A DNA stretch of 64,000 nucleotides from an uncultured Verrucomicrobiota bacterium. GTDB lineage: Bacteria; Verrucomicrobiota; Verrucomicrobiia; Limisphaerales; SIBE01. Where the stretch lies: NCBI GenBank assembly GCA_964578605.1, contig CAZODO010000014.1, positions 6,102 through 70,101 of the forward strand, given 5' to 3'. Numbering within the stretch: the first letter of the stretch is position 1; each line of letters opens with the position of its first letter. Below, in pieces: positions 1 to 64,000 of the stretch. Below the pieces are notes generated by a model. That model saw only the letters and a program-made list of their open reading frames with translations. It ran no database searches and was not told the origin of the DNA. The position numbers and the translations under genes were made by a program.

Positions 1-187
1 GGCTTCCAAAATAGCGTTCGATCTCGATCGTGCCGGCGTCGACCTCGGGGCTGGCGGTTGTGAGAACGTGCACGGCGGCGAAGCCCTCCGGGCCGGGTGG
101 CAGAAGGTGAAAAGCCTCCGGGACAACGGCCCAGGAGGTGCCCAGGGAGCACAGGAGGATAGGACGGTTGGGGGCGGAGGAGCCCAT
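1..187 (-). CDS. CARF-domain protein, N-terminal fragment running off the left edge (Cas_NE0113/Csx-like)
   Basis: My own minus-strand translation from the ATG at 185-187 gives [44 protein letters not shown]... The 'ILLxxLGTSxAVVPE' stretch resembles the first strand-loop of CARF/Rossmann-like CRISPR ancillary proteins. The ATG overlaps the TAA stop of the upstream Card1-like gene (TAATG). It is absent from the ORF track because it is truncated. Confidence 0.4.
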
Positions 188-1392
188 TATGGATTTGTGG
201 CTGAGGGCTGGGGGCGCGGCGTGAAGCGCGCCTGGAGGTCCGCGAGGTCGCTTAAGTTGGCCGGTTCGGTTGGAAAGAGGAGGGCCTGAAAGCCCGCGAC
301 AAGCTCGCGTTTTACGACAACAGCGATCCCGTTGAGGCGCGCGAACTGCAGGACTTCCCCGGGCAATTCGGCAGCGCGGGCGCAGACGACGCTTCCCAGG
401 AGACCTCCGGCCTCGCGGACGGCGAGAAGGTCTTCTTTCAGTGCTTTGATCTGCCCAATGGCGAGTTGGCTCTGGATCATGCCCAGGAGCTTGTCCGCCT
501 GCGGATGAAGGGGCGGTTTAAGCAGGCGGCGGAGGCTCGAAGCGAGGTCTTCGACCGGGCGCCGGTCTTTGCAGTCCACGAGCCAGAGCCGTCCGTCCCA
601 AACGAAGAGGAGGTCGATCTCGGCGTGAGGCGACCGTGTGCTCACCTGGTGGGACGACTTGACCTTCAGCCGCAGGCTGCGCTGCACCTGCTTGACGCCC
701 AAGGCAAGCAGCACCGCGGCAACGGTGAATTCAAGGCGGTCACCCTCTTTGTCCTCGCGGTCCGCTTCACCCGAGATCAGAAGCCAGGCACGCGGGTCCG
801 CGCCGTCCGTGAACGCCTCAAAACGACGCTGGCCAGCAGCGGTCCGGCCTGGATCGTTCAACGTCAGCTTCTGCCCGGGGCGCTCGACGACCGAGGCGTC
901 GAGTTGGCACCGCAGGAGTTCGACGGGATCGAGATCATCCGTGAGATGGCCGTCGACGCGTTCGAGCCGGGTCGTCATCTCGCCTTCGCGCGGTTCGAAC
1001 CAAGTGACCTGGTTGCGCCGCTCGAGATAGAACGTCCGGACACCGCGTTTGGCAGCCCATCGGAACGCGGCCATTGCCATCAGCTTGTTGCCGCCGGTGA
1101 AATTGAGGACGCACTCGGCGAGGGGGAGTTGGTGGGAGACCTGGATCTCGTCCAACCGGCGTTCGATGGCGGCGAAATCCGTGTCGGACACGGGTTCCAT
1201 GCGGGCGGTGCCGGGAGGGACAAGTCCGGAGGCGTCAAAGAAGCGCTTCACCCGCTGCGCGGGCCCCTTGGATTCCGCGGCGTCGTCACTGTGGAGCAGA
1301 AGGATCCGGCTGGGCTTGGGATTGAGGTGCGCCACCGCCAAGACCTGCGGCCAGATCTGGCGGGAGGCGAGGGAGAGAAGGGTTAGAGGCAT
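187..1392 (-). CDS. CARF + PD-(D/E)xK nuclease, Card1/Can2-like cyclic-oligoadenylate-activated effector
   Basis: 401-aa ORF. The N-terminus looks like a Rossmann-like CARF domain ([16 protein letters not shown]...ILLLHSDD). The C-terminus has a restriction-endonuclease-like motif ([21 protein letters not shown], i.e. D...DxK). It lies directly downstream of the cmr operon. Confidence 0.7.
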
Positions 1393-1606
1393 AGGCTGAG
1401 CGACGCGTCAAGGGCAATAGTTCCAGTATCGAGACCAGTCGAGCGAGACGAAGCTTTCGGGGTCGCATTTGGTGGGGCGCCTCCCCCGCAACCTGGCGAG
1501 GCTTGACTTCCGCCCAGCTACGCTGCCGCGGCGCCGCTCAGGGGAGGTTCGCGACCGACGGCTTGGCATGGACGGGGAACGAGGCATACGCATTAAGAAC
1601 ACGCGG

Positions 1607-2422
1607 TCAGAGCGCCTCCCAAGTCTCGGGCTTGCTTCGGTGCCCGCGGAGGAACCGACGCGCTTCTTCCAGAACGCGAGGATCCGATGCAAAGGCCAGC
1701 AAGCGCAGTTGCTTCTCGAGGCGCACCACCTTGAACTTCAGCGCCGAGGCCAGGCGGTCGCGGCCCCGGGCGTAACCAAACACCCAATCGGGACTCTTCA
1801 CCGTGTCGGTCGCCGCGGCACGCAACTTATCCAGTGTCGAACCCACTTCATTCCCCACGAGCATGACGGGCCAGCGGCAGCCGACTTCATCCAGTCGCGC
1901 TCTTAAGGCTTTGGCGGTCTGAGGCGCGGCCCCATTTGCCGGCCAGATGTTGCCTCCGCTCCGGTTGGCACGAAGACCGAGGGCTCCCAGCAGCAGCCAG
2001 GTTTCCAGAGCGTTCACGACTTTGCTTTCCAGTTCGGGCGGCAAAGAGCCGAAACGTGTGAGAATCTCGAGACGGAAACGAGCTCCAGGGGGAAAGGCCG
2101 CTTGGGGGCTTGCCGGGCCACCGTGCTTATGCGGGAGGGTGGGGATATTTGACGGACGCTGTGCTTGGAATCCCCTGATCCTGAAGACAAGCGGAGAAGC
2201 GGTGGCGACTCCTTGAACGCCCCCAAACGCATGTTTCTCCCAAACCCGAATGTTACGTAGGGCTTGCTCGTTCGCGCCGCCCGGCAGCTTCTGGTATTCC
2301 AAGGCCCGGAACCACCATCGAACCACTCCGCGAATGGAGGGTACGCGAAGCTCCGGAGTGTCTTGGTATGCGCCGCGATTGAAGAGCGGGGTGAGAATCT
2401 CGATGTCGCGTTCCCATTGCAT
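1607..2422 (-). CDS. cmr1: Type III-B RAMP protein Cmr1
   Basis: 271 aa. RAMP signature SIRGVVRWWFRAL near the N-terminus and a G-rich loop GALGLRANRSGG. Its start lies 3 nt after the cmr6 stop, and it is the last gene of the cmr2-3-4-5-6-1 string. Confidence 0.7.
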   Translation of the reverse strand: MQWERDIEILTPLFNRGAYQDTPELRVPSIRGVVRWWFRALEYQKLPGGANEQALRNIRVWEKHAFGGVQGVATASPLVFRIRGFQAQRPSNIPTLPHKHGGPASPQAAFPPGARFRLEILTRFGSLPPELESKVVNALETWLLLGALGLRANRSGGNIWPANGAAPQTAKALRARLDEVGCRWPVMLVGNEVGSTLDKLRAAATDTVKSPDWVFGYARGRDRLASALKFKVVRLEKQLRLLAFASDPRVLEEARRFLRGHRSKPETWEAL

Positions 2423-2425
2423 AGT

Positions 2426-3760
2426 TCAGGAGAGCTTAAGGCCGAGGCGGGCCAGAATTTGCTGGCCGGACGTTCCGGCGCGGCCGGATGTGAACGCCTG
2501 CCAGTACGGGCTGTTCTTCCGGAGTCGTTTCCGCTCGTTGGCTGGAACAAGCGATTCAAATGCCTGCCGGAGATTGGCATCGTCCAGCGCGGCCAAGCGG
2601 GGCAGTGCCCCGGGGAAGTTGTCTTTGTTGGCGAGGCTCTTGAACAAAGTGACAACTTCGGTCGCCGGGGTGGCGGCTGTCGTGCGAACGGCTTCCTTCC
2701 GAACCTCCGCTGTAGGCGACCCCACGGCCGTTCTCGATGGAACACGTCCGAGTTCGAACCATCCGTACCCGGCGGCCGTTTTTGCCCCGACGCCCCGACG
2801 AGTCACCGCATCTTCCAGCCAAAGGCGGGCTTGGCCAAGGAGTCCTTCTGAGGTGACATTTGGAACGTGGGGCGCCCTGTTGAGCAAGACGGCAAAACCA
2901 AAAGTTGAACCTGCTTCCACGGCAGGAAAATAGTTCGGCAGGGGACTCTCGGAATCCTCCGCGCGAGCCGCCCTCCCGCTGTAGTACTGTGGATAGTGGG
3001 GGTTAACCATATCTGCAGCAAGGGTTGGAAGCGTGGTGGGATAGGCCGGGAGGAAGCAGGCGCAGCCCTTGAATTCCTCGGCGCCAATTTCTCGGGCCGA
3101 ATTCCGGGCAGACGAAAGGCCGGCTGCCCACGCAAAGTCGCCGGTCACATCGTTCGCACCGTATCCAAACAAGAGCATGGCCGCCAGCAGTTGGCAGTCC
3201 TTCTCCGCTGCCGACGCTTCCTTGATTTCCCACAGGGCGTGCGCCCGAGTGATTCCCTTGACAGCGCTGCCGGGAATCAATGGCAGGCCAAAGCAGCGGT
3301 CGAGAGAAATACCAGCATTCTCAATGACGCCGCCCGCCAGGTTAATCATCACACGACCGCCCAACGTTGCCTCGAAAGTGGCGATCGAACCACCATAGGA
3401 GTGATTCAACTGCTGCAAAAACGATTGGGCGTTCTGGATGCATGCCGCCGAAAGCCGCGACTCCGGTGGAGCGGTGTTCGCCATCTTGTCGGCAATCTCC
3501 GCCTGGCGCAACTGCTTGTCGGCCTTCTCAGGGTTCGCGCTTCTTCTGGCGGAATCGCGCAGGCGCTGGGCATCCCGCCGCAGCAAGTCGGCACCGCGTG
3601 TGACAATCCGCAGAACGCTCCATCGGGCCGCGTCGTCCACTTTAGAGGGCTCACCCCATACTTTTGGCAGGCCAAACTTCTCGTGGAGGAGGGAGCGATT
3701 CTCCACGCCTTCCGCCCAGTTGCCGATCAACTCGGCAACATCCTTAGACATTGGAATCAT
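2426..3760 (-). CDS. cmr6: Type III-B RAMP protein Cmr6 with an unusual C-terminal extension
   Basis: N-terminal NRSLLHEKF block, then FGLPLIPGSAVKGITR and the G-rich loop GVGAKTAAGYGWFE. I chose the ATG at 3760 because it is preceded by GGAGGTGGAA. The longest ORF starts at ATG 3799, and ATG 3751 is another option. Confidence 0.8.
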   Translation of the reverse strand: MIPMSKDVAELIGNWAEGVENRSLLHEKFGLPKVWGEPSKVDDAARWSVLRIVTRGADLLRRDAQRLRDSARRSANPEKADKQLRQAEIADKMANTAPPESRLSAACIQNAQSFLQQLNHSYGGSIATFEATLGGRVMINLAGGVIENAGISLDRCFGLPLIPGSAVKGITRAHALWEIKEASAAEKDCQLLAAMLLFGYGANDVTGDFAWAAGLSSARNSAREIGAEEFKGCACFLPAYPTTLPTLAADMVNPHYPQYYSGRAARAEDSESPLPNYFPAVEAGSTFGFAVLLNRAPHVPNVTSEGLLGQARLWLEDAVTRRGVGAKTAAGYGWFELGRVPSRTAVGSPTAEVRKEAVRTTAATPATEVVTLFKSLANKDNFPGALPRLAALDDANLRQAFESLVPANERKRLRKNSPYWQAFTSGRAGTSGQQILARLGLKLS

Positions 3761-4139
3761 TTCCACCTCCCTCGGGAAGCTGTACGAAACGTCGGGCATA
3801 GCTCAGCCATGCGAGCGCCTCGCTCGTGGCGAGTTTGAGGACTTGGCTGTCGGCCTCCCTGGAGAGGAAGTCCAGCAGCTTGTCCAAGTCATCGGCCTTC
3901 TCGGGTGCGATCCCAATTTCCGGGTGAGCCAGGTGTCGCGCGATACTGTTGAAACAGGACCGCCAGCCGCTGTCTTGCTTTTGGGCGTAGGCGAATGCAC
4001 CCGCTGCCAGGAGCCCATTGCTCATGACGAGCGCCGGAAGCTTGCTCAGGACGTTGCCGCCTTGCTTGCCTCGCGTGTTCTCTCCCGCTCTGGCATAGGC
4101 GAGAGCGTTGGCCGCTCGGATCTGTTCAAGATTCTTCAT
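3744..4139 (-). CDS. cmr5: Type III-B small subunit Cmr5
   Basis: About 131-aa ORF between cmr4 and cmr6 (MKNLEQIRAANALAYA...LPALVMSNGLLAAGAFAYA). Size and position fit Cmr5. The ATG at 4139 lies 7 nt after the cmr4 stop. Confidence 0.7.
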   Translation of the reverse strand: MKNLEQIRAANALAYARAGENTRGKQGGNVLSKLPALVMSNGLLAAGAFAYAQKQDSGWRSCFNSIARHLAHPEIGIAPEKADDLDKLLDFLSREADSQVLKLATSEALAWLSYARRFVQLPEGGGNDSNV

Positions 4140-4146
4140 GTGCTTG

Positions 4147-5007
4147 TCATGCAAGTTTGACGGTGCAAAAACCAAGTCCGGTTGTTCCGTCCCCGCCGAA
4201 CTGCAGGAGCGGCCTTCTTAGGAAGAGATCGATGAGGAGGTCCAATTCGCCGTTCTCGCGGGCCAGAGTTGTCAGTGGGGCGAAGAACAGTGCTTCGGCG
4301 GGAACGGCTTCGAGGTTGAACAGAGCACTCGGCTTGACGGTTCCTTTCTGTGGATCAATCCCGACGTGTTGGCTGACTTCACAGGCCTGCTGGACGAAAT
4401 GGGCAAAATCACCGTTGCTCAGCAAAACAAATCGCCCTTTCGCGGCTTGCCAGACCTGGTCATCCAGAAGCTTCAGCAATTCCGTTTCCCAATTCCCTGG
4501 AAAGCGGCCCGTTTCGTCTGCGGTTCGGGAAAACTTATACTCTTCGAGCACCACCCCGGTCTTGCCGTTACGGGTAGTGGTCACAAGGTCACCGGCCAGG
4601 CAAGACATGTCACGCGGTTCATCGGGAACCTCGACATCCGCCAATCCACCATGATCCCGTTTCAATCGATCCAAAGCCAGAGGACATGTTGCCATCGCAA
4701 AGCTGCCTTTGGCCGAGCGGACGGGAAACGTCAGCAGCTTGCCTTCGCCGAACGACACTCTACCGGCGCTGAACTCCTTCGAGCCGCTACCGTAGCCTTC
4801 GCCAAAAATGTCATTGACGCGCGTCGTGGTCTTTGGGTCCCGAGTGGCTGCATCGCGTAGAACGCCTTTCAAGCTTGTTCCCGGAATCACCGGGAACCCG
4901 GTATGGCGCTCTCGGACGATGGGTTGGTCGATGGCGCCGACGCTGGCGCCGGCGCCCACGTGCAGGGGCGTTCGTGTGAACAGATAGAGGATTCTGGTTT
5001 GGTTCAT
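4147..5007 (-). CDS. cmr4: Type III-B backbone RAMP Cmr4
   Basis: 286 aa. LFTRTPLHVGAG...GAIDQPIVRE...FPVIPGTSLKGVLRD, with a C-terminal G-rich loop FGGDGTTGLGF. Confidence 0.85.
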   Translation of the reverse strand: MNQTRILYLFTRTPLHVGAGASVGAIDQPIVRERHTGFPVIPGTSLKGVLRDAATRDPKTTTRVNDIFGEGYGSGSKEFSAGRVSFGEGKLLTFPVRSAKGSFAMATCPLALDRLKRDHGGLADVEVPDEPRDMSCLAGDLVTTTRNGKTGVVLEEYKFSRTADETGRFPGNWETELLKLLDDQVWQAAKGRFVLLSNGDFAHFVQQACEVSQHVGIDPQKGTVKPSALFNLEAVPAEALFFAPLTTLARENGELDLLIDLFLRRPLLQFGGDGTTGLGFCTVKLA

Positions 5008-5030
5008 AGCTGGATTCTACTTGGGACGGG

Positions 5031-6518
5031 TTACAATCGCGGTTCGGCGGACGTCCTGTGACGTGCGGTGCCGGTTGGGTCGGAAGGTTCGATCAGGGGT
5101 TCGGACTGGCGGCAGAACTCCCATGTCCCGCAGACCCCCAGTCCAAAGCCTTTCTCCCCCATGAGGGTGCTGCGCCGGTTCTTGATCTCCGAACCCTCGC
5201 CTTCGCCGTGCCAGTTGAGGGCGTTCGCGAGGGCGTCTGCGGATGCCTCGCTCTCCGCTTCGAAATAGTAAACGGCACCGGCTGGCACAGCCAGGTGCGT
5301 GGATTTGGCGCCGCCTTGGGACCGATCGGTGTCATTGGGGAGCGCCCAACCGGTGACCACGAGGGGCTTCGGCACTAGCGCGGCCACCAACCGGGCGCCG
5401 ATGGCGGTCGTCCCTTCCTCGCTGTTGTAGCCCTTGCCGGAATAGTTCAGCGAGCGCCGCTCTTTTCTGACCGCCTCGGGGACGGTGCGCAACAAGACCG
5501 CGCCGGTTTCCGGGGAAATCCAGTTGGGCAGCCAGCCGCCAGGATGGCCGCGGACGGTGGTGCCGCGTGGCGAAACTCCGGGGCGAATCTCGGGCCACAG
5601 TGCGGGCGATAACAGGACCCATTTCACGAGCCAGCGGCGTCGCCCTTCAGAATCGGAAGTCGTGAATCCGCCGGTCAATCCTCGCGGGAGGGGCAAACCA
5701 TCGGTGGGCGCGTCTTCGCGAGTCGCGGTACACACGCGTTGCTGACCGCCCACGACAATTCGGGCCGGACGGCCGTCCAAGAGGTCGAGGATCAGGTCGT
5801 GCTTCGCGTGTTCCGGTGAAAGGCGTTTATCCTCCGCGCGGGCGACGAGGCCAAGTCGGAATCCCTCGCGCAACCGAAGGTAGTGGGCGGAGTAAATCTG
5901 GCCCTCGGCGCTTCCCCGGCCGGTGGTTTGGGTTTCGGGATCGATGGCGATGCCGATCTGGGCTTCGCGATCGGCGATCTGTTCGTCTTCCAGAAAATCC
6001 GTGACCCTGTCGAACGTATCCCCCCGAAGGTAGGCTTCATAGGCGTGGCGGCTGATCCAAGGCTCGCCCCCCGCGTTCTTGTCCGGCGCCTGCGTGTTGG
6101 CGACCGCGTAGAGAAGGGGAAGGGGAAGGGAACTGTCCTTTCTCCAGTTCCCGGTCGCGGGCTGGAGTGTTACGCATACCGATCCAAGAGTCTGCGCGTC
6201 TTTTGGGCGGGGGAAGAACCATTTGTTTTCAGGACTGAGAGATCCGTTCGACGACAAGACCCGCACAGGGAACGGGCCGACGGTGGCAAGCGCACCGAAC
6301 TTGCGGTCTCGGTGATCGTCCTGATAATGGCCGCTGCGTCCTCGCCGGTGAGAATGGGCTTCTGCGGCAAAACCCGCGCGCCAAAGCGCTGCGTGCAAGG
6401 CGTGGCTGGTGACGTCCGGGAGAGGCCAGGCGGCACTGTGCCCGGCGAGCGAGCCGGACATGGGGCGCCCGTCGCGGAAGAAGAGCACGTCAGTGGGTTG
6501 CAGATAGATCAAGTGCAT
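5031..6518 (-). CDS. cmr3: Type III-B Cmr3
   Basis: 495 aa. N-terminal LQPTDVLFFRDGRPM and C-terminal GEKGFGLGVCG. Its start lies 2 nt after the cas10 stop. Confidence 0.75.
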   Translation of the reverse strand: MHLIYLQPTDVLFFRDGRPMSGSLAGHSAAWPLPDVTSHALHAALWRAGFAAEAHSHRRGRSGHYQDDHRDRKFGALATVGPFPVRVLSSNGSLSPENKWFFPRPKDAQTLGSVCVTLQPATGNWRKDSSLPLPLLYAVANTQAPDKNAGGEPWISRHAYEAYLRGDTFDRVTDFLEDEQIADREAQIGIAIDPETQTTGRGSAEGQIYSAHYLRLREGFRLGLVARAEDKRLSPEHAKHDLILDLLDGRPARIVVGGQQRVCTATREDAPTDGLPLPRGLTGGFTTSDSEGRRRWLVKWVLLSPALWPEIRPGVSPRGTTVRGHPGGWLPNWISPETGAVLLRTVPEAVRKERRSLNYSGKGYNSEEGTTAIGARLVAALVPKPLVVTGWALPNDTDRSQGGAKSTHLAVPAGAVYYFEAESEASADALANALNWHGEGEGSEIKNRRSTLMGEKGFGLGVCGTWEFCRQSEPLIEPSDPTGTARHRTSAEPRL

Positions 6519-6520
6519 GG

Positions 6521-9500
6521 CTAGGCCGGTGAGGTTGGTTTGGCGAAAGGCTCGGATGGGATCGGTGTGGAAGGCGGTACTTCGCCAGGCTGGGAGCGGT
6601 TTCTGTCAACAAAGGCCGCCGTTTGGCAAAGCCCGATCAGCGCCCGGAGCGGTGCATCGACGGGCAGTCGTTCCAACCGCCGTTGGGCGTGAGGGGCAAG
6701 GCGAGCCCAGCCGCCTCGCTCGGCTTTCGCTTGATCCAGGGCGCCTTGGGCACCTCGACGGACGGTCTCCAGATAGCCCACGAGCGGCGATGTGTCCCCC
6801 GTGGGAGGTTCCGTCATGGACGCCAATCCCGTCCCGGCATTCCCGGGGTGTCCTTGCCCTTGCCGCTCCAGGGCATGGCGGATTTCACGGAGGGCAATGT
6901 CAACGACTGGGAATCCGTCAACCGCGGCGAGACTCTCGCCAGAGAGCGCGCTGGTCTCGGTCAGGTAAGGTTGAAGCAACTCGATGACCCGGTGGGGAAA
7001 TCTGCCGCTGACCTCGCCCGATCCCATGGCCTGCATGATCGCGTCGTAGACTTCCAGACCTCCAGAATCCCATTGGCACCCCCATTCGATGATTTCGCCG
7101 GAGCGTTTCATCAAGGTGACCGCCACGGCGCGCCGCCCCAATTGGTTCTTGGCCCGTTTCTCGGCCGATTGGGCCGCCCGCACCACGTCCTGCAGCGGCG
7201 ATTTGAAATGGGCGATCGCGATCCCCACAGAGCAATCGGCGGCCGGGCCGGGGACGAGGAAGGGAATTGGACGCCCGCGCTGGTCCTTCCCCTCGGGCGA
7301 GACCAGGAAGCCCGGTCCTTGGTTTTGGAAAAGAGTTTCACCGCCAGGGCCTGCCACGGGGCGGCCCTGGAAGGCGGTGCGCAGAGCGCTCGCGCATTTC
7401 AGGGCCGCTTCCGCGGGAACGAAGGCGAGGACGTCGTCGCCCCCCGCGTAAACCAGGCGGCCCTGGAAAGCTTCGATGATCGGCCGGGCGCAGCGCAGGG
7501 CGAAATTGCTGAGCGCCTCGCTAAACTGCAGGTGGTAGCTCGGTGAGACAAGGCGGCGCGTGCCCAACAAGCCCTTGAAGCGGGCTTGAAGCATGCCGTG
7601 CCCATCCGGATCGCTCGCCCGGCGAAAATACTCCAGGGCCCCTTGAGGCTGCGACTCTGTGCTGTCCAGGTAGGCGGCAAACTGGGTTTCGTAAAAGGGC
7701 GTCCTGTCTCCGGAGATCCATCGGCCGATCTGATCACCGTCAAGCGCCATGACGGCAAAGTACTTACCGCCAGGTGTGTCATCGTCCGTGGTTTCCAGGC
7801 TATCCTCTGAATCGTTTGCGAAGGGCTGACTCGCGGCAATGGCGCGGGTGTTGGGCATAGGGAATTGGCTCCGATTCGCTTTGAGGCGCCATTTCTCGTG
7901 GAGCCAAGACCAATGCCAAACACGTTTGACCAGGGTGATGGCTCCCACTTCATCGTCGTGCTTGAAAAGCCTCCCCCATTCGGAATCCAGCTTTGAAACT
8001 CTTTCGACGAAGCCTGAGCCGCCAAAGAGCATCTCCTCGCGGCCGGTCAGCGCGTCTTTGTTTTGCGCCACACCTGGCTCGTGCTGGTCCCCGTGGTCCC
8101 AGGCGGGAAACTTGCGAGTTTGGCGCACACTGTCCAGTTCCCACGACGCAAGCGCAGCGGCCAGTGCCCAGGCCAGGCCGCGATTGTTGAGCTGATCCCT
8201 CGGGCCCCCCTCGCCGTCGACGTAGTAGCGGGGATCTCGATGGTCGATGGGCATCGCCCCAGTTGCCGCGGCTTTGACCATGTCGAATCGTTGCAGCAGG
8301 TCTGGTTCAGTCTTGGAGTCGCCCGCGGCAGCCTGGGGTTCTGACCCACTCCGGTCAGGCTCAAGCCGAGGAAGTTGTTTTGCCAGCGTGCGCGCCTGTT
8401 CCAGCGTTTCTGGCCACGCGAAACTGTGCCAGGACATATCGAGGAGCCGGCGGGTGTGTGCGTGGAATCGGTCCTCGGCCGCTTTGCGATTCAGTGCGGG
8501 CGGGAGGAACTCAAGCAGGCCTCCATCTGCGACCTTATCCCAGACGGACCGGCAGATGGCGCGCCATTCCGCTTGGATGGCGTCGGAGACGATGGCGCCG
8601 AGTTCGGCCGCGCGTGGCGCGGGCACGACAGCGAAGAAGACGTTCGGTAAACTCGGCGTGAGCAGATCCATGTCGGAATTCCCGCCCCCTTGGCTCCGGC
8701 GGGTTGACCAGGCGTTTCCATGGATGAATTCCCACACCGGTTGGCTGCCAATTCGCACTTTGCTCCAAAGTTCGTCCCGCCAGAGCAGATCGAAGAGGGG
8801 TTGCCCACGGAGGTTGGGAAAAATCACGGTGTCCGGCCCAACCTCCTCCGCCAGGCGCTTGATGCCGGCGGCCATGAGCCACGACAGGAGATAGCTGCCG
8901 CTCCAGAGGTCCCGAGTGCTGCGGGCCTGGGCAATGAATTCCTGAACTGGGCCGAGCTGGAATTTGAGAAAAGCCGGTCGCAGAGGGGCTTGGCGCAATG
9001 CACGGCTCAACGCCTCAGGAGAATCGAAGTCGGCCGCGCCCTCCACGAGGGCGGTCCCGGCGAGGGCAGATACGACGGCGTTGTGATTCCAGATTGTATG
9101 ATCCGGAAGGCGCGTATCGGCGGGGAGGAACGCGAAACGCGCGTCGTACTCCTCCGCAAAACCGGGCCAGAGCCGCCAATGGGCAAAGAAGCGCGCTCTC
9201 CAGAGTTGGGCTTCGTCCCAATCTTCGGGCCACTGACGCAAGACAGGCTGAACACAGGCGTCAGTCCCTTCCAGAGCGTCATAGCCCGTAACTTCGTCCC
9301 CTGGCCCAAACCTCAGGACAGCGTCTTTCGTTTCGGTCCTGTCGGGGCCCATGGGGTGATGGAACCCGGCTCGGACCCCGTCAAACGCGCAGGTCAATCC
9401 CGCGCTCCGCGACGCTGGAAACGGGAACCGGTCCGCGCTGGAGGCGGTGATGTCCGCCTGCTTGCTGAACGCCCGGAGTTCCTCGTCCGTAAAGCCGGCT

Positions 9501-9613
9501 GCTCGCATCGCTGATTCGGAGCGCAGTTCGTGGGTTCGAATATCCGCGCACTTGCTCGGTGGATCATGGAGATAGGCCAGAAGTTTTCTTTTCCAGAAGG
9601 TGGCGTTGTTCAT
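6521..9613 (-). CDS. cas10: Cas10/Cmr2 large subunit (HD-like N-terminus plus cyclase palm)
   Basis: 1030 aa. N-terminal KLLAYLHDPPSK (HD dipeptide where Cmr2 proteins carry it). Palm motifs MALDGDQIG and YAGGDDVLAFVP (GGDD). Confidence 0.85.
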   Translation of the reverse strand: MNNATFWKRKLLAYLHDPPSKCADIRTHELRSESAMRAAGFTDEELRAFSKQADITASSADRFPFPASRSAGLTCAFDGVRAGFHHPMGPDRTETKDAVLRFGPGDEVTGYDALEGTDACVQPVLRQWPEDWDEAQLWRARFFAHWRLWPGFAEEYDARFAFLPADTRLPDHTIWNHNAVVSALAGTALVEGAADFDSPEALSRALRQAPLRPAFLKFQLGPVQEFIAQARSTRDLWSGSYLLSWLMAAGIKRLAEEVGPDTVIFPNLRGQPLFDLLWRDELWSKVRIGSQPVWEFIHGNAWSTRRSQGGGNSDMDLLTPSLPNVFFAVVPAPRAAELGAIVSDAIQAEWRAICRSVWDKVADGGLLEFLPPALNRKAAEDRFHAHTRRLLDMSWHSFAWPETLEQARTLAKQLPRLEPDRSGSEPQAAAGDSKTEPDLLQRFDMVKAAATGAMPIDHRDPRYYVDGEGGPRDQLNNRGLAWALAAALASWELDSVRQTRKFPAWDHGDQHEPGVAQNKDALTGREEMLFGGSGFVERVSKLDSEWGRLFKHDDEVGAITLVKRVWHWSWLHEKWRLKANRSQFPMPNTRAIAASQPFANDSEDSLETTDDDTPGGKYFAVMALDGDQIGRWISGDRTPFYETQFAAYLDSTESQPQGALEYFRRASDPDGHGMLQARFKGLLGTRRLVSPSYHLQFSEALSNFALRCARPIIEAFQGRLVYAGGDDVLAFVPAEAALKCASALRTAFQGRPVAGPGGETLFQNQGPGFLVSPEGKDQRGRPIPFLVPGPAADCSVGIAIAHFKSPLQDVVRAAQSAEKRAKNQLGRRAVAVTLMKRSGEIIEWGCQWDSGGLEVYDAIMQAMGSGEVSGRFPHRVIELLQPYLTETSALSGESLAAVDGFPVVDIALREIRHALERQGQGHPGNAGTGLASMTEPPTGDTSPLVGYLETVRRGAQGALDQAKAERGGWARLAPHAQRRLERLPVDAPLRALIGLCQTAAFVDRNRSQPGEVPPSTPIPSEPFAKPTSPA

Positions 9614-10187
9614 CGAATGCTCGGCTTTGGCACGGTTTCGGCCTTTATCAATGTGGCGCCGAAGGCGTGCAACACGGTCACATTGCCCTCGCTTGACCCG
9701 TCGCGGGAGTCTGGGGACGTCCGCGGACGGACGGAGCTTCAGGGCTCACTTTACATGGACCACACGGTGTCGAATTCTGGGGAAGAAGCTCTGGCGGCAG
9801 GCTCTGTCTGGATCTCTCCCCCAGCCCGAAAGCTTACAACCACGATTACGCCAAACTGACGCCAGCCTGTAAAGGAACAAAGTTGCGTTTGCGTGGAAAA
9901 AGAAGGCGAGCGCGGCTGCGCAGAGATCCATTTGCTCTCCGGGCCTGAACCGTTAAGCAGCCATTGCTCGCCTTATGGATCCTGCAGAAACCGGCGGAGC
10001 AGCAAGCTGTACAGGTTTCCCGGGCAGCCATGACCGCCCGGAATCTTCGTCCGGAGGCGGTTTCCCGGGCGGAATTACGGGGTGGAAATCTCGGTTGATG
10101 GTATTAAGTGACTATAAACCAAGCCCTTACATCAACGATGACTATTATTCATCACGGACCGCCTACCGATTTGCTGGCGCTCCGGGA

Positions 10188-13100
10188 TTAACTGCATCCC
10201 AGCGATTCGCCGCAGTTCAGGCATTTGAAGCAGGCGCCATTGCGGACGGCGACATGGCCGCAGTTTGGGCAGGTGGGCGCGTCTTGCTGGAAATGGGCGA
10301 TGGCGTCGTTCAGGGTCTTGATTTCGCGGTGGCCATTGCCGCTGCCGCCATTGCGGCCGTTGGAGGACGCCAGGGGCAGGCGGCGCGCTTCGAGTTTCAC
10401 GCCATTTCCGGGGTTCTCTTCGGCAATCGGCAGTTCAGGCACCGGCCGATTCACGTTTTTTTTTACCTCGTCCTCCAGGCCGGGGATGGCGAGTTCGGGC
10501 TGCTTCGGTTCCGGGGAATTGGCTTCGCGGTAACCCTTGATGAACTGGACGGCCATCCAGCGGAACACGTAATCAATAATGGACGAGGCGTTGCGGATAT
10601 CGGGATTCTTGGTGAACCCGGACGGTTCAAAGCGTTGATGGGCGAACTTCTTCGTGAGTGCTTCGAGAGGCACGCCATATTGCAGCGCCAAACTGGTCAA
10701 AGTGCCGATGCTGTCCATCAAGCCACCAATGGTGGAACCTTCCTTCGCCATGGTAATGAAGAGTTCCCCGGGCTGGCCGTCGTCGAAAAGGCCGACCGTC
10801 AGGTAACCTTCATGGCCGGCGATGTCGAACTTGTGGGTCACGGCCTGCCGGGTTTCCGGCAAGCGCCGCCGCAGGGGTTGGCCGGCTTCGAGCCGCAGTT
10901 TGGCCACTTCCTCCTCGAGTTCGCGAATTCGGGCGCCTTCGGCGGAGGGTGCGGCGCCGTCTTCGGTGGTCTTCCTGGTATTGAGCGGCTGGGAGCGCTT
11001 CGAGCCATCGCGGTAAATCGCGACGCATTTGAGACCCATTTTCCACGCCTGGATATAGGCATCCTCAATATCGGCCACGGTGCATTCGTTGGGCAGGTTA
11101 ACGGTTTTGGAAATGGCGCCGCTAATGAACGGTTGCGCGGCGCCCATCATCTTGAGATGGGCAAGGTAATGAATGCTGCGCTTGCCGCGGAAGGCTTTGA
11201 ATGCGCAGTCAAAAACCTCAAGGTGCTCCGGTTTCAACCCGCTCTTGAGCCCCTCGCCCTTTTCTTCCACGTCTTCGATCGTGTCGAACTTCTCGATGTG
11301 GGCTACGATGCCTTTGATCTGGTCGGGGCTATAGCCGAGGCGTTCCAAAGCGTCCGGCACGGTGCGATTGACAATCTTGAGCATGCCGCCCCCCGCCAGG
11401 AGTTTGTATTTGACCAAGGCGATATCGGGCTCGACGCCGGTGGTATCGCAATCCATCAGGAAGGCAATCGTTCCGGTCGGGGCGAGCACGGTGACCTGGG
11501 CATTGCGATAGCCATGCTGGCGTCCTTGGGCGAGGGCGCGATCCCAGGAACGGCGCGCTTCTTCTTTCAGGTAATGAAACTCCTGGTTTGGCTGAATGGC
11601 TTCGACTGCCTGCCGATGAAGCTGGATGACGCCGAGCATCGATTCCACGTTATCGGGCGCCAGGGGTTTGCGGACATGGGCGCAACGGGCATCGTGATAA
11701 CCTTCGAACGGCCCGGTCACACGCGAGATCTCCGCCGATTGCTCGTAAGCCTGGCCCGTGAGGATGGCTGTGATTGCGCCGGCCAGCGCGCGCCCGGCGT
11801 CCGAGTCGTAGGGCAGGCCGTAGCTCATGATGAGCGACCCGAGATTGGCGTAGCCGAGCCCGAGGGTCCGGAAGATATGCGAGTTCTCCGCGATTTCCTT
11901 GGTGGGGTAGCTGGCATTGTCCACCAGGATTTCCTGGGCGGTAATGAAAATGCGGACGGCTGCCTTGAATCGGTCCACGTCAAAAATCCCGTCCGGCCGC
12001 TTGAACTTCATCAGGTTCAAGGACGCCAGGTTGCAGGCGGTGTTGTTGAGGAACACATATTCGGAGCAGGGATTGGTGGAATGGATCGGCTCGGTGCCTT
12101 TGCAGGTGTGCCACTTTTGAATGGCGCCATCGTACTGCACCCCGGGATCACCGCAGATCCAGGTGCCTTCGGCAATCTTGGTCAGCAGGGTCTTGGCGTC
12201 CTTTTTGTCGAGCGGTTCCCCGGTCGTGACGGAGCGTGTCCACCATTCGCGTCCGTCCAGGGCGGCCTGCATAAACTCGTCGCTAATGCGGACGGAGAGG
12301 TTTTCATTTTGGTACATGACGCTTCCGTAAGCGTCGCCATTATAGGAGCCGCTATAGCCCTGCTCGATGAGAGCCCACGCTTTGCGCTCCTCCTTTTGCT
12401 TGGCGTCGATAAACTCTTCGATATCGCCATGCCAATCCCGCAGCGTGTTCATCTTCGCCGCGCGCCGCGTTTTGCCCCCTGATTTGACCACATTGGCCAC
12501 CTGGTCATAGACCTTGAGGAACGACATCGGGCCGCTCGGGCGGCCGCCGCCGCTTAGCTTTTCCTTGCTGGAACGAATCGGGGTCAGGTCGGTGCCGGTT
12601 CCGGAACCGTACTTAAAGAGCATTGCCTCGCTGTGGGCCAGGTTCATGATGCTTTCCATGTTGTCGTCCACCGACTGGATGAAACACGCGCTGCCCTGGG
12701 GATGTTCGTACTGGGTGGCCGCTCGCTCCGCGGCGCCGCTCTCGCGGGTGTAATGCCAGCCGCCCCGGGCCGAATTATGCCCGACATGGTACTGGTGGTA
12801 GAGGCCGACATTGAACCAAACGGGGGAGTTGAAAGCCCCATACTGGTTCAGGCCTAGCCAGCTCAGTTCGTTGTAGAAAACCTCGCCGTCCTGCGCGCTG
12901 AAATAGCCGTCTCGAATGCCCCAATCCGCGATCGTCCGGCAAACCCGATGAATCAGTTGGCGGACGGAAGTCTCTCGCTCCGGCGTGTTCTGTTCGCCAT
13001 AGAAATACTTCGAAACCACCACCTTGGTGGCCAGCAGAGACCATGATTTTGGCACCTCCACCCCTTCCTGCTTGAAGATGACCTTGCCGTTGTCGTCGTT

Positions 13101-13295
13101 GATCTCCGCCGTTCGCTTTTCCCATTCCACTTCGTCGAACGGGCTGCGCTGGGCGCTGCTAAACACGCGTTGGATCGAAATTGCGTTGTGGGCGCCTCCC
13201 GCGCGTGAACGGCTTCCGCGGCGTCCTGATTTCAACGAGGGCCGGGCGGTTTGGGTCGGGTTGGCGATGCTGGTGGTGTCACGCGCGTCGATCAT
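10188..13295 (-). CDS. nrdJ: Class II (adenosylcobalamin-dependent) ribonucleotide reductase
   Basis: 1035 aa. Motifs PVWFNVG, CFIQSV, NPCSEYVF and ACNLASLN, plus a C-terminal CPNCG...CLNCG zinc-ribbon tail. Confidence 0.9.
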   Translation of the reverse strand: MIDARDTTSIANPTQTARPSLKSGRRGSRSRAGGAHNAISIQRVFSSAQRSPFDEVEWEKRTAEINDDNGKVIFKQEGVEVPKSWSLLATKVVVSKYFYGEQNTPERETSVRQLIHRVCRTIADWGIRDGYFSAQDGEVFYNELSWLGLNQYGAFNSPVWFNVGLYHQYHVGHNSARGGWHYTRESGAAERAATQYEHPQGSACFIQSVDDNMESIMNLAHSEAMLFKYGSGTGTDLTPIRSSKEKLSGGGRPSGPMSFLKVYDQVANVVKSGGKTRRAAKMNTLRDWHGDIEEFIDAKQKEERKAWALIEQGYSGSYNGDAYGSVMYQNENLSVRISDEFMQAALDGREWWTRSVTTGEPLDKKDAKTLLTKIAEGTWICGDPGVQYDGAIQKWHTCKGTEPIHSTNPCSEYVFLNNTACNLASLNLMKFKRPDGIFDVDRFKAAVRIFITAQEILVDNASYPTKEIAENSHIFRTLGLGYANLGSLIMSYGLPYDSDAGRALAGAITAILTGQAYEQSAEISRVTGPFEGYHDARCAHVRKPLAPDNVESMLGVIQLHRQAVEAIQPNQEFHYLKEEARRSWDRALAQGRQHGYRNAQVTVLAPTGTIAFLMDCDTTGVEPDIALVKYKLLAGGGMLKIVNRTVPDALERLGYSPDQIKGIVAHIEKFDTIEDVEEKGEGLKSGLKPEHLEVFDCAFKAFRGKRSIHYLAHLKMMGAAQPFISGAISKTVNLPNECTVADIEDAYIQAWKMGLKCVAIYRDGSKRSQPLNTRKTTEDGAAPSAEGARIRELEEEVAKLRLEAGQPLRRRLPETRQAVTHKFDIAGHEGYLTVGLFDDGQPGELFITMAKEGSTIGGLMDSIGTLTSLALQYGVPLEALTKKFAHQRFEPSGFTKNPDIRNASSIIDYVFRWMAVQFIKGYREANSPEPKQPELAIPGLEDEVKKNVNRPVPELPIAEENPGNGVKLEARRLPLASSNGRNGGSGNGHREIKTLNDAIAHFQQDAPTCPNCGHVAVRNGACFKCLNCGESLGCS

Positions 13296-13445
13296 AGGAT
13301 GGCAGGTTTTGGGGAAAAAGTTGGGCTTAAGGGCGTCAATTCTGGGCTTCTTTCCGGCGGCTAAAATGAACGATTTACGGTGAAAATTCGGATCTGCGGC
13401 GTTGTGTCTTAATCACCATTAGTTGAGTCACTTCAATGACAACAG

Positions 13446-13459
13446 CACTATATGTTGTG
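13446..13459. promoter_or_regulatory. Candidate NrdR box upstream of nrdJ
   Basis: CACTATATGTTGTG resembles the palindromic NrdR operator core (aCACwAtATaTwGTGt). It lies about 150 bp upstream of the nrdJ ATG in an AT-rich leader. I could recognise only one box. Confidence 0.45.
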
Positions 13460-13641
13460 CCCGCTGCAGTGCTTAACCATAGGACTCCAGGCGCAATGAG
13501 CAAGCACTTTTTTTGTAAAATGCTCCTTCTCAGGAAATGCCTGAGCCTCAACGACGGACAGAGCCGCTTTCCGGCATCATGGACCGGCAATCTGTCGGGG
13601 TGAACGATCGGGCTGAGGCAAAGGCAAGCGACGAACGGGAG

Positions 13642-15171
13642 CTACCGGCGCCGTTCGCGCGGCTTGGAGTGGTCCCTCTTTCTCGACTTGGATTCGATGG
13701 TCTTGGGACGCGCTTTGGGCACCAGCACCAGCGGACAGCCCTCAAAGCCGAACGCCGTCCGGAGCCGATGCGTCAGGTAAGTCGTGTACTGATCTGACAT
13801 CAGGTCTTCACGATTCACAAACAGGAGAAAGGTCGGAGGCGCGTTCTTCACCTGGGTGGCATAGAAGAACTTGAGCCGATGCCCGGACGCACTGGGTGGT
13901 TGCCGCTCTTCCACAGCATCGTGCAGGGCGCGATTCAGCAGCGCAGTCGGAATCTTTTGCTGCAATTGCGCAGCGATAAACCGGATGGCCTCGAGCAATC
14001 GCGGCAGGTGGAACCCGGACTTTGCCGAAGCGAAGATCACCGGCGCGTAATCGAGGAAGAAGAGCTGTTCCTGAACCCACGCAGCGAAATCCGACAGTGT
14101 CGTCATCCGCCGTTGAAACCTCTCGTGCGGCCGCATTTTGTTGGCGTGCCGCTCAATTTCCTGTTCGCGCGCGGCGAGCACGCTTTCGGCCACCAGATCC
14201 CACTTGTTGACCACAATGACGCACGCTTTGCGCTCTTCGACGATCTTCCCGGCCACCTTCTTGTCTTGCGCGGTTACGCCCGCTTCGGCATCGAGCACCA
14301 GGACGGCAATATCACATCGCGCAATCGAATCCTCCGTGCGCTTGACGCTAAAGAACTCGATGCTGTTATCGATCCTTCGCTCCTGCCGCACGCCCGCCGT
14401 GTCGACCAGGACGTAATGCTCGCGGACTCCATCCGTTTCCACGTCGAAAGGCACGTCAATGGCATCGCGTGTCGTTCCGGGAATCGGCGTCACAATGACC
14501 CGGTCCGATTGGGTCAAGGAATTGATCAGGGACGATTTCCCGACGTTTGGGCGACCGATAAACGCCAGCTTGAGCGGTTCCTTCGCTAGGGCGGGGCCGG
14601 GCGGGGCGGCTTCGGCCTCCGTTTCACCCGGTTCAAGCGGCGCAGGTTCCAGTGCGCCTCCGCCCACCGGCAGCCAAGCCAGGGCGGCGTCCATCAGAGC
14701 CTCGATTCCAAGCCCGTGAATCGCGCTGACCGGCAGGATTTTGTCGAATCCCAGGGCGGCAAACTCGGCTGCGCCAGGCTCCATGTCCTCAGTGTCGGCT
14801 TTGTTCGCGGCCACAAGCACGCGCTTGGCCGATCGGCGCAGACGCTCCGCCACTTCCTGGTCAAGAGGGGAGATGCCTTCGCGGATATCCACCACGAAAA
14901 GAATGACGTCCGCGGCGTCGATCGCCAGTTCAACCTGTTGAATGGCGGCCTGCAGAATGGTGTCGGCCGACTTTTGACCTCGGAGCAGACCGATCCCTCC
15001 CGTGTCCACCAGGGTGAAGGGGTGCCCGCGCCACTCCGCCTCAAAACTCAGACGGTCCCGGGTGACGCCGGGTTGATCGTGGACAATGGCCACGCGCTTG
15101 CCAACGATCCGGTTGAACAGGGCGGATTTCCCAACATTGGGCCGGCCCACAATCGCAATTATCCCGGGCAT
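13642..15171 (-). CDS. der: Ribosome-associated GTPase Der/EngA
   Basis: Two G domains (GRPNVGKSALFNR and GRPNVGKSSLINS) plus a KH-like C-terminus. I chose ATG 15171 (MPGIIAIVG...). The longer ORF to 15270 overlaps the upstream antitoxin-like gene. Confidence 0.9.
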   Translation of the reverse strand: MPGIIAIVGRPNVGKSALFNRIVGKRVAIVHDQPGVTRDRLSFEAEWRGHPFTLVDTGGIGLLRGQKSADTILQAAIQQVELAIDAADVILFVVDIREGISPLDQEVAERLRRSAKRVLVAANKADTEDMEPGAAEFAALGFDKILPVSAIHGLGIEALMDAALAWLPVGGGALEPAPLEPGETEAEAAPPGPALAKEPLKLAFIGRPNVGKSSLINSLTQSDRVIVTPIPGTTRDAIDVPFDVETDGVREHYVLVDTAGVRQERRIDNSIEFFSVKRTEDSIARCDIAVLVLDAEAGVTAQDKKVAGKIVEERKACVIVVNKWDLVAESVLAAREQEIERHANKMRPHERFQRRMTTLSDFAAWVQEQLFFLDYAPVIFASAKSGFHLPRLLEAIRFIAAQLQQKIPTALLNRALHDAVEERQPPSASGHRLKFFYATQVKNAPPTFLLFVNREDLMSDQYTTYLTHRLRTAFGFEGCPLVLVPKARPKTIESKSRKRDHSKPRERRR

Positions 15172-15235
15172 GGCGGTAACAGGGTGGAGTTCCGGCCTGG
15201 CCGAAAATGAACGAAGCTGGAGGTGTCGATCAGGA

Positions 15236-15466
15236 TCATGCTTCGTCGGCGGATTTGGCCGGCATCTCACGTCCGCGCAGCTTCATCAATTCGTCAAATT
15301 CCATAAAGGTGCTAGAACCTCCCAGGCGGCTGGCGAGGTTGCGCAGCTTGGCGCGGCGGTTTAAATCCTCCAGTGCCCGAATGACTGCTTCCCGCTTCGT
15401 CCTCGCGCCGGAGACGCGCATGGCTCCGGCGAGCAAGGGTTCAGGAATATCGAGCGTCATTTTCAT
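15236..15466 (-). CDS. VapB-type (DUF2191-like, ribbon-helix-helix) antitoxin-like protein with no adjacent toxin
   Basis: 76 aa. MKMTLDIPEPLLAGAMRVSGARTKREAVIRALEDL matches the typical 'TLDIdddLl.eAm...g..tKreaV..AL' N-terminus of this antitoxin family. Confidence 0.6.
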   Translation of the reverse strand: MKMTLDIPEPLLAGAMRVSGARTKREAVIRALEDLNRRAKLRNLASRLGGSSTFMEFDELMKLRGREMPAKSADEA

Positions 15467-15563
15467 CCATCCATTCTCGAAGAATTAGACATCAACCGCA
15501 ATCAAACTCGCTGCATATTCGACGGCCAACGTATGCAAGCGAAAACCGACCTCCTTTCGATGT

Positions 15564-15651
15564 AAACACAATCGATACACAATCGATACACAATAACGAT
15601 TGTGTTTCCATAGTGTTAGCAATGCGTATCTGATGCGTTTAAATCGAATGG
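15564..15651. repeat. Phased 11-bp tandem array A (about 7-8 units, forward then inverted)
   Basis: In strict 11-bp register: aaacacaatcg / atacacaatcg / atacacaataa / cgattgtgttt / ccatagtgtta / gcaatgcgtat / ctgatgcgttt. Dyad at acacaat-aacg-attgtgt. Confidence 0.8.
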
Positions 15652-15836
15652 AGCGCCTGACCGCTGCGGAACAACCACGCCTAAACATTTGCGGGTTGAT
15701 TGATTCGGAACTCGGAGTTCTTTCGGCGCCTTAGGTCTTCGGTCTTCGGGCTTTCCCGCGCCTCTCTTCCCTCACGGGATCGCCGGCTGTTCACCGTGGT
15801 TGGAACCAACGGTGAGAGAAGACCTTTATGCAGAGG

Positions 15837-18419
15837 CTATTCCGTCCGCTGGTATCGGAACACAACGGAGCCCGGACGATCGGTTAAGGCGACCGGTATC
15901 CCTTTGCTTAGGAGATCGTTGCCGGAATGCACGCTTTGGTGCCCCGTGTCCTGGTGGGTGACTGTGTACCGGGCGTTCTTGTCCAAAGCTTGCAATGGGA
16001 TTCGGGCCGATTCGTACGGGCTATCCGGACGGCGCAGAACCACAATCATGCCGTCGCCCGATTCAGGACGGTTAAATTGCCAGGCCATCCAAACGTCGCG
16101 CGCCTGGGAATAGCCGGTGAGGGGATAATAATCGCCATAGTAGAACGGCCGGATGTCCAGGTATTTGTCCAGAATCTGCTTGGCCCAGGCGAATGGGAAA
16201 TCAGGCCGGATCCGTTCCGCGGAAAGATCCCCTGATACCCACCAGTTCAGACAAAGGCCGCTGCACATGCTGCTTCGGAACTCGTAATCGTCCAGCGCAC
16301 GGTCCTGGCTGGTGGCACTTAACGGGACCCAGGCAAGCAGGCCATAGGAATGGCATTGGTGGGCGATGGCGTCGCGCGGGCCGTCCGTCCGCCAGAAAGG
16401 CGTGGCGCGCCCGGTGGTTTCGAGATCGATCCGCCGTCCGCCGCTGGCGCAGTTATCAAGGATGAGATCCGGATGGCGTTCGAGCAAGCCGTCCCAGAAG
16501 GCGTAAAGGCCCTCAATATACCTGATCTCGGCAACGCCCTGGCGGTCGGGGGAATCGGCTGCGCGCCAGAACGGGAGCGGATCGATATTGAAATCCTGGC
16601 GGTAACAGCCCAGGCCGAATTCGCGCACTTTGTCCGAGATGAAATCGGTGAGGAACTGCCGTGCGGCCTGGTTGCCCAGGTTGAACAGCAGGCTGCTGCC
16701 GCCGGTGTCCATCATCCATTCGGGGTGTTCTTTGTGCCAGGCGGAATCCCGGTAAACCCGTTCGGGCTCGAACCAGAGCATCAGCTCGCGCCCGGTCTTG
16801 CGCAGCGCATCGCTCAGGGGTTTGAAGCCCTGGGGGTAAAGGTCCTTTTTGACATTCCAATTGCCGACGCTGACCGGCCAGCCCGCGAACCCGAACCATT
16901 CGGCATCGATCCAGTAGTATTCCACCGGCAATTCGTGCTGGATGATCTTCTGGATGTTGTCCAGGTGCACTTCCGCCCGGGTCCCGCCCCAATTGCCGCA
17001 GGTGATTGGCGCAACGAGCGGTTCGCCCCCGCGCTTCGGACGGTGATGAGCCAGGATGAAGCGGCGCAGGAGGTTCTGGCCTTGCCAGCGGTCGCCTTCG
17101 TAGAAGAGAAGGAGCATGCGCGGCGTCCGAATGCTTTCGCCGGGATGCAGGACCAGGTGGGTGCGATCCAAGCCGGCCTTAAGGGCCACTTGGCCGGCGG
17201 CGTCGCAAGCGAACTCCGCTGCCCATTCGCCGCTCCATCCAATCGCGGCGATCAGGCCGGTGCCGGCGCCTTCGACATTGAAAAAGGGCAGCACCTGGCT
17301 TGAAGACCGACCGCCCCTGGGTTGGAGTCGGAGCTTCGACCCGGACTTGAGGGGGGTGGTTTGCGGCGCGAAATCGTCGAATGACGCCACGCCGCCTTTG
17401 GCCCAATGCAGGGTGGCATTCCCGGACGTGGCGAGCGGCAGCACGGTGTCGATGGCCTGGATCTGCTCCAAAATCGGCGTGTTGGTTGCGCTGGTGTTGC
17501 GAAGATGCACGACCCATTCGACCGCGGGGAAGTCCTTGAAACGAATGGCTTCGGTCCGGATCTCCAGGCCGGTGGCGGGGTCCTGGGTGACCAGCTCGCG
17601 GCGGACGCGCTGGGCATCGATTTGCTGTTCGCGGAGCGTCCGTGTCCAGGGTCGCACTAGGTCGGGACTGTCTTTTCCGCCATATCGGAAGGACCACACT
17701 TCCGGGTTGGAATCCTTGCCGCCCGCGAGCGGAAGGTCCTGGAGGCGCACCTGGGTGCCGTCTTCGAGAGCCACGATCGCCTCGGCCCAGAGCGCTTGGT
17801 CCCAGCCACGTCCATCGCCGCCGTCCCGCACGCGGATCTCGAACTCGCGCGCCCCGTTGAGCGGCAAATCGATGGTTCTGGCGCCATCCTTGCGCCGAAG
17901 GACGGGTGACGCGAATACCTCTTCGCCCGCAACGAGCACGTGGAAGGTCACCGAGCCTTGCCCGAGTTGTTCGCCGCGTTGGGTGTCGTCGTTGTTCTCC
18001 AAGCCGATGTCGGCGGTGAAACGGGCCGCGGGTTTGGGAAGTTGAACCTTCAGATGTTTCGTGGAGTTGAAGGCGATCCCGTGACGATAGGTTTTGTCAC
18101 CCAACTGGAACGGCGTGCTCCGCCACGAACGTCCCCGTGAGAGGCCGTCCGAAACGTCGGTGTAGATGACTTCAAGGGCCGGGCTGCGTCCGGCCGGCGG
18201 TTGCGGACTGAACACATTCTCCCACCAGGCAAGGGAAGCGCTGAATTCAGCCGGTTGAGGCGCGACAGCCCGCGCTTCTGGCATCGACGTCACGACGAGA
18301 AACAAAGCGGACAACATCCAGCCAAAGGCCCGGGCCCAGGAAACACACCCACCATTCGAAAGGCTCGTGACTAGACCTCTGACCTCCGATCTCCGGCCTC
18401 TGGCCTCTTGGATTTGCAT
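15837..18419 (-). CDS. Secreted GH36-like alpha-galactosidase with an N-terminal NPCBM-like carbohydrate-binding domain
   Basis: NPCBM-like block (GDKTYRHGIAFNS...GSVTFHVLVAGEEVF...GWDQALWAEA). Catalytic region CYRQDFNIDP and LILDNCASGGRRIDLE. Start set to ATG 18419, because the track start 18452 is TTG. Confidence 0.65.
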   Translation of the reverse strand: MQIQEARGRRSEVRGLVTSLSNGGCVSWARAFGWMLSALFLVVTSMPEARAVAPQPAEFSASLAWWENVFSPQPPAGRSPALEVIYTDVSDGLSRGRSWRSTPFQLGDKTYRHGIAFNSTKHLKVQLPKPAARFTADIGLENNDDTQRGEQLGQGSVTFHVLVAGEEVFASPVLRRKDGARTIDLPLNGAREFEIRVRDGGDGRGWDQALWAEAIVALEDGTQVRLQDLPLAGGKDSNPEVWSFRYGGKDSPDLVRPWTRTLREQQIDAQRVRRELVTQDPATGLEIRTEAIRFKDFPAVEWVVHLRNTSATNTPILEQIQAIDTVLPLATSGNATLHWAKGGVASFDDFAPQTTPLKSGSKLRLQPRGGRSSSQVLPFFNVEGAGTGLIAAIGWSGEWAAEFACDAAGQVALKAGLDRTHLVLHPGESIRTPRMLLLFYEGDRWQGQNLLRRFILAHHRPKRGGEPLVAPITCGNWGGTRAEVHLDNIQKIIQHELPVEYYWIDAEWFGFAGWPVSVGNWNVKKDLYPQGFKPLSDALRKTGRELMLWFEPERVYRDSAWHKEHPEWMMDTGGSSLLFNLGNQAARQFLTDFISDKVREFGLGCYRQDFNIDPLPFWRAADSPDRQGVAEIRYIEGLYAFWDGLLERHPDLILDNCASGGRRIDLETTGRATPFWRTDGPRDAIAHQCHSYGLLAWVPLSATSQDRALDDYEFRSSMCSGLCLNWWVSGDLSAERIRPDFPFAWAKQILDKYLDIRPFYYGDYYPLTGYSQARDVWMAWQFNRPESGDGMIVVLRRPDSPYESARIPLQALDKNARYTVTHQDTGHQSVHSGNDLLSKGIPVALTDRPGSVVFRYQRTE

Positions 18420-18491
18420 GGTGCCGCCAGGATAGGCCGCTTCCACCGGCAAGCAAGGGCGTAACAGATGGATCGGCGGGCTCAGCCGGCG

Positions 18492-19370
18492 CTAAGGCTT
18501 CCACAACCGATAGAACCGCGCCACGCCGGAGACATTATTCGTCTGCCGGACGGTGTCGCCGCTCAACGCGATCGGGGCCTCAACTACGGTCCAGGAGGAT
18601 TCAGAGCCGGGGAGTGTCGCGCTGGATTGAACGATGACGCTGCGCCAGTTCGCCGGCCAAGCCAGGACAAATCGCCTGGCTGCCAAACGTTCCAGTTCGA
18701 GGGCGGGCGGCGTTGGGTCCTCAGGCTCACCCGCGAGCGCAGAGCAGATCACAGCGGCCATGGCCGACATGCCTTTGGAGTTGGGGTGCACCGTGTCGGG
18801 GAACCATTCCGGATGGCCATCGAGACGGGTATGCAAATCCACAAGATCGAGGTTCAACCGATCCGCAAGGTCGCGCACGGCTGGGGCAATATTGGTGGCC
18901 ACGATCCCAGGGTTGATGCTGTAAGCGCCGCTGCGATACACGGGACACGGGGTGCACGCCATGATGCGGGGCGCATTGGTCAGGATGGCGTAGCTGCGCA
19001 CCATCTCCTCGTAATCGCTGACGAAGTTGGTCCCGGACCGCCAGTTTTGCGGTTTGGAATCGTTCGTGCCCAATTGGATAATGACCACGTCGGGCGCCCA
19101 TTCGTGGCTCTGGGTGAACGCCGGCTCTTTCCAGTAGGGATAATCCCCTTTCTCCAAGAGCGTCCGGCCGCTAATCCCGAAATTGCGCACGCTGTAATTC
19201 GTGCCTAAGAGCCGCTGGAGCTTCGCCGGGTAACTCTCGACCGACGGATTGGACAATCCCGAGCCGAACGTGATGCTGTCTCCGATGCAGGCGATCCTCA
19301 GTTGGGCTCCATGAAGGGCGATCTGCGAGATCAGGAACACGAGAGCAGCCGACAGGGCAGGGTAGACCAT
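18492..19370 (-). CDS. Secreted SGNH/GDSL hydrolase (carbohydrate esterase-like)
   Basis: SGNH blocks IACIGDSITFGSG, IIQLGTNDSK and DTVHPNSKG. N-terminal signal-like segment. Lies 40 bp upstream of the GH36 gene. Confidence 0.75.
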   Translation of the reverse strand: MVYPALSAALVFLISQIALHGAQLRIACIGDSITFGSGLSNPSVESYPAKLQRLLGTNYSVRNFGISGRTLLEKGDYPYWKEPAFTQSHEWAPDVVIIQLGTNDSKPQNWRSGTNFVSDYEEMVRSYAILTNAPRIMACTPCPVYRSGAYSINPGIVATNIAPAVRDLADRLNLDLVDLHTRLDGHPEWFPDTVHPNSKGMSAMAAVICSALAGEPEDPTPPALELERLAARRFVLAWPANWRSVIVQSSATLPGSESSWTVVEAPIALSGDTVRQTNNVSGVARFYRLWKP

Positions 19371-19550
19371 AGGAAGGAGAGTATTCCCGGCCAGTTTGCT
19401 GCGTCAAGGCCACCCAAAACGGTCGCGCCCCGCCCAAAAATGGGGAGAATTGCGGCAAAAGGGTTTGCATGGGGTGCTGAGCGTGATACGCTCACCAGCG
19501 ATTGATGCACACACCGAGAACGCCAGCGGGCCGAGCCGAACTGGAGTTGC

Positions 19551-20069
19551 ATGAACGCTATTCGGCAACGCCTGACAGTACTGCTGGCTGAGGACGACGA
19601 AAACGATTCGCTTCTGATCCGGCGGGCGTTCGACCGCTTGCGCAGCCTCGTTCGTCTGATTGTCATTCCTGATGGCGATACCGCTACTGCGTATCTCCGG
19701 GGTGAGGGGAAATTCTCAGATCGCGAGCGCTGGCCTTTGCCGGACGTTGTCCTGCTGGACCAATGGCTGCCGGGGACCACGGGGCTTGACGTGCTGGCCT
19801 GGATGCGAACCGAAGCGGGCTTGGTCTCCCTTCCCGTCGCCTTGATCAGCGGAGGGATGTCGCCCGTGCATGCGCAGGAAGCGAGCCGATTGCGGGCGGC
19901 CTCATGCGCCAAAGGGGCGGACGCGACCGAGATGATGGAGGCGATCGATTGGGCGATGGAATCCGCCCAAGGCCTGGCATGTGAAGCCTGGTTTGCTTCC
20001 AGGAATGCGTATGCCCCTGCCTGCGCGCAGAGCCCCTATCAGCGAGAGGCTATTCGCGTCTGGACGTGA
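19551..20069 (+). CDS. Stand-alone response-regulator receiver protein
   Basis: LTVLLAEDDENDSLLI...DVVLLDQWLPGTTGLDVLAWMR (CheY-like acidic pocket and phospho-acceptor Asp). No recognisable output domain. Confidence 0.8.
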   Translation: MNAIRQRLTVLLAEDDENDSLLIRRAFDRLRSLVRLIVIPDGDTATAYLRGEGKFSDRERWPLPDVVLLDQWLPGTTGLDVLAWMRTEAGLVSLPVALISGGMSPVHAQEASRLRAASCAKGADATEMMEAIDWAMESAQGLACEAWFASRNAYAPACAQSPYQREAIRVWT

Positions 20070-20095
20070 CGCGTGTATCCGGGCGATTCGTCGGC

Positions 20096-20527
20096 TTATC
20101 CCCAAGGCTTGCGGCCCACGATCAGGCGCGTGAGCTTGGAAAGCGCCCCGCGGTTCCTGGCGATCCTTCGGTAGGCCCATTCGGCCAATCCGGCTGCACC
20201 CGGGACCTTCTGGTAAATCCAGAGCGCCCATCGCTTCGCGGGATTCACCGCCAGAGAGCGCAGGACCGCTTCGGCGCCGCGGAACACTCGGCCGCCCGGT
20301 TCAATCAAGTGGACAGCGGATTCGAATTCGGCCCGCGGCAGGTCGGGGAACCGGTTCGTGACGGAGGGGTCCTGGAACGGCGCGTAATCGATTTGATCTT
20401 CTGTCACCCGTCGCCAGCGCTCGACCCAATAGCGGCAGAACTTGCACTCGCCATCGAAGACGAGGAGGGGCTTTTCCAAGTTCACACGCGGCTCGGCATG
20501 GCGCGTCACGGATAGCGCCCGCTCCAC
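20096..20527 (-). CDS. DCC-family (DUF393) thiol-disulfide oxidoreductase
   Basis: LLVFDGECKFCRYWVERW contains the family CxxC motif. The start is GTG. Confidence 0.7.
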   Translation of the reverse strand: MERALSVTRHAEPRVNLEKPLLVFDGECKFCRYWVERWRRVTEDQIDYAPFQDPSVTNRFPDLPRAEFESAVHLIEPGGRVFRGAEAVLRSLAVNPAKRWALWIYQKVPGAAGLAEWAYRRIARNRGALSKLTRLIVGRKPWG

Positions 20528-20880
20528 GAGTTAAGCCGTTTGTCCGGGCCGAATGTCAGCCGAAGCTGTCTTCCGGAGGGGACGGTGCCCACAGATTGGC
20601 CAATTGAAAAGGCGCTGTTATGGCCGTAGAACCCGGTGCCCAAACCTGCACTGAGCGCCGGACCGGACGCGGCCCTCGAGATCCAGTCGGCGACCACGGA
20701 TCCATCGCTGAGTTCGGCGGCCTTGTCCGGTGGGCCGAGCTCAAGAACGGCCTGGTCATAGGTGTAGTTTCCGATCCGGCTGGCCCAATCAACCTTCGGC
20801 GTGGAGGCGCATCCGGTCCCAAGAAGCGCGACGAGAGCCAGTCCCCAGAGGAATTTTCCTTTCTGCCGGAGTGTTTTCAT
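20506..20880 (-). CDS. Small lipoprotein, function unknown
   Basis: Signal peptide with a lipobox (LVALLGTGCAS). Overlaps the DCC gene start by 22 nt. Confidence 0.55.
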   Translation of the reverse strand: MKTLRQKGKFLWGLALVALLGTGCASTPKVDWASRIGNYTYDQAVLELGPPDKAAELSDGSVVADWISRAASGPALSAGLGTGFYGHNSAFSIGQSVGTVPSGRQLRLTFGPDKRLNSWSGRYP

Positions 20881-20952
20881 GGAGGAACTTACCGGATGCC
20901 GGGCTTCACGGCAACGGAACGGTGGCTTCCCGGCAGGATGGGGGACTCGTGA

Positions 20953-21810
20953 CTAAACGTAAAGCGCCATGCGCAGATCGTGCACGAGCAGGCTCGTGAT
21001 GGGGTAGCGCTTGTCGGCTTCGCGTTCGAGGCACTTCAAAATCGCTTTCTCCAACGCAAACGGGATATCCGCGTTGAGTTCGCGCGGTGGGAGGAAATCC
21101 GAACGGTCAAGCTGTTTGCGGAGGATCTCGTCCGGCGTCTCACCGGGGAAAGGCTTGCGGCCCGCCAGCATCTCGTAGGCGGTCACGCCATAGGCAAAGA
21201 TGTCCACGCGGTGATCAATCGGCTGGCGCAGGAGCTGTTCCGGGGCCATGTAGGCCGGTGTTCCCGGGTTTTCGGACATCTTGTGCGGTTTCTCGGGTTT
21301 CTTTCGCGCCAGGTCGAAATCGACGAGCCGCACGTTCGCATTGCGCGAGACCAGGACGTTTTCCGGCTTGAAATCCAGGTGCATAAACCCGCTGTCATGG
21401 ACGTGCTCGAGGGCGACCGCCATGTCGATAAGGACGTTCCCCACATTCTCCACCAGGACCGGGTCGTTCCGCGAAAAGAGCAGCTTCAAGTTCGAGCCTT
21501 CCACGTACTCCATCACGAGATAAGGCGAGCCGCCCAGTTTGCCGTGCTCCACATAGCCAATGACATTCTCGTGGTTATGGATCTGGGACAGGATCTCGCA
21601 TCCGCGGAAGAACCTCTTCTTTGCCGTGAAGCTGAAAAACGAGGTGTCGCGAAGGCGCCGGAGCGCGAAGGGTTCGTTCTTCTGGTTGGTCACGTACCAG
21701 ATGTCCGCCATCCCGCCGCTGTTGATAAGCTCCTGGAGGTAGTAGGACCCGAATGACCTGTTCCCTTCCGGTGGACTTGAATTCAAACCGTCCGATTCGA
21801 GCGCAAACAT
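20953..21810 (-). CDS. Ser/Thr protein kinase (kinase domain only)
   Basis: HLDFKPENVL, VDFDLA and GTPAYMAPE Hanks-type motifs. About 285 aa with no sensor or transmembrane region. Confidence 0.85.
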   Translation of the reverse strand: MFALESDGLNSSPPEGNRSFGSYYLQELINSGGMADIWYVTNQKNEPFALRRLRDTSFFSFTAKKRFFRGCEILSQIHNHENVIGYVEHGKLGGSPYLVMEYVEGSNLKLLFSRNDPVLVENVGNVLIDMAVALEHVHDSGFMHLDFKPENVLVSRNANVRLVDFDLARKKPEKPHKMSENPGTPAYMAPEQLLRQPIDHRVDIFAYGVTAYEMLAGRKPFPGETPDEILRKQLDRSDFLPPRELNADIPFALEKAILKCLEREADKRYPITSLLVHDLRMALYV

Positions 21811-22003
21811 CACGTGTTTCCTGGTTTAGTTACCGCAATCCGCGGGCCTTTGCAATCCAGACGGGGTGTTCGTTCGTACGCACATCCAATGCGACCCACA
21901 AGGCAATTCAGGGAGGCAACGGCGGCAAAACGCTCAGGGCGAGGGTTGCTCAGCGGCCGCATGGCGCCATTGACATTGAACCATCATCAATCATAATTCG
22001 GCC

Positions 22004-22552
22004 ATGAGATTCATTGCGCTACTGATGGGCAGCCTTTGCTTGATGCAAATGGCGATGGCAAGCGCTTCCTCGCTGTACGAGATCCCCCTGAAAGATATCG
22101 ATGGCAAAGCAACGTCGTTGAAAGCGCATGAAGGCCAAGTGCTACTGCTGGTGAACGTGGCTTCCAAATGTGGTTACACGCCGCAGTACAAAGGCCTGGA
22201 GAGTCTGCACCTGCAGTTCAAAGACCGAGGCTTTACGGTGCTCGGTTTTCCGTGCAACGATTTCGGAGCGCAGGAACCGGGCAGTAACGACGAAATCAAA
22301 AGCTTCTGCTCGGCCAATTATGGCGTGACCTTCCCGCTTTTTGACAAGGTGCATGTGAAGGGACCAGATCAGCACCCGCTTTTCGCCGCGTTAACAGGGG
22401 ACGAATCGCCGCTCCCGGGAGAAATCAAATGGAATTTCTCGAAATTCCTGATCGGGCGAGACGGCAAGCTCGTTCGTCGATTTGAGTCGAAGGTGGCTCC
22501 GGATTCTCCCGAACTCGTCCAGGCGATCAAAGCGGCCTTGGAAAAGAAGTAA
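22004..22552 (+). CDS. gpx: Glutathione peroxidase (Cys-type), secreted
   Basis: VNVASKCGYTPQY, GFPCNDFGAQEPG and KWNFSKFL. N-terminal signal-like segment. Confidence 0.9.
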   Translation: MRFIALLMGSLCLMQMAMASASSLYEIPLKDIDGKATSLKAHEGQVLLLVNVASKCGYTPQYKGLESLHLQFKDRGFTVLGFPCNDFGAQEPGSNDEIKSFCSANYGVTFPLFDKVHVKGPDQHPLFAALTGDESPLPGEIKWNFSKFLIGRDGKLVRRFESKVAPDSPELVQAIKAALEKK

Positions 22553-22630
22553 AGCGGTCCGGATTCGGTGATCTGGCGCAGAACCAGGGGGCAGCTGTCG
22601 GGATGGCTCGGAGTTCGCCAACCAATTACT

Positions 22631-22933
22631 ATGCAAAAAGTCAAACACATCACGCTCTTGAAGTTCAAGGAGGGGACTCCCGAGGATCAGGTGCAGAGCA
22701 TTTTCGACACGATCCTGGACATCACCGAAAGTGTTCCGGGAATCGAGGATTATGTGTCGGGACCGAACTCCAGTCCGGAAGGGTTCAGCCAGGGGTATAC
22801 GCACGCGCTGATCATGACGTTTTCGGATTCTGCGGCGCGCGATGCTTACCTGAACAACCCCAGCCACGAGCAGGTGAAGGGTTTGACGGACCCTGTGCTG
22901 GACGCGCGTCTGGTGATTGATTTCGAGGTGTAA
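22631..22933 (+). CDS. Dabb (stress-responsive A/B barrel) domain protein
   Basis: MQKVKHITLLKFKEGT...HALIMTFSDSAARDAYLNNPSHEQV, typical of the Dabb family. Internal ATG 22631 chosen. Confidence 0.8.
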   Translation: MQKVKHITLLKFKEGTPEDQVQSIFDTILDITESVPGIEDYVSGPNSSPEGFSQGYTHALIMTFSDSAARDAYLNNPSHEQVKGLTDPVLDARLVIDFEV

Positions 22934-23005
22934 CTGCCTTCCAACTCCGTTGCGTGCCCTTTGGTTTAACTGGATTTTATGGCTCGTCGACAGCATCCTT
23001 CGGAA

Positions 23006-23380
23006 ATGAAACTCATTCTATCGGCCCACAATGTGACGCTCACCAAGGCGATTGAAGCCCATGTTGTCATTCGCTTGGAAAAGATTGCTCATTTGGATCG
23101 ATTCGCGATCGATGCCCGGGTGACCCTGGATCACGATCATACCAAAGTTCCCGAACGCGCTTTCAGTTGCTCCATCCGTCTGAGTGTGCCTGGCCCGGAC
23201 CTGTTTGCCGAAGATTCGCAGAGCGACCTGTATGCCGCCATCGATGTGGTCAGCAAGAAGATCGAACAACAGATCCGCAAGCGGCATAACAAGTTTAAGG
23301 CCCGCAAACATACCGACGCGGCAACCACCAAGCGCAAGCGCCAGGAAGCCCTCCTCCAGCCCGACACAGACCTTTCCTAA
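23006..23380 (+). CDS. hpf: Ribosome hibernation promoting factor (short HPF/RaiA family)
   Basis: MKLILSAHNVTLTKAIEAHV...DLYAAIDVVSKKIEQQIRKRHNK. Confidence 0.8.
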   Translation: MKLILSAHNVTLTKAIEAHVVIRLEKIAHLDRFAIDARVTLDHDHTKVPERAFSCSIRLSVPGPDLFAEDSQSDLYAAIDVVSKKIEQQIRKRHNKFKARKHTDAATTKRKRQEALLQPDTDLS

Positions 23381-23406
23381 GCCGGCTTTTCTCGCGCTCT
23401 GTCGCT

Positions 23407-24708
23407 GTGTTCTCCGCCCCTGGCCAAAATCCCGATGGCCTAGCAGCGCGTTTTCTTCTCCGGGCGCGCATCGTTCTGCCGGTCGCCAAGCCGCCCCTTG
23501 AGAACGGCGGCGTCCTGATCACTGGCGATCGGATTGCGGCCGTCGGTCCGGCGGCTTCCTTTCGGGCTGAGCCTCGATCCGCCACGGTCGACTTGGGCGA
23601 GGTGATCCTGCTTCCCGGCCTGGTCAACGCACATTGCCATCTCGATTACACCGACATGGCGGGGCAAATCCCCCCACCGGCCGGTTTTCCTGAATGGATT
23701 AAGGCCATGCTGGCGTTGAAACAGGACCGCATGTTTTCGGACTACGCAGCCGCCTGGCTCAAGGGCGCCCGGATGCTCCTGCGCCACGGGACCACCACCG
23801 TCGTGGATGCCGAGGCTGTCCCCTTGCTGTTGTCCGAGGTGCTCTCGGCGACCCCTTTGCGCGTCTGTTCGCTGCTGGAGTTGACGGGGCTTCGCAGCCG
23901 GCGCGCACCGGAGCAACTCTTGCGCGACGCCACCCAAACGATTGAATCGCTTGCAGTCGCCTCTGGTTGGGCCGGCCTTTCGCCCCACGCGCCTTACTCA
24001 ACTCCACCCGCCGTGCTCCGTCTTGCGGCCGAGGCCGCGCAGGAAAGGCACTGGCCGCTGGCGACGCACGTGGCAGAATCAGCCGAAGAGCTGGAGATGT
24101 TCGTGGCCCGGCGCGGCCCGATGTTCGATTGGCTCAAGGAATTCCGGGATATGTCGGACTGCGGTGGTTGTTCACCCGTGCGGCACCTCCAACGGCACGG
24201 CCTGCTTTCGGAGCGCTTGATGGCCGTGCATGCGAATTACCTGGCGGCGGGAGACGCGGAGACCCTGGCTCGGGCGGACGTCAGCGTGGTTCATTGTCCG
24301 CGGAGCCATGCCTACTTTGGCCATCAGCCGTTTCCCTGGGGAGAGTTGGTGGCGGCCGGGGTGAACCTCTGCCTTGGAACCGACAGCCTTGCGACTGTGC
24401 GGACGCGCCCCGGGGCCGAGTGTGAGCTCGATCTGTTCCAGGAGATGCGGGCGTTCGCCAAGGGCCAGCCCGCGGTGGCGCCGCGGACCGTTGTCCGGCT
24501 TGCGACGATGAATGGGGCACGGGCTTTGGGCCAGGCTGGGGAGCTTGGGGAGTTGTCACCCCGAGCGCGTGCGGACGTGATCACAGTGCCTTTCTCGGGC
24601 GGGGTTCGTGGCGTCTGGGAGGCGGCGATTCATCATCAAGAGCCTGTGCCCGGCGTGATGATTGGCGGGCAATGGGTGGTCCGGCCGCCCGGCGCTTGGA
24701 GCCCTTGA
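23407..24708 (+). CDS. Amidohydrolase-family metallo-enzyme (nucleoside/chloro-hydrolase-like deaminase)
   Basis: ILLPGLVNAHCHLDYT (HxH metal site). About 430 aa. GTG start, with the true start uncertain. The bioF start follows 3 nt after its stop. Confidence 0.65.
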   Translation: MFSAPGQNPDGLAARFLLRARIVLPVAKPPLENGGVLITGDRIAAVGPAASFRAEPRSATVDLGEVILLPGLVNAHCHLDYTDMAGQIPPPAGFPEWIKAMLALKQDRMFSDYAAAWLKGARMLLRHGTTTVVDAEAVPLLLSEVLSATPLRVCSLLELTGLRSRRAPEQLLRDATQTIESLAVASGWAGLSPHAPYSTPPAVLRLAAEAAQERHWPLATHVAESAEELEMFVARRGPMFDWLKEFRDMSDCGGCSPVRHLQRHGLLSERLMAVHANYLAAGDAETLARADVSVVHCPRSHAYFGHQPFPWGELVAAGVNLCLGTDSLATVRTRPGAECELDLFQEMRAFAKGQPAVAPRTVVRLATMNGARALGQAGELGELSPRARADVITVPFSGGVRGVWEAAIHHQEPVPGVMIGGQWVVRPPGAWSP

Positions 24709-24711
24709 AAG

Positions 24712-25926
24712 ATGCTTGAGTTCGAGGAAACGCTGAAACGGGAGCTTGCCCTGATTGAGGAGCAGGGCTTGAGGCGCGAGTTGCGCCAGGTCGATTCGCC
24801 GCAGGCGGCTCGGATCATTTGGGATGGCCGTGAGTTGGTGAACTTCGCTTCGAACGATTACCTCGGCTTGGCAAACCATCCGTCCGTCAAGCAGGCGGCG
24901 GTGGAGGCGGTCGAAAGGTTCGGTGCCGGCTCGGGTGCGTCGCGCCTGATCTGCGGTTCGCTCGCGCCGCACCATCGACTGGAGGAAGCGCTCGCGGCGT
25001 TCAAAGGCTTAGAAGCGGCCGTGAGTTTTGGGAGCGGGTATGCCGCGGCGCTGGGGACGATCGGCGCCCTTCTGGGCAAGGACGACTGTGTGGTCGTCGA
25101 TCGCCTGGTGCATGCCTGTTTTATCGATGCTGCCCGCTTGAGCGGTGCCAAACTCCGTGTCTTTCGGCATAACGACCTCGGTGATCTGGAGCGCGTCCTG
25201 CGGTCGGTGATTGCCCGGTGCGGCCCGGCTTCCGGCCGGGAATCAACCCCGCGGATCCTCGTGGTGACCGAGAGTGTTTTCTCCATGGACGGCGACCTCG
25301 CGCCCTTGAAGGGCATCGTCGAGCTGAAAGAGCGTTACGGGGCGTGGCTGATGCTGGACGAGGCGCATGCTACCGGTCTTTTTGGTGAAAGGCGAAACGG
25401 CTTGGCAAGCGCCTCTGGAGTGGGCGGACGCATCGAGATCCAGATGGGCACGCTCGGCAAAGCGCTGGGGGCTTCCGGCGGCTTCATTTGCGGCTCGCGA
25501 CGGCTGATCGATCTTTTGGTAAACCGTGCGCGCAGCTTCATCTTTTCAACGGCCCCGGCGCCTGCGGCCTCGGCGGCCGCCCTGGCCGCCATTAATCTGG
25601 TGCAGAGCGACACGGGCGCCGGGCGATGTCGGGCGTTGTGGGAAAGAGTCGCGCAGATCGCGAAGCTCGCGCGCAGCGGATGGACCGAGTCGTTGGCCGC
25701 GCCAGGCAGCCCTATTCTCCCAGTGCCGGTCGGCGAGGAACGGGATGCCGTGGCCTTGGCGGATCGCCTGCGTGAGCACGGGTTTGGCATTCCCGCGGTC
25801 CGTTACCCCGCGGTGCCGCGCGGCAAAGCCCGGCTCCGGATGACCCTGACGGCCGGGCATTCGGCGGAGGATATCACGCGCGCGACGGCTTTACTGGAGG
25901 CATTTGGGGCGCTGCGCAAGTCGTAA
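24712..25926 (+). CDS. bioF: 8-amino-7-oxononanoate synthase
   Basis: VNFASNDYLGLANHP, ESVFSMDGD and GTLGKALG (PLP lysine region). Confidence 0.85.
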   Translation: MLEFEETLKRELALIEEQGLRRELRQVDSPQAARIIWDGRELVNFASNDYLGLANHPSVKQAAVEAVERFGAGSGASRLICGSLAPHHRLEEALAAFKGLEAAVSFGSGYAAALGTIGALLGKDDCVVVDRLVHACFIDAARLSGAKLRVFRHNDLGDLERVLRSVIARCGPASGRESTPRILVVTESVFSMDGDLAPLKGIVELKERYGAWLMLDEAHATGLFGERRNGLASASGVGGRIEIQMGTLGKALGASGGFICGSRRLIDLLVNRARSFIFSTAPAPAASAAALAAINLVQSDTGAGRCRALWERVAQIAKLARSGWTESLAAPGSPILPVPVGEERDAVALADRLREHGFGIPAVRYPAVPRGKARLRMTLTAGHSAEDITRATALLEAFGALRKS

Positions 25927-25932
25927 GGAAGT

Positions 25933-27345
25933 ATGCATCCACTGGCCAAGCTCGATCATCAGTTTGTCTGGCATCCCTTTACCCAGATGCGGGACTGGCT
26001 TCGGCGTGAACCGATCGTGATCGTCGAAGGGAAGGGCGCCGTGCTGCGCGATGCGGACGGCAAGGAATACCTGGATGCGAACTCTTCGATTTGGACCAAT
26101 CTGCACGGGCACCGCCATTCGAAGATCCATGCGGCCATCCGCCGGCAGCTTTCGAAGATCGCGCATTCGTCCGCCCTGGGGTTTGCGAATGAGCCGGCGT
26201 CATTGCTGGCAGCGGAACTGATTTCCCTCGCCAACCGGGCCCAGGCGCTCACGCCGCATTTGGCAAAGGTATTCTTCTCGGACGACGGATCGACGGCGCT
26301 CGAGGTGGCCTTAAAGCTCGCCTACGAGTTTGCACGACGTTCCGGCCGGAGCAGCAACCCCAAGTTCCTCTCGCTGGATCGGGCGTACCATGGCGATACC
26401 GTCGGTGCGGTCAGCTTGGGCCATATCGACCTGTTCCATAAGGCGTATTCGGGCTTGCTCTTCACGTCCGAGACTGTCCAGGCGCCTTACTGTTACCGTT
26501 GCCCGTTCAACCGCGCGGCGCCGGAGCGTGCTGACGGGCGCGAATACCGAAAGTGCCAATGGGAATGCGTTCAGGAGGTCGAACGGGCTTTTGCCCGGCA
26601 ACGCGCGGCGGGAAACCCTTTTGCCGCGTTCGTGGTGGAGCCCCGGATGCAAGGTGCGGCCGGGATGATACCGCAGCCGGCCGGCTGGCTGCGCAAAGTA
26701 GCCGAGATCGCGCGCGCGGACGGTGCGCAACTGATTGCCGACGAAGTCATGACGGGCTTTGGGCGGACTGGATCGGTGTTCGCAAGCCATGCCGAGGGGG
26801 TGCAACCGGATTATCTTGCCGTCGCAAAAGGCCTCACGGGCGGTTACTTGCCGATGGCGGCCACGCTGGTGACCCAGCCGGTCTTTGACGCGTTCCTTGG
26901 CGAATATTCCGAGTTCAAGACGTTTTTCCACGGACACAGCTTCACGGGGAACCAATTGGGCGCCGCAGCGGCGCTGTCGAGCCTTGGGCTGTTGAACGCG
27001 CCTCGGGCGGAGGCTGCCCGGGCGCGGCTCGCGGGGGCATTGCAACGGCAATTGCAGGCGCTCTGGGCGCTCCCGAACGTTGGAGACATCCGCCAGGTCG
27101 GGTTGGTGGTGGGCGTTGAATTGGTCCGCGACTGGCGCACCCGGGAACCGTTCCGTCCGGACGAACGGGTTGGCATTCGCGTTTGCGAAGGGATGGCCCG
27201 GAGAGGCGTGCTCACGCGGCCGGTGGGTGATGTGATCGTTCTGATGCCGCCTTACTGCGCCACGCCGACCCAGGTGGCCCGGATGATCGCCGCGCTCGCG
27301 GACAGCCTTGCGGAGATGCGCCCGCCCGGCGCTCCGAATGCGTGA
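25933..27345 (+). CDS. bioA: Adenosylmethionine-8-amino-7-oxononanoate aminotransferase
   Basis: HPFTQM, IADEVMTGFGRTG and AVAKGLTGGYLP. An AAGGAAG Shine-Dalgarno sequence precedes the ATG. Confidence 0.9.
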   Translation: MHPLAKLDHQFVWHPFTQMRDWLRREPIVIVEGKGAVLRDADGKEYLDANSSIWTNLHGHRHSKIHAAIRRQLSKIAHSSALGFANEPASLLAAELISLANRAQALTPHLAKVFFSDDGSTALEVALKLAYEFARRSGRSSNPKFLSLDRAYHGDTVGAVSLGHIDLFHKAYSGLLFTSETVQAPYCYRCPFNRAAPERADGREYRKCQWECVQEVERAFARQRAAGNPFAAFVVEPRMQGAAGMIPQPAGWLRKVAEIARADGAQLIADEVMTGFGRTGSVFASHAEGVQPDYLAVAKGLTGGYLPMAATLVTQPVFDAFLGEYSEFKTFFHGHSFTGNQLGAAAALSSLGLLNAPRAEAARARLAGALQRQLQALWALPNVGDIRQVGLVVGVELVRDWRTREPFRPDERVGIRVCEGMARRGVLTRPVGDVIVLMPPYCATPTQVARMIAALADSLAEMRPPGAPNA

Positions 27346-27465
27346 CAGCTTTGGCGATTCCTGCCACACTCTGATCGGATGAGACCCGCGAGCCAGCCCC
27401 CAAGAGAACCTGATCCGGCCCGGTCCTCGAGTCCTGCTTGCGGATGTGCCGCGAAGGCTTGTGGC

Positions 27466-30400
27466 ATGGGCCGGCGGGAGTTTTTGAAGGTCTCTGGTTG
27501 GGCGGCGCTGACGGCGGGTGTGGCGCCCTGGCGGGCCATGGCCGGGCCCTTCGCGGCGGCGGACTTCGAGAACCTGGTTCCGGCGGACAAGCGCCTCAGC
27601 CCTGAATGGGTCAAGTCGTTAACGGAGCGCGGGGAGCCCGAGGTCTGGCGCGGTTCCGAGTTGGCGCATATTGGGATGCCGGCCGGCGGGATTGGCTGCG
27701 GGCAGCTCTATATCAGCGGAGACGGCCGTCTTTGGCATTGGGATATCTTTCGCCCCACCTATTCCACCGATTATTCCGAGGTCACGACCGGTCCGCATTA
27801 CGCCGAACCGCTCTCCCAGGACTCTCCCATCGAGCAAGGGTTCGCGCTTCGCATCAATGCGGGCGGGCAGCGCGAGGTCTGGGAACTGGATTCGCGGGCG
27901 TTCCGTGACGTGGCATTTCGCGGCGAGTACCCGATGGCGAAGGCGCGTTTTGAAGACGCGGCGTGTCCGGTCCGGGTGGATCTGGTGGCCTTTTCGCCCT
28001 TCATCCCGCTGAATCCCGACGCTTCCTCTTTGCCGGCGACCGTCCTGCAGTACGAGATCAGGAACACGAGCAAGTCCAAGATCGATGTGGAGATCGCGGG
28101 CTGGTTGCAGAACGCGGTATGCCTGTCGGACGACCTGCCGTCACTTGGCATCCGGCGCAACCGGGTTTCGCGCCGGGACCGAGTCCTGATGTTGGAATGT
28201 TCGGCAGAACCGCCGCCGGCGCGGAACCGGGCCGAGCGCCGGGCGGACATCCTTTTTGACGGATTCGAACGCGGAACGTACCAGGGCTGGACGGCGACCG
28301 GCACCGCCTTTGGTTCCGGGCCGGTGGAGCGAAGCGGGATGCCTTCCTACCAGCAGGATCCCGGAGCCCAAGGCCGCGGCCTGGTCAACAGCCACAATGC
28401 CCGCCAGGGCGAGGATATCCCCAAAGCCGATGCGCACACGGGGACGCTGACGAGCCGGTCGTTCGTGATTGAGCGCGATTTCATTTCGTTCCTCATTGGC
28501 GGCGGGCAGCACCCCGGCAAGACGTGCCTGAATCTGCTGGTGGACGGCTTGGTGGTCGCCAGTGCCACCGGTCACAACGATCACCGCATGCGCCAGGAAT
28601 GCTTTGACGTGAGTGCCTGGCCGGGGAAAACCGCCCAGCTCCAGATCATCGACCAGGTCGAGGGGGCCTGGGGGAATATCGGCGTGGACGAGATCGTGTT
28701 CACGGACGAAATCCCGAGCAACAAGCAATTGGACCAGTTGCCCGGGTATGGCACCATGAGCCTGGCCGTGTTGGACTCCAAGCGATCCGATCCTGGGGTC
28801 GCCGTGGTGGCCAGGCCGGTCACGGCCACCTCCGTCTTCAGTGCGCTCCGGGAGAGAAAGCCGGTGCCCTCAGTCACGACGCGCTTTGGGCAACTGTTGG
28901 CCGGCGCCGTGGGGCGCAAACTCAGTCTCCGGGCGGGCGACAGTGCCAAGGTCACCTTTGTCCTCGGCTGGCATTTCCCGGCTTACCTGAACCCTTCCGG
29001 TGAAATGGCAGCCATCCGGGACATTGGCCAACTGCGCCGCCGCTACGCCCGGAGGTTCGATTCGGCCAGCGATACGGTTTCCTACGTGGCGCGGCATCTC
29101 GACTCGCTCGCGGGGGAGACGGCGCTTTGGAACGAAACCTGGTACCGTTCCACACTCCCGTTCTGGTTCCTGGACCGCACCTTCCTCACGCTTGACACCC
29201 TCGCGACGACCACCTGCCACTGGTTTGATAACGACCGCTTTTACGCCTGGGAAGGGGTCGACTGCTGCCCGGGCACGTGCCAGCACGTCTGGCAGTACGC
29301 CCAAGGCGTGGCCCGCGTCTTCCCCCAGATCGAACGCGACGTGCGCGAGCGCGTCGATTTCGGCCTTGCCTGGCATGATAACGGCGCCATGGATTACCGC
29401 GGCGAAAGCGGCCGCAACGTGGCCCATGACGGCTTTGCCGGAACTCTTTTGCGTGTCTACCGCGAACATCAGACCTCTTCGGACAGCGCGTTCCTGCGGC
29501 GACTCTGGCCGCGTGTCCGCAAATCGCTGGAGTACCTGATGCGCGAAGACGCCGACGGCGACGGCCTGCTCGAGGGCGAGCAGTTCAACACCCTTGATGC
29601 GTCATGGTTCGGTCCCATGGCCTGGGTCAGTTCGCTGTACCTTGCCGCGCTGGCGGCCGGCCGTGAGATGGCCCTGGAGATGGAGGACGAAGCGTTCGCA
29701 AGGCGCTGCCAGCGCTTGATGATCGTCGGCCGCCGCAACCTGGTCGATCGACTCTTCAACGGCGAGTACTTCATTCACAAACCGGACCCGGCCCGGCCGG
29801 AGGCCACGAACACCAACGACGGCTGCCATATCGACCAGGTCTTCGGCCAGAGTTACGCCTGGCAACTGGGGCTCGGCCGCGTGGTTCCCGAAGCCGAGTG
29901 CGCTTCGGCATTGCGGTCGATCTGGCGGTACAATTTCACCCCGGACGTGGGCCCTTACCGGCAGAACTTCAAGGCGATCACAGCCGGGCGCTGGTATGCC
30001 TTGCCGGGCGAAGGCGGCGTGATCATGTGCACCTGGCCGAAGGGCGGCGCGGAAAGAGCCTCCGGCAAGGGCAACCCCACGTTTGTGGGGTACTTCAACG
30101 AATGCATGACCGGGTTCGAGTACCAGGTCGCGGCCCACATGCTCTGGGAAGGCATGGTCACCGAAGGGATGGCCATCGTTCGGACCATCCACGACCGGTA
30201 TCACGCCTCCAAGCGTAATCCCTACAACGAAGTCGAGTGCTCCGACCATTACTCCCGCGCCATGATGAGCTACGGCGTCTTCCTCGCAGCCTGCGGCTAT
30301 GAGTACCATGGTCCCAAGGGCCACCTCGGCTTCGCCCCGCGGATCACTCCGGAGCATTTCCGCGCCGCCTTCACTGCCGCCGAAGGGTGGGGGACCTTCT

Positions 30401-30642
30401 CCCAAGACCGCGAGGCGCGATCCCAAAGCCACACCCTGGACCTCAAGTGGGGCAAGCTCCGGGTTCGCACCCTCGCTTTCACGCTCGCGGATGGGGTCAG
30501 ACCGGCCCGCGCCAGGGTGCGCGCAGCGGGGAAGTGGATTGATGCCACGGTGCGGCCCGTGGGGAGCCGCGCCGAGATCACGCTCGGCTCGGAAGTCACA
30601 TTGAGGGCGGGAGAATCGATGGAGGTGACGGTCTTTCCGTAA
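27466..30642 (+). CDS. Tat-exported GH116-like beta-glucosidase/glucosylceramidase with an inserted beta-sandwich module
   Basis: Tat motif [9 protein letters not shown]. GH116 N-terminal domain signature [27 protein letters not shown]. C-terminal (alpha/alpha)6-type region ([29 protein letters not shown]). Start set to ATG 27466. Confidence 0.7.
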   Translation: [1058 protein letters not shown]

Positions 30643-30657
30643 ACCTCCCGCCTTGTC

Positions 30658-30957
30658 ATGTCCCTAGAACTCCCGATCGACGGCGTCCTTGATCTGCACA
30701 CCTTCCGCCCGCAAGACCTCAAGGAGTTGGTGCCCGATTACCTGGAGGCTTGCCGGGAACGAGGGATTCTTCGCGTCCGCATCATCCATGGCAAAGGGAT
30801 CGGCAATCTGCGCCGCACGGTTCATTCCATCCTCTCCAAGCATCCCGGGATCGAATCGTTTGCTTTGGCGAGCACCGGTTTCGGCGGTTGGGGCGCCACG
30901 ATCGTGCATCTGACACCGCCGTCCGCCACGCCCAACGCTCCTGGGGCCAAGGAGTGA
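30658..30957 (+). CDS. Stand-alone Smr (MutS2 C-terminal-like) domain protein
   Basis: LDLHTFRPQDL...LRVRIIHGKGIGNLRRTVHSILSKHP. Confidence 0.75.
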   Translation: MSLELPIDGVLDLHTFRPQDLKELVPDYLEACRERGILRVRIIHGKGIGNLRRTVHSILSKHPGIESFALASTGFGGWGATIVHLTPPSATPNAPGAKE

Positions 30958-30967
30958 TCCGGCGCGG

Positions 30968-31504
30968 TCAGCCGCCGAACAGGGCCCGGGCGACCGCCAG
31001 GAGGAACTGAGCCACAAAGAAAAAGGCCGTCCCTGCCGCAAACACCAGCGCAAGAAACGCCGCGGCAAGCCAGAAAACGATCTGGCGCGCAGGGCGTTCG
31101 GGTGTCGCCGGATTGTAATGCTGATCCAGAAGGCGCAAGTTCCTGATGTTCGCCTTCCAGACCGCGTCAAAGATATCGCCCAAGACGGGAAAAGTCCCCA
31201 CGAGCGCTTCCACGGCGAGATTGCCCATCATTTTGGCGAGTACCTTCTTTTGCAGGCCAAGGCGAGCCGATTCGTACACGAGGTAAAATGAGATGACCAT
31301 CCCGACTACGTCGCCCAACCCAGGCAGAACTCCGAGAAGCGGGTCCAAACCGATCCGGTACCCGCTCGGCAGCACGATCGACTGGTCCATCAGGACGCTC
31401 CATGACCGGATGCGCCGGTAACGGGGATTTTCGGGATAGACGATCCGCTGGGCGCGTTTCCCATCCGCATGTGCGCTGGATTGTGTCGTGAGTTGTTCGT
31501 TCAT
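30968..31504 (-). CDS. DUF4112-family membrane protein
   Basis: LPGLGDVVGMVISFYLVYESARLG...VGTFPVLGDIFDAVWKANIRNL. Start set to ATG 31504 (MNEQL...). The longer ORF reads through repeat array B. Confidence 0.65.
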   Translation of the reverse strand: MNEQLTTQSSAHADGKRAQRIVYPENPRYRRIRSWSVLMDQSIVLPSGYRIGLDPLLGVLPGLGDVVGMVISFYLVYESARLGLQKKVLAKMMGNLAVEALVGTFPVLGDIFDAVWKANIRNLRLLDQHYNPATPERPARQIVFWLAAAFLALVFAAGTAFFFVAQFLLAVARALFGG

Positions 31505-31583
31505 CCTGGCTCTTTGCTTTGAGCAGGGTAACACCAAACCGCTGGTCAAGCCACGAGGCTGCCAGTTGACGCCGCATAGACTA

Positions 31584-31704
31584 TAAACGCACGCTAAACG
31601 CACGCTAAACGCACGATAAACGCACGATAAACGCACGATAAACGCACGATAAACGCATGTATACATGAGTTTACCATGTGTTTAACATGAGTATGACATG
31701 TGTA
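31584..31704. repeat. Phased 11-bp tandem array B (11 units, 121 bp)
   Basis: taaacgcacgc x2, taaacgcacga x4, taaacgcatgt, atacatgagtt, taccatgtgtt, taacatgagta, tgacatgtgta, all in 11-bp register. Lies 80 bp upstream of the DUF4112 ATG. Confidence 0.95.
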
Positions 31705-31909
31705 ATTATTGGATGGCTGGCGGATGCGGTTCAGCAAAACCTCGGATCGGCCTTAAGCCCTTTCCCAACCGGCCGCCCTCGCGCGCAACTATCCAGGCGG
31801 CAAAACCGGGCATGGGATGGGTTCGCCAACGGATCGCCAATTATCCCCGGCCGTTGAACACGGTGAAAACCTACGGGGCGGATGGCGGCTGGTTCTCTGC
31901 GGTCGCGGC

Positions 31910-33649
31910 TCAAGAGTTGCCGCATTCCAGGACCGACATGCCCACCAGCTCGATGTGGTTGTCGCTCGAGAGCCGCAAGACGCGAAACCGGAGACAATCG
32001 AACTCGACGACGGCGTCCAGGGTCGTCCCTTCGGGCCCAAGTTCGCGGCGCATCACGTCGTGGAGCGTCGTCTCGGGAGGCGCGTCGATGTGAATGGAAT
32101 AGAACGCCTCCAGCTCGCCGACGGTTGTCGTGCCTCGGAACGGGAACTCGACATCGGTCGGCACTGTTGAAGATTCGTCAGGGTTCTTGCCAAACACCTG
32201 GTCCACGAGCGATTCCGTTCCTGGCCGAAGCACAAGCATGATGTGATCGCCCGCGTGAATGCGGGTGCTTCCTTGCGGAGGGATGACCTTTCCGTCGCGG
32301 GCGATGAGGGCGATGACGACCCCGCCCGGGAGAGCCAACTCTCTGACAAGGCGCCCGGCCGCCCGAGAGTCTTCGCTAAGGGCGTAATCGACCACTTTCC
32401 CGTCTACTTTGCGAAGGGAACTGATCTCGAGAGTGACGGGCGGTTCAGGATCTCGCGGGCGCTCCAGGCCGAGCAGCCTGGCCGCGGGAGTTAGGCTGGC
32501 CCCCTGGAGCATGGCGGAGACGACCACGATGAAGAACACCACGTCGAAAAGCAGCGACGCCTGCAATGAAATCTCCGGCGTCGCGAGCATCAGGGGGAAG
32601 GTCGCCAGCGTGATCGGCACCGCTCCTTTCAACCCGACCCACGAAAGGAACGTGAGCTCCCGCCAGCTGAACTTGAACGGGAGCGCCGAAATCCAAACGG
32701 CAACGGGTCGCGCCACCAGCATCAAGACCACGCTGACCAGGAGGGCTTTGCCGCTGACCTCCAACAGCCGGCTCGGAAAGCACAGCAGGCCCAGGGTGAC
32801 GAACATGATGATCTGGGCCAGCCAGGCAATCGCGTCATGGAACCGGCGGATTCCTTGCTGGAAAGATAACGGCCGGTTCCCGATCACCACCCCCGCCAGG
32901 TAGACCGCCAGGAAGCCACTCCCGTTCAGGTGAGCCGCGAGCCCGTAGATCACAAGGCAACAGGCGCTCACGAGGACCGGATACATCCCGGTGGCGCCGA
33001 GTTCGATGCGGTTGACGACCCAAGCGGATGCAACCCCTCCGATCAGGCCGAGAACCGCTCCGATCAGCATTTGTGAGGCGAACAAGCCCAGCAGACCGGG
33101 TCCGAGCGATACGTTGCCGAGCAGGAGTTCAATGCAGCCCACGGTCAGGAAGATCGCCATCGGGTCGTTGGAGGCGCTTTCCACTTCCAGCACGGCCGAG
33201 ATCCGCTTCGGCAGCCCAACCCCACCCCAACGCAGGATCGAGAACACGGCGGAAGCGTCGGTAGACCCAACGATGCTCCCCAGCAGAAACCCTTCCAGCA
33301 GGGAGATGCCAAGGATCCAGGAAGCCGCCACGCCCGTGATAGCGGCGGTCACCAGGACCCCCAGCGTAGCCAACAGAACGGACGGCTGCCAGGCCACCCG
33401 AATTGCACTCAGCGACGTGCCAAGCCCGCCGTCGAAGAGGATTGCCGCCAGCGCGATCGTTCCCACGGCATGCGCAAGCCGGTAATTCTCAAATTCAATG
33501 CCCCCAATGCCTTCCGATCCCGCCACAATGCCGACGACAAGGAACAGGACCAGTACAGGCACGCCGAGGCGAGTCGATAACTTGCTGGAAGCAATGCCCA
33601 GCAAGAGCAACACGCCCGTCACGAGAATCAGAGTGTCAACTGCGAACAT
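31910..33649 (-). CDS. K+/H+ antiporter (CPA1, NhaP2/CvrA-like) with a C-terminal TrkA-C domain
   Basis: Multi-transmembrane N-terminus (MFAVDTLILVTGVLLLLGIASSKLSTRLGVPVLV...) and a soluble C-terminal regulatory domain (...IHAGDHIMLV). Start set to ATG 33649. Confidence 0.8.
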   Translation of the reverse strand: MFAVDTLILVTGVLLLLGIASSKLSTRLGVPVLVLFLVVGIVAGSEGIGGIEFENYRLAHAVGTIALAAILFDGGLGTSLSAIRVAWQPSVLLATLGVLVTAAITGVAASWILGISLLEGFLLGSIVGSTDASAVFSILRWGGVGLPKRISAVLEVESASNDPMAIFLTVGCIELLLGNVSLGPGLLGLFASQMLIGAVLGLIGGVASAWVVNRIELGATGMYPVLVSACCLVIYGLAAHLNGSGFLAVYLAGVVIGNRPLSFQQGIRRFHDAIAWLAQIIMFVTLGLLCFPSRLLEVSGKALLVSVVLMLVARPVAVWISALPFKFSWRELTFLSWVGLKGAVPITLATFPLMLATPEISLQASLLFDVVFFIVVVSAMLQGASLTPAARLLGLERPRDPEPPVTLEISSLRKVDGKVVDYALSEDSRAAGRLVRELALPGGVVIALIARDGKVIPPQGSTRIHAGDHIMLVLRPGTESLVDQVFGKNPDESSTVPTDVEFPFRGTTTVGELEAFYSIHIDAPPETTLHDVMRRELGPEGTTLDAVVEFDCLRFRVLRLSSDNHIELVGMSVLECGNS

Positions 33650-33963
33650 CCGCCGGCGAATCCGCCCCTGAGACACACCTCCGACAGGAGTCACGGAAAC
33701 CGCAATAGCCTAGGAGGTTCGACACCGTTTGGGAAGCCCTGTTGATCGGGATGGGACACTTTTCGCTAGAGCGGGCGCAAATCCGGCCTTCGGCCGCCCC
33801 GCGGACCGCTATCGCAAGCGCATTTTCGTCGAAGTTCCCGGCGGCTTTGACGAGACCCAGCCCGCGTGTTAGGGTCAGCCATTCACGGGGGGCGCCAATG
33901 AGCAATGATCAGTAAAGCCCCACGGCCACCGAGGCGGCTTGGCCTCGCGCATTGAAAGCATTC

Positions 33964-35064
33964 ATGAAAATCAGCACTTCCATAGGATTAGCCGGGTTGT
34001 TTCTCGCCGGGACCATCGGGTCTGCCCAAGGTGCCGCCACCTTAAAGGTGGGCGATCCCGCGCCAAAATTGCAGGTCGGCAAGTGGGTTCAAGGCGAACC
34101 TGTCAAGGAGCTCGAGAAGGGCAAAGTTTACATTGTCGAGTTCTGGGCGACCTGGTGCGGACCCTGCCGGGTCTCGATTCCCCATCTCAACGAGATCCAT
34201 AACCAGTTCAAAGACAAAGGATTGATCGTCATTGGCCAGGACGTCTGGGAGCGGGACGAGAGCAAGGTGGAGCCGTTCGTGAAGTCCATGGGCGAGAAAA
34301 TGACCTACCGCGTCGCGTTGGACGACAAAGAGGGAAGCGAGAAAGGCAAGATGGCCGAGACCTGGATGGAAGCCGCCGGGCAGAATGGAATCCCTGCGGC
34401 GTTTCTCATCAACAAGGACGCCATCATCGCTTGGATCGGCCATCCGATGACGCTCACCCCAGAACTGGTCCAGTCCGTCCTGGACGGCAAGTTCGATATT
34501 CAAAAGGCCCAAGCCGAATTCCTGGAGGAACAACGGAACAACGAACTACGGCGCGCTGCCCAGGTGCCGATCAGCAAACTCTCGGCCGCCCTCCAAAAAA
34601 AGGATTACGCGGAAGTCGACGCTCAATTGGCCGAGGCCGGGAAGCTCATGCCTAAGGAAGACTTCGCGAGGCTGAAGGGCTTTGTGCTCGTGGCCAAGCG
34701 CGATTATCCCGCCGTGAAGAAGCACCTTCAGGAAACCTATGACATCAAGGCCGGGCAAAAGCCGCCCACCGAGTCCGCCAATCCGTTGAACGAGATCGCA
34801 TGGCGCATGGCCCTGGACCCGGAAATCTCTGCGGCAGACCTCGCCCATGCCGAAACGATCGCTCGCTGGGCCGATGACGCCAGCGATAATAAATCCTGGA
34901 TGATCATGGACACCGTCGCCCGCGTGCTCTTCCGGCGCGACAAGCAGCAGGAAGCGATCAAGCTGCAGCAGAAAGCACTTGAACTCGCGGACGAGCAGGC
35001 GAAGCCCCAATTGGAACAGACACTCGAGAGCTACAAGAAAGGCGAACTCCCGCCCGACGAATAG
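33964..35064 (+). CDS. Secreted TlpA/thioredoxin-like oxidoreductase with a helical C-terminal domain
   Basis: Signal peptide (MKISTSIGLAGLFLAGTIGSAQG). YIVEFWATWCGPCRVSIPHL (CxxC). Start set to ATG 33964. Confidence 0.75.
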   Translation: MKISTSIGLAGLFLAGTIGSAQGAATLKVGDPAPKLQVGKWVQGEPVKELEKGKVYIVEFWATWCGPCRVSIPHLNEIHNQFKDKGLIVIGQDVWERDESKVEPFVKSMGEKMTYRVALDDKEGSEKGKMAETWMEAAGQNGIPAAFLINKDAIIAWIGHPMTLTPELVQSVLDGKFDIQKAQAEFLEEQRNNELRRAAQVPISKLSAALQKKDYAEVDAQLAEAGKLMPKEDFARLKGFVLVAKRDYPAVKKHLQETYDIKAGQKPPTESANPLNEIAWRMALDPEISAADLAHAETIARWADDASDNKSWMIMDTVARVLFRRDKQQEAIKLQQKALELADEQAKPQLEQTLESYKKGELPPDE

Positions 35065-35093
35065 TGGCCCTGCGATTGTTCCGATTCAGAGAT

Positions 35094-35125
35094 GCGGGGG
35101 GACGGAATCCATTTCGTCCCCCCGC
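35094..35125 (+). terminator. GC-rich hairpin after the thioredoxin-like gene
   Basis: gcggggggacg-gaatccattt-cgtccccccgc, an 11-bp perfect stem 30 bp after the stop. No U-tract follows. Confidence 0.45.
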
Positions 35126-35206
35126 ACGGCCGCGATGCCCCTTGCACGTCAAAGAGGGGGCGGATGCTCATTCGATTCGTCGTTCATCTATTGACCGAAT
35201 TCGATA

Positions 35207-35225
35207 ATCCGATAACTTGTCGGAT
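35207..35225. promoter_or_regulatory. Inverted repeat abutting the antitoxin start codon (possible autoregulatory operator)
   Basis: atccga-taacttg-tcggat lies immediately before ATG 35226. Confidence 0.3.
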
Positions 35226-35462
35226 ATGAAGAAGACAGCGTCGGTCGCGGAGTTCACCAAGCAGTTCGGGCCCATTACGAACGCTCTTGCTCCCGGCGAA
35301 TCGGTGCAAGTGACCAGCTACGGCAAGGTGCACGGACGCTACATTCGCGAGGGAACGCCTCAACGACGCAAGAAGTGCAATCTGGGACGGCGTCTGGCCC
35401 AGGAGGACTACAGCGTGGCACAAGGACAGCAACTCATTGACGCGATCGTGTCGGAGGCATGA
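35226..35462 (+). CDS. Phd/YefM-like antitoxin
   Basis: MKKTASVAEFTKQFGPITNALAPGESVQVTSYGKVHGRYI fits the Phd/YefM N-terminal pattern. Its stop overlaps the next gene's start (ATGA). Confidence 0.5.
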   Translation: MKKTASVAEFTKQFGPITNALAPGESVQVTSYGKVHGRYIREGTPQRRKKCNLGRRLAQEDYSVAQGQQLIDAIVSEA

Positions 35463-35902
35463 CGCATTATCTCGACCTTGGATTTCTGCTCTGCCTGGTC
35501 ACCAAGTCTTCAGGCAGTCGCGCTGCCTGGGATGCGGTCCGCCCCCTTCCTCAGCCCCTCTTGATCACGGCTTACCAGGCGCTGCAAGTGGAAAACGGCT
35601 TGCGCAAGCGCCTGCTCGGAAAGGACGCGAAACTCCAGGCTGTCGCCGCTCGGGCGTGGGGGTTGTGGCAATTCTACTTGCGCGAAATGGTCTTCGCGCT
35701 CGCTCCCGCGCCATGGGACGCCGCGTTGGCACTGGCCCGATCCTGGAACGAGCGTATTGCGATGGAACCGCCCACCAGCAGCTTTCTCCTGCATCCAGCC
35801 GTCGCAGCGTCCTGTGGTTGCACCCACTTCTTCAGTTTTCAACCCGAGTGTCGGACCCTCGCAGCCGCGGCGGGCATGAACCTCGTGCCAGCGCGGCTGT
35901 GA
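35459..35902 (+). CDS. PIN-like domain protein with a degenerate active site
   Basis: MTHYLDLGFLLCL..., QVENG, ...FLLHPAVAA..., ...FFSFQPECRTLAAAAGMNLV follows the PIN/VapC block order, but the last two acidic positions appear to be substituted. Confidence 0.4.
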   Translation: MTHYLDLGFLLCLVTKSSGSRAAWDAVRPLPQPLLITAYQALQVENGLRKRLLGKDAKLQAVAARAWGLWQFYLREMVFALAPAPWDAALALARSWNERIAMEPPTSSFLLHPAVAASCGCTHFFSFQPECRTLAAAAGMNLVPARL

Positions 35903-35972
35903 TTCGCATTCGCGACGGCGCAAGCGCCAGTCAGTCAGTCATTGGGTGCTCGTAAAGAACCACTTATAAAAC

Positions 35973-36012
35973 GTCGCACACTCTGTCCACATCTGTGGAC
36001 AAAATGTGCGAC
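35973..36012. terminator. Bidirectional terminator-like compound hairpin between convergent genes
   Basis: gtcgcaca-ctc-tgtccaca-tc-tgtggaca-aaa-tgtgcgac (two 8-bp stems). Flanked by ttataaaac on the left (U-rich on the minus strand) and atttc on the right. Confidence 0.6.
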
Positions 36013-36058
36013 ATTTCAAAGACGCGGAGTTCTGAACCCGTCAACTCCGGGTGCGAGC

Positions 36059-37492
36059 TCAGCCTTCCTCGACCAACTTCATGCCCAGCAGGCGGACGAG
36101 GTGGCGGGCCGTATCCATATGGTTATCGTAAAAGACCACACGGTGCAGCAGGGTCATGGCGTCTTCACTGTCAATGGCGCTGCTCCAGTTGGCAGCCATG
36201 GTCGCCGCATCACGCACTTCGGTGACAATCTGGGTCCGGCAGGCACGAACTGATCTGGCCGGGACTTCGATAATTTTGCCGGTGGACGCGAGGAGGGTTT
36301 CCAGGTTAACCAGCTTGGTGCGGGTGACGGTTTGACCCACACGGTACTGGACTTCGGGGACGCAGCCGCTGCCGCTGACCTCAGAATGCCCGCGCAACAG
36401 GTAAGGCGCCGGTTTGCTCGCGATCCCCTCCATCTTCAAGGGCGCCGTGCAATGCGCCGTCCACAGGACGTTCCGAGACGTGTCAAAGGTGGCGTTCCCT
36501 TGGAAACCGGCGCGGTCAATCGCGTACTGGAACAGCATCATGGTCAGCAGCGAATCCATGTCGCCTTCGCAAGCGGCTGGAATCCCGCTGTCCCGGAGCC
36601 GGGCGAAGCCCAGGCAGGGGAATCCTTTGGGCAGCCAGCCCATGCACGTGCCGATCGCTAATCCCTGGGCTTGCTCCCGTTCGATAAGGCGGTGCAGAGC
36701 CACGCTGACGCGGGCCGCTTTGTTAATGTCTTCCGTCGAGGGTTCGACGATCTCTTTTGCTTCATCGGTCCAACGCTTGGCTTCCGCCCGAACCGCATCG
36801 GCATCGGCCCCGTCGATCAGCTCTCCGAAAGCCTTCTCCTCGATCGCAATCACATCCGCCCCCAAACGTTTCTTGACTTCCTCCGGTGACCGCGCGGCTG
36901 CGGTTCCTTGAGCGGGCGGGAACAACAGGATTCGGCTTTGCTGCATCAAAGAAGGGACCCTTAGCAGCCGCAGAGCTCTTTCGAGCTCGTTATAATCGCT
37001 CGTGGCGAACAGGGTGACCGGCTTTCCCTGCCGCTGCCAGCGGTGCGCGTACATCCAATCGTGACCGCTCGCCGGAAGCGAGAACACGATCATCGGATGG
37101 TTGCCATCGAGAATGGGCTGCACCACCGGAAGCAGAGCAAAGATCTGCAAATTCACCGCTAGCACCGGTGTCTTGGGCCCGAACTTCTCCAGAAGCGCCG
37201 CGGTTTGCGCCGCGGTTGTGGCCTGCCCCATGATCAACTCGACATTGCCCAGGTCCTTTTCCGCCTTAACCAGCCGGGCCTTCATGGCTTCGAACTGGGT
37301 GGCATCGGCTCCCCAATTGCGGTCGGCAGGCCCTGGGTTGCCTGTGAAGATCACGCCAATTCGCGCCTTGCGAGGCAGTCGAGGCGCAGGCATTTCTCCA
37401 GCCCGTGCGTAGACAAGGCCGGCGGTTGAAATGGCCAGTCCGGCAGCCATGCCGGTCTGCAGAAACCCACGTCGCGTGCATTGGTAACACAT
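36059..37492 (-). CDS. L-fucose/L-arabinose isomerase-like fold protein carrying a twin-arginine signal
   Basis: MCYQCTRRGFLQTGMAAGLA (Tat-like). ...IPAACEGDMDSLLTMMLF... and a C-terminal HRVVFYDNHMDTARHLVRLLGMKL resemble the FucI/AraA-like family. Confidence 0.45.
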   Translation of the reverse strand: MCYQCTRRGFLQTGMAAGLAISTAGLVYARAGEMPAPRLPRKARIGVIFTGNPGPADRNWGADATQFEAMKARLVKAEKDLGNVELIMGQATTAAQTAALLEKFGPKTPVLAVNLQIFALLPVVQPILDGNHPMIVFSLPASGHDWMYAHRWQRQGKPVTLFATSDYNELERALRLLRVPSLMQQSRILLFPPAQGTAAARSPEEVKKRLGADVIAIEEKAFGELIDGADADAVRAEAKRWTDEAKEIVEPSTEDINKAARVSVALHRLIEREQAQGLAIGTCMGWLPKGFPCLGFARLRDSGIPAACEGDMDSLLTMMLFQYAIDRAGFQGNATFDTSRNVLWTAHCTAPLKMEGIASKPAPYLLRGHSEVSGSGCVPEVQYRVGQTVTRTKLVNLETLLASTGKIIEVPARSVRACRTQIVTEVRDAATMAANWSSAIDSEDAMTLLHRVVFYDNHMDTARHLVRLLGMKLVEEG

Positions 37493-37698
37493 AATAGGCA
37501 AGGATATTCGCGTTGCAGAACGCAGTTTTTTGGCTGATGGTGCGACCCTACTGGCAAGAACCCCCGCTGTGCAAGCCCGGAAATGATCACCTCTCGCTGG
37601 GAACCTGCTTGCGAATAGCCGCTTGTTTTGGCGACAGGAGATAGCATCAAGAAGCCGCTGGGTTTCCCGCTGTGAATCACCCTGCACGCATCCTGCCT

Positions 37699-38865
37699 TT
37701 ACCGGCGGAGCGGATGCGCGGCGGCAAAATCCATGAACCTGGCCCAGTCATACGCGGTCAGGTTATGCTCGCCGCGGCGCAAGTGGTATCCGATGGCCCC
37801 GGCGTGGAGGGGGTGTTCGGGGTCAGGCATGCGATCCGTCTCCAGGCCCTGGGTACCCAGGAGGGCGAAAACGGGCGTGGCGTGAACGGCGGTTAGGAAT
37901 TCGCTCTTCGGATCCGCCCAAGCGTCTTCGGTCGCGCTGCTGATGTAAAGGAGCCGCGGGGCGATCAGCGCCGCAAGCATGTGCTGGTCCACCGGCAGTT
38001 CGTTTTCGCGGTCGTTGTACCGCTTGTAGTTGGCGCAAAACCAGTGCGGAAAGGCGCGGTTGATATCGCGAACACGCTCGCCTGTCTTGCCCCGGGCCAG
38101 GGCTGCGCCGGTCGAGCCGGAATCGTTGCTCACTACCATGGCGAAACGCTCATCCTCGGCTCCCGCCCACAAGGCTGTCTTGCCGCCTCGGGAATGGCCG
38201 ACGACGGCGACGCGCCGCTTGTCGATGCGCGCGTCTTGTTCCAGGTAATCCATTGCCCGGCTTGCGCCCCAGGCCCACGCGGCAACGGCACCCCAGCGAC
38301 TCCCCTCATCCGCCACCTGGGAGGGGAACAACCCAATGACCCCGTTGGTCCAGCTGTCGGCGTTGTCAGGCGCGAGATCGGCATAGTGAAAGGCCGCCGC
38401 CGCGAAGCCTTTGGCGACGATCTCTTCCGCCGGCCAGAAGGGGCTCTTGACCTTCCGTGTCGGGTCGATGTTTTCCCAGCCGCGATTGCAGATGAGAAGG
38501 AAGCACGGCGCGGGCGCAACCGTATTTGGGATGAAGAGCACGAGCCGCATGAAACCCTCGCCGCCCGGCCCGCCATAGCGGATGCGGACTTGTTTGCGCG
38601 TGGCCTTTCCTTCCATGGCATCAGCCGCTTCGTCGAAGACTTCGAACTGGAGGTCTTGCGGCCGCCCGATGGGCGCCCGTCCATAAACGTGTTGCCGAAA
38701 CAACTCCAGGATCTCGGGCCTTCGTTGCCGGCGCCATTGGTCGGCTGACACCACCCTCTCTCCGGCGGAGGTGACGAGCGGATCGGGCAGATTCGCCGCG
38801 GCACCGTGCGCCAAGACGGCGGCAAGCAGGAAGCATCCGGCGGGAAGAAGAAGGCGTGGTTTCAC
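37699..38865 (-). CDS. Secreted alpha/beta hydrolase, CE15-like glucuronoyl esterase
   Basis: VVGHSRGGKTALWAGAEDERFAMVVSNDSG (nucleophile elbow). GTG 38865 gives a signal peptide (V)KPRLLLPAGCFLLAAVLAHGAAA. The longest ORF starts at GTG 38928. Confidence 0.55.
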   Translation of the reverse strand: MKPRLLLPAGCFLLAAVLAHGAAANLPDPLVTSAGERVVSADQWRRQRRPEILELFRQHVYGRAPIGRPQDLQFEVFDEAADAMEGKATRKQVRIRYGGPGGEGFMRLVLFIPNTVAPAPCFLLICNRGWENIDPTRKVKSPFWPAEEIVAKGFAAAAFHYADLAPDNADSWTNGVIGLFPSQVADEGSRWGAVAAWAWGASRAMDYLEQDARIDKRRVAVVGHSRGGKTALWAGAEDERFAMVVSNDSGSTGAALARGKTGERVRDINRAFPHWFCANYKRYNDRENELPVDQHMLAALIAPRLLYISSATEDAWADPKSEFLTAVHATPVFALLGTQGLETDRMPDPEHPLHAGAIGYHLRRGEHNLTAYDWARFMDFAAAHPLRR

Positions 38866-38940
38866 GGACGAGAGCGTAGACCGGCATGGCCCTGATGACA
38901 AACATCTGTCACGCGATGCCCCGCACACCAGGCACTGCCG

Positions 38941-39028
38941 ATATTCAAGTATTGTTCCACTATGGTCTTACTATTATAAGTTAGTAAAACCATGCTAGAA
39001 TATTAGTTAAATGTTGGTTAAAACCCGT
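38941..39028. repeat. Degenerate AT-rich tract with 11-bp phasing (array E)
   Basis: ttgttccacta / tggtcttacta 11 bp apart. ttagtaaaa (38981), ttagttaaa (39003) and ttggttaaa (39014) are separated by 22 and 11 bp. Confidence 0.45.
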
Positions 39029-39134
39029 TCCGGTCCGTGCCCAAGGCGGTTTCTGTGCGAAACCATTCCCGGGTCACCCCGGACCTCTCACGCGAACCCG
39101 CGAGCACGTGATGGTTGGCGTTTCCCCCGAACTC

Positions 39135-41288
39135 TTACCGGCCGGAAAGCCGGAGCGGATACATCTTGGCGGCTACCTGGCGGCAGGCATCGACGATTTC
39201 GCGGTAAGGCGTATCCGCGACGTCCACAAACCCGATCTGGTAATTCTCCTCGTCGAGGACCCGGCCGGTGGCTGGCTCGTCCTGGTACTGGAACCAGTGG
39301 CATCCCACGAACGACGGATGGCGCAGGGCGCCTTCCACGTAGTCCCGGTAAGCTTGCGCCCGCGCAGCCTGATCCCGCACCGGAACGAGCCCGGTGTGAA
39401 ATAGGCCGCGGTCCAGCGCCCCGAAATGGAACTCGCCAATGATCAAGGGGACATCGGCGCCACCGTTGAATTGGAAATCCGCCACGCTGCGGTAGTACAA
39501 ATTGTAACTGACGATGTCGCAATATTTCGCCGCGGCCGCCGCCGCGAGCGGGTTGACCCAGGCGAAGCGGCAGCCAAGGTAAAGCTGGTTTGGTGCGCGT
39601 TCTTTGATGACTTCGCGCACGGTGCGGAAGTAAGTCTCCGCGGTCCGGGTGTAGAAGTGGACAAGGTCAGGGCGCGCCTTGGCGGGGTCCGGGGTGCTGG
39701 TGCTGTCGAGCATGGCTTCCCATGAGGCGTGCGCGGTTCCCCAGGAGTCGTTAAGCTTGTCGATGGTCCCGTGCTTTTCCTTGAGGCCATCGATCAGGGC
39801 GCTTTTGGCCACCTGGTTTGCCGGGGATTTTAAGGCAGCGAGGGCGAGCGATGTCTCGTCGCCCCAGGACATCTCGTTATCGGCGAAGTACCCGATGCAC
39901 CAGCGATCGTTCGCACTCCGGTTCACCTTGGCGGCCATGCCCTCGCGAAGGCGGGCTTTGAAAGCGGGATCCCAAACGTCCGGGAACTTGCCCCAATAAC
40001 CTTCGCTCCCTTCGATCATGCGCACTCCGTGGGATCCGATGGAATCGACGTAGGGTGTGCGGCGCATGAGGAAGGTGCTTTGATCGGACCACATCCCGAT
40101 GGTGTTCAGTCCCCAGCTGCGGAGACGGCGGTGAATGACCTCCAGGTAGCCCTTCCCGGCGTCGGTCCCATACTTCCGCATCAAGTTGGCACCGGCGAAG
40201 TTGAAGCAGCGGGGTGAACGTCCGGCGTAATGGCCTTTGAGGGTGTTGGCGCGTTCTGCGATGAACGGCTGGAATTCGGGCTGCAGTCCGGGGAACTCCT
40301 CGAACCACGCTTCCCGTTCCTCGATGGGGGTGACGTCCCGCATCCGGACGCAATCGATGCCTTGGGAGAAGAAAAGGCGCCCGTCCGGATCGATCAGCCA
40401 CCATTTGCCCTGGACCTTCTCGGTGCGGAAGAAGCCGGATGCCTTGAGTTGGGGGCCGGCCGCCCAACCGCCGTACTGGTTCCAGTCCGCCGGACCGGAG
40501 TGAGAGTCTAATTCCTTCGCTTCGGACGCGCGGCGCGCCTGGAGATCGGCCACGGAACGGACCTTCCCGGGCCAGTCCTTGTGCTTGTACTGGCCGAAGG
40601 TGTCGATGAACGGGAAGAAAGGGTCGGCATCGCTGATCCAGGCTGTGGGAGGCACATACGAGCCGCGGGCGCGCACCTTATGCAGGTCAAAGGCATAATC
40701 CACCTTGGGATCGCTGACGAAGACGAGCAACTGGGTGATCTTGGCCGGATCAATCGTTCCCGGCCCGCCCTTGGCGACGGGATAGCCGCGCATGCCAAAG
40801 AGTTTTCCGTCCAGCGTGCTATCTGCCGCCCGCCTGAGACGCACCGCGAGTGTGCCCGAACGGCCGGGCTCGACGGTGAGCGACCCGGTCACGCAGTGGT
40901 CCGTTCCGTTTGCCCCCGTGTTGTCGACGCGGCAGGAAACGGTCACGGGGCGGGCGCCGGGGTTGGAAAGGTCCAGGGCCAATTCGTCGAAGGCGCTCAA
41001 GTTCCACATTTCCGCCGGCGCTTTGAGAGTGACGCCCGGCCAGCGCTGGGAATGGCCGGTGTTGACCCGGAGAACCTGGCCCGCCGCGGAGGAAGCCAGG
41101 GACGCTTTGGCGTCAGAAACCGTCATCCGGCTGGTGTCGAAGTCAGCGTCGAAATGGAGCAGATTGAGGGCCGGTTCCGGATCGGCCGGCCAAAGGGAAA
41201 GAGGGCCTTGGAGAGCGATCGCCAGCAGGATCATTGGCGCACGGAGGCCCGGATGGCTCAGCGCGAAACGAGGGAGGGTCAGGTTCAT
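39135..41288 (-). CDS. Secreted TIM-barrel glycoside hydrolase (GH50/GH42-like) with an N-terminal binding-module-like region
   Basis: Signal-like MNLTLPRFALS...LLAIALQ. WGLNTIGMWSD, CIGYFADNEMSWG, LIIGEFHFGALDRG and WFQYQDEPATGR. Start set to ATG 41288, because the longer ORF overlaps the GH32 gene. Confidence 0.55.
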   Translation of the reverse strand: MNLTLPRFALSHPGLRAPMILLAIALQGPLSLWPADPEPALNLLHFDADFDTSRMTVSDAKASLASSAAGQVLRVNTGHSQRWPGVTLKAPAEMWNLSAFDELALDLSNPGARPVTVSCRVDNTGANGTDHCVTGSLTVEPGRSGTLAVRLRRAADSTLDGKLFGMRGYPVAKGGPGTIDPAKITQLLVFVSDPKVDYAFDLHKVRARGSYVPPTAWISDADPFFPFIDTFGQYKHKDWPGKVRSVADLQARRASEAKELDSHSGPADWNQYGGWAAGPQLKASGFFRTEKVQGKWWLIDPDGRLFFSQGIDCVRMRDVTPIEEREAWFEEFPGLQPEFQPFIAERANTLKGHYAGRSPRCFNFAGANLMRKYGTDAGKGYLEVIHRRLRSWGLNTIGMWSDQSTFLMRRTPYVDSIGSHGVRMIEGSEGYWGKFPDVWDPAFKARLREGMAAKVNRSANDRWCIGYFADNEMSWGDETSLALAALKSPANQVAKSALIDGLKEKHGTIDKLNDSWGTAHASWEAMLDSTSTPDPAKARPDLVHFYTRTAETYFRTVREVIKERAPNQLYLGCRFAWVNPLAAAAAAKYCDIVSYNLYYRSVADFQFNGGADVPLIIGEFHFGALDRGLFHTGLVPVRDQAARAQAYRDYVEGALRHPSFVGCHWFQYQDEPATGRVLDEENYQIGFVDVADTPYREIVDACRQVAAKMYPLRLSGR

Positions 41289-41338
41289 GGGCAGATAGGT
41301 CTGTGGTGAGGAGCGAGCGGCATGAGAATGCTTTGCGA

Positions 41339-43498
41339 CTAGCGCCAAATGGATTTCAGCGGGTAAACCAGCACCGAAGCGCGGCGCAGTTCGCCCCAGC
41401 GCGCGAATAAGGCCAGCGGGGGCTTTGCCGGGTCGAGCACGGCGCCCATCGGCATGTAAAGGCTGCCGCCATTCCCGAAGATCTCGATGGAAGTGCGGTC
41501 CACGAGCAATCGCAGGCGAATCTTGCCTTCCACCGGAACCAACGTGGCCTTCGTTCCCAGGCATGACAGTTCCTGGCCGGGCACATTGTAGGTGATGGGG
41601 AGGCCGCGCAGGGCCAGGCCGAACTCGGGAGCCGAACCCGGTTCGAACTCCGCGGTGATATCGAGAAGGTCCGAGGCGACCTCCGGCAAGGGGCGATCCC
41701 CTTCGAACGAAATGGCACTTTGGCGGAACTCGGGGCCGCGCAGGGATTCGATCTCTCTGGCGGGGTTGACGAAGAGCCTTAGGCCTTGGCCAGTTTCGCG
41801 CAGCGTGAGTTCCACCGGGAACGTCATCATCTGGTTGAAGGGCATTCCAGGCAGGTTGATCTGTCCCCAGGCGATCAGGATGCGGCGCCCGTCTTCGGCC
41901 GGGATGCCGTTGTAGGTCTGCGAAGCGTAAAAGCAATTGCCGTTATGGAGCGTGTGCGGGCCGGATTCCGGTGTGAAGGTCTTCCCGTCAAAGCGGCCAA
42001 CCAGGTAGCGGCCGTTGCCCCCGTAGAACACCCAGCGCGTTTCGCCTGGCTTTTCGGCCACGGGCATTTCGAAGAACTCGGGGCACTCGCTGGTCCCGGG
42101 CAGCGTCACGTTGCTCATCCGCTCCCAGCGCCTCAGATCGGGCGAGGAGAAGAGGGCGAAATCGCTTTTGTCCAGGTAAAGGGCCATGATCCATTTCCGC
42201 TCCGGCGCGTGCCAAAAAACTTTGGGATCGCGGTTTTCCGCAACGATATGACCGAGGACCGGGTTGCCATCGAACTTGGTCCAGGTGCGGCCGCGGTCCG
42301 TGCTGAACGCCAGGCACTGGGTGAAGGGTTGCCCTTTGGACTGGTGGCTGGTGCCCCCTGCCGCGGTATAGATGCAGACCAGGGCAGTTTCGCCAGCCTT
42401 GGCGAACCCGGCCGTGTTTGCGGCATCCACGACGGCCGAACCGGAGAACATGGTCCCGAGCTTGTCCGGGTAGAGCGCTTCACCCAACTCCTCCCAGTGC
42501 ACGAGATCGCGGCTGACGGCATGGCCCCAGTGCATGTTTCCCCAGTTCCAGCCATAGGGATTGTGCTGGTAGAAAAGGTGATATTCGCCGTCGTGATAAG
42601 CGAGGCCGTTCGGGTCGTTATTCCAGCCGCGTTTGGACGAGAAATGGAATTGAGGTCGCAACGGCTCCTGGTAGAGGGTTTCCGCGCCCTTGATGGCGTC
42701 GGACGGCTCGATCAGCGCCAGGGCTTTCGAATCCTCGCGGAGCTTGTCCACGATCAGAATGGCGGACTTGCCATGGAAAGGCGCGAGGTCGAGAAAGACC
42801 CAGAAGTCCGGTTCCGCATCCGCAAGTTCGATCTCGAACTCGCGCACGGGCTGGTTCTCGATCGTGAGCGTCACGCGCTTCTTGGGCGCGCCATTCTTGA
42901 CCGGCAGATTCAGCCAGCGTTTTTCGATCTGGATCTCGCGCTTGGCGTCCGCCAGGAAGGCGGGCAGCGGCCGATCCGTCTGCAGGATGTGATCGATATT
43001 GATATGGCCCCACCCGCCAGTCGCGTCGTCGACGATTTGCAACTGGGCCGCCTGTCCGGCCAACGCAGTGACGTCCCACTCCTGCCAATCGAGGTGTTCC
43101 GATCCGCCCGGTTGCGCATTCGGGCCCGTGGCGGTCCGGACAATCTGCCCGCCGACGAGCAGATTCATGCACGTTTTGTCCGGGTGCTTGCCGCCGCCAA
43201 CGAGGAACCGGATGCGCGTGCGTTCGATCTTGAACTGCGGCGAGGTGAGTTTGCCTGTCGAACCGTCGCCGCCATGAAACGAATTCACCAAATGCTTGCC
43301 TTCAAAGCCATCGACAACCATTTGCCCTGGGAGCGTGCCTGCGGCCGGTCCGGGACCGAACGCCGCCCCTTCGGTCTTCCAACCGCCGTAATCTGTGCCT
43401 TCGAAATCCGCGATCAGAAGGTCTTGTGCCGGCCAGGCCCGGCCGGCGAAACACAGAGGAAAAAGAGAAAAAAGAGCGGCAATGGAGGCAGCACGCAT
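41339..43498 (-). CDS. Secreted GH32 fructan/sucrose hydrolase (levanase/inulinase-like) with an N-terminal beta-sandwich module
   Basis: WNNDPNGLAYHDGEYHLFYQHNP, RDPKVFWH and the ECPEFFE motif triad. Signal peptide MRAASIAALFSLFPLCFAG. Confidence 0.9.
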   Translation of the reverse strand: MRAASIAALFSLFPLCFAGRAWPAQDLLIADFEGTDYGGWKTEGAAFGPGPAAGTLPGQMVVDGFEGKHLVNSFHGGDGSTGKLTSPQFKIERTRIRFLVGGGKHPDKTCMNLLVGGQIVRTATGPNAQPGGSEHLDWQEWDVTALAGQAAQLQIVDDATGGWGHINIDHILQTDRPLPAFLADAKREIQIEKRWLNLPVKNGAPKKRVTLTIENQPVREFEIELADAEPDFWVFLDLAPFHGKSAILIVDKLREDSKALALIEPSDAIKGAETLYQEPLRPQFHFSSKRGWNNDPNGLAYHDGEYHLFYQHNPYGWNWGNMHWGHAVSRDLVHWEELGEALYPDKLGTMFSGSAVVDAANTAGFAKAGETALVCIYTAAGGTSHQSKGQPFTQCLAFSTDRGRTWTKFDGNPVLGHIVAENRDPKVFWHAPERKWIMALYLDKSDFALFSSPDLRRWERMSNVTLPGTSECPEFFEMPVAEKPGETRWVFYGGNGRYLVGRFDGKTFTPESGPHTLHNGNCFYASQTYNGIPAEDGRRILIAWGQINLPGMPFNQMMTFPVELTLRETGQGLRLFVNPAREIESLRGPEFRQSAISFEGDRPLPEVASDLLDITAEFEPGSAPEFGLALRGLPITYNVPGQELSCLGTKATLVPVEGKIRLRLLVDRTSIEIFGNGGSLYMPMGAVLDPAKPPLALFARWGELRRASVLVYPLKSIWR

Positions 43499-43681
43499 GA
43501 CCGGATCATGCCGCCCGGCATTAGATCAGTCAATTCCAGCCAGCCGCCAGCCGGCCATTCTATCTGCTGGAAAGCCCGGAACGACTGCTCCAACGATCAG
43601 GATCACCGACCCGGCGCCAATTGCATCCTGTTTGGAATGAGAGCGTTCTCGCCGAGTTCGGTGCATCCGCTGGTTGGGCGT

Positions 43682-44314
<633 letters not shown>

Positions 44315-44755
44315 TCATTTCATTTGCTCCAGAATCTCGACGATAGTCTGAACGCATTGCCGGCAGACTTTGTTGAGTACGTCGTCCGCTTTGGCGCGTC
44401 GTAGTCCTTCTTCGGTGCCGAGGTCGTAGCCCTCGAGGAGTTGACGGCAGAGACAGCTTCCATGTCTGGCCGCAAACCGGTCCATCAGTTCTCTGGTCCT
44501 CACGTATGTTTGTTCCGTGGCGGAGTGACCGCCGGTGCTGCCGCGGCCGTGCCGCAGCCCCAGAACGAGGATTCCCCCGGTGACTGCGCCGCACACTTCC
44601 TGTTTCCTGCCCATGCCAGCGCCCAGGCCGGTGGCGATCTTCAGCGCCAGGTCCTCGCCCAGGCCAACTTCATCGCGGAAGGCATCGAGCACGGCCTGCG
44701 CGCAGTTATACCCGCTCAGGAATCTCGTCGTGGCAACCTCTGTTCTGCTGGTCAT
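44315..44755 (-). CDS. C_GCAxxG_C_C family protein
   Basis: GYNCAQAVL...CGAVTGGILVLG...CRQLL...CRQCV. Confidence 0.75.
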   Translation of the reverse strand: MTSRTEVATTRFLSGYNCAQAVLDAFRDEVGLGEDLALKIATGLGAGMGRKQEVCGAVTGGILVLGLRHGRGSTGGHSATEQTYVRTRELMDRFAARHGSCLCRQLLEGYDLGTEEGLRRAKADDVLNKVCRQCVQTIVEILEQMK

Positions 44756-44791
44756 GGTGTCCTCACTTCCTCCGTCATGGTGTGTGCCTCC

Positions 44792-44821
44792 GGGGTCAGC
44801 CCTGATTTAAGGGCTGACCCC
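44792..44821 (-). terminator. Hairpin downstream of the ydjC-like gene
   Basis: ggggtcagccc-tgatttaa-gggctgacccc, an 11-bp perfect stem 16 bp after the stop at 44837. No clear U-tract. Confidence 0.5.
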
Positions 44822-44836
44822 GAGCGCGTGCGATGT

Positions 44837-45817
44837 TCACCTCCCTGCCATCCGGCGCGCTTTTAGCTCCTTCCAGGTTGTCAGGATGATGCCTTTTTCC
44901 TCGATGGCGCGTTTCACCCTCGGATCGGTCAGGGCTTTAAGATCTTCGCCCCTGGCCGCACTCGAGCCCGTGACGAGGGGGAATTCATCCGTCGGCTTCG
45001 AAGCATGGAAGATAATCTCGGTTACGCCTGGCTTGAGTTCGTCGAACAAGGCGATTAAGCGTTCGACTTTGTCGCCGCGATGCCCGGTGAATTCGGTATA
45101 AAGATCGTCCAGGACTGGCAGGCCGGCGTTCCAGACCCGCTCCGCCCATGCCTCGAGCAGCGCGGCCAGTTGGCGTTCCTCGATCGAAAGGTGCGCGGCT
45201 TTGGGGCTCACGATCAGGATGGGTAGGTTCTTCTCCATTCCGAGCTTCGCGTAACGCTCGAAGAAGTCCGGGCGGGCGAACAAAGTCCCCATGTGCGAGT
45301 CGAGGTGGGTGATGGGGATGTTCAAACGCTCGGCGCGTTCAACTTGGGCGCGCATCTCACGCTCGATCTCGTCGGCGGAAGCCGACCGCGCGACTTGTTG
45401 GACGGACGGCCACAGGCAACCTTCGGCATCCACGAGGCCGGGCACTTGCGATTTGCCTGCCAGGGGTGCCCAGCGGTAGCGCTTCCACTCGGACGTCAGC
45501 GTCAGGTGCACCCCGGCGTCCAATTCCGAATGCGCCTGGAGATGATGCGCCATTTCGGGCACCCACGGACAGGGCATCATGAGGCTAAACGACGTCCCCA
45601 CGCCGTTCGCGGTCGCTTCAATGGCACCCAAATTGGACGAATGCGACATCCCGGCATCGTCAATGTGAAGGATGACCACCACGTCGGCCGGTTTCCATCC
45701 CAGTCGTTCGGCGTAGGTCTGGCTCATGACGTTTTGCGCTCCCAGGCTCGCCACCAGGAGCGCCAGGAGAAGTCCAGATTTGAGACACGCGCCGCGCCAA
45801 ATGGCTATCGATTGCAT
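44837..45817 (-). CDS. YdjC/ChbG-family carbohydrate deacetylase, secreted
   Basis: VVILHIDDAGMSHSSN and THLDSHMG. Start set to ATG 45817, which gives a signal peptide (MQSIAIWRGACLKSGLLLALLVASLGAQ). Confidence 0.7.
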   Translation of the reverse strand: MQSIAIWRGACLKSGLLLALLVASLGAQNVMSQTYAERLGWKPADVVVILHIDDAGMSHSSNLGAIEATANGVGTSFSLMMPCPWVPEMAHHLQAHSELDAGVHLTLTSEWKRYRWAPLAGKSQVPGLVDAEGCLWPSVQQVARSASADEIEREMRAQVERAERLNIPITHLDSHMGTLFARPDFFERYAKLGMEKNLPILIVSPKAAHLSIEERQLAALLEAWAERVWNAGLPVLDDLYTEFTGHRGDKVERLIALFDELKPGVTEIIFHASKPTDEFPLVTGSSAARGEDLKALTDPRVKRAIEEKGIILTTWKELKARRMAGR

Positions 45818-45908
45818 ATGGCCGATTAGACCAGGAAAGACCGGCGTCCGGAAGCAGATTCCCGTGAATCGACGCGCTCTCCCACTCTTCTGCTCCGCCG
45901 CTCCTCCC

Positions 45909-46029
45909 GGTCTTAACACGGTCTTGACACGGTCGTCACCCGGTGATCACCCGGTGATCACCCGATCACGAACGGGTGATCTACGGGTGAACTACGGGTG
46001 AACTACGGGTGAACTACGGGTGAACCCCG
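45909..46029. repeat. Phased 11-bp tandem array C (11 units, 121 bp)
   Basis: ggtcttaacac / ggtcttgacac / ggtcgtcaccc / ggtgatcaccc x2 / gatcacgaacg / ggtgatctacg / ggtgaactacg x3 / ggtgaaccccg. The unit ggtgatcacc is itself a 10-bp palindrome. Confidence 0.95.
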
Positions 46030-46130
46030 TGAGGACCTGGAAAGGAGATCGGCAGCGGCGGTGTGCCAATCGATAACCGGGTGGGGGTCGCGTATCGCCC
46101 GCGTATTGGGGAGGACCACTGCAAGAATCG

Positions 46131-46463
46131 TTAAGGTTTAAGAAGGCAGCAACCCGTTCCGGGATTTCGCGCTGTTTCCGTCGAATTTGCCCAGGCAAAG
46201 GCAGCCTTAAAGCATTCGCGGCCTTGAATATAGCCTGAAACACTATCCACTAACTCGGAGAGGGGCTGTTCCAGAGCGGCGCCCAGGCAGGTCAGGCATC
46301 TTGGCGCGCCGCCCGCTCCCAAGGCGATGCTGGCCAGGACCTGGTGGGCACAGAGGGGTGTCCGGCATGAATGGCATACGGCGGCTTTGGCAGCTTCCAA
46401 GCGCCGGATGAGCGCCAGCGTGTCAGCGGACATGGATTCGGCGCCTGGATCTGACGGTTTCAT
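46131..46463 (-). CDS. Small Cys-rich protein of unknown function, translationally coupled to the LysR gene
   Basis: 110 aa. CHSCRTPLCAH...PRCLTCLG...RECF...GCC. Its ATG overlaps the LysR TGA (ATGA). Confidence 0.5.
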   Translation of the reverse strand: MKPSDPGAESMSADTLALIRRLEAAKAAVCHSCRTPLCAHQVLASIALGAGGAPRCLTCLGAALEQPLSELVDSVSGYIQGRECFKAAFAWANSTETARNPGTGCCLLKP

Positions 46464-47386
46464 CCGGCAAGAATGCTCTTGGCCTGCGACGTGATTGCGA
46501 GCACGGCCGGATGCGCCAGCTTCCGTTCGGCGCTGATGGCGTAAAACTGCTCCCGACAATCCTCTGTGCAGCCGATGACCTCGAATCCATACCGGTTCAC
46601 AGCTTCGGTGGCGACGAGGCTGGGCATGGCCACAACTCCCAGGCCATCCGTGGCGGCCATATTCGTGAAGGCGGCGTCTTCAAACTCAGCCACGACCCGA
46701 GGCCGGATCTTTTCGTTGCGAAACCAATTCTCCAGGGAGCGGCGCAGGGCGTTATTGGCGGTGGGAAGCAGAGATGGCGCGCCGTTTAGACACGCGGGAA
46801 AATCGCCCGCCAGTGTTTTAGCCAAGGACGGGGCAGCGCAGAACGAAAGACCGCACTCGCCGAGCAGGTGGTTAAACGCGTTGACCGAGCTGGGGGCTGG
46901 TTCGTCGGCCAGCACGAGGTCAAGCCGGAATGAAGTGAGCTGTGAAACCAAGTCTGGCGATTTCCCTTCGCGGCAGACAGGCAGGACCAAGTGAGGGGGA
47001 TGGAAAACAGGCTTCAAAACTCTGTAAGCCAATAACTTCGGAAATGAATCGGCGATGCCGATTTGCAGATGAACGGGCCGGCGGCTGGGATGCTGGCGCT
47101 CGCCATCCAGCAATTCCTGGCCGAGTGAGAAGATTTCCTCTGCATAGCTAAACGCGCGATGCCCGGCCTCCGTCAGGACCAGGCCGCGTCCGCTCCGATG
47201 AAAGAGCACCGCACCCAGAGCCTGTTCCAGGTTTTGAACCTGGGCGCTAATGGTGGATTGCGAGACATGCAGGGCCCGGGCCGCTTGCTGGATGCTTCCT
47301 TGGCGCGCGACTTCCCAGAAATAACGCAGATGATGATAATTGAGGAAAGTCACAACAGACACTATTCGGTTTAAGCGAATTGACAA
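46460..47386 (-). CDS. LysR-family transcriptional regulator (NhaR-like N-terminus)
   Basis: LNYHHLRYFWEVARQGSIQQAARALHVSQSTISAQV (wHTH). The start is uncertain (TTG 47386 or GTG 47353). Confidence 0.85.
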   Translation of the reverse strand: MSIRLNRIVSVVTFLNYHHLRYFWEVARQGSIQQAARALHVSQSTISAQVQNLEQALGAVLFHRSGRGLVLTEAGHRAFSYAEEIFSLGQELLDGERQHPSRRPVHLQIGIADSFPKLLAYRVLKPVFHPPHLVLPVCREGKSPDLVSQLTSFRLDLVLADEPAPSSVNAFNHLLGECGLSFCAAPSLAKTLAGDFPACLNGAPSLLPTANNALRRSLENWFRNEKIRPRVVAEFEDAAFTNMAATDGLGVVAMPSLVATEAVNRYGFEVIGCTEDCREQFYAISAERKLAHPAVLAITSQAKSILAG

Positions 47387-47499
47387 TGACGAAAATCGTA
47401 TTAGCCGAAGCTTCCCTTTTGTTGCATTCTAGCGCCGTCAACATCGAGTGGCTGTCGTGCAAACGCCCGCCCGGGGCAGGCGTCACGATCCGCTTCTGT

Positions 47500-48216
47500 A
47501 TGTCAACTGATGCCCGAACAACCTGCGTCCGGCTCCCGTCCCTGCGGAAAGGACGTTCCACGCGCGCGCTGCAGCGGTTTACCCCGCGCCCGTTGTCGGA
47601 AGAGATCGAGGGATTGATCGCTGCCTTCGGCGAGCACCCGGTCACGCTGCGCGAGGTGATGACGGTTTTGCGGGGGCGAGCCTACATTTTGTTGCTTCTC
47701 CTCCTGGCCTTGCCCTTCTGCACTCCCATCCCCCTCCCGGGGCTCTCGACGCCGTTCGGGATTGTGATCGCTTTTCTTGGCTTCCGGTTGGCGCTCAATC
47801 GGAAGCCGTGGCTTCCCAACCGGTTGCTCGACACGGCGTTGCCGGCCGGGTTTTTCTCGCGGATTCTGCGCGGGGCGCGCCGCCTCGTTCGGTGGATGGA
47901 GGCAATGCTGCGTCCCCAATGGCCGCATCTGGTGGACAACCCGGTTCTCCAGAAGACTTACGGCGCCTTGATCATGCTTTGCGGCCTGTTTTTGATGCTC
48001 CCTCTGCCGGTGCCCCTCAGCAATGGGTTTCCGGCGCTGACCGTCGTGCTTCTTGCCGGGGCTAGAATCGAGCGCGACGGACGCTTTGCGCTGGCGGGGT
48101 TGGTCGCCTTTGGCCTGACGGTGTGTTTTTATGGCGCGCTGGCCTGGGGTGGCGTGGAAGGCTTTGCTGCGTTGAGAGAGTGGACTGAAAGTCTGGGATT
48201 GCCTACCGACGAATGA
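47500..48216 (+). CDS. ExoD-family membrane protein
   Basis: VTLREVMTVLRGRAYILLLLLLALPFCTPIPLPGLSTPFGIVIAFLGFRLAL. ATG 47500 chosen, because the track start 47380 overlaps the LysR gene. Confidence 0.6.
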   Translation: MSTDARTTCVRLPSLRKGRSTRALQRFTPRPLSEEIEGLIAAFGEHPVTLREVMTVLRGRAYILLLLLLALPFCTPIPLPGLSTPFGIVIAFLGFRLALNRKPWLPNRLLDTALPAGFFSRILRGARRLVRWMEAMLRPQWPHLVDNPVLQKTYGALIMLCGLFLMLPLPVPLSNGFPALTVVLLAGARIERDGRFALAGLVAFGLTVCFYGALAWGGVEGFAALREWTESLGLPTDE

Positions 48217-49202
48217 CTGATCATTGGTTGCTTTGGGTTGGTTTCGGCATCTTTCTCGTCACCATGCTGGCGCTGGACCTCGGCGTCTTCCATCGGAAAG
48301 CGCACGTCGTCCGGTTTAAAGAAGCGCTCTCCTGGACCGCCGTCTGGGTTTCACTTTCCATGCTGTTCGGCGCCGGGGTGTGGCACTTTTTCGGCCCGCA
48401 GAAAGCCCTGGAATTCTACACGGGCTACCTGATCGAGCTTTCGCTCAGCGCGGACAACGTTTTCGTCTTCGTGATGATCTTCACCTATTTCGCCGTCCCG
48501 GTGCAGTATCAGCACAAGGTGCTTTTCTGGGGTGTGCTGGGGGCGTTGATCATGCGGGTGATCATGATCGCGGTGGGCGTGGCGTTGATCGAGCGGTTCG
48601 TCTGGATCCTTTACATCTTTGGCGCGTTCCTGGTGTTGACCGGTTGGAAGATGGTGTTCAGCCAAGGGGAGGCGGTGCAACCGGATAAGAACCCCGTGGT
48701 GCGATGGTTCACGCGAACGGTGCCTCTCACCTCCCATTATCGCGAGGGCCGGTTCATGGTCCGGGAAAACGGGCGTCTGATGGCGACGCCTCTGTTGGTG
48801 GTGCTGATCTGCGTGGAGGTCAGCGATCTGGTGTTCGCGGTGGACTCGATCCCCGCCATCTTCGCCGTGACGCTCGATCCGTTCATTATCTACACCTCCA
48901 ATGCTTTTGCGGTCATGGGTTTGCGCTCCCTTTACTTTGTCCTGGCAGGCGTGATGAACCGGTTCTGTTACTTGCGTCCGGGGCTCGGGGTTGTGCTTGG
49001 GTTTGTGGGGACTAAAATGCTCCTGGCGCATACGCCCTACAAGATCGATACCTTTGTTTCGCTGGCCGTCGTCGCGGGCGTGTTAACGATCGCCATCGTG
49101 GCGTCCCTGATCCGGACACGCGCCGGGAACCGGCGCGCTTCCTCGGTGGAGACGCCGCCGCACGCTGCCGCGGCCATCGAGCCGTTGCGCGAGAAGCATT
49201 GA
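48213..49202 (+). CDS. TerC/Alx-family integral membrane protein
   Basis: TGYLIELSLSADNVFVF... and ...FAVDSIPAIFAVT (duplicated TerC motifs). ATGA overlap with exoD. Confidence 0.8.
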   Translation: MTDHWLLWVGFGIFLVTMLALDLGVFHRKAHVVRFKEALSWTAVWVSLSMLFGAGVWHFFGPQKALEFYTGYLIELSLSADNVFVFVMIFTYFAVPVQYQHKVLFWGVLGALIMRVIMIAVGVALIERFVWILYIFGAFLVLTGWKMVFSQGEAVQPDKNPVVRWFTRTVPLTSHYREGRFMVRENGRLMATPLLVVLICVEVSDLVFAVDSIPAIFAVTLDPFIIYTSNAFAVMGLRSLYFVLAGVMNRFCYLRPGLGVVLGFVGTKMLLAHTPYKIDTFVSLAVVAGVLTIAIVASLIRTRAGNRRASSVETPPHAAAAIEPLREKH

Positions 49203-49321
49203 AGCGCCAACCCTTGGCCTGCTTCCCTCCGTGGCATCCGGGCCATCCGCGGTGAATTAAACCGAGTTGAAGGTGCGCGAGGAGCGTTGACTTCAGAGAG
49301 CTGTTTGTTTTGCTGGGCGCC

Positions 49322-52300
49322 ATGAATTGGCCCGTTTGGGCAGGCACTCTTGGGATGTTGTGTCTGGGCGTGAAGGACGCGCGGAGTGCCGCCAGCCCTG
49401 TTGGGTCGCAGCAATTGGGGTTTCGGCTGGCGTCGGTTCAGCCGCTGGGCACAGGCAAGCCCGGTTTCACACTCCTTTCGCCTCAGGAAACGGGTGTTTG
49501 GTTTACCAACCTCCTCCAAGGCGACGCGTTCCTGACGAACGCCGTGGCCCATAACGGGTCGGGTCTGACGCTCGGCGACGTCAATGGCGACGGGTGGACG
49601 GACGTTTACTTGTGCGGATTGCAGAGTTCCAACCGGCTATTCTATAACCTCGGGAACTGGCGTTTCGGGGAGGCCGAACTGGGCGAAGCGGCCTGTGCGG
49701 GCCAGTTCTCGACCGGAGCGGCACTTGTGGATGTGGACGGGGACGTCGATCTCGATCTGCTGGTCAACGGCATCGCTGCCGGGACAAGGCTCTTCCTGAA
49801 TGATGGGCAGGGGCGTTTTAAAGAGAGCCGTGACGCGGGCCTGTCACGCACGGCATCGGCGACTTCGTTGGCCTTGGCCGATATCGATGGCGATGGGGAT
49901 CTAGACCTCTACTGCCCGCACTATATCGACATCATGCACCTGGCCGACCCGACCACCCGCTTCTCGGTCATGATGCGCAACGGCCGCTGGGTGGTGCTCA
50001 AGGTGAATGACGAACCAGCAACCTTGCCCAAGTGGAAAGACCGGTTCGAAGTGCTGCCGGGCGGGCGAGTGCGCGAGTTGCCGGAGGTGCATGGTTTTTA
50101 CCGCAACGACGGGAAAGGCCGGTTTGCGGCCATCGAATACGAAAAGGGCCTTTACAGCGATTCGGACGGCAAGCCTTTGGCCCCTGCTCGCGACTGGGGG
50201 TTGGCCGCGATGTTCCGCGACCTGAACGGGGATGGCGCTCCAGACCTCTACGTCTGCAACGATAACGCTTCGCCCGACCGGATTTGGATCAACTCAGGCC
50301 GGGGGACCTTCCGGGCGATTGGCCCGCTGGCGCTTCGGCACACCAGCCGGTCGTCTATGGGAATCGACATGGCCGACGTGAACCGGGACGGACGCGACGA
50401 CATCTTCGTTCTCGACATGATTGCCCGCGAACACCCGCGCCGAATGAGGCAATTGGTGCGAGACCATTCGCCTCCGGAAGAGTTCGAGCAGATTGCCGCC
50501 CGGCCACGGTACAATCGCAATATGCTCTTCTTGCAGCGGGCGGATGGCTCGTTCGCGGAAGTGGCGCTGATGGCCGGAGTGCCCGCCACGGGATGGTCCT
50601 GGTGCCCCGTCTTTTTGGATGTGGACCTGGATGGCTACGAGGATTTGCTCGTCAGCAACGGGTTCAGCTTCGACGTGATGGATCAGGATAGCACCGACCA
50701 AATCCGAACGCTCCGCATGCCGCGCGATCAACTCCAGCGCTCCCGCCAGAAACATCCCTCGTGGTTCACGCCCAACGCCGCCTTTCGCAACCAGGGGGAT
50801 GGGAGATTCGAACCTGCGGCGCAGGAATGGAGATTTGACCTGGTCGGAGTCTCAAACGGCATGGCCCTGGGCGACCTGGATAACGACGGCGATCTGGACA
50901 TCGTACTGAACAATTTGAATGCCGTCGCGAGTCTGTTGCGCAATGATAGCAGCGCGCCTCGCGTCGCGGTGCGTCTCAAAGGCATCGGCGGCAACACGCA
51001 GGGCATCGGCGCCCGGCTGACTTTGGTCAGCGATCATTTGACGCAGTCCCAGGAAATGATCGCAGGCGGCCGTTACATGTCGAGCGACCAGGTGATGCGA
51101 GTCTTCGCTCTGCCGGACGCCTCCTCCCGTCCGGCAAGGCTCGAAGTGCGCTGGCGCAACGGGGACCAAAGCGTCATCACAAACGTGCAGCCGAACCACC
51201 TTTACGAGATTGATCAAAGGCAGGCGTCGAAGGCGGTTCCTGCCACGAATTCTCCCCGCGAGACGCCGTTCTTCGAGGACGCGTCCGCGCTGCTCGGGCA
51301 CACGCATAAAGAAGAACCGTTCGACGACTGGTCAAGGCAACCGCTCTTGCCCCACCGGCTCAGCCGGTTCGGTCCTGGCCTGGCCTGGTGCGACCTGAAT
51401 GGGGATGGCTGGGAAGACCTGGTCATAACGAGCGGGCAAGGAGGGCGGTTGACGGCGCTGATCAATAAAAAGGGAACCCGGTTCGAATCCTTGACGAATG
51501 CCCCGTCCATCCCCGCCGGTCAGGGCGCCGTGCCGGAATTCTGGCCGATCGGCGGTTTAAATCCGGGTCCGGTGGCGCTCGCGGATGTGGATCGGGATGG
51601 GGATCTGGACGTTTTCGTTGGCGGGCGGTTCACCGCCGGACAGTATCCGACACCGGTTCCATCGGCTCTGCTCATCAACAACGATGGCACCCTTGCACCG
51701 AGCCCTCACTGGGTCGGCGCCGCCCAGTCCATCGGACTCGTTTGCGGGGCCACCTTTGCAGATCTGGACGACGATGGCTGGCCTGATCTCGCGCTCGCCG
51801 TCGATTGGGGGCCGGTGCGCGTTCTTCGCAATGAACGAGGCCGGTTCACCGACGTCACGAAGGCATGGGGATTTGCCGAAATGACCGGGCGTTGGACGAG
51901 CGTTGTGGCGGGCGATTTCGACGGCAACGGCGCGCTCGATCTGGCGGCGGGTAACTGGGGCCGGAACACGGCCCATGAGTTCTACTCTCCCGGCCCTTGG
52001 CGCCTCTTTTACGGCGACTGGAATCGTGACGGTGTGGTGGACATCATCGAGGCGGCTCAGAGTGGGACGGATTGGCTGCCGATGCGGGACAGACGAGCCC
52101 TGGCGCTGGCCTTCCCGGATTTGCCAAGCCGGTTCGCCACTCACCAGGCCTTTGGCATGGCTACGGTGAAGCAGATCCTCGGCGAAGCGTTCAAACAGAC
52201 CGCCTGGGTCGAAGCCACACGACTGGAGTCGGCGATTTTCGTCAACCGCGGGTCACGGTTCGAATTCAAGCCTTTGCCTGGCGAAGCGCAGCGGACACCG

Positions 52301-52864
52301 GTCTTTGGGATCAACGTCGCCGACTTCGACGGTGACGGGATCGAGGACCTGTTCGTGGCGCAGAACTTTTTCGGAACGGCCTCGGAACATTCGCGCGAGG
52401 ATGCAGGGATTGGCCTCTGGATGCGGGGGGACGGAAAGGGCGGGATGAAGCCGCTCGAGGGGACTGTGGCCGGTGTGACTGTCTGGGGCGAACAACGAGG
52501 AACCGCCGTCGCGGACTTCAATCACGATGGCCGGGTGGATCTGGCTGTGTCGCAGAACAACAGTGCGACCAAGCTCTTCGTTAACCGGGGCGGAAAACAG
52601 GGCTTGCGGGTCACTTTGGCGGGCCCAGTTGGGAACCCGAATGCCGTCGGGGCGCATCTCAGGCTGGTCTATTCGGGCGAGCGAATGGGGCCGGTCAGAG
52701 CCATTCAAGCCGGTTCCGGGTACCGGTCGCAAGACGCGGCAGGGCAAGTGCTGGGTCTTGCGGAACCGCCCAAGGCGCTTTGGATACGCTGGCCTGGAGG
52801 GAAAGAAGAACGTATGCCTATTGCCGCGGAGACGACTGAACTTCACCTTGCTTTCGCCCCATGA
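49322..52864 (+). CDS. CRTAC1-family protein (FG-GAP/VCBS repeats plus an ASPIC/UnbV C-terminus)
   Basis: Repeated GDVNGDGWTD, DIDGDGDLD, DLDNDGDLD and DFDGDGIED motifs. C-terminal GAHLRLVY...QAGSGYRSQD. Start set to ATG 49322. Confidence 0.8.
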   Translation: MNWPVWAGTLGMLCLGVKDARSAASPVGSQQLGFRLASVQPLGTGKPGFTLLSPQETGVWFTNLLQGDAFLTNAVAHNGSGLTLGDVNGDGWTDVYLCGLQSSNRLFYNLGNWRFGEAELGEAACAGQFSTGAALVDVDGDVDLDLLVNGIAAGTRLFLNDGQGRFKESRDAGLSRTASATSLALADIDGDGDLDLYCPHYIDIMHLADPTTRFSVMMRNGRWVVLKVNDEPATLPKWKDRFEVLPGGRVRELPEVHGFYRNDGKGRFAAIEYEKGLYSDSDGKPLAPARDWGLAAMFRDLNGDGAPDLYVCNDNASPDRIWINSGRGTFRAIGPLALRHTSRSSMGIDMADVNRDGRDDIFVLDMIAREHPRRMRQLVRDHSPPEEFEQIAARPRYNRNMLFLQRADGSFAEVALMAGVPATGWSWCPVFLDVDLDGYEDLLVSNGFSFDVMDQDSTDQIRTLRMPRDQLQRSRQKHPSWFTPNAAFRNQGDGRFEPAAQEWRFDLVGVSNGMALGDLDNDGDLDIVLNNLNAVASLLRNDSSAPRVAVRLKGIGGNTQGIGARLTLVSDHLTQSQEMIAGGRYMSSDQVMRVFALPDASSRPARLEVRWRNGDQSVITNVQPNHLYEIDQRQASKAVPATNSPRETPFFEDASALLGHTHKEEPFDDWSRQPLLPHRLSRFGPGLAWCDLNGDGWEDLVITSGQGGRLTALINKKGTRFESLTNAPSIPAGQGAVPEFWPIGGLNPGPVALADVDRDGDLDVFVGGRFTAGQYPTPVPSALLINNDGTLAPSPHWVGAAQSIGLVCGATFADLDDDGWPDLALAVDWGPVRVLRNERGRFTDVTKAWGFAEMTGRWTSVVAGDFDGNGALDLAAGNWGRNTAHEFYSPGPWRLFYGDWNRDGVVDIIEAAQSGTDWLPMRDRRALALAFPDLPSRFATHQAFGMATVKQILGEAFKQTAWVEATRLESAIFVNRGSRFEFKPLPGEAQRTPVFGINVADFDGDGIEDLFVAQNFFGTASEHSREDAGIGLWMRGDGKGGMKPLEGTVAGVTVWGEQRGTAVADFNHDGRVDLAVSQNNSATKLFVNRGGKQGLRVTLAGPVGNPNAVGAHLRLVYSGERMGPVRAIQAGSGYRSQDAAGQVLGLAEPPKALWIRWPGGKEERMPIAAETTELHLAFAP

Positions 52865-53622
52865 ACTTCTTTGCCATGCTCGCGGGAAGCGCCCTGATAT
52901 CGCTGGCCCTGTTTGAGGCTGGCTGCAGTCGCCAACCACCCGCGGTGCAACTGACGCCTCTCACAAACATGGTGCCGATCAAAGCCGGGAGTTTCCGTCG
53001 GGGGAACCACACGGTGACTTTGACTCGGGACTTCTGGCTGGGCCGACACGAGGTCACCCAAGCGGAGTACCTGGCTGTCGCAGGCTCCAATCCGAGCCGG
53101 TTTACCAATGATCTCGCACGCCCGGTCGAAAGGGTGCGTTTCACGGAAGCCTCTGCATTCTGCGCGGCGCTCACCGAGCGCGAGCGCCAGGCAAGGCGAC
53201 TGCCGCCGAATTTCGAGTACCGCCTGCCCACGGAAGCAGAATGGGAATACGCCTGCCGAGCGGGCACGACGAATTGGTACAGCTTCGGCGACGACATTGC
53301 CGTCGCGGACCAGTACGCCTGGACCCTGGAAAACAGCGACGGGACAAGCCATCCCGCCGGTCAGAAACGCCCCAACCCGTGGGGCCTCCAGGACATGCAC
53401 GGGAACGTCTGGGAGTGGTGTTCGGACTGGTTCGTTCCGTTTCCTTCTGCGGATGCGAGCGACCCGGTCGGCCCTCCGAATGGGAAGTTCAAAGTCTTCC
53501 GCGGCGGCGGCTGGAATAATCCGATCGAAATGGCACGCGCGGCCAACCGTTTCATGATGGTCCCCACGAATGGAATTCACTTCGTCGGCTTCCGCCTCGC
53601 CTTGGGGCAAAGAGCGCCCTAG
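52861..53622 (+). CDS. Lipoprotein with a formylglycine-generating-enzyme (SUMF1/EgtB/PvdO) domain
   Basis: Lipobox LFEAGCS. HEVTQAEY, RLPTEAEWEYACRAG, NPWGLQDMHGNVWEWCSDWF and FRGGGW. ATGA overlap with the preceding gene. Confidence 0.85.
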   Translation: MNFFAMLAGSALISLALFEAGCSRQPPAVQLTPLTNMVPIKAGSFRRGNHTVTLTRDFWLGRHEVTQAEYLAVAGSNPSRFTNDLARPVERVRFTEASAFCAALTERERQARRLPPNFEYRLPTEAEWEYACRAGTTNWYSFGDDIAVADQYAWTLENSDGTSHPAGQKRPNPWGLQDMHGNVWEWCSDWFVPFPSADASDPVGPPNGKFKVFRGGGWNNPIEMARAANRFMMVPTNGIHFVGFRLALGQRAP

Positions 53623-53687
53623 GCGCCGCCGCCTCCATAAATATTGGATTGATCGTGGGAAGGGGTCGGGTTCATTTTCGAAGGGCT

Positions 53688-54554
53688 ATGCTTCTTGTCC
53701 GAACGGTCGGAGCCATGCGGGTACTATCGAAACGTTGGCGTCTGTTGGGCGCGCGCATCGGCTTCGTGCCAACCATGGGGGCGCTGCATGCGGGGCACGT
53801 CAGCTTGATCCGGCACGCAAGGCGCCTCGTCGGCAATAAGGGAAGGGTCGTAGTCAGTATCTACGTGAACCCGGTCCAGTTCGGGCCCAACGAAGATTTC
53901 AAGCGGTATCCGCGCGATCTCGAGGGGGATTCTCGCCAATGCCGGGCCGCGGGGGTGGACGCCATCTTTGCGCCGTCGGATGCGCAGATGTATCCCGCAA
54001 GGTCCGGAGGATCATTCAGCACCTGCGTCGTGGAGGAGAAGCTCTCAACGGTCATGGAAGGCGGCTCGCGCCCGACCCATTTTCGCGGCGTTACGACAGT
54101 CGTCGCGAAGCTTTTCAACATTGTCGAACCAGACGTGGCCGTGTTTGGGGCCAAGGATTATCAGCAGGCGGCTGTTGTGAAACGCATGGCTCACGACCTG
54201 AACTTCCGCGTGAAGATCGCGGTGGCGCCGACGCTCCGCGAACCTGACGGCTTGGCGATGAGTTCGAGGAACCGCTATTTGGCCCCGGAAGAACGTTCCC
54301 AGGCCCTTGCCCTATGGCAGGCCCTTCAGCTGGCTCGCCGACGTGTTCGTTCTTCGCGGACCGGTCTAAGAGCAGACGCCCTGCAAACCGAACTCGCGGC
54401 CTTTATCAGCGGCCACCCGTCGGCTCGGGTAGATTACATCATTGTATTTGACCCGCGGACGCTGGAACCTGTCCAGGTTGCCCAGCGCGGCACGCACCTC
54501 GCCCTTGCTGTGTGGATCGGAAAGACACGCCTGATAGACAATGCGAGGCTGTGA
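53688..54554 (+). CDS. panC: Pantoate--beta-alanine ligase
   Basis: GFVPTMGALHAGHVSLI, FVNPxQF-type block (YVNPVQFGPNEDF) and GAKDYQQ. Confidence 0.9.
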   Translation: MLLVRTVGAMRVLSKRWRLLGARIGFVPTMGALHAGHVSLIRHARRLVGNKGRVVVSIYVNPVQFGPNEDFKRYPRDLEGDSRQCRAAGVDAIFAPSDAQMYPARSGGSFSTCVVEEKLSTVMEGGSRPTHFRGVTTVVAKLFNIVEPDVAVFGAKDYQQAAVVKRMAHDLNFRVKIAVAPTLREPDGLAMSSRNRYLAPEERSQALALWQALQLARRRVRSSRTGLRADALQTELAAFISGHPSARVDYIIVFDPRTLEPVQVAQRGTHLALAVWIGKTRLIDNARL

Positions 54555-54581
54555 AGCCAGGGCTGCAAACTCGGAAGCTTT

Positions 54582-56195
54582 ATGTCCAGTAGCGCTAAAC
54601 AGTTCGATTTCATCGTGATCGGCAGCGGTGTGGCCGGTCTCACCTTTGCGCTCCAAACCGCTTCGCGTGGGCGCGTCGCCATTATCACCAAGAAAGACCG
54701 GGCCGAATCGAACACGAACTACGCCCAAGGTGGCATCGCATCGGTGACGTCGAAGGAAGACACCTTCCAGATGCACGTCCTGGACACGCTTACCGCCGGC
54801 GCCGGTCTGTGCAAGGAAGAGGTGGTGCGCACCATTGTGGAACAAGGGCCCGAGCGCATCGCCGAATTGATCGACCTGGGGATGAAGTTTACGGAGCGTG
54901 AAGTGCCAGCGCCGGCAGGAGGCCGCGAGTTGGATCTCGGCCGAGAAGGGGGGCACTCGAAACGTCGTATCCTCCACGCGCAAGACATTACCGGCCGGGA
55001 AGTGGAGCGGGCGCTATTGAACGCTATTGCGGAGCAGCCGAGCATCGAGGTGTTCGAGAACCACAACGCGATCGATCTGATCACGACCCAGAAACTCGGC
55101 CGTTCCGGGGTGAACCGCTGCGTGGGCGTGTACGTGCTCGACAAGCTCCGCCAGCAGGTTGAGACCTTTTCCGCGCCTTGTGTCATCCTTGCCACGGGCG
55201 GCTGTGGGAAGGTTTACCTCTATACGACAAACCCGGATATTGCGGCCGGGGACGGTGTTGCCATGGCCTATCGGGCCGGCGCCGCGGTTGCGAACATGGA
55301 ATTTATCCAGTTTCACCCCACGTGCTTGTATCATCCCCGCGCGAAATCCTTCCTGATCAGTGAAGCGGTCAGGGGCGAAGGCGCCATCCTCAAGACGGTC
55401 GAGGGCCACGAGTTCATGGATGCGTATCACCCGTTGAAATCACTGGCGCCTCGAGACGTGGTGGCGCGAGCGATCGACAGCGAAATGAAACGCAGCGGTG
55501 CGGATCATGTGGCCCTGGACATCACGCACAAGCCGGCCCGGTTCATCATTGATCGCTTTCCGAATATTTATGCCACCTGCCTGGGGTACGGCATCGACAT
55601 CACCAAGGAACCGATCCCCGTCGTCCCAGCCGCCCATTACCAATGCGGGGGCGTCCTTACCAGCGTGGACGGTCAGACCGAGATCGCCGGTCTCTATGCC
55701 GTGGGCGAGGTGGCCTGCACCGGTCTTCACGGAGCCAACCTCCTGGCCAGCAATTCGCTCCTGGAAGCCCTGGTTTGTTCGCATCTCGCCGCTCAACACG
55801 CCATTGCCACGAAAGCCGGGCCGCCAGAGAAGAACCTGCCGGAATGGCATTCAGGCGATGCTTCGAACCCGGACGAACTGGTGGTCGTGTCGCATAACTG
55901 GGACGAAATCCGGCGCCTCATGTGGGATTATGTGGGGATTGTGCGCACGAATCGGCGGCTGCAGCGCGCCCGGAAGCGCATCGCCAATCTCCAGGCCGAA
56001 ATCCACGAGTATTACTGGGATTTTGTGGTTACCAGCGATCTTCTTGAGCTCCGCAACATCGCCACCGTCGCCGAATTGATCGTGGAATGTGCCCTGATTC
56101 GACCGGAAAGCCGCGGGTTGCACTACAACCTCGATTACCCGGACCAAGACGAAGCCTGGGGCCGGCGCGACACCATCCTGCGGCGGGGTTCGTGA
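54582..56195 (+). CDS. nadB: L-aspartate oxidase
   Basis: FDFIVIGSGVAGL (FAD), NYAQGGIA, FIQFHPT and HGANLLASNSLLE. Confidence 0.9.
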   Translation: MSSSAKQFDFIVIGSGVAGLTFALQTASRGRVAIITKKDRAESNTNYAQGGIASVTSKEDTFQMHVLDTLTAGAGLCKEEVVRTIVEQGPERIAELIDLGMKFTEREVPAPAGGRELDLGREGGHSKRRILHAQDITGREVERALLNAIAEQPSIEVFENHNAIDLITTQKLGRSGVNRCVGVYVLDKLRQQVETFSAPCVILATGGCGKVYLYTTNPDIAAGDGVAMAYRAGAAVANMEFIQFHPTCLYHPRAKSFLISEAVRGEGAILKTVEGHEFMDAYHPLKSLAPRDVVARAIDSEMKRSGADHVALDITHKPARFIIDRFPNIYATCLGYGIDITKEPIPVVPAAHYQCGGVLTSVDGQTEIAGLYAVGEVACTGLHGANLLASNSLLEALVCSHLAAQHAIATKAGPPEKNLPEWHSGDASNPDELVVVSHNWDEIRRLMWDYVGIVRTNRRLQRARKRIANLQAEIHEYYWDFVVTSDLLELRNIATVAELIVECALIRPESRGLHYNLDYPDQDEAWGRRDTILRRGS

Positions 56196-56220
56196 GCCTG
56201 TCGCGCTTCGGCCAGGGCGC

Positions 56221-57399
56221 CTATCGGTCGACCTCGCCCAACACAATGTCGATGCTGCCGAGGATGATCACCACGTCGGCCACGGTGTGGCCCAGGCACA
56301 TGTCCTCCAGGACGGTCAGGTTGATCAAGCTGGGAGGGCGCACCCGGTAGCGATACGGATTAGGCGACCCGTCGCTGACGACGTAGAAACCTAGTTCGCC
56401 TTTCGGCGACTCAATCCGCCCGTAAGCTTCCCCAACCTTCGGCCGGAAGCCGCGGATCTTGGTCTTGGGATCGAGAACCGGGCCGGGGGGGATTCCGCGA
56501 AGGGCCTGGTCGAGAATTTTGACCGACTCGCGCATCTCAAGCAGGCGCACCATGTACCGGTCGTAGACATCGCCATGTTCGCCTAACGGCACACGGAACG
56601 GAAAGCGTTCGTAAATGCCGTATCGATCCACCTTCCGAATATCGTAATTGACGCCACTGGCGCGCAACATGGGGCCGGTAATGCCCGCATTCGTGGCTAA
56701 TTCGGCGGAAAGCTTGCCCACGTGCTGCGTGCGGGCCATCAGGATCTCGTTCTCCGCCAGCAACCGTTCAAACTCGTCCAGGAACACCGGAAATTCCGCC
56801 GCCAAACGCTGCGCCGCCTCAATCCAGCCGGGCGGGAGGTCGCATCGGCATCCCCCAAAACGCATGTAATTGCACATCATGCGCGCGCCGGTCAGTGCTT
56901 CAAAAAGGTCCAGGATCTTCTCCCGCTCGCGAAAGGCATACATGAGCGGGGTGCCGGAAGCGCCCATATCCTGCAGCAGAAACCCGATCAGGCAGGCGTG
57001 GTTGAGCAGGCGTGTCAGTTCGGCCGTGATCACGCGGAGGTACTCCGCTCGTTCCGGAACCTGAAACCCGGCCAGCTTTTCCACCGTCAACGCGTACGCC
57101 CAATTGTTCGTCAGCGAACAGAAGTAATCCAGGCGGTCCGTATAAGGCATGGACGCCAGGTAAGTGGTCTTTTCGGCGATCTTTTCGTGGTTGCGATGCA
57201 AGTAGCCGAAGACCGGTTTCAGCTTAACGACCCGCTCGCCGTCCAGGGCAACGTCCATCCGGAAAACGCCGTGGGTGGACGGATGCTGCGGCCCCATCGA
57301 AACTTCGAACAAGCCATCCTGGCCGTCTCCCGACGACAGGACAGCCGCCGCAGGCGCGCTGCCTGGTCTCTGAACGTCTTCCTCGACGGGACGAGTCAC
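56221..57399 (-). CDS. nuoD: NADH-quinone oxidoreductase subunit D
   Basis: [13 protein letters not shown]...; C-terminal [13 protein letters not shown] start overlapping the nuoC stop. Confidence 0.9.
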
Positions 57400-58031
57400 G
57401 GTTTCACCCCCTTCGGCCAGTGTTGCCTGGCGCGTTTCAGCACCTGGTCATGCGGGGTCGGTTCCCATTCGTAATCGTCCGGCTCGACATAATCCTTCCG
57501 CATCGGATGATCCTCGAACCCTTCCCACATCAAAAGGCGGCGCAGGTCGGGGTGTCCGTCGAAAACGATGCCGAACAGGTCGAAGATCTCGCGTTCCTGC
57601 AAGTCGGCGCTCCGCCAGACGGGGGTCAATGAGGGCAGATGCATGTCGCTGTCCCGGTCGGCGGTGCGCATGCGGATGACCAGGGGGCCATGTTTTTTCG
57701 CCATGGAATAAAGGTGGTAAACAGCTTCCAGGCAGGCAGGTCTCCGGCGCTCAACCGTTTGTTCCACCTCTTTCTCCACGCCGTCGACCCGCACCCGGAG
57801 GCGGACCTTTTCCTGGTAAACCAACTCCGGCCAATCGAGCCCCGTCACGTTGGACGCGTAATCGAAGCACAAATCCGGAGCGTCATGAAGGAACCGGGCC
57901 ACGGCCAGCGCGTGCTCTCGGCTGAGCAGGAGCGAGCGCTGGCCCGAGGGGGCGTCATTCGGCACCAAATCAACGCGCGCGGCTGGAAGAGCGGCTTCGA
58001 TCTGCGCTTTGATCTCCTCGAGCGTGCCCAT
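57396..58031 (-). CDS. nuoC: NADH-quinone oxidoreductase subunit C
   Basis: ...[30 protein letters not shown]... Confidence 0.85.
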
Positions 58032-58669
58032 TACGCAACCTCCTCGCGCACGAGCACCGGCGGTTTCCAGATGCCATCGTGCCTGGGCGGGTCCAGGTCA
58101 TGGGCTCCGAACTGGGGCACAGGAAATTCGCTGGGCGCCTCTGCCACAAAATGCCGCGCGCGGCCGGGGCCGAAGAGTTTCTGTTCGTCGATGCGCTTCT
58201 GGAGGGTCATGAACGCGTGGATGAGCGCTTCCGGCCGTGGTGGGCACCCGGGAATATGGACATCCACCGGGATAAAGCGATCGATGCCTTTCAGAACGTT
58301 ATAGCCCTGTTTGAATGGGCCGCCCGAAATCGCGCAAGCGCCCATGGCGATGACGTATTTGGGCTCGGGCATCTGGTTGTAAAGGCGCACCACTTGCGGC
58401 GCCATCTTCTTCGTGACGGTCCCCGCCACAATCATCAGGTCCGCCTGGCGCGGCGAGGGCCGAAAGACCTCGGCGCCAAACCGGGCGAGATCAAATCGGG
58501 CCATGGAAGCTGCGATCATCTCGATAGCGCAGCAGGCGAGGCCAAAGGACAGGGGCCAAACGGAGTTCTTGCGTCCCCAGTTGAACAACTCTTCCAGGGT
58601 TGTCGTGACAATCCCGTGCTTGCTGAGTTCGCTGCGGAGTTCTTCGTCCATAACTACCTGGGCGGCCAT
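58031..58669 (-). CDS. nuoB: NADH-quinone oxidoreductase subunit B
   Basis: [16 protein letters not shown], ...[10 protein letters not shown]... and GCPPRPE. The start is uncertain (ATG 58669 or 58651; the track start is GTG 58717). Confidence 0.9.
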
Positions 58670-58697
58670 GGCCCGCGCACAGGCCAAGCGCGCGCCG

Positions 58698-59093
58698 TCA
58701 TTTCCACGTGAGAACACCCTTGTTCCATGCCCATATCAACCCCTCCACGAGCAGGAGGAGGAAGACCATCATCGCGATAAAGGCGCCAGCGGAAAGGCTG
58801 GTGAACGCCACCGCAAAGGGCAGGAGGAAGATCGTCTCCACATCAAAGATCAGGAAGATGATCCCATACAGATAATACTCCGGCCTGAACAATCCCCAGC
58901 CTTCCCCCTTCGATTCCAGGCCGCACTCGTAGATCGCATTCTTTTCGAGGCCGGGCTTCTTGGGTGAGAAAAACCGCGCCCAGAGCCAAGCCAAAACCAG
59001 GGGACCCACCGCAAAGAGCGCCGCCGCTACGGCGAAAAGCGCGAGGAAAAGGTAAGGGCTGTAAGTCGCTGGCATTGGAACAGGCCGGCTCAT
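58698..59093 (-). CDS. nuoA: NADH-quinone oxidoreductase subunit A
   Basis: ...[10 protein letters not shown]...[15 protein letters not shown]... Confidence 0.85.
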
Positions 59094-59132
59094 TCCCGGC
59101 TTTCAGGTGCGGACGGGCTTGCACCGGCGCGA

Positions 59133-59408
59133 TCAGTTTCGCTGCGGCTCGGGCCGTTGCAAGCCGACAGAATGGGCGATATCCTCAAACTCTTCGCGGC
59201 TTACCTCTTCCAGCGCTTTGCGTTTGGCCGCGAGCTTCTCGTTGATCTTGATGACCTTTTCGGTCATGACCTCATGCGTTTCCTGGGTCCCGCCAACCAA
59301 AGCGAAATTCGGGCCAGTCGTGATTCGTTTGTGCCCGTCCGAATCAAGACCCACCCCCAGGAGAATCGCTTTTCGACGTTTGTTCTTCTGGCCAGAAGAG
59401 TTCGGCAT
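59133..59408 (-). CDS. Small conserved-looking hypothetical protein immediately upstream of nuoA
   Basis: 91 aa. Basic N-terminus, then GVGLDSDGHKRITTGPNFALVGGTQETHEVMTEKVIKINEKL. Same strand as nuoA and 39 bp upstream of it. Confidence 0.45.
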   Translation of the reverse strand: MPNSSGQKNKRRKAILLGVGLDSDGHKRITTGPNFALVGGTQETHEVMTEKVIKINEKLAAKRKALEEVSREEFEDIAHSVGLQRPEPQRN

Positions 59409-59624
59409 GCCAGCAACCTAAGGAATGAGTTCCCCATGGTCAAGCTTGGCAGGGGGCGCGGCTTCCCGGAGACGTTGTCACGCACTTTATCCAGCACTTT
59501 GTCCTGAAACGAAGTGGAAGACGCGGTGCGGGACGAAGGGCGTGTGAACGACCGGTCTCAAAGGGCCAGCCCTGCCTTTCCTGGCTCGCCATAGGGCGTG
59601 AAGGTCCTCATATTTCTGGAGCCG

Positions 59625-60992
59625 ATGAAACAGTGCCCCCTCCTTCTTCTTGCGCTAATGCCTCTTGCCCTCTGGGCTGCCGAACCGTGCCAGGTCAACG
59701 TTGTCGATGAAGAGAACGGCTGGCCGGTGCCCCTGATCGAGCTCCGAACCACCCATCAAATGCGCTCCATCACCGACAATGCCGGCATCATCGCTCTCGA
59801 CGCTCCCGAGTTGATGAATCGCGAAACCTGGTTCGACATCGTCGGGCACGGATACGGGGTGCGCCCGGACGGGTTTGGCATGCGCGGCGTCCGGATCACG
59901 CCCACCCCCGGGGGAACGGTGACGGTGAAGGTCAAGCGCGAGATCATCGCGAAACGCCTGGGACGCCTTACCGGCGCCGGGTTGTTCGCGGAAAGCCAAA
60001 AGCTCGGGAAAGACCTGGATTGGCCGGAGTCCGGCGTGTTCGGCTGCGACAGCGTTCAGAACGCGGTGCATCGAGGCAAACTCTTCTGGGCCTGGGGCGA
60101 TACGACCATGCCGCAGTACCCGCTGGGCATCTTTCACATGACCAGCGCCACCACGGCCATCCAGCCTCTCACCTCGTTCGAGCCTCCTGTCCGGTTGAAG
60201 TTCGAATACTACCGCGATGCCAAAGGGGCGCCGCGCGGCGTGGCCGTCATGCCCGGAAGCGGCCCAACCTGGGTCAGTGCGTATGTAAGTTTGCCGGACA
60301 AGACAGGTTCCCCACGCCTGGTTGGCACTTACGTCAAGATCAAGCCGCCTATGGAGGCTTACGAGACCGGCCTCTGCGTCTGGAACGACGCCACCTCAAG
60401 CTTCGAACAGCACCGAGTCCTTTGGACCAAGAGCGACCAGGCACCCAAACAACCCCCGGCTCCAGACGGCCATCCCGCCTTCTGGAAGGATGCGGATGGC
60501 AAGGAATGGGTGCTCTTTGGCAACCCCTTGCCGAACCTCCGCTGCCCGCCCACGTTCGAAGCTTGGTCCGATCCGGCCAAGTGGGAAATCCTCCGCCCAC
60601 AGGAAACCCTCGCGTCGGCGGAAAATGGCGCGCCGGTCAAGCCGCATACCGGTTCGATCGCCTGGAACCCGTTCCGCAAGCGCTGGGTCACCGTCTTCAT
60701 GGAAGTGTTCGGGAAGCCGTCCCCTTTCGGCGAGCTTTGGTATGCCGAGTCCGCGGTTCCCACCGGTCTGTGGGGGAAGGCGGTCAAAGTTGTCACGCAC
60801 CAGAATTACACGTTTTACAACCCGCGTTTGCATCCTGAATTCACCGAAGCGAACTCGCCCATCCTGATCTTCGAAGCCACCTACACGGCGACCTTTGCGG
60901 ATCGGCCGCATCCCACACCCCGATACGATTACAACCAGGTGCTATACCGGTTGGATCTGAACGACCCGGCGCTGGCCGGGGCGCAGAACTAA
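59625..60992 (+). CDS. Secreted hypothetical protein (N-terminal beta-sandwich-like region plus a large C-terminal domain)
   Basis: Signal peptide MKQCPLLLLALMPLALWAA. No family assigned from sequence alone. Confidence 0.5.
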   Translation: MKQCPLLLLALMPLALWAAEPCQVNVVDEENGWPVPLIELRTTHQMRSITDNAGIIALDAPELMNRETWFDIVGHGYGVRPDGFGMRGVRITPTPGGTVTVKVKREIIAKRLGRLTGAGLFAESQKLGKDLDWPESGVFGCDSVQNAVHRGKLFWAWGDTTMPQYPLGIFHMTSATTAIQPLTSFEPPVRLKFEYYRDAKGAPRGVAVMPGSGPTWVSAYVSLPDKTGSPRLVGTYVKIKPPMEAYETGLCVWNDATSSFEQHRVLWTKSDQAPKQPPAPDGHPAFWKDADGKEWVLFGNPLPNLRCPPTFEAWSDPAKWEILRPQETLASAENGAPVKPHTGSIAWNPFRKRWVTVFMEVFGKPSPFGELWYAESAVPTGLWGKAVKVVTHQNYTFYNPRLHPEFTEANSPILIFEATYTATFADRPHPTPRYDYNQVLYRLDLNDPALAGAQN

Positions 60993-61029
60993 ACCCGGGA
61001 ACAGAACAAACGCGGGCCAGGATTCAGTC

Positions 61030-61150
61030 TAAACGCACGCTAAACGCACGCTAAACACATGCTAAATACACGATATACACATGATAAACGCATGAAAACA
61101 TGAGTTTGTCATGTGTGTAACATGTGTTTATCGTGCGTTTCTATCGAATA
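61030..61150. repeat. Phased 11-bp tandem array D (11 units, 121 bp), same family as array B
   Basis: taaacgcacgc x2 / taaacacatgc / taaatacacga / tatacacatga / taaacgcatga / aaacatgagtt / tgtcatgtgtg / taacatgtgtt / tatcgtgcgtt / tctatcgaata. The first 27 nt are identical to the start of array B. Confidence 0.9.
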
Positions 61151-61236
61151 CGATGCCTTGCCGCCCCCTGTTCTCTTCCGGTCTTCCTTGCACCCGGCGC
61201 TTGATCACGCCTCGCCCCGAACGCATTTTCCATCTC

Positions 61237-62262
61237 ATGGACGCCCGTCTGCACCGTGAATTGGTCAACCTCGCCCACTCCTGGATGCAGCATGACTCCG
61301 ATACGCTCCGCGATTACCTCGTGTCCGGCGTCGAAGATCCACGGTTGAACGTGCAAAGCATTCTCCTCCGCCATTTTCTGCTGGTGATCTTGTTCAGGAC
61401 GCGCTTCGAAAACGTCATGGAAGCTGAGCTTCGGTTCGCCACTGTCATGAACTGGGCGCTCGCAACGCTGGAGCAAGTGGCCGGACCGGAAGATCTGCGC
61501 GCCATTCAACATGCGCTTGAGACGGGAGCGGATGACGCCGAGGGCCTTGCGGTGCCGAAGTTCGTGACGATGACGTTCCAAGGTCTCCCGGCGGCGCCGG
61601 ACGGAGTGCCGGTCCCGAATTATCTCGAGGAATGGCTCGATCGGGCAGGGCAGGGGAGCGAGGTTGGGGCATTGGACGATGCGGTCCTTTCCACGTTCGA
61701 ACGCGCCTGGGCAGCAGCGCTGGCCAAAGAGGGTCGCGCCGGTCTCTCGGTCCTGGAATTAGCCTGTGGCTCTGCCAACGATTACCGGTTCTTTGAGCGG
61801 TTCGGCCTCGCCCGCCTGATCGATTACACAGGGATGGACCTTTGCGAGAAGAATATCGCCAACGCCCGGGCGATGTTTCCCGCCGCCCGCTTTGAATCAG
61901 GCAATGCGCTGGAAATCGCTGCTCCGGACGCCGCCTGCGATTGTTGCATCGCGCAGGATCTGTTCGAGCATCTTTCGCTCGACGCGTTGGAAAGAGCCCT
62001 TGACGAGGTCTGCCGGGTGACGCGTCGGAGCGTCTGCCTCGGGTTCTTCAACCTGCACGAAGGCGCCGAGCATATCGAGCAACCGCTGGACCGTTACCAT
62101 TGGAACAGGCTGAGTGTCGCGCGGCTTCGCGAAGGCTTGCACCGGCGCGGTTTCCAGGTGCAGATCGTGCACGTGGAAACGTTTTTGAAATGGCGTTTGG
62201 GCTGTCCGCAGACGCACAACCCAAACGCCTACACTTTGTTCGGCGAGCGGATACCCGGCTGA
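61237..62262 (+). CDS. Class I SAM-dependent methyltransferase
   Basis: VLELACGSANDY (motif I) and ...CCIAQDLFEHL... The start is uncertain (ATG 61237 preferred; ATG 61153 and 61111 lie at or within the repeat array). Confidence 0.6.
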   Translation: MDARLHRELVNLAHSWMQHDSDTLRDYLVSGVEDPRLNVQSILLRHFLLVILFRTRFENVMEAELRFATVMNWALATLEQVAGPEDLRAIQHALETGADDAEGLAVPKFVTMTFQGLPAAPDGVPVPNYLEEWLDRAGQGSEVGALDDAVLSTFERAWAAALAKEGRAGLSVLELACGSANDYRFFERFGLARLIDYTGMDLCEKNIANARAMFPAARFESGNALEIAAPDAACDCCIAQDLFEHLSLDALERALDEVCRVTRRSVCLGFFNLHEGAEHIEQPLDRYHWNRLSVARLREGLHRRGFQVQIVHVETFLKWRLGCPQTHNPNAYTLFGERIPG

Positions 62263-62330
62263 AATCGCTCGGGGCGGTTCTTCCCTGTTTTCAGGGGAAG
62301 GACTCGCTCGGTTTAGGCCATGGGCCTCAA

Positions 62331-63596
62331 CTACTGGGGCACAAGCTCGAATCGATGTTCCACCGGTTGCGCGGCGGCGCGCTGGTTCTTGACGATCTCG
62401 GCTTCTTCTTCATCCAGCGCGGCGATCAGCTGCCGGGTGGCATCCTTGACGCGGCTGGAACCGTAGCCTGCCAGGGGAACCTGGACCTGGCGCCAGCGGG
62501 TGAAATGCACATTGTTATGTTGCAGAGTCAAGCGATGCACTTCTTTGGCCTGGTTCACCATCGGCGTGGGAAGCATGGCAAGGTTGATGCCGGCGGCCAG
62601 TTGTTCGGCGCTGAATTCACCGGCTTTGACGCCGTCAATCGACAGTTGATAGGTGCCGCTCTTCAATCCGGTCACCGTCAAGGGCTGCTGGTTCAGGGCG
62701 GACTCGATATCCGACGACCGCACCGCGAGGGCCATGACGGCGTCGCTCGTGTCGATGGGGAGGGGCAGCGCCTGGTCCCGCTGCGTCCAGGAAAGCCGGT
62801 CTGATTGCGCGAGGTTCGACACGGTGCTGCGCACCGTGCGCACGACTTTCGGCGTGGCGGCCTCGATCTCGATGGCGCACACCAGGCTGGGGGCGTTCCA
62901 GGCTTTCAACAGTTCCGCAGCCATAAGGAGATGCCCGGCGGCTCCCGGATGCACGCGGTCGGGAATGATCTTCTTGGCGAGATCGGCGTCGGTGGCCTTG
63001 GCCTTCTCCAGCGCGGCAACGACCGGCCGGTTGAGATCGGCGAGCACGAAATACTCGCGGTCGGCAAGCTCCTTCAAAAATTCGCCGTAGCGGACGAGGA
63101 CCTGGTTGTAACCGCCTTCGAAGGCGGGAGGCTGGTTCACGTCGTCGAAAGGCGACGGTTGGATAAGCGTCAACCGGAGCCCGGGCGCGTGCTTCATCAG
63201 GGAAGCGACAATGTGCTCGTAGCCGGTGCGGTACCGGTCGAAGATCTGTTGGTCGAAAGCGCGGTAGGACCCGTCATTCATCCCCAGCATAATGGTCATG
63301 ACGGTCGGTTTGTAAGCGAACACATCCCGCTCCAGCCGCAAATCGACATTGCCGCCGCCACCGCCGCCCACCCGGTCACCACCCCAGCCCGAATGCGTGA
63401 AGGTGACATCGAGCGCCGGAAACCGGGTCACCACGTAGGTTTCCGTAAACGTGGTGTAAAGGCGCTGATCCGTGATGCTGTCGCCGTAGAACACGACGCG
63501 GTCGCCGTCTTGGAGATGGAAAGCTTTCTCCTGCGCCGCCGCGACAGTGCTCAAAGCGGCAAGCAGCAAGATCGATAACGAAGGGTGAAGTTTCAT
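62331..63596 (-). CDS. Secreted SGNH/GDSL hydrolase with a C-terminal beta-rich domain
   Basis: Signal peptide. VVFYGDSITDQ, IMLGMNDG and DRVHPGAAGH. Confidence 0.7.
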   Translation of the reverse strand: MKLHPSLSILLLAALSTVAAAQEKAFHLQDGDRVVFYGDSITDQRLYTTFTETYVVTRFPALDVTFTHSGWGGDRVGGGGGGNVDLRLERDVFAYKPTVMTIMLGMNDGSYRAFDQQIFDRYRTGYEHIVASLMKHAPGLRLTLIQPSPFDDVNQPPAFEGGYNQVLVRYGEFLKELADREYFVLADLNRPVVAALEKAKATDADLAKKIIPDRVHPGAAGHLLMAAELLKAWNAPSLVCAIEIEAATPKVVRTVRSTVSNLAQSDRLSWTQRDQALPLPIDTSDAVMALAVRSSDIESALNQQPLTVTGLKSGTYQLSIDGVKAGEFSAEQLAAGINLAMLPTPMVNQAKEVHRLTLQHNNVHFTRWRQVQVPLAGYGSSRVKDATRQLIAALDEEEAEIVKNQRAAAQPVEHRFELVPQ

Positions 63597-63653
63597 GAAC
63601 GCCGAGAATCCGCGAAGGATCTGCCGTTGGCAATTTGATTCGTGCCGCGGACG

Positions 63654-64000
63654 TCAGCGCGCGGGTTCGCTGCCGCTCCCGGAAACGGGTCGCCAGCCGG
63701 TGGGGCGTTGGATCCCCATGCTCTCAGCCTGGTTGTTCTCGCTCCTTTCCTGAGGCAAGAACTCGATCAGGTCGGCCCGCGCGGTGACCTTCGGGATGGA
63801 GAACAAGATGACGTAAACCCCGGACTGCTCCACCATCAGATGCGCAAACGTCTGCGGGCGCCCGGACTGCACCTCAGCGGCGGCATACATCCGATCCATC
63901 GCTTTATCGAGCGTGGCCGGAACGATGGTGATAAAGCCGAGCAGCTTAAAGCCTTTGCTCCGGCCCACCACGTTGGTGCGGACGGTGACGTAATTGCCGG
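63654..64000 (-). CDS. Hypothetical protein, C-terminal part (the ORF continues past the right edge)
   Basis: The reading frame stays open to position 64000 (...GNYVTVRTNVVGRSKGFKLLGFITIVPATLDKAMDRMY...). No family recognised. Confidence 0.4.
   Translation of the reverse strand, partial: GNYVTVRTNVVGRSKGFKLLGFITIVPATLDKAMDRMYAAAEVQSGRPQTFAHLMVEQSGVYVILFSIPKVTARADLIEFLPQERSENNQAESMGIQRPTGWRPVSGSGSEPAR

Follow-up and report, generated by a model that had tools for sequence, protein, structure and literature searches.

The window, i.e., the whole 64-kb stretch of DNA that was analyzed, carries four arrays of 11-bp units (elements A to D) next to genes with no functional relation to each other. 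Element A (15551 to 15653, no strand assigned) is a divergent class 1 element bounded by mirrored ends, CTCCTTTCGAT (15551 to 15561) and ATCGAATGGAG (15643 to 15653), which match each other at 10 of 11 positions. Between them lie three forward units (15562 to 15594; GTAAACACAAT and then CGATACACAAT twice), the spacer AACG (15595 to 15598) and four inverted units (15599 to 15642; ATTGTGTTTCC, ATAGTGTTAGC, AATGCGTATCT and GATGCGTTTAA). A VapB-like gene (PF09957; 15236 to 15466, minus strand) is found 96 bp from the first forward unit. In element B, the forward arm (31583 to 31659, plus strand) has seven units of the form (C/A)TAAACGCACG, the innermost being ATAAACGCATG, and is the side adjoining a DUF4112 gene (30968 to 31504, minus strand; ca. 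80 bp away). The dyad falls in a central 4-bp spacer, TATA (31660 to 31663), followed by an inverted arm of four units (31664 to 31707, minus strand; CATGAGTTTAC, CATGTGTTTAA, CATGAGTATGA and CATGTGTAATT). Two further decayed units may extend to about 31729, as judged by eye and unscored from GGATG at 11-bp spacing.

Element C belongs to class 2. Its left arm (45910 to 45964, plus strand) consists of five units, GTCTTAACACG, GTCTTGACACG, GTCGTCACCCG and two copies of GTGATCACCCG, the sequence changing gradually from the outer to the inner unit. The center, ATCACGAA (45965 to 45972), is located between the inverted cores TCACCCG and CGGGTGA, and the right arm (45972 to 46037, minus strand) reads ACGGGTGATCT, three copies of ACGGGTGAACT, ACGGGTGAACC and a decayed unit, CCGTGAGGACC. 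The gene 92 bp away belongs to the YdjC family (44837 to 45817, minus strand) and has a start codon that fits a 326-aa database protein. Element D has a forward arm of six units (61029 to 61094, plus strand; CTAAACGCACG twice, CTAAACACATG, CTAAATACACG, ATATACACATG and ATAAACGCATG), a central 4-bp spacer, AAAA (61095 to 61098), and an inverted arm (61099 to 61153, minus strand) made of CATGAGTTTGT, CATGTGTGTAA, CATGTGTTTAT and CGTGCGTTTCT and closed by the end motif ATCGAATACGA; the two arms carry complementary unit variants. A class I methyltransferase gene (61237 to 62262, plus strand) begins 95 bp after the last inverted unit, at a start (341 aa) that agrees with a relative and with most homologues. 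A fifth candidate, E, had been placed at 38941 to 39028. What lies there is an AT-rich imperfect inverted repeat (38938 to 39017, no strand assigned) with 36-nt arms that are 72% complementary; it is below every periodicity threshold and missing upstream of the CE15 orthologue in a relative, and cannot be shown to belong to the family. The gene labels of C and E had also been swapped: C precedes the YdjC gene and E the CE15 gene.

A lag scan of the window for periods 4 to 30 recovered long arrays at lag 11 and at twice that value, 22, and at no other lag. With at least 22 lag-11 matches required, 254 33-bp segments were found; in 100 dinucleotide shuffles, the mean was 0.08 and the highest count 4. 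Tandem Repeats Finder (TRF) reported period-11 arrays at 15566 to 15594 (A), 31583 to 31700 (B), 45906 to 46025 (C) and 61029 to 61100 (D). All four are confined to intergenic DNA, which makes up 8% of the window, and single units outside the arrays occur at chance level. The original prediction of arrays of period 11 was thus borne out by TRF, lag scan and shuffles alike. The same is true of the head-to-head dyad (the two arms of each array consist of units that are reverse complements of each other), the frequent identity of adjacent units, and the shared architecture with related unit cores. Its single strict 11-bp register is broken by the 4-bp spacer between the arms, and the count of exactly 11 units hangs on where the ends are drawn, B having 7+4 and D 6+4. 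As a whole, the observation is partly confirmed and its interpretation partly supported. What had been overlooked is the discrete, dispersed nature of the elements and that each joins a constant arm to a variable one.

Elements A, B and D (class 1) and C (class 2) are members of one family, restricted in lineage, whose discrete elements of ca. 90 to 140 bp are dispersed over intergenic DNA. The family is found in the Verrucomicrobiia, the one named metagenome-assembled genome (MAG) being that of a Limisphaerales bacterium. The sample is small, with 14 class 1 elements (from the window, a 9.9-Mb relative, the Limisphaerales MAG and metagenome contigs, representing at least four genomes) and two of class 2. 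Class 1 elements have a forward arm of three to seven near-perfect units, (C/A)TAAACGCACG, all aimed at a 4-bp spacer of arbitrary sequence, followed by an inverted block of four recognizable and much more degenerate units, after which the sequence returns to background. The forward units have an information content of 18.6 bits, and their identity between elements is 89%. Inverted arms share no more than 48.5% identity, yet A3, C6, C8, A9 and G11 are retained, i.e., a core nnAnnCnCAnG with five conserved positions in each 11-bp unit, over exactly four units. These arms carry 7.2 bits overall (5.9 bits without the anchored unit and the window lineage) and 1.3 bits in units 5 to 8 beyond the arm. 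Neutral decay would erase all positions alike, so the survival of nnAnnCnCAnG alone points to position-specific selection once per helical turn. Mirror symmetry peaks at the center and falls off outwards, the outermost units being the most decayed. At 4 of 28 ends, the outermost unit borders directly on the motif TTCGAT, for which the background is 4e-4 per position; most ends in the window lineage have a variant of this motif.

Length changes in the elements come in whole units, and a comparison of close relatives shows gains, losses and positions at unrelated loci. The orthologue of D (L047), in a relative of 86% nucleotide identity, is shorter by exactly 22 bp, i.e., two forward units (4+4), so the gain and loss of whole units that had been proposed does occur. 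Counted on the alignment, the two differ at ca. 15% of positions in the forward arm, ca. 35% in the inverted arm and ca. 50% in the upstream flank. D is absent from the syntenic gap, of 54 bp, in a relative of 66% identity, and no array precedes an 86%-identical YdjC orthologue. A copy of C (L079, 16253 to 16359) that is 88% identical and shares its internal gradient has unrelated flanks and sits between convergent genes at an unrelated locus. Similarity between loci ends at the array ends, and members of the family are found in co-directional, divergent and convergent gaps. Copy number looks low: a relaxed two-unit pattern matched in seven contigs of one MAG, and a strict one gave only 4 matches in 241 million metagenome records.

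This distribution bears directly on the idea that the arrays are promoter-proximal operators of the OmpR/PhoB winged-helix type, or promoter modules tuned by copy number, acting on the gene 75 to 100 bp downstream, an explanation we consider improbable. The unit, a GC-rich part of 6 to 7 bp and then an AT-rich part of 4 bp, is built like pho boxes, in which a GC-rich part also comes before an AT-rich part. Helical phase is preserved by the indels, and the 11-bp spacing, with extra repeats possible, is that of sites of the ArcA/PhoB family (PMC3798270). The predicted distance to the start codon holds in the window, where all four arrays end 80 to 98 bp before homologue-supported starts, and the layout relative to the gene is similar at L020; it fails outside the window, where elements in divergent gaps are 140 to 400 bp from the nearest starts. 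Besides, the arrays are not kept with orthologous genes (D, E and YdjC loci), their would-be targets share no function, and the class 2 copy, like L027 (between convergent ADH and P-II genes), has convergent neighbors. No convincing sigma-70-type promoter was found at a fixed distance from the arrays, and the arrays have far more sites than the documented two to five. The tunable promoter module is weakened by the same loci, the convergent-gap copy of C and the occurrence in all gap types. Given the 22-bp indel in D, its absence from the more distant relative and the variety of gaps, "exactly 11 x 11" and "75 to 100 bp upstream" are descriptions of the window only.

A selfish or neutral sequence is another explanation, which we regard as rather unlikely. 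It would be a non-autonomous palindromic element similar to a MITE, or one spread by recombination, with arms of 11-bp units resized by replication slippage and hairpin-templated correction and with no host function beyond the needs of a mobilizing enzyme. It accommodates the discrete boundaries with similarity confined to the element, the class 2 copy at a non-orthologous locus, the lineage-specific presence and absence, and the indifference to gap type. The mirrored end motifs (TTCGAT and the ends of A), the centrally peaking symmetry and the complementary unit variants of D fit as well. However, no target-site duplication, autonomous partner or transposase was found beside any copy. The insertion sequence near L033 has its own unrelated terminal repeats, and what flanks the Y1 transposase in L079 is another palindrome, rich in GC. 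The seemingly low copy number and the decay of precisely the outermost units, those a transposase would need most, also speak against it. Neutral DNA would not be expected to conserve specific positions in old inverted arms or to keep forward units identical from genome to genome. That conservation would have to be credited to the mobilizing protein, at which point this explanation merges with that of a protein-binding platform.

Complementarity between the arms, tracking the unit variants in D, points to some role or mechanism involving intrastrand pairing. That the elements act through such pairing, as a long RNA hairpin (a terminator, processing site or stabilizer between co-directional genes) or a DNA cruciform, we find very improbable. 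D folds at -48.9 kcal/mol (z = -8.7), three different unit variants each pairing with the matching one, and the innermost D pair of the relative carries matching AACC/GGTT changes on both arms; the fold z scores of A, B and C range from -2.4 to -4.7. All four window arrays also lie downstream of the 3' end of a gene. But in most members no more than 5 to 8 of 10 positions agree between inverted arm and forward unit, so pairing is poor, and surplus forward units have no partner. No U-tract follows the arrays (terminator-like matches are artifacts inside the repeat), and a search of Rfam matched nothing. Relative to the neighboring genes, the forward arm is on one strand in B and on the other in D, L020 and L081, which argues against a strand-specific RNA.

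Recognition by shape, through a strong gyrase site like BIME-2 or Mu SGS, a DNA-wrapping protein or intrinsic curvature, seems to us highly unlikely. The E. coli gyrase motif spans 130 bp, is symmetric about a 4-bp staggered cut and has two 47-bp arms with a 10.75-bp periodicity in GC content; dispersed intergenic BIME-2 repeats are strong, transcription-independent gyrase sites (PMC6379681). Our elements, of ca. 100 to 130 bp, have a dyad with a 4-bp center and arms of 11-bp period, and the published 133-bp consensus, whose two arms carry A-runs and T-runs, respectively, is array-like. Nevertheless, a scan of the window with the strong/weak pattern of that consensus places the arrays no higher than 15th to 182nd. 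Their dyad-centered z scores of -1.1 to -1.5 put them out of phase with it, so that the E. coli motif finds no support here. AT/GC power at period 11 is prominent for B alone, and the inverted arms keep specific bases (C, CA and G), not a strong/weak pattern. In a wedge model, the B forward arm is the second most curved predicted stretch of the window. The 1.3% most curved segments include B and the top 4% include D, but C (28th percentile) and A (50th) are ordinary, so that curvature, one of the three hypotheses put forward originally, does not hold as a shared property.

Among known systems, facing arrays at 11-bp spacing are also present at E. coli oriC, where low-affinity DnaA boxes (a 9-mer plus 2 bp) are filled cooperatively from stronger sites. 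There, the structure occurs once per chromosome, at the origin, and here four elements lie within 64 kb. The unit was rejected as a DnaA box, the best ones missing TTWTNCACA at one or two positions. Plasmid centromeres and operators built of short repeats, such as R1 parC, omega and TP228 parH, likewise have many contiguous repeats on which a small DNA-binding protein assembles cooperatively into one higher-order complex. R1 parC, bound by ParR, has two sets of five 11-bp repeats, and omega heptad arrays use both converging and direct orientations. Yet these are single copy and adjoin the partition or regulator operon of a plasmid, whereas the window is chromosomal (der, nuo and similar genes), with no par genes nearby. 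Drosophila foldback transposons share inverted arms of short tandem repeats of variable length; they are eukaryotic, kilobases long and have a known mobilization context, and no signature of transposition was found at our elements. REP, BIME and REPIN sequences are similarly short, non-coding, strictly intergenic, dispersed, lineage specific, inverted in arrangement, and gained and lost between relatives, and some REP/BIME are bound by host proteins, gyrase binding BIME-2 (PMC6379681). However, REP units are palindromes of 20 to 40 bp in hundreds of copies, forming hairpins recognized by RAYT transposases. Ours is a non-palindromic tandem 11-mer of low-looking copy number, and the only RAYT-like gene seen has a different palindrome at its flanks.

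The OmpR/PhoB family, among whose multi-repeat operators the Streptomyces PhoP repeat units are counted, is similar in information content. ArcA direct repeats carry 7.6 bits, about as much as the inverted arm, and are spaced 11 bp center to center with two to five repeats per site; in ArcA, PhoB and OmpR operators (ca. 7 to 8 bits per site), extra repeats lengthen the footprint, and number and strength vary as they do here (PMC3798270). But those sites keep one orientation, in promoters of a coherent, conserved regulon. Ours have 7 to 13 units in two converging blocks beside unrelated genes, are not conserved with them and sometimes occupy promoter-less gaps. The other close parallel is phage P2 Cox, which binds at least six cox-boxes, TTAAA(G/C)NC(A/C), 10 to 11 bp apart in either orientation; the boxes face two ways at attP, with at least 70 bp protected (PMC3936717). 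P2 Cox, 186 Apl and lambda Xis-type factors as a group have such short asymmetric boxes at this spacing in either orientation, and Cox/Apl show a cooperative, filament-like binding over at least 70 bp that resembles the mode proposed below. Units CTAAACGCA (window) and TTAAACGCA (relative) match the cox-box at 8 of 9 and 9 of 9 positions, respectively, the consensus being short, degenerate and one of ca. 15 to 20 motifs considered. We estimate the likelihood of such a match by chance at a few percent to ten percent; it may be fortuitous. Cox/Apl sites are in the attachment and early promoter region of one prophage, beside the integrase and cox genes, and a variable perfect arm facing a fixed weak arm of four units is not described for these factors. 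Ours are scattered along the chromosome, their neighbors being ordinary genes that include neither an integrase nor a Cox-like gene. No candidate binding protein, whether Cox/Xis-like or a response regulator, was found among the array-adjacent genes.

The reading that we favor, tentatively and as somewhat short of probable, is a sequence-specific protein-binding platform, similar to those of Cox/Apl or ArcA/PhoB, carried on a dispersed, slippage-prone element. The cooperative binding platform is the one of the original hypotheses that gains from the five positions per unit kept over exactly four inverted units. Several points count against it. The 7 to 13 contiguous sites exceed the number documented for response regulators, the complementarity of the arms in D suggests some part for intrastrand pairing, and the forward units keep nearly all of their 10 to 11 positions, beyond what a protein site typically needs. 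This near-perfection could come from recent amplification, conversion between copies or recent spread. Some elements are found where no promoter is expected, which leaves any regulatory pay-off conjectural. On a protein-binding platform, each unit would be one putative site, contacted on the same helix face once per turn through the core nnAnnCnCAnG, with CA as its strongest part. High-affinity forward units would nucleate head-to-tail cooperative binding running to the dyad, and cooperative binding from the opposite side would occupy the four weak inverted units, giving a bounded nucleoprotein complex of roughly 80 to 120 bp. Slippage in the perfect arm would alter the number of strong sites while keeping the helical phase. 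The elements are not gene-specific promoter designs, and any effect on neighboring genes is probably incidental, arising from the position that an element happens to have.

Four tandem arrays with a period of 11 bp were found in the window by Tandem Repeats Finder, at 15566-15594 (A), 31583-31657 and 31663-31700 (B), 45906-45968 and 45972-46025 (C), and 61029-61100 (D). A self-match scan of the window at lags from 4 to 30 gave long arrays only at lag 11 and its multiple 22, and 254 positions had at least 22 of 33 lag-11 matches, against a mean of 0.08 and a maximum of 4 in 100 dinucleotide-preserving shuffles. The 11-bp periodicity of A to D in the original prediction was confirmed, as was their head-to-head orientation, one arm being in every case the reverse complement of the other. 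The fifth candidate, E (38941-39028), is not a demonstrable member of the family; it stays below every periodicity threshold and is an AT-rich inverted repeat (72%). The decamer TAAACRCAYG, with at most one mismatch, appears 26 times in the window versus 6.7 expected. The excess is wholly contained in A, B, and D, the ca. 8 single matches elsewhere being at chance level. All four arrays fall in the intergenic fraction of the window, ca. 8% by our own rough gene map.

The geometry common to A to D is a 10-bp unit plus one base, with the innermost, mutually inverted units 4 bp apart. In class 1, this spacer reads AACG (A), TATA (B), or AAAA (D), while in C (class 2) 8 bp separate the 7-bp cores TCACCCG and CGGGTGA, so that the distance between centres is unchanged. 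Since the spacer separates the arms, no single strict register runs across an array, contrary to what had been proposed, and the figure of exactly 11 units depends on the choice of array ends: there are 3 forward and 4 inverted units in A, 7 and 4 in B (with, by eye, perhaps two more decayed ones), 6 and 4 in D, and 5 and 5 or 6 in C. Our sample comprises 14 class-1 and two class-2 elements, all from genome fragments. With the spacer as origin and the 11-bp register kept fixed, the 14 class-1 elements uniformly had a forward arm of three to seven units, each matching TAAACGCACG at 9 to 10 of 10 positions, and an inverted arm of four recognisable units (5 to 9 of 10); from the fifth unit on, matches drop to background (1 to 4 of 10). 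Whole elements have 7 to 13 units in two converging blocks. The observation is stronger than could be known at first, because the elements are a family with a fixed architecture present in several genomes.

By Pfam, the arrays precede a VapB-like gene with der behind it (A), a DUF4112 gene (B), a YdjC-family gene (C), and a class I methyltransferase gene (D), while the gene after E codes for a CE15 glucuronyl esterase; C and E had each been given the other's label. The start codons used are consistent with the lengths of database proteins (388, 326, and 341 amino acids) and place the arrays of the window 80 to 98 bp upstream, within the 75 to 100 bp initially estimated. Each of A to D is also 3' of the end of a gene on the same strand, i.e., all four gaps are co-directional, and the neighbours include der, a GH36 enzyme, an Na/H exchanger, DUF4112, YdjC, LysR, and the methyltransferase. 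For the latter (upstream region 61153-61237), the database protein identical to that of the window has 369 amino acids. Should its 28 additional residues all belong to the N terminus, its start would be ca. 84 bp further upstream, where array D ends. This start is probably called too far upstream, since the protein of the relative and most homologues have ca. 341 amino acids. The VapB-family antitoxin gene (PF09957, 15236-15466) has no adjacent toxin gene and, in mechanical ORF calls, shares 35 bp with the start of der (GTPase EngA). Elsewhere in the window, two 60-bp segments (28488-28547 and 43149-43208), 83% identical and in inverted orientation, lie inside two long genes (27379-30642 on the plus strand and 41339-43498 on the minus strand), and an ORF with a DUF2442 domain (43682-44287), in an otherwise gene-poor stretch of 800 bp, may be part of a small toxin-antitoxin-like pair.

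A pattern scan of one genome per species recovered the class-1 unit in tandem on seven contigs of the Limisphaerales MAG JBGAIN01 and, with the same architecture, on a short contig binned as Nitrosomonadales (L033), which may be mis-binned because its array is of the type of the window lineage. The metagenome scan with a strict pattern gave four matches only, two of them with the full architecture. The family is thus narrow. No similarity outside the arrays was detected by BLAST between element loci. The closest available relative, GCA_054814625.1 (a 9.9-Mb contig with ca. 86% nucleotide identity, syntenic with positions 51.5 to 64 kb of the window), has the orthologue of D in the same place, with a forward arm exactly 22 bp (two units) shorter. 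In a more distant relative (L077, 66% protein identity), D is absent; the synteny of three genes is kept with a gap of only 54 bp, and there is no period-11 array anywhere in its 21 kb. Similarly, no array was found upstream of the 86%-identical YdjC orthologue, which is on another contig (L084), and nothing similar to E was found at the CE15 orthologue (L079). L084 also has a 75-bp tandem repeat (15920-16114, 2.7 copies, 79% matches) amid small ORFs without family assignment. The closest relative also has, in L079, a class-2 element that shares 88% identity with C over 107 bp and shows the same outer-to-inner gradient of unit variants; its locus is unrelated to that of C, the flanking OPT and GSDH genes being convergent and the element lying between their 3' ends. 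In JBGAIN01, going by Pfam-supported neighbours, the elements occupy divergent gaps (DUF1501/RRM, esterase/unknown, and ExbB/unknown), one convergent gap (ADH/P-II), and one co-directional gap; part of these MAG loci relied on our own crude gene calls, checked by Pfam where possible. Given this spread over gap types, the distance of 75 to 100 bp to a start codon is not a property of the family, and the idea of a promoter-proximal module of 11 units of 11 bp does not survive the comparison with relatives. The indel in D, the absences at orthologous loci, the copy of C elsewhere, and the mixture of gap types show that the elements are discrete, dispersed, and quickly gained or lost. Element B had no match in plasmid and phage collections by BLAST, to which the low-complexity filter may have contributed.

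On sequence divergence, the histories of the two arms are very different. The information content of the forward units is 18.6 bits (n = 62), and their identity between elements is 89%, against 48.5% for the inverted arms. The latter retain A3, C6, C8, A9, and G11 at 0.8 to 1.8 bits each, with the other positions near zero and a total of 7.2 bits; a recount restricted to the MAG and metagenome lineage and omitting the anchor unit preserved this pattern and gave 5.9 bits, with C8 and A9 at 1.3 to 1.6. Units 5 to 8 have 1.3 bits in all. These values are not inflated by alignment, as the register was set by the spacer and not optimised. Position-specific retention over exactly four helical turns excludes neutral decay, and a protein contact once per turn could explain it. 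For comparison, one direct repeat of ArcA, which has 11-bp spacing and two to five repeats per site, contains 7.6 bits (PMC3798270), close to the 7.2 or 5.9 bits of the inverted arm. In the orthologous pair formed by D and its counterpart L047, our own count on the alignment gave differences of ca. 15% in the forward arm, ca. 35% in the inverted arm, and ca. 50% in the upstream flank.

Intrinsic curvature had been suggested as one explanation. Our own implementation of a wedge model places B among the top 1.3% of the window and D among the top 4%, but C and A only at 28% and 50%; AT/GC power at period 11 is outstanding for B only. The most curved stretch predicted in the window is another one (19351-19480, end-to-end ratio of 0.74 versus a mean of 0.97), in the divergent gap 19370-19551, where there is no 11-bp repeat. 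As for a folded RNA or hairpin, D folds very well (z of -8.7), with unit variants matched between arms; the values of A, B, and C are modest, the arms are poorly complementary in most members of the family, the Rfam scan of the window gave no matches, and no U-tract follows the arrays. The matched variants of D, together with an AACC/GGTT pair in its orthologue, may reflect hairpin-templated correction. Scans for sigma-70 promoters and terminators revealed nothing convincing at a fixed distance from the arrays.

Gyrase sites deserve a separate mention. The motif of Escherichia coli is 130 bp long, symmetric about a 4-bp staggered cut and with arms of 10.75-bp periodicity, and the dispersed BIME-2 repeats are strong gyrase sites (PMC6379681); elements of 100 to 125 bp with a 4-bp spacer at the dyad look much like the ca. 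130 bp about a 4-bp centre of this motif. We scanned the window with the strong/weak pattern of the published 133-bp E. coli consensus sequence alone. Against that consensus, the arrays rank only 15th to 182nd, their best scores are off-centre, and the four dyads have z values of -1.1 to -1.5, out of phase with it, which makes a gyrase site of this kind improbable.

With regard to a MITE-like origin, the pair TTCGAT...ATCGAA borders directly on the outermost unit at 4 of 28 ends, against a background of 4e-4 per position. Variants of TTCGAT are present at most ends in the lineage of the window, the two ends of A agree with each other at 10 of 11 positions, and many elements are devoid of the motif. 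By inspection, no target-site duplication was seen at A, C, or the L079 copy, and no transposase was linked to the elements at the loci examined. The homology shared by the window and L084 stops ca. 35 bp before the YdjC start rather than at the boundary of C; no insertion signature could be read there, and no clean empty site was found. The insertion sequence of L033 (770-2668, DDE_Tnp_1), found ca. 95 bp from the class-1 array and just after the 3' end of ftsZ, has its own terminal inverted repeats (GAYCCGAATGGCGCTTAG), and a link with the arrays was set aside. As to RAYT/REP systems, the one Y1 transposase gene encountered (Y1_Tnp, PF01797, 124 amino acids, 11480-11854), in L079 (11380-12030), has inverted copies of a different GC-rich palindrome, GTCAGCCCAGGGCAGCGCCCTGGGAACTCG and its inverse, on either side. 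It resembles a RAYT that has REP sequences of its own, apparently unrelated to the 11-bp arrays. Like REP, BIME, and REPIN sequences, the 11-bp elements are dispersed, extragenic, and lineage specific; however, the unit of the former is an imperfect palindrome of 20 to 40 bp, and here it is an asymmetric 11-mer in tandem.

We then compared the arrays with known arrangements of protein-binding sites. OmpR/PhoB-type operators also have direct repeats with a centre-to-centre distance of ca. 11 bp (PMC3798270). However, they consist of 2 to ca. 5 repeats in one orientation at a promoter, whereas the elements have 7 to 13 units in two converging blocks and some are located between convergent genes. 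Sites of such regulons are conserved with orthologous genes, unlike what happens here with D (absent in L077), YdjC (no array in L084), and E (absent in L079). No response-regulator gene adjoins any array. A closer likeness is found in phage directionality factors. P2 Cox recognises at least six cox-boxes, TTAAA(G/C)NC(A/C), 10 to 11 bp apart in either orientation and facing two ways at attP, with footprints of at least 70 bp, and the DNA has been proposed to wrap round a Cox filament (PMC3936717); the 186 Apl sites are direct repeats one turn apart. Compared with the at least ca. six boxes at 10 to 11 bp over at least 70 bp of Cox/Apl/Xis-type arrays, class-1 elements have 7 to 11 recognisable units over 80 to 125 bp. 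Of the 9 cox-box positions, the class-1 sequence CTAAACGCA agrees with 8 and TTAAACGCA of L047 with all 9; the consensus is short and one among many motifs compared, and class-2 units do not match it. While Cox/Apl/Xis sites adjoin genes for an integrase and a directionality factor within a prophage or integrative element, the neighbours here are ordinary genes only, and no integrase, Cox-like, or directionality-factor domain was found near any array, nearby small ORFs included. For all these reasons, the cox-box match is a lead only. The nearest documented mode is that of small winged-helix proteins, which bind cooperatively and directionally to boxes at one-turn spacing. Other motifs were compared and set aside (DnaA box, dif/XerCD, parS, NrdR box, CarH 11-bp repeats, MraZ boxes, CRP-like sites, and the EcoKI target).

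The class-1 10-mer was also found in Lachnospiraceae, Treponema, gut phages, and others, where it forms two or three direct repeats, in some cases accompanied by an inverted copy. A binding protein shared across phyla was dropped as an explanation, and these matches were not used as evidence, because a search of 596 Gb with one 21-mer pattern should yield chance matches to unrelated 11-bp repeat families. Ten loci, nine of Lachnospiraceae (L009, L011, L014, L015, L024, L028, L036, L038, and L045) plus L029, have two or three direct copies of ATAAACGCACG and one or two inverted ones. The array immediately follows the stop codon of a conserved gene, or precedes this gene in L029, and the gene encodes SLFN_AlbA_2, HATPase_c_4, and winged-helix domains. 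The genes that follow vary and are defence-like (e.g., GmrSD), with the array 50 to 125 bp before the next start. These arrays may represent an unrelated operator or terminator family that shares the 10-mer by chance. In Treponema/Spirochaetaceae (L007, L019, L035, and L039), TAAACGCACGATAAACGCACG is next to a gene for a tyrosine integrase, a location expected of integrase arm-type or excisionase sites; some copies are bracketed by CATGGCAT...ATGCCATG, and what by eye is a tRNA-like sequence is adjacent in L007 and L039. Viral carriers of unit arrays comprise ca. 25 IMG/VR contigs (L050-L076, GC content of ca. 57%) together with L049, L053, and L057. One viral contig family carries GGAACGCACGA TAAACACACGA TAAACACACG ca. 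45 bp before a gene start. The low-GC viral contigs (ca. 38% GC) have three direct units and an inverted one immediately before the ribosome-binding site of an ORF without Pfam family, judged from its N terminus to be the portal gene, and one of them (L057) contains sequence identical to the Lachnospiraceae locus L023. A full-text search for the class-1 unit retrieved almost only nucleosome papers; TAAACGCACG is presumably part of the Widom 601 nucleosome-positioning sequence, which we take to be a coincidence.

The reading best supported by the sequences is that of a dispersed, slippage-tunable, putative protein-binding platform. The strong forward units would nucleate binding, which would proceed towards the dyad, and the four weak inverted units would be filled cooperatively from the other side to give a bounded complex, while slippage in the perfect arm would alter the number of strong sites in whole turns. 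It is conceivable, if rather unlikely, that the arrays are an undescribed class of chromosomal element, dispersed "converging filament" sites on which a protein polymerises from the strong to the weak arm. A dedicated protein with a Cox/Xis-type or winged-helix binding mode would then recognise a high-affinity arm whose length is set by slippage and a weak arm fixed at four sites, and the bounded nucleoprotein knots it forms would have a set size and recur at many places between genes. These knots could serve as tunable insulators, roadblocks, or anchors of chromosome architecture; the host would recruit or disperse the sites in much the way it treats REP elements, and classes 1 and 2 would be two site-and-protein pairs of the same geometry. 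Full-text literature searches retrieved no description of a converging 11-bp array architecture.

If the arrays are merely selfish repeats, they still matter for annotation, as in the start of the 369-amino-acid methyltransferase, and as a caution against inferring promoter logic from the repeats of one window. The perfect array of 55 to 77 bp (unit CTAAACGCACG) is an unusually clean bait for a partner protein, and the two arms of the element, of different age, show directly which bases are under selection. To our knowledge, almost no cis-elements or nucleoid proteins have been described in Verrucomicrobia. If a protein does bind the arrays, they would provide a natural platform whose strength depends on the number of units, a number that phase-preserving 11-bp slippage would shift fast, and, by being copied to new intergenic sites, this platform would allow regulatory or architectural sites to be gained and tuned on short evolutionary time scales.

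What the first reader, a model, noticed from the sequence alone, without database searches (positions are those of the whole stretch)
31584..31704. Array B: eleven 11-bp units (121 bp) upstream of the DUF4112 gene
The array starts with near-perfect units: taaacgcacgc x2, then taaacgcacga x4. It then drifts through taaacgcatgt and atacatgagtt into inverted-type units (taccatgtgtt, taacatgagta, tgacatgtgta). It contains the quasi-palindrome acatgagtttaccatgtgt (31663-31681), which recurs almost identically in array D. The high identity of neighbouring units suggests recent slippage-type expansion. The array makes a spurious CVYRAF-repeat N-terminal extension on the annotated ORF.
Basis: seen in the sequence. 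Interest (0 to 1): 0.6.

Follow-up and report, generated by a model that had tools for sequence, protein, structure and literature searches.

The report
Dispersed foldback 11-bp repeat element
The 121-bp array is real and non-coding. It is one copy of a family of small palindromic repeat elements built from 11-bp (one helical turn) units, scattered through the genomes of uncultured Limisphaerales (Verrucomicrobiota) bacteria, whose unit number changes, most simply by slippage; which protein reads these elements, and what they do, is still unknown.

Summary
Array B exists exactly as described (window 31584-31704, period 11), far beyond chance. Period 11 is the only strong tandem period in the 64-kb window. 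It is not a drifting microsatellite. It is a structured foldback: seven forward units TAAACGCACGN, a 4-bp centre, exactly four inverted units CATGNGTTTAN, then a terminal motif. Arrays A and D in the window, and the orthologue of D in a 9.9-Mb relative, share this plan. Arrays built on the same plan with the same unit occur at seven loci of a Limisphaerales MAG and in several metagenome contigs. Sludge metagenomes hold the B/D unit at about 30-100 times flank depth, with many different flanks. Array C's unit is far more abundant. B lies 30 nt upstream of a promoter-like block that DUF4112 orthologues conserve, but those orthologues lack the array. One wetland read carries two units fewer. The 232-aa ORF through the array is spurious (orthologues start at MNEQ, 177-178 aa). 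Best reading (0.5): a copy of a dispersed MITE/REP-like foldback element whose phased units are protein-binding sites, with unit number changing by slippage. Main rival (0.25): operator arrays for an OmpR/PhoB-type regulator. No transposase, target-site duplication or binding protein was identified.

The parts
31584..31660 (+). Forward arm of array B: seven head-to-tail 11-bp units (TAAACGCACGC x2, TAAACGCACGA x4, TAAACGCATGT).
31660..31663 (.). Centre of the foldback (TATA), between the last forward 10-mer TAAACGCATG and the first inverted 10-mer CATGAGTTTA. The equivalent centres are AAAA in D and TCAT in locus L017.
31664..31707 (+). Inverted arm: four 11-bp units (CATGAGTTTAC, CATGTGTTTAA, CATGAGTATGA, CATGTGTAATT). 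These are the reverse complement of TAAAC-N-CAYG units. Arms 31620-31661 and 31662-31703 are 71% complementary.
31708..31714 (+). Terminal motif ATTGGAT, a variant of the ATCGAAT that follows the fourth inverted unit in arrays A and D (ATCGGAA in D').
31525..31553 (-). Promoter-like block of the DUF4112 gene: TGGCTT (31553-31548), 17 nt, TACCCT (31530-31525). It is conserved in orthologues that lack the array. The array ends 30 nt upstream of it. The assignment as a promoter is inferred.
30968..31504 (-). DUF4112 gene, 178 aa, true start ATG at 31504 (MNEQ...). The 232-aa ORF that reaches 31666 is an artefact of the open frame across the array.
61030..61149 (+). Array D, sister copy of B: six forward units, centre AAAA (61095-61098), four inverted units (61099-61142), terminal ATCGAAT (61143-61149). 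Outer inverted arms 61022-61066 and 61105-61149. It lies about 95 nt upstream of the likely true start of a SAM methyltransferase gene (about 61237).
15551..15653 (+). Array A, same superfamily: forward units ACACAATCGAT, four degenerate inverted units drifting towards GATGCGTTTAA, terminal ATCGAAT (15643-15649). Outer inverted arms 15551-15594 and 15610-15653.
45906..46031 (+). Array C, a second family with the same plan (11-bp units, two inverted arms): GGTGATCACCC / ACGGGTGAACT (reverse complement GTTCACCCGTA). It is extremely abundant in sludge metagenomes.

Best explanation
Array B is one copy of a multi-copy, lineage-restricted intergenic repeat element of uncultured Limisphaerales (Verrucomicrobiota).

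Each copy is a foldback. It has a variable run of head-to-tail 11-bp units (TAAACGCACGN), a 3-4-bp centre, a fixed run of about four units in inverse orientation, and a short terminal motif.

Shown:
- It is non-coding.
- It lies 30 nt upstream of a promoter-like block that DUF4112 orthologues conserve.
- It is absent from the same position in relatives.
- Its unit number differs between populations, and between orthologous copies of array D.
- The same unit and the same plan recur at unrelated loci in this genome and in other genomes.

Inferred:
- Copies spread as whole elements, MITE/REP-like, through a trans-acting protein not yet identified. The forward arm is then expanded and homogenised by slipped-strand mispairing.
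- The units are spaced exactly one helical turn apart and the unit sequence is kept across species. They are therefore most likely stacked recognition sites for one sequence-specific DNA-binding protein lined up on one face of the helix.
- Any effect on the DUF4112 promoter (changing upstream spacing by whole turns, recruiting a protein, or forming a hairpin in read-through RNA) is a side effect, not the reason the array exists.
For: - Whole-element homology. A, B, D and D' all have four inverted units after a 3-4-bp centre, followed by ATCGAAT or a close variant. Forward arms have 3, 7, 6 and 4 units. B and D share the same junction, TAAACGCATG-N4-CATGAGTTTnnCATGTGT.
- Outer inverted arms reach beyond the units: A 15551-15594/15610-15653 and D 61022-61066/61105-61149.
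- Dispersal. Word depth over the B/D units is 100-640 against 3-8 on the flanks, with 26-66 contigs carrying different flanks in two sludge runs. Their loose ends show the same forward-then-CATGAGTTTA layout.
- Seven loci in a Limisphaerales MAG carry the same unit and plan, plus a shared left terminus GTTCWACCCGCACGC. Further metagenome contigs do too.
- A second family (C) with the same plan reaches depth 1100-4800 against 3-10.
- Gain and loss. B is absent upstream of DUF4112 in relatives at 83%, 69% and 66% protein identity. C is absent in relatives at 86% and 71%. D is present in a relative at 86% but absent (54-bp spacer) in one at 66%.
- There is no functional theme among the flanking genes.
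- The window has no minimal two-unit sites outside the big arrays.
- Slippage: a precise 22-bp deletion in X3, and D against D' differ by whole units.
- A and D fold with z-scores near -6 and B with -3.5 on the minus strand.
Against: - No transposase, RAYT or other mobilising gene was linked to any copy. The IS next to the array in L021 has its own, unrelated terminal repeats.
- No target-site duplication could be recognised, and the ends are defined only by short motifs.
- B's own left flank shows no clear terminal repeat.
- Copy number in the source genome is inferred from metagenome word depth, which may pool related organisms.
- Hairpin potential is not kept in all family members (z from -6.3 to +2.0).
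- Array D has stayed at one locus in two species, with its forward units better conserved than the flanks. That also fits a selected cis-regulatory site.
- No clearly convergent (promoter-free) location was proven among about 14 arrays.
Confidence: 0.5

Rival explanations
1. Operator arrays of a regulon. The 11-bp units are direct-repeat binding sites for a winged-helix response regulator of the OmpR/PhoB type (or another protein that polymerises along one face of the DNA). It nucleates at the central inverted pair and spreads outwards. Unit number would tune the occupancy and activity of the adjacent promoter. Families A/B/D and C would belong to paralogous regulators.
For: - The spacing is exactly 11 bp centre to centre, as in ArcA boxes (2-5 direct repeats; PMC3798270) and Streptomyces PhoP direct-repeat units (11 nt, up to 6-8 per operator, cooperative spreading from core units; PMC2275107).
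- The C unit GTTCACCCGTA matches the PhoP consensus G(G/T)TCAYYYR(G/C)G at 9 of 11 positions.
- B lies 30 nt upstream of a conserved -35-like hexamer. D and D' lie upstream of a conserved promoter-like block.
- The unit sequence is conserved across genomes and at the orthologous D locus, more than the flanks are.
- Most arrays lie in intergenic regions that contain a gene start.
Against: - There are no simple two-unit sites anywhere else in 64 kb.
- Seven perfect units plus a fixed four-unit inverted arm and shared terminal motifs are not expected of independently evolved operators.
- Downstream genes have no common function: der, DUF4112, YdjC, a methyltransferase, trigger factor, ExbB, an RRM protein.
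- Orthologous promoters of close relatives do without the array.
- Copy numbers, especially of C, are high for a regulon.
- The orientation of the long arm relative to the gene is not consistent (B proximal, D distal).
Confidence: 0.25
2. RNA-level hairpin element, REP-like. The array is transcribed as part of read-through or 3'-UTR RNA. Its two arms pair into a long hairpin that terminates transcription or protects mRNA from exonucleases. The 11-nt period matches one turn of an A-form helix.
For: - Long hairpins centred on a 4-nt loop are predicted: D -49 kcal/mol (z -6.4), A z -5.7, C z -5.1, B minus strand -43.8 (z -3.5).
- D starts 37 nt after a stop codon, L059 8 nt after one, L021 41 nt after one.
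- B's hairpin is much better on the strand that would be transcribed from the upstream antiporter gene.
Against: - Hairpin potential is absent in several family members: L005, L016, L026 and L021 have z >= -0.2.
- B's extra, recently homogenised forward units are not mirrored in the other arm.
- There is no U-tract.
- No Rfam family matches.
- No RNA data are available.
- B is 206 nt and C 434 nt from the preceding stop codon.
Confidence: 0.1
3. Purely local, neutral minisatellite. The array arose in place by slipped-strand mispairing and has no relatives and no reader protein.
For: Neighbouring units are near-identical and there is a two-unit length polymorphism. A single unit-like GCTACACACGT lies in the array-free orthologous spacer of L112.
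Against: - The same unit and the same foldback plan occur at many unrelated loci and in other genomes.
- Only period 11 forms arrays in the window.
Confidence: 0.05
4. Assembly artefact, or coding sequence: the long ORF 30968-31666 is translated through the array.
For: Short-read contigs break inside the forward arm. An ATG-initiated 232-aa ORF exists.
Against: - Independent runs reproduce both junctions of the array, and one read spans it whole. D is reproduced without differences.
- Orthologues are 177-184 aa and start at MNE. The extension is not conserved, and a unit of 11 bp is not a multiple of 3, so the two-unit variant shifts the frame.
Confidence: 0.02

Closest known systems
BrickBuilt MITE/minisatellite of Porphyromonas gingivalis (PMC4596501)
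   Same: A dispersed, strictly intergenic, non-coding element. It consists of head-to-tail short repeats without spacers, flanked by leader and tail parts with small inverted-repeat ends. It has about 19 copies, a variable number of units, and no linked transposase.
   Different: - BrickBuilt's unit is 23 nt and all units face one way.
- Here the unit is 11 bp (one helical turn) and the array folds back on itself, with a fixed four-unit inverted arm.
- Several unit families coexist here.
- The host is Verrucomicrobiota, not Bacteroidota.
REP / REPIN elements and their clusters (GTAG- and CGTC-tagged palindromic repeats; PMC3733652)
   Same: High-copy intergenic palindromic repeats. They often lie downstream of genes, come in several families per genome, form head-to-head dimers, are sometimes reiterated in tandem, are reported from the PVC superphylum, and show presence/absence differences between relatives.
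   Different: - A REP unit is itself a 20-40-nt stem-loop with a GTAG or CGTC tag. The B unit is an 11-bp non-palindrome without such a tag. (The C unit does read GTAG-TTCACCC, which is only a lead.)
- No RAYT gene was seen.
Multi-repeat operators of OmpR/PhoB-family response regulators (ArcA, PMC3798270; Streptomyces PhoP direct-repeat units, PMC2275107)
   Same: Direct repeats at exactly 11 bp centre to centre. A conserved core alternates with variable linker positions. The number of repeats varies, degenerate outer repeats occur, and the sites lie near promoters.
   Different: - Known operators have 2-8 units, usually degenerate, and exist mostly as minimal two-unit sites across a functional regulon.
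- Here there are runs of up to seven identical units plus an inverted arm and terminal motifs, no minimal sites, and no functional theme.
Eukaryotic Foldback-type transposons (Drosophila FB, Galileo, Tetris; abstracts listed, otherwise my own knowledge)
   Same: Long inverted arms that are themselves made of short tandem subrepeats. The arms are unequal and variable in length, and many copies carry little or nothing between them.
   Different: - Those are eukaryotic, kilobase-scale elements with known or suspected transposases.
- To my knowledge nothing of this plan has been described in bacteria, and no homology is implied.
Abundant intergenic short direct repeats of unknown function (TAACTGA heptamer sets of Beggiatoaceae, Cyanobacteria and Bacteroidetes, PMC4679880; cyanobacterial STRR heptamers, from memory)
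   Same: One short unit is reiterated in tandem at more than 100 intergenic loci. Downstream genes have no functional theme, the reader protein is unknown, and the phylogenetic distribution is patchy.
   Different: - Those are 7-nt units, all direct, mostly just upstream of start codons.
- Here the period is 11 bp and the plan is a foldback.
Plasmid R1 parC centromere (ten 11-bp direct repeats bound by ParR; from memory, not checked here)
   Same: Contiguous 11-bp iterons that load a filament of a small DNA-binding protein around a promoter.
   Different: - parC is a single locus next to parMR on a plasmid, and all its repeats are direct.
- Here there are dozens of chromosomal copies with no par genes nearby.

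Membership tests
[quoted passage not shown] | Short (under about 600 bp), non-coding, in multiple copies at unrelated loci | tested here: met
   The elements are about 100-135 bp with no conserved ORF. Copies are B and D (plus A) in the window, seven loci in a MAG, further metagenome contigs, and 26-66 contigs with different flanks per sludge run.
[quoted passage not shown] | Terminal inverted repeats | tested here: inconclusive
   Inverted arms of 42-48 nt (70-76% complementary) reach the outer ends in A and D, including TTCGAT...ATCGAA and ATTCAGTC...TATCGAAT. B has the inverted arm and the terminal motif but no clear matching left terminus.
[quoted passage not shown] | Target-site duplication flanking each copy | tested here: inconclusive
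   No direct repeat was recognisable next to A, B, D or the MAG copies on inspection. The ends are too loosely defined to decide, and no formal scan for direct repeats was run. The empty site in L112 is too diverged to align.
[quoted passage not shown] | A cognate autonomous element or transposase with the same ends | not testable with these tools
   No whole genome could be scanned. The only transposase next to a copy (L021) has unrelated terminal repeats.
REP / REPIN | The unit is itself a 20-40-nt imperfect palindrome (stem-loop) | tested here: not met
   The unit TAAACGCACGN is 11 bp and not self-complementary. Only the whole array folds.
REP / REPIN | Conserved GTAG or CGTC tetranucleotide at one end of the unit | tested here: not met
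   Neither tag is present in B/D units (CGTG/CATG instead). Units of family C do contain GTAG.
REP / REPIN | Association with a RAYT (IS200/IS605-like) gene flanked by the repeats | not testable with these tools
   None was found among the 46 window ORFs scanned against Pfam, which cover most but not all predicted genes. The rest of the genome is unavailable.
OmpR/PhoB-type response-regulator operator | Direct repeats spaced 10-11 bp centre to centre | tested here: met
   All units within each arm are spaced exactly 11 bp apart.
OmpR/PhoB-type response-regulator operator | Sites overlap or adjoin the -35 region of regulated promoters, and the regulon is functionally coherent | tested here: inconclusive
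   B ends 30 nt upstream of a conserved -35-like hexamer. The flanking genes have no theme, and orthologous promoters lack the array.
OmpR/PhoB-type response-regulator operator | Bound by a cognate phosphorylated regulator | not testable with these tools
   This needs a gel shift, DAP-seq or ChIP.
Contingency locus (simple-sequence-repeat phase variation) | The repeat lies inside an ORF or between the -35 and -10 elements, so that unit changes switch expression on and off | tested here: not met
   The array lies upstream of the -35-like hexamer and outside the real ORF. An 11-bp change keeps the helical phase.
Contingency locus (simple-sequence-repeat phase variation) | Unit-number polymorphism within or between populations | tested here: met
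   A precise 22-bp deletion is seen in one otherwise identical 151-nt contig of run X3, at depth 2. This is a single observation.
Plasmid iterons / parC-type centromere | A single locus next to rep or par genes on a replicon | tested here: not met
   The context is chromosomal with many copies and no rep or par genes nearby. There is no match in the plasmid or phage collections.
Known RNA family (Rfam) | A match at the gathering score | tested here: not met
   There are no matches in the window at gathering threshold. Only chance miRNA-hairpin hits appear, far below threshold.

The most novel reading that the evidence does not exclude
Limisphaerales genomes carry a class of genetic element not yet described in bacteria: foldback arrays assembled from one-helical-turn (11-bp) modules. 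There are at least two unrelated unit families (TAAACGCACG and GTTCACCCGTA) in dozens to hundreds of copies. Each family would be read by a dedicated oligomerising DNA-binding protein, either a new kind of transposase or recombinase, or a domesticated regulator. Slippage of whole helical turns would provide a built-in, phase-neutral way of tuning occupancy next to promoters.
Probability: 0.3. Interest if true: 0.75.

Novelty: new variant of a known kind. Interest (0 to 1): 0.55.

Why it matters
If the reading is right, these arrays add a new structural type to the short list of bacterial dispersed repeats (REP, MITE, STRR, BrickBuilt). This type has a module exactly one DNA turn long, and its two arms fold back on each other.

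- **Annotation.** The arrays create spurious ORF extensions, such as the 232-aa DUF4112 call. They also break short-read assemblies of an abundant wastewater and sediment lineage.
- **Strain typing.** They are ready-made variable-number markers for tracking strains of uncultured Verrucomicrobiota.
- **Mechanism.** They point to an unknown protein that recognises phased 11-bp sites. They also offer a natural series (2 to 7 forward units) for asking how whole-turn insertions upstream of a promoter affect transcription.
- **Genome rearrangement.** B and C both lie where gene order differs from that of relatives, so the elements may also mark or cause rearrangements.

Tried and rejected
- **Coding extension.** Rejected: orthologues start at MNE and are 177-184 aa.
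- **Known RNA.** Rfam gave nothing at gathering score. An E-value search gave only sub-threshold miRNA-like hairpin hits.
- **Phage or plasmid origin.** There were no hits for the unit patterns in viral contigs and no blastn hit in the plasmid or phage collections.
- **RNA evidence.** No RNA run could be listed.
- **More length alleles.** Runs X5-X12 gave no spanning contigs.
- **sigma-54 promoter downstream of B** (TGGCAG-N5-TGGCTT). Considered by eye and dropped, because the -24 GG is not kept in L029.
- **Xer/dif-like site at the B centre.** The resemblance is limited to TATACAT and is absent in D, so it was dropped.
- **Transposase next to the L021 copy.** That IS has its own terminal repeats (CCGAATGGCGCTTAG) about 80 nt away from the array, so it is unrelated.
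- **Lachnospiraceae and Treponema hits to the same 21-mer**. In Lachnospiraceae it is one orthologous spot directly after the stop codon of a 550-aa ORF that was not scanned against Pfam. There AAACGCACG/CGTGCGTTT forms a terminator-like palindrome. I treat it as a coincidence of sequence, not as family membership.
- **Flanking genes.** A search for a functional theme, or for a regulator gene beside the arrays, found none.
- **Intrinsic-curvature calculation.** Not attempted, because I could not vouch for wedge-angle parameters from memory.
- **Crude gene finder.** My own finder was too noisy to settle whether any copy lies between convergent genes.

Full report
**1.
Tandem Repeats Finder reports 31583-31657 (period 11, 6.8 copies, 96% matches, score 136) and 31663-31700 (period 11). 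I scanned lags 4-30 across the whole 64-kb window (61.5% G+C). Only period 11 and its double produce strong arrays, at three places: B, C (45906-46026) and D (61029-61140). TRF also finds a weaker array A at 15566-15594. TAAACGCACG with at most 1 mismatch occurs 13 times against 2.8 expected (0 of 100 shuffles reach that number), and 11 of the 13 lie in B or D. The quasi-palindrome at 31663-31681 recurs with two changes at 61098-61116.

**2. Anatomy: a foldback, not a drift.**
Read in register, B has four parts:
- seven forward units (TAAACGCACGC x2, TAAACGCACGA x4, TAAACGCATGT; 31584-31660);
- a centre TATA (31660-31663);
- four units in inverse orientation (CATGAGTTTAC, CATGTGTTTAA, CATGAGTATGA, CATGTGTAATT; 31664-31707);
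- a terminal ATTGGAT (31708-31714).

The inverted-repeat finder pairs 31620-31661 with 31662-31703 (42 nt, 71% complementary).

D is built the same way. It has six forward units, centre AAAA, four inverted units, then ATCGAAT (61143-61149). B and D are most alike when aligned on the centre. Both have TAAACGCATG as the innermost forward unit, then CATGAGTTT, then CATGTGT.

A has another forward unit (ACACAATCGAT). It again has four inverted units, which drift towards GATGCGTTTAA, and then an exact ATCGAAT (15643-15649). Its outer arms, 15551-15594 and 15610-15653, pair.

So A, B and D share a plan: a variable forward arm (3, 7 and 6 units), a fixed four-unit inverted arm, and a common right end. 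C has a different unit (GGTGATCACCC / ACGGGTGAACT, reverse complement GTTCACCCGTA) but also has two inverted arms of 11-bp units.

**3. Context.**
B lies between two minus-strand genes. Upstream is a Na+/H+-exchanger-family antiporter with a TrkA-C domain (31910-33694). Downstream is the DUF4112 gene.
- The real DUF4112 start is ATG 31504. The protein on record for this contig is 178 aa, and orthologues are 177-184 aa, the closest beginning MNE. The 232-aa ORF that runs into the array (MYTCVYRAF...) is therefore an artefact.
- Between the array and the ATG lies a block conserved in the orthologues at 83% and 69% identity: TGGCTT (31553-31548), 17 nt, TACCCT (31530-31525), then AGGATGAACGA. I read this block as the core promoter. 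That is an inference.
- The array ends 30 nt upstream of that block.
- None of the three orthologous loci (L029, L030, L032) has the array, and their upstream neighbour gene differs. B therefore lies at a break in gene order.

**4. B belongs to a dispersed family.**
- I laid Logan contigs of two sludge metagenomes on the region. Word depth is 100-128 and 380-414 over the forward units, against 3-8 on the flanks. 39 and 66 contigs continue into many different flanks.
- The same holds at D: 130-166 and 506-643 against 4-6, with 26 and 51 contigs. The loose ends read ...CATGAGTTTACCATGAATTTATCATG and similar, which is the same forward-then-inverted layout.
- A scan of one genome per GTDB species found the two-unit pattern at seven loci of one MAG (Limisphaerales bacterium MAG_MBR_H125.5). 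None of them is the window.
- Each of those seven has 2-6 perfect CTAAACGCACG units, a 4-bp centre (for example TAAACGCACG-TCAT-CGTGCGTTTA in L017), and about four degenerate inverted units that keep CGTG or CATG at 11-bp phase.
- Several share a left terminus GTTCWACCCGCACGC, and three share CCGAG after the fourth inverted unit.
- More copies occur in metagenome contigs L021, L059, L096 and L105.
- Family C is far more abundant: depth 1100-4800 against 3-10, with 46 and 153 contigs. Family A is nearly unique.
- These depths may pool related organisms, so 'dozens' of copies for B/D and 'up to hundreds' for C are rough estimates.

**5. Turnover.**
- The methyltransferase downstream of D has an 86%-identical orthologue on a 9.9-Mb contig of a Verrucomicrobiia MAG, in conserved gene order. 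That intergenic region carries an orthologous array with 4+4 units and the terminus ATCGGAA.
- In the pairwise alignment the forward units are better conserved than the spacer to their left, and the two arrays differ by whole units.
- A 66%-identical orthologue (L112) has only a 54-bp spacer and no array.
- C is missing upstream of the YdjC orthologues at 86% and 71% identity.
- Within the species, one 151-nt contig from a wetland run spans the whole of B. It has a clean 22-bp (two-unit) deletion and no other difference. Other runs gave no spanning sequence.
- Taken together: arrays are gained at new loci, persist for a while (D has heterogeneous units), and expand or contract by whole units (B has six identical cores).

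**6. What does not fit a simple operator, and what does.**
Against a simple operator:
- There are no minimal two-unit sites elsewhere in the window for either unit family.
- Genes next to arrays have no common function: der, DUF4112, YdjC, a methyltransferase, trigger factor, ExbB, an RRM protein, DUF3160, a hydrolase.
- The long arm is next to the gene at B and away from it at D.

For an operator:
- The 11-bp spacing is exactly that of OmpR/PhoB-family direct repeats (ArcA; Streptomyces PhoP).
- The C unit matches the PhoP consensus at 9 of 11 positions.
- B and D lie upstream of promoter-like blocks.
- I could not prove any copy to lie between convergent genes.

**7. Hairpins.**
As RNA, D folds to -49 kcal/mol on either strand (z -6.4), A has z -5.7, and C has z -5.1. 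B gives -43.8 kcal/mol (z -3.5) on the minus strand but only z -0.7 on the plus strand. Among other family members z ranges from -6.3 (L105) to +2.0 (L016). Pairing of the arms is therefore a feature of well-preserved copies, not a universally maintained one. No Rfam family matches, and no RNA data could be found.

**8. Verdict.**
The shared whole-element plan, the shared termini, the many unrelated insertion contexts, the gain and loss between relatives, and the coexistence of several unit families built to one design together fit best a dispersed, MITE/REP-like foldback element. Its forward arm is further remodelled by slippage (confidence 0.5).

The exact one-turn period and the cross-species constancy of the unit imply a sequence-specific protein that reads successive units on one face of the helix. 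Whether that protein is a mobilising enzyme or a host regulator is open.

The regulon-operator reading is the main rival (0.25). An RNA hairpin role is possible (0.1). Local neutral slippage, artefact and coding are effectively excluded.

The closest described element is BrickBuilt of P. gingivalis. The foldback plan resembles eukaryotic Foldback transposons in form only. I found no paper describing such arrays in Limisphaerales.

Noticed in passing
window 45906-46031: Array C (GGTGATCACCC / ACGGGTGAACT, reverse complement GTTCACCCGTA) belongs to a far more abundant family than B. Word depth reaches 1100-4800 against 3-10 on the flanks in two sludge runs, with 46 and 153 contigs. Its unit matches the Streptomyces PhoP direct-repeat consensus at 9 of 11 positions and contains GTAG. 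It is absent upstream of YdjC orthologues at 86% and 71% identity.
   Followed up: partly
window 15702-15764: Another dispersed repeat, at 10-17 times flank depth with many different flanks. It has a short palindrome GGAACTCGGAGTTC followed by heptamer repeats GGTCTTC GGTCTTC GGGCTTT (TRF 15730-15753, period 7).
   Followed up: no
window 1-9613: A type III-B (Cmr) CRISPR-Cas gene set on the minus strand: a CARF (Card1-like) protein, two RAMP proteins, Cmr3, and Cas10/Cmr2. TRF detected no CRISPR repeat-spacer array in the window.
   Followed up: no
window 61111-61237: The methyltransferase ORF is probably called too long. Homologues are about 340 aa and cover 92% of the 369-aa reading, which puts the start near ATG 61237. 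A conserved block (GCTTGATC, 17 nt, CATTTT) ends only 7 nt before that ATG, which would suggest a leaderless or very short-leader transcript.
   Followed up: partly
window 45780-45815 and L109 9965-10000: Directly upstream of the ydjC-like start codon, GGTCTTTCCTGGTCTAATCGG (two GGTCT motifs 11 bp apart) is conserved in the 86% orthologue that lacks array C. The outermost units of array C's left arm read GGTCTTAACAC and GGTCTTGACAC.
   Followed up: no
L010 1836-1866, L014 2808-2840 and about 60 other gut-metagenome loci: In Lachnospiraceae the identical unit occurs as TAAACGCACGATAAACGCACGCGTGCGTTTA (two direct copies plus one inverted copy, no spacer). In L014 it follows directly on the stop codon of a 550-aa ORF (not scanned against Pfam), with a variable right flank. 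A separate Treponema locus carries two direct copies. This is probably a terminator-like palindrome and a coincidence of sequence.
   Followed up: partly
L112 2975-2990: The array-free 54-bp spacer at the locus orthologous to D contains a single unit-like GCTACACACGT. This could be chance, or a seed from which an array could grow in place.
   Followed up: no
L029 3790-3870: Upstream of the 83% DUF4112 orthologue there is no TAAACGCACG array. There is an A+T-rich stretch with a weak 11-bp rhythm (ccatatagcaa ccatagagcat...), below the thresholds of my periodicity scan.
   Followed up: no
L021 771-2663: An IS element (DDE_Tnp_1 transposase; terminal repeats CCGAATGGCGCTTAG) is inserted about 80 nt from a B-type array. 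This contig is labelled Nitrosomonadales but carries a Limisphaerales-type array, so it may be mis-binned.
   Followed up: partly
window 31682-31709: A sigma-70-like match (TTAACA, 16 nt, AATTAT with an upstream TG) lies inside the inverted arm of B. It points away from DUF4112, antisense to the 3' end of the antiporter gene. This is a consensus match only.
   Followed up: no

Follow-up and report, generated by a model that had tools for sequence, protein, structure and literature searches.

Dyad-symmetric arrays of 11-bp units, a dispersed intergenic element of a Limisphaerales-type bacterium: anatomy, relatives and a putative protein-docking role

One turn of B-DNA comprises 11 bp. The parC site of R1 consists of two blocks, each with five 11-bp iterons to which the ribbon-helix-helix protein ParR binds; the DNA is wrapped on the protein scaffold and the promoter region is spanned. 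Iterons of parC have the same direction and flank the par promoter, and the site occurs once per plasmid, adjoining parMR. Cyanobacterial STRR sequences are composed of heptamers, without helical phasing or dyad, and are confined to heterocystous cyanobacteria. Ends of MITE and foldback elements are arrays of transposase-binding repeats (Tn7 and Mu ends; FB, Ac/Ds and En/Spm in eukaryotes). In Streptomyces, PhoP binds cooperatively to up to 6–8 tandem 11-nt units of the type G(G/T)TCAYYYR(G/C)G; binding is lost when the unit has 10 nt (PMC2275107). The tandem repeats recognized by CarH, nnnnTnnACAn, are likewise 11 bp long and are occupied from one DNA face (PMC9304148). REP units are hairpins of 20–40 nt with a GTAG or CGTC tag (PMC3733652).

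The whole stretch of DNA analysed here (the window, 64 kb) is an ordinary part of the chromosome of a Limisphaerales-type Verrucomicrobiota bacterium that lives in wastewater sludge. It encodes a type III-B Cmr module, class II ribonucleotide reductase, der, glycoside hydrolases, nuoA-D, panC and nadB. Direct reading of positions 45909–46029 gives eleven contiguous 11-bp units, 121 bp in length (array C). The units listed for this region in the initial annotation match the sequence exactly, and its view of the array as built around GGTGATCACC-type palindromic units is borne out. The period-11 enrichment that it set as a condition is present. Self-identity of array C at lag 11 is 90/110 (0.82), with 0.10–0.28 at the other lags from 5 to 16; the background, taken from 121-bp windows over the whole window, is 0.26 ± 0.055, and no lag-11 value above 0.49 arises when 64 kb are simulated 100 times with a first-order Markov model. 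Tandem Repeats Finder gives period 11 at 45906–45968 and 45972–46025, the distal block with 97% matches. Among lags 5–24, 55-bp windows with an identity of 0.7 or more are found in the entire 64 kb at lag 11 (and its double, 22) alone. Strong lag-11 regions are exactly four: 15552–15631, 31548–31729, 45874–46065 and 61000–61143.

Array C is composed of two arms and a centre. The ydjC-proximal arm, 45909–45963, has five units: ggtcttaacac, ggtcttgacac, ggtcgtcaccc and ggtgatcaccc, the last one twice. On the plus strand, from the outside to the centre, the array opens with TAACAC and TGACAC units and then switches to TCACCC; this arm is matched by the arm profile described below with E = 1e-4. 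The dyad centre, 45964–45981, is a perfect 6-6-6 inverted repeat, GATCAC-GAACGG-GTGATC; a dyad search places the centre at about 45968.5. The distal arm, 45975–46029, contains ggtgatctacg, three copies of ggtgaactacg, and ggtgaaccccg, and reads (CGTAGTTCACC)n on the minus strand. Arms at 45917–45964 and 45984–46031 are 71% complementary.

Directly downstream of array C is a ydjC/chbG-like deacetylase gene (44837–45817, minus strand; Pfam YdjC, 4e-55), the exact 326-aa product of which is present in the protein collection. The A of its ATG is at 45817 on the minus strand, as annotated before; the gap to the array is 91 nt (45818–45908). This spacer, read on the minus strand, carries a -10-like TCTAAT (45830–45825) and a weak putative -35, TTCCGG (45853–45848). 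The block GGTCTTTCCTGGT(C/G)TAATCGGC of the ydjC leader is kept in the loci L094 and L097. TCTAAT, itself conserved in two relatives, lies 7 nt before the ydjC ATG, a position which suggests a leaderless transcript. A canonical TTGACA-16-CATAAT occurs 7 nt before the ATG of a peroxidase gene at 22004, so that promoters of leaderless type would exist in this DNA; the putative promoter of the methyltransferase gene beside array D is TTGATC-17-CATTTT. No sigma-70-type promoter is detected near array C by a consensus scan of 45700–46500, and no intrinsic terminator by a scan around the array. On the other side, a small Cys-rich ORF of 111 aa (46131–46465, minus strand) ends 101 nt from the array. 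It has 81% nucleotide identity and in-frame conservation in a related genome, and its start overlaps the stop of a LysR gene (46460–47386). The LysR gene was considered as a general cognate regulator and rejected, as the other arrays have no LysR neighbour.

Four GATC sites are present in array C, two of them in the 6-6-6 centre. Their number was given correctly by the initial annotation; the first two positions were off by one, and the true starts are 45945, 45956, 45964 and 45978. Four sites inside 37 bp, two of them spaced 11 bp, and five in the orthologous array of a close relative (L097) are what would recommend the proposal that the array is a Dam-methylation-sensitive switch for ydjC. 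The proposal is nevertheless considered highly improbable. Equally dense clusters, with four GATC in 40 bp, lie at three other places of the window (5939, 23096 and 48548, in addition to 45945), and the 429 sites of the window correspond to an observed/expected ratio of 1.03. The cluster is not conserved: GATC is absent from the array C version of a third strain (L098) and from the sister arrays A, B and D. Genes for DNA methyltransferases are lacking in the 64-kb window; the methyltransferase adjoining array D belongs to the generic class I SAM enzymes. The GATC sites of array C follow simply from the unit sequence.

The three sister arrays have the same anatomy. Array A, 15551–15653, has arms of ACACAATCGAT-type units and a terminal motif at both ends (CTCCTTTCGATG...CGAATGGAG). 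Array B, 31583–31710, consists of seven to eight (A/C)TAAACGCACG units, the centre CATGTATACATG (31656–31667) and four CATGTGTTTA-type units. Array D, 61029–61149, consists of six TAAACRCAYG units, the centre CATGAAAACATG and four inverted units. In all four, two opposed blocks of direct 11-bp repeats are arranged about a dyad, with an arm length of 42–48 nt and an arm complementarity of 70–81%, a range that holds for A, B and D as well as for the set of four. The head-to-head polarity that the initial annotation ascribed to A, B and D in common with C is confirmed and extends further: dyad symmetry with identical inward polarity is found in 11/11 lineage arrays, and in these both arms, read from the outside to the centre, give units of the (T/A)AAC-N-CA type. 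Arrays D and B are 75% identical over 136 nt with the centre included, which indicates copies of one element rather than independent expansions. The period is exactly 11 in all arrays examined (four in the window, seven in about 118 kb of the relative, twelve from Cytophaga, one from a phage), and other periods are essentially absent where arrays were examined.

All four window arrays are located between co-directional genes. Upstream of its gene in every case, array A is 84 nt away from a VapB-like small ORF (15236–15466, minus strand), with der next; array B, 78 nt from the start of a DUF4112 gene (31504, minus strand); array C, 91 nt from ydjC; array D, 87 nt from a SAM methyltransferase gene. 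For the last gene, ATG 61237 is taken as the start, since it corresponds to a 341-aa call in the relative; the start annotated at 61153, for a product of 369 aa, abuts the array. The products of these downstream genes are functionally unrelated. Distances from array to start in the relative are 75, about 88, about 108 and about 120 nt; one array is 227 nt away from the nearest start. On their other side, the window arrays are separated from the stop of the preceding gene by 37 to 207 nt. At loci whose sequence allows a promoter to be guessed, the array would end about 50–55 nt upstream of the putative -35.

In RNA folding, each strand of arrays A, C and D forms a long hairpin (z-scores -4 to -6.5). 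Array B differs, folding no better than its shuffles on the plus strand (z about 0) and with z -3.1 on the minus strand. A-form RNA has 11 bp per turn. Strong folds of A, C and D, the weaker one of B, the location of the window arrays between co-directional genes and that of one orthologue between convergent genes are compatible with an element acting at the RNA level, in which a transcribed hairpin would end or stabilise the upstream transcript in the manner of REP, or would structure the 5' leader of the downstream gene. Such a role is judged unlikely. Three loci are situated in divergent spacers where no gene ends, U-tract terminators and an Rfam family are lacking, the arms expand independently, and the predicted promoters lie downstream of the arrays. 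Each unit has one wobble and one mismatch on either strand, hence no strand preference, which also speaks against a function in RNA.

The copy number of the arrays was assessed from a relative and from metagenomic depth. The relative is a closed 9.9-Mb MAG, GCA_054814625.1, with proteins in the same 90%-identity clusters as those of the window. Seven period-11 arrays occur in about 118 kb of it, approximately one per 17 kb, with other periods almost nil; extrapolated, this gives several hundred arrays per genome and agrees with the depth ratios. Contig word depth in run X1 is about 3000 over GGTGAACTACG (C) units and about 660 over TAAACGCACG (B) units, compared with 3.5–10 on the array flanks. 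In the same run, 154 (C) and 64 (B) sludge contigs pile up on the arrays and run into many different G + C-rich flanks. No arrays are found in 590 kb around ydjC homologues of 80 other genomes, nor in 21 kb of a species with an 86% identical YdjC. Array C is regarded as one copy of a lineage-specific intergenic element family with several hundred copies per genome.

Counterparts of all four window arrays are present in the relative and differ by whole units. The comparison of copy number among strains that had been proposed earlier gives, for array C, 11 units in the window and 9 in the relative (L097, 9703–9826), where (CGTAGATCACC)x3 takes the place of (CGTAGTTCACC)x3 plus one CGTAGATCACC. 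In the orthologue of array B (L100, 9824–9929) the distal four-unit block is kept, the proximal one is made up of five heterogeneous units as against eight near-identical ones in the window, and the upstream neighbour gene is different. The orthologue of array D (L103, 6809–6904) lies about 88 nt from the methyltransferase start. The orthologue of array A (L104, 13747–13807) is still 3' of the GH36 gene, but between convergent genes. Arrays B and C keep the downstream gene and the proximal leader even though the distal flank or upstream neighbour is replaced. Nucleotide identity between the window and the relative is 73–87% for arrays (somewhat inflated, as any unit can align with any other), 81–90% for flanking genes, 65–81% for proximal leaders and 41–57% for distal spacers, which are not alignable. 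Unique spacers around the arrays are 41–68% identical; the identity of the arrays exceeds that of the unique spacers only, not that of the genes. Presence of arrays is also variable. At the der locus an array is present in the window and absent from the relative, and another strain has an array of a different type (CTATATGNTTN); in the kinase-peroxidase spacer an array is present in the relative and absent from the window. At both loci the spacer around the missing array is replaced as well.

Arms of independent loci (n = 18), oriented from the outside to the centre, were aligned with no internal gaps. The consensus is ..ctccaT.CGgT.TaAAC.CA.gctA.AC.CA.g.tAaAC.CA....AAAC.CA.g. The information of the alignment sits on A-C-N-C-A every 11 nt, and spacer columns have about 0 bits. 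Conservation of the core alone is a pattern that neutral decay of a repeat would not give. The core occurs once per unit, as TCACCCG in array C and as TAAAC-N-CA in the other form; three to four spacer bases and the number of units drift between copies. The apparent unit types TAAACGCACG, ACACAATCGAT and TCACCCGGTGA / TTCACCCGTAG belong to one superfamily. The terminal motif CTCCATYCGRTNTAAAC, close to a C-type unit (TCACCCGGTGA), is located at the outer ends of arms in inverted orientation and is seen again in the loose ends of sludge contigs. A profile HMM of the arms detects an array on which it was not trained (L105, 15220–15335) and has no match in 590 kb of other PVC genomes.

Identical units occur outside the lineage. 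An exact search for two C units gives 12 loci in one leaf-litter metagenome, of 33–41% G + C, each one an intergenic tandem array with 4–14 copies of the C-unit 11-mer (GGTGAACTACG). GyrA from the leaf-litter contigs shares 95% identity with the GyrA of an uncultured Cytophaga (Bacteroidota). The Cytophaga arrays include CATACCCGGAA-type variants and have one direction only, without an inverted arm; two are located between convergent ORFs, and orthologous pairs among the contigs differ in copy number. A search of viral contigs for two B units gives one low-G + C phage contig with gAACGCACG ATAAACGCACG ATAAACGCACG followed by inverted GTGTGTTTA. The phage copy is flanked by a 10-bp direct repeat, AAGGAGCAGA, and an ORF has its end cut off there. 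No empty site for this copy was found, the relative used diverging downstream. A viral scan for the C unit gave nothing, and among phage and plasmid records BLAST found no counterpart of arrays B and C, possibly due to low-complexity masking.

Dispersal of this kind agrees with a selfish or neutral repeat of the REPIN or MITE/foldback type with no role for the neighbouring gene. In that version an imperfect palindrome (ssDNA hairpin) would be copied by a cognate transposase or RAYT-like enzyme, and the 11-bp units would be subterminal binding sites of the copying enzyme, or a by-product. The high copy number with many different flanks, one array per approximately 17 kb in the relative, strictly intergenic location, long hairpins on both strands (except in B), a common terminal motif in inverted orientation, homology of B and D along the whole length and the differing presence in close relatives are all as expected of such a repeat. 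Occurrence in unrelated phyla and in a phage suggests horizontal spread, and the phage copy is set between 10-bp direct repeats, with the end of an ORF cut off. This version is rather unlikely all the same. At none of the 11 arrays is target-site duplication above chance when compared with random positions; part of the 10-bp repeat around D is also found in the relative; no clean empty site is found; and no transposase or Y1 enzyme occurs near the arrays. The link to IS630-like transposases in L105 was rejected, their ends not being in common with the array. Arms change length independently (four and eight units in B), so that the hairpin is not maintained, and the Cytophaga copies lack the inverted arm. 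The exact 11-bp period and the conservation of the 5-bp core alone are left unexplained.

With REP, BIME and REPIN sequences the arrays have in common hundreds of copies, extragenic position, imperfect palindromes of about 100 bp, lineage specificity and lack of target-site duplications. They differ from REP and REPIN in their non-palindromic tandem 11-mers and independently varying arms, in the restriction of GTAG to C units, and no gene for a RAYT (Y1 transposase) is seen in the 64-kb window and about 118 kb of the relative. MITE and foldback elements are alike in inverted blocks of short tandem repeats, a conserved tip (CTCCATYCGRTNTAAAC here) and small size, and unlike in that no target-site duplication, autonomous partner or clean empty site is found for the arrays. 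STRR sequences are alike in short tandem units, intergenic scatter, a unit common to several genera and lack of a known function. A CRISPR array is excluded by contiguous units without unique spacers; parS, DnaA boxes, LexA boxes and SeqA sites were dropped as candidates for mismatch of motif or architecture.

The period, size and symmetry of the arrays also allow a DNA-structural element without a dedicated sequence-specific protein: anisotropically bendable or curved DNA, phased at 11 bp about a dyad, that would favour a right-handed wrap, a plectoneme apex (e.g., a strong gyrase site) or an extruded cruciform upstream of promoters. Periodic sequences of this sort are favoured by gyrase and other proteins that wrap DNA. 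The period slightly exceeds the helical repeat of 10.5 bp, the element has 100–130 bp and two-fold symmetry, each unit has one TA step beside a G + C-rich half, several different unit sequences are tolerated, and the B unit TAAACGCACG is present in the Widom 601 nucleosome-positioning sequence. Conservation of a specific A-C-N-C-A core goes beyond base composition, identical 11-mers in distant phyla are hard to obtain by convergence, and arms of 70–80% complementarity are poor formers of cruciforms; a purely structural element is accordingly given a low probability. The structural and RNA-level readings are assigned a lower weight than either protein docking or a selfish repeat.

The preferred interpretation, for which the chance is put a little short of even, is that of a helically phased, two-fold symmetric platform for protein docking upstream of promoters, carried in a family of dispersed repeats in which slippage would add or remove whole units. 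An exact 11-bp period, inward polarity, one 5-bp core per turn and a position mostly 75–125 nt upstream of start codons give the arrays the likeness of a helically phased docking array. One DNA-binding subunit per helical turn would bind cooperatively on one DNA face. The platform would usually lie 75–125 bp upstream of the start codon and about 50 bp upstream of a guessable -35; from this position upstream of the putative promoter it would be an upstream operator, an activator site or an architectural element. Whole units would be gained or lost through slipped-strand or unequal recombination, by which the helical phase would be retained. Binding of a protein, the identity of that protein and any effect on transcription are putative throughout; anatomy, copy number, orthology with whole-unit changes, position-specific conservation and presence of the same units in other phyla are direct observations.

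Counted in favour of docking are the exact period, gap-free conservation of the core, symmetry in 11/11 arrays, the position, the comparison with the relative, the occurrence in other taxa and the precedent of PhoP and CarH. Counted against it: no candidate binding-protein gene is encoded adjoining the arrays; the neighbour genes are unrelated, unlike those of a regulon; a single genome contains three or more unit variants; presence differs between close relatives (der, kinase-peroxidase spacer); the L104 orthologue lies between convergent genes and one array 227 nt from a start; the Cytophaga arrays are unidirectional, two of them between convergent ORFs; the identity of orthologous arrays is inflated; and the scan near array C gives no sigma-70-type site. 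Protein docking and a selfish repeat are compatible, as a dispersed element may consist of the sites of its own partner protein.

By analogy, the arrays would work most like tandem 11-bp operator or iteron arrays. Operators of winged-helix regulators of the PhoP, OmpR-PhoB and CarH type are alike in exact 11-bp contiguous direct repeats, a short core with free spacer, and well-conserved 'core' units accompanied by degenerate 'extension' units near promoters; one protein per turn on one face is established for them and proposed here. The C unit GTTCACCCGTA fits 9/11 positions of the PhoP consensus, whereas A, B and D units do not; many A, B and D units contain TnnACA, as in the CarH repeats. 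Operators of the PhoP/CarH type have 2–8 units in one direction, at or over the -35, and a defined regulon. In the present arrays 8–12 units are divided between two opposed blocks, with the putative -35 about 50 bp further downstream; hundreds of copies occur, at unrelated genes and with strain-variable copy number. No response-regulator gene is present within the window, and a Pho regulon or PHO box as such is ruled out by gene context and position. The parC site is alike in that about five 11-bp units follow one another directly in each of its two blocks, and unlike the arrays in that these are chromosomal, at about 1 copy per 17 kb and four in 64 kb, with no par genes nearby.

Rfam search of the window and five loci yields two tRNAs only. 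No description of such elements is found in the literature on the unit sequences, 11-bp interspersed repeats or Verrucomicrobia and Cytophaga repeats; exact-sequence matches in the literature are to the Widom 601 sequence only. The arrays are interspersed extragenic repeats outside every named family and are apparently undescribed. A wider proposal, advanced tentatively and with limited expectation, is a new class of interspersed element: helically phased, dyad-symmetric 11-bp arrays in several hundred copies per genome, docking or wrapping a putative oligomerising DNA-binding protein, exchanged or common among Verrucomicrobiota, Cytophagaceae and phages, and tuning promoters or local chromosome structure by whole-unit copy number.

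As contigs end inside the arrays, these are a marker that breaks short-read assemblies. They provide defined bait DNA for finding a partner protein, e.g., (TAAACGCACGA)6 and (GGTGAACTACG)6, and a natural system for the evolution of cooperative protein arrays via repeat slippage. The same 11-mers in Bacteroidota and a phage would mean either that a DNA-binding specificity is widely conserved or that the element has spread horizontally. If the proposal is true, approximately one in fifteen intergenic regions of a 10-Mb environmental bacterium would carry a helix-pitch modular element of variable copy number, and the genome would possess a layer of promoter-proximal architecture without described counterpart.

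In the third strain, the region upstream of ydjC (L098 1-500) holds an opposite-strand tRNA gene. The array upstream of ydjC in this strain is a shorter version free of GATC sites, and the contig terminates within it. Short-read assemblies generally break at 11-bp arrays, as they also do at loci L101 and L102. Near array C in the window, a conserved Cys-rich ORF of 111 aa (46131-46465, minus strand; CHSCRTPLCAH...CLTCL) overlaps the LysR stop with its start and is without a Pfam match. The Cytophaga contigs from a leaf-litter metagenome (L081-L092), in which the 11-mer of array C also forms arrays, have several further dispersed repeats of about 60-200 bp in common, some of them in tandem (e.g. 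L081 2840-3495). A conserved flank of about 150 bp abuts the array at three different loci of these contigs.

The unit of arrays B and D, TAAACGCACG (31584-31593 and other positions), is contained within the Widom 601 nucleosome-positioning sequence, which explains every exact literature match. The match is probably a coincidence. The methyltransferase beside array D is deposited as a protein of 369 aa with its start at 61153, 4 nt past the array. Its extra N-terminus is probably spurious, because the call in the relative (closed MAG GCA_054814625.1) is 341 aa and equivalent to ATG 61237. Array D, with about 60 nt of palindromic flank per side, is flanked by a 10-bp direct repeat, ACCCGGCGCT (60964-60973 and 61192-61201). 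This repeat is no clear evidence of insertion, since it is present in part in the relative.

Between der and array A lies an ORF of 76 aa (15236-15466, minus strand; MKMTLDIPEPLLAGAMRVSGARTKREAV...) that resembles VapB-type antitoxins. It is the sole member of its own 90% cluster, has no evident toxin partner, and is without a counterpart at the der locus of the relative. In two relatives, roughly 230 nt of conserved sequence lie 5' of der (L099 9550-9900; L101 80-300) and terminate in a terminator-like hairpin, AGAGGCGGC...GCCGCCTCTTTCT. This sequence may represent a leader or a small RNA.

On the minus strand, 187-9613 encodes the effector module of a type III-B CRISPR-Cas system, composed of Cmr2/Cas10, Cmr3, Cmr5, multiple RAMP proteins and one protein with a CARF domain. 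No CRISPR-like array was reported by Tandem Repeats Finder across the entire window.

A predicted canonical promoter, TTGACA-16-CATAAT (21970-22006), precedes the glutathione-peroxidase-like gene and is kept in the relative (L100 19530-19580). Hexamer-to-ATG spacing is the same at ydjC and the methyltransferase gene, but the hexamers are weaker. The promoter of the glutathione-peroxidase-like gene ends only 7 nt 5' of the ATG, a distance that implies a leaderless mRNA.
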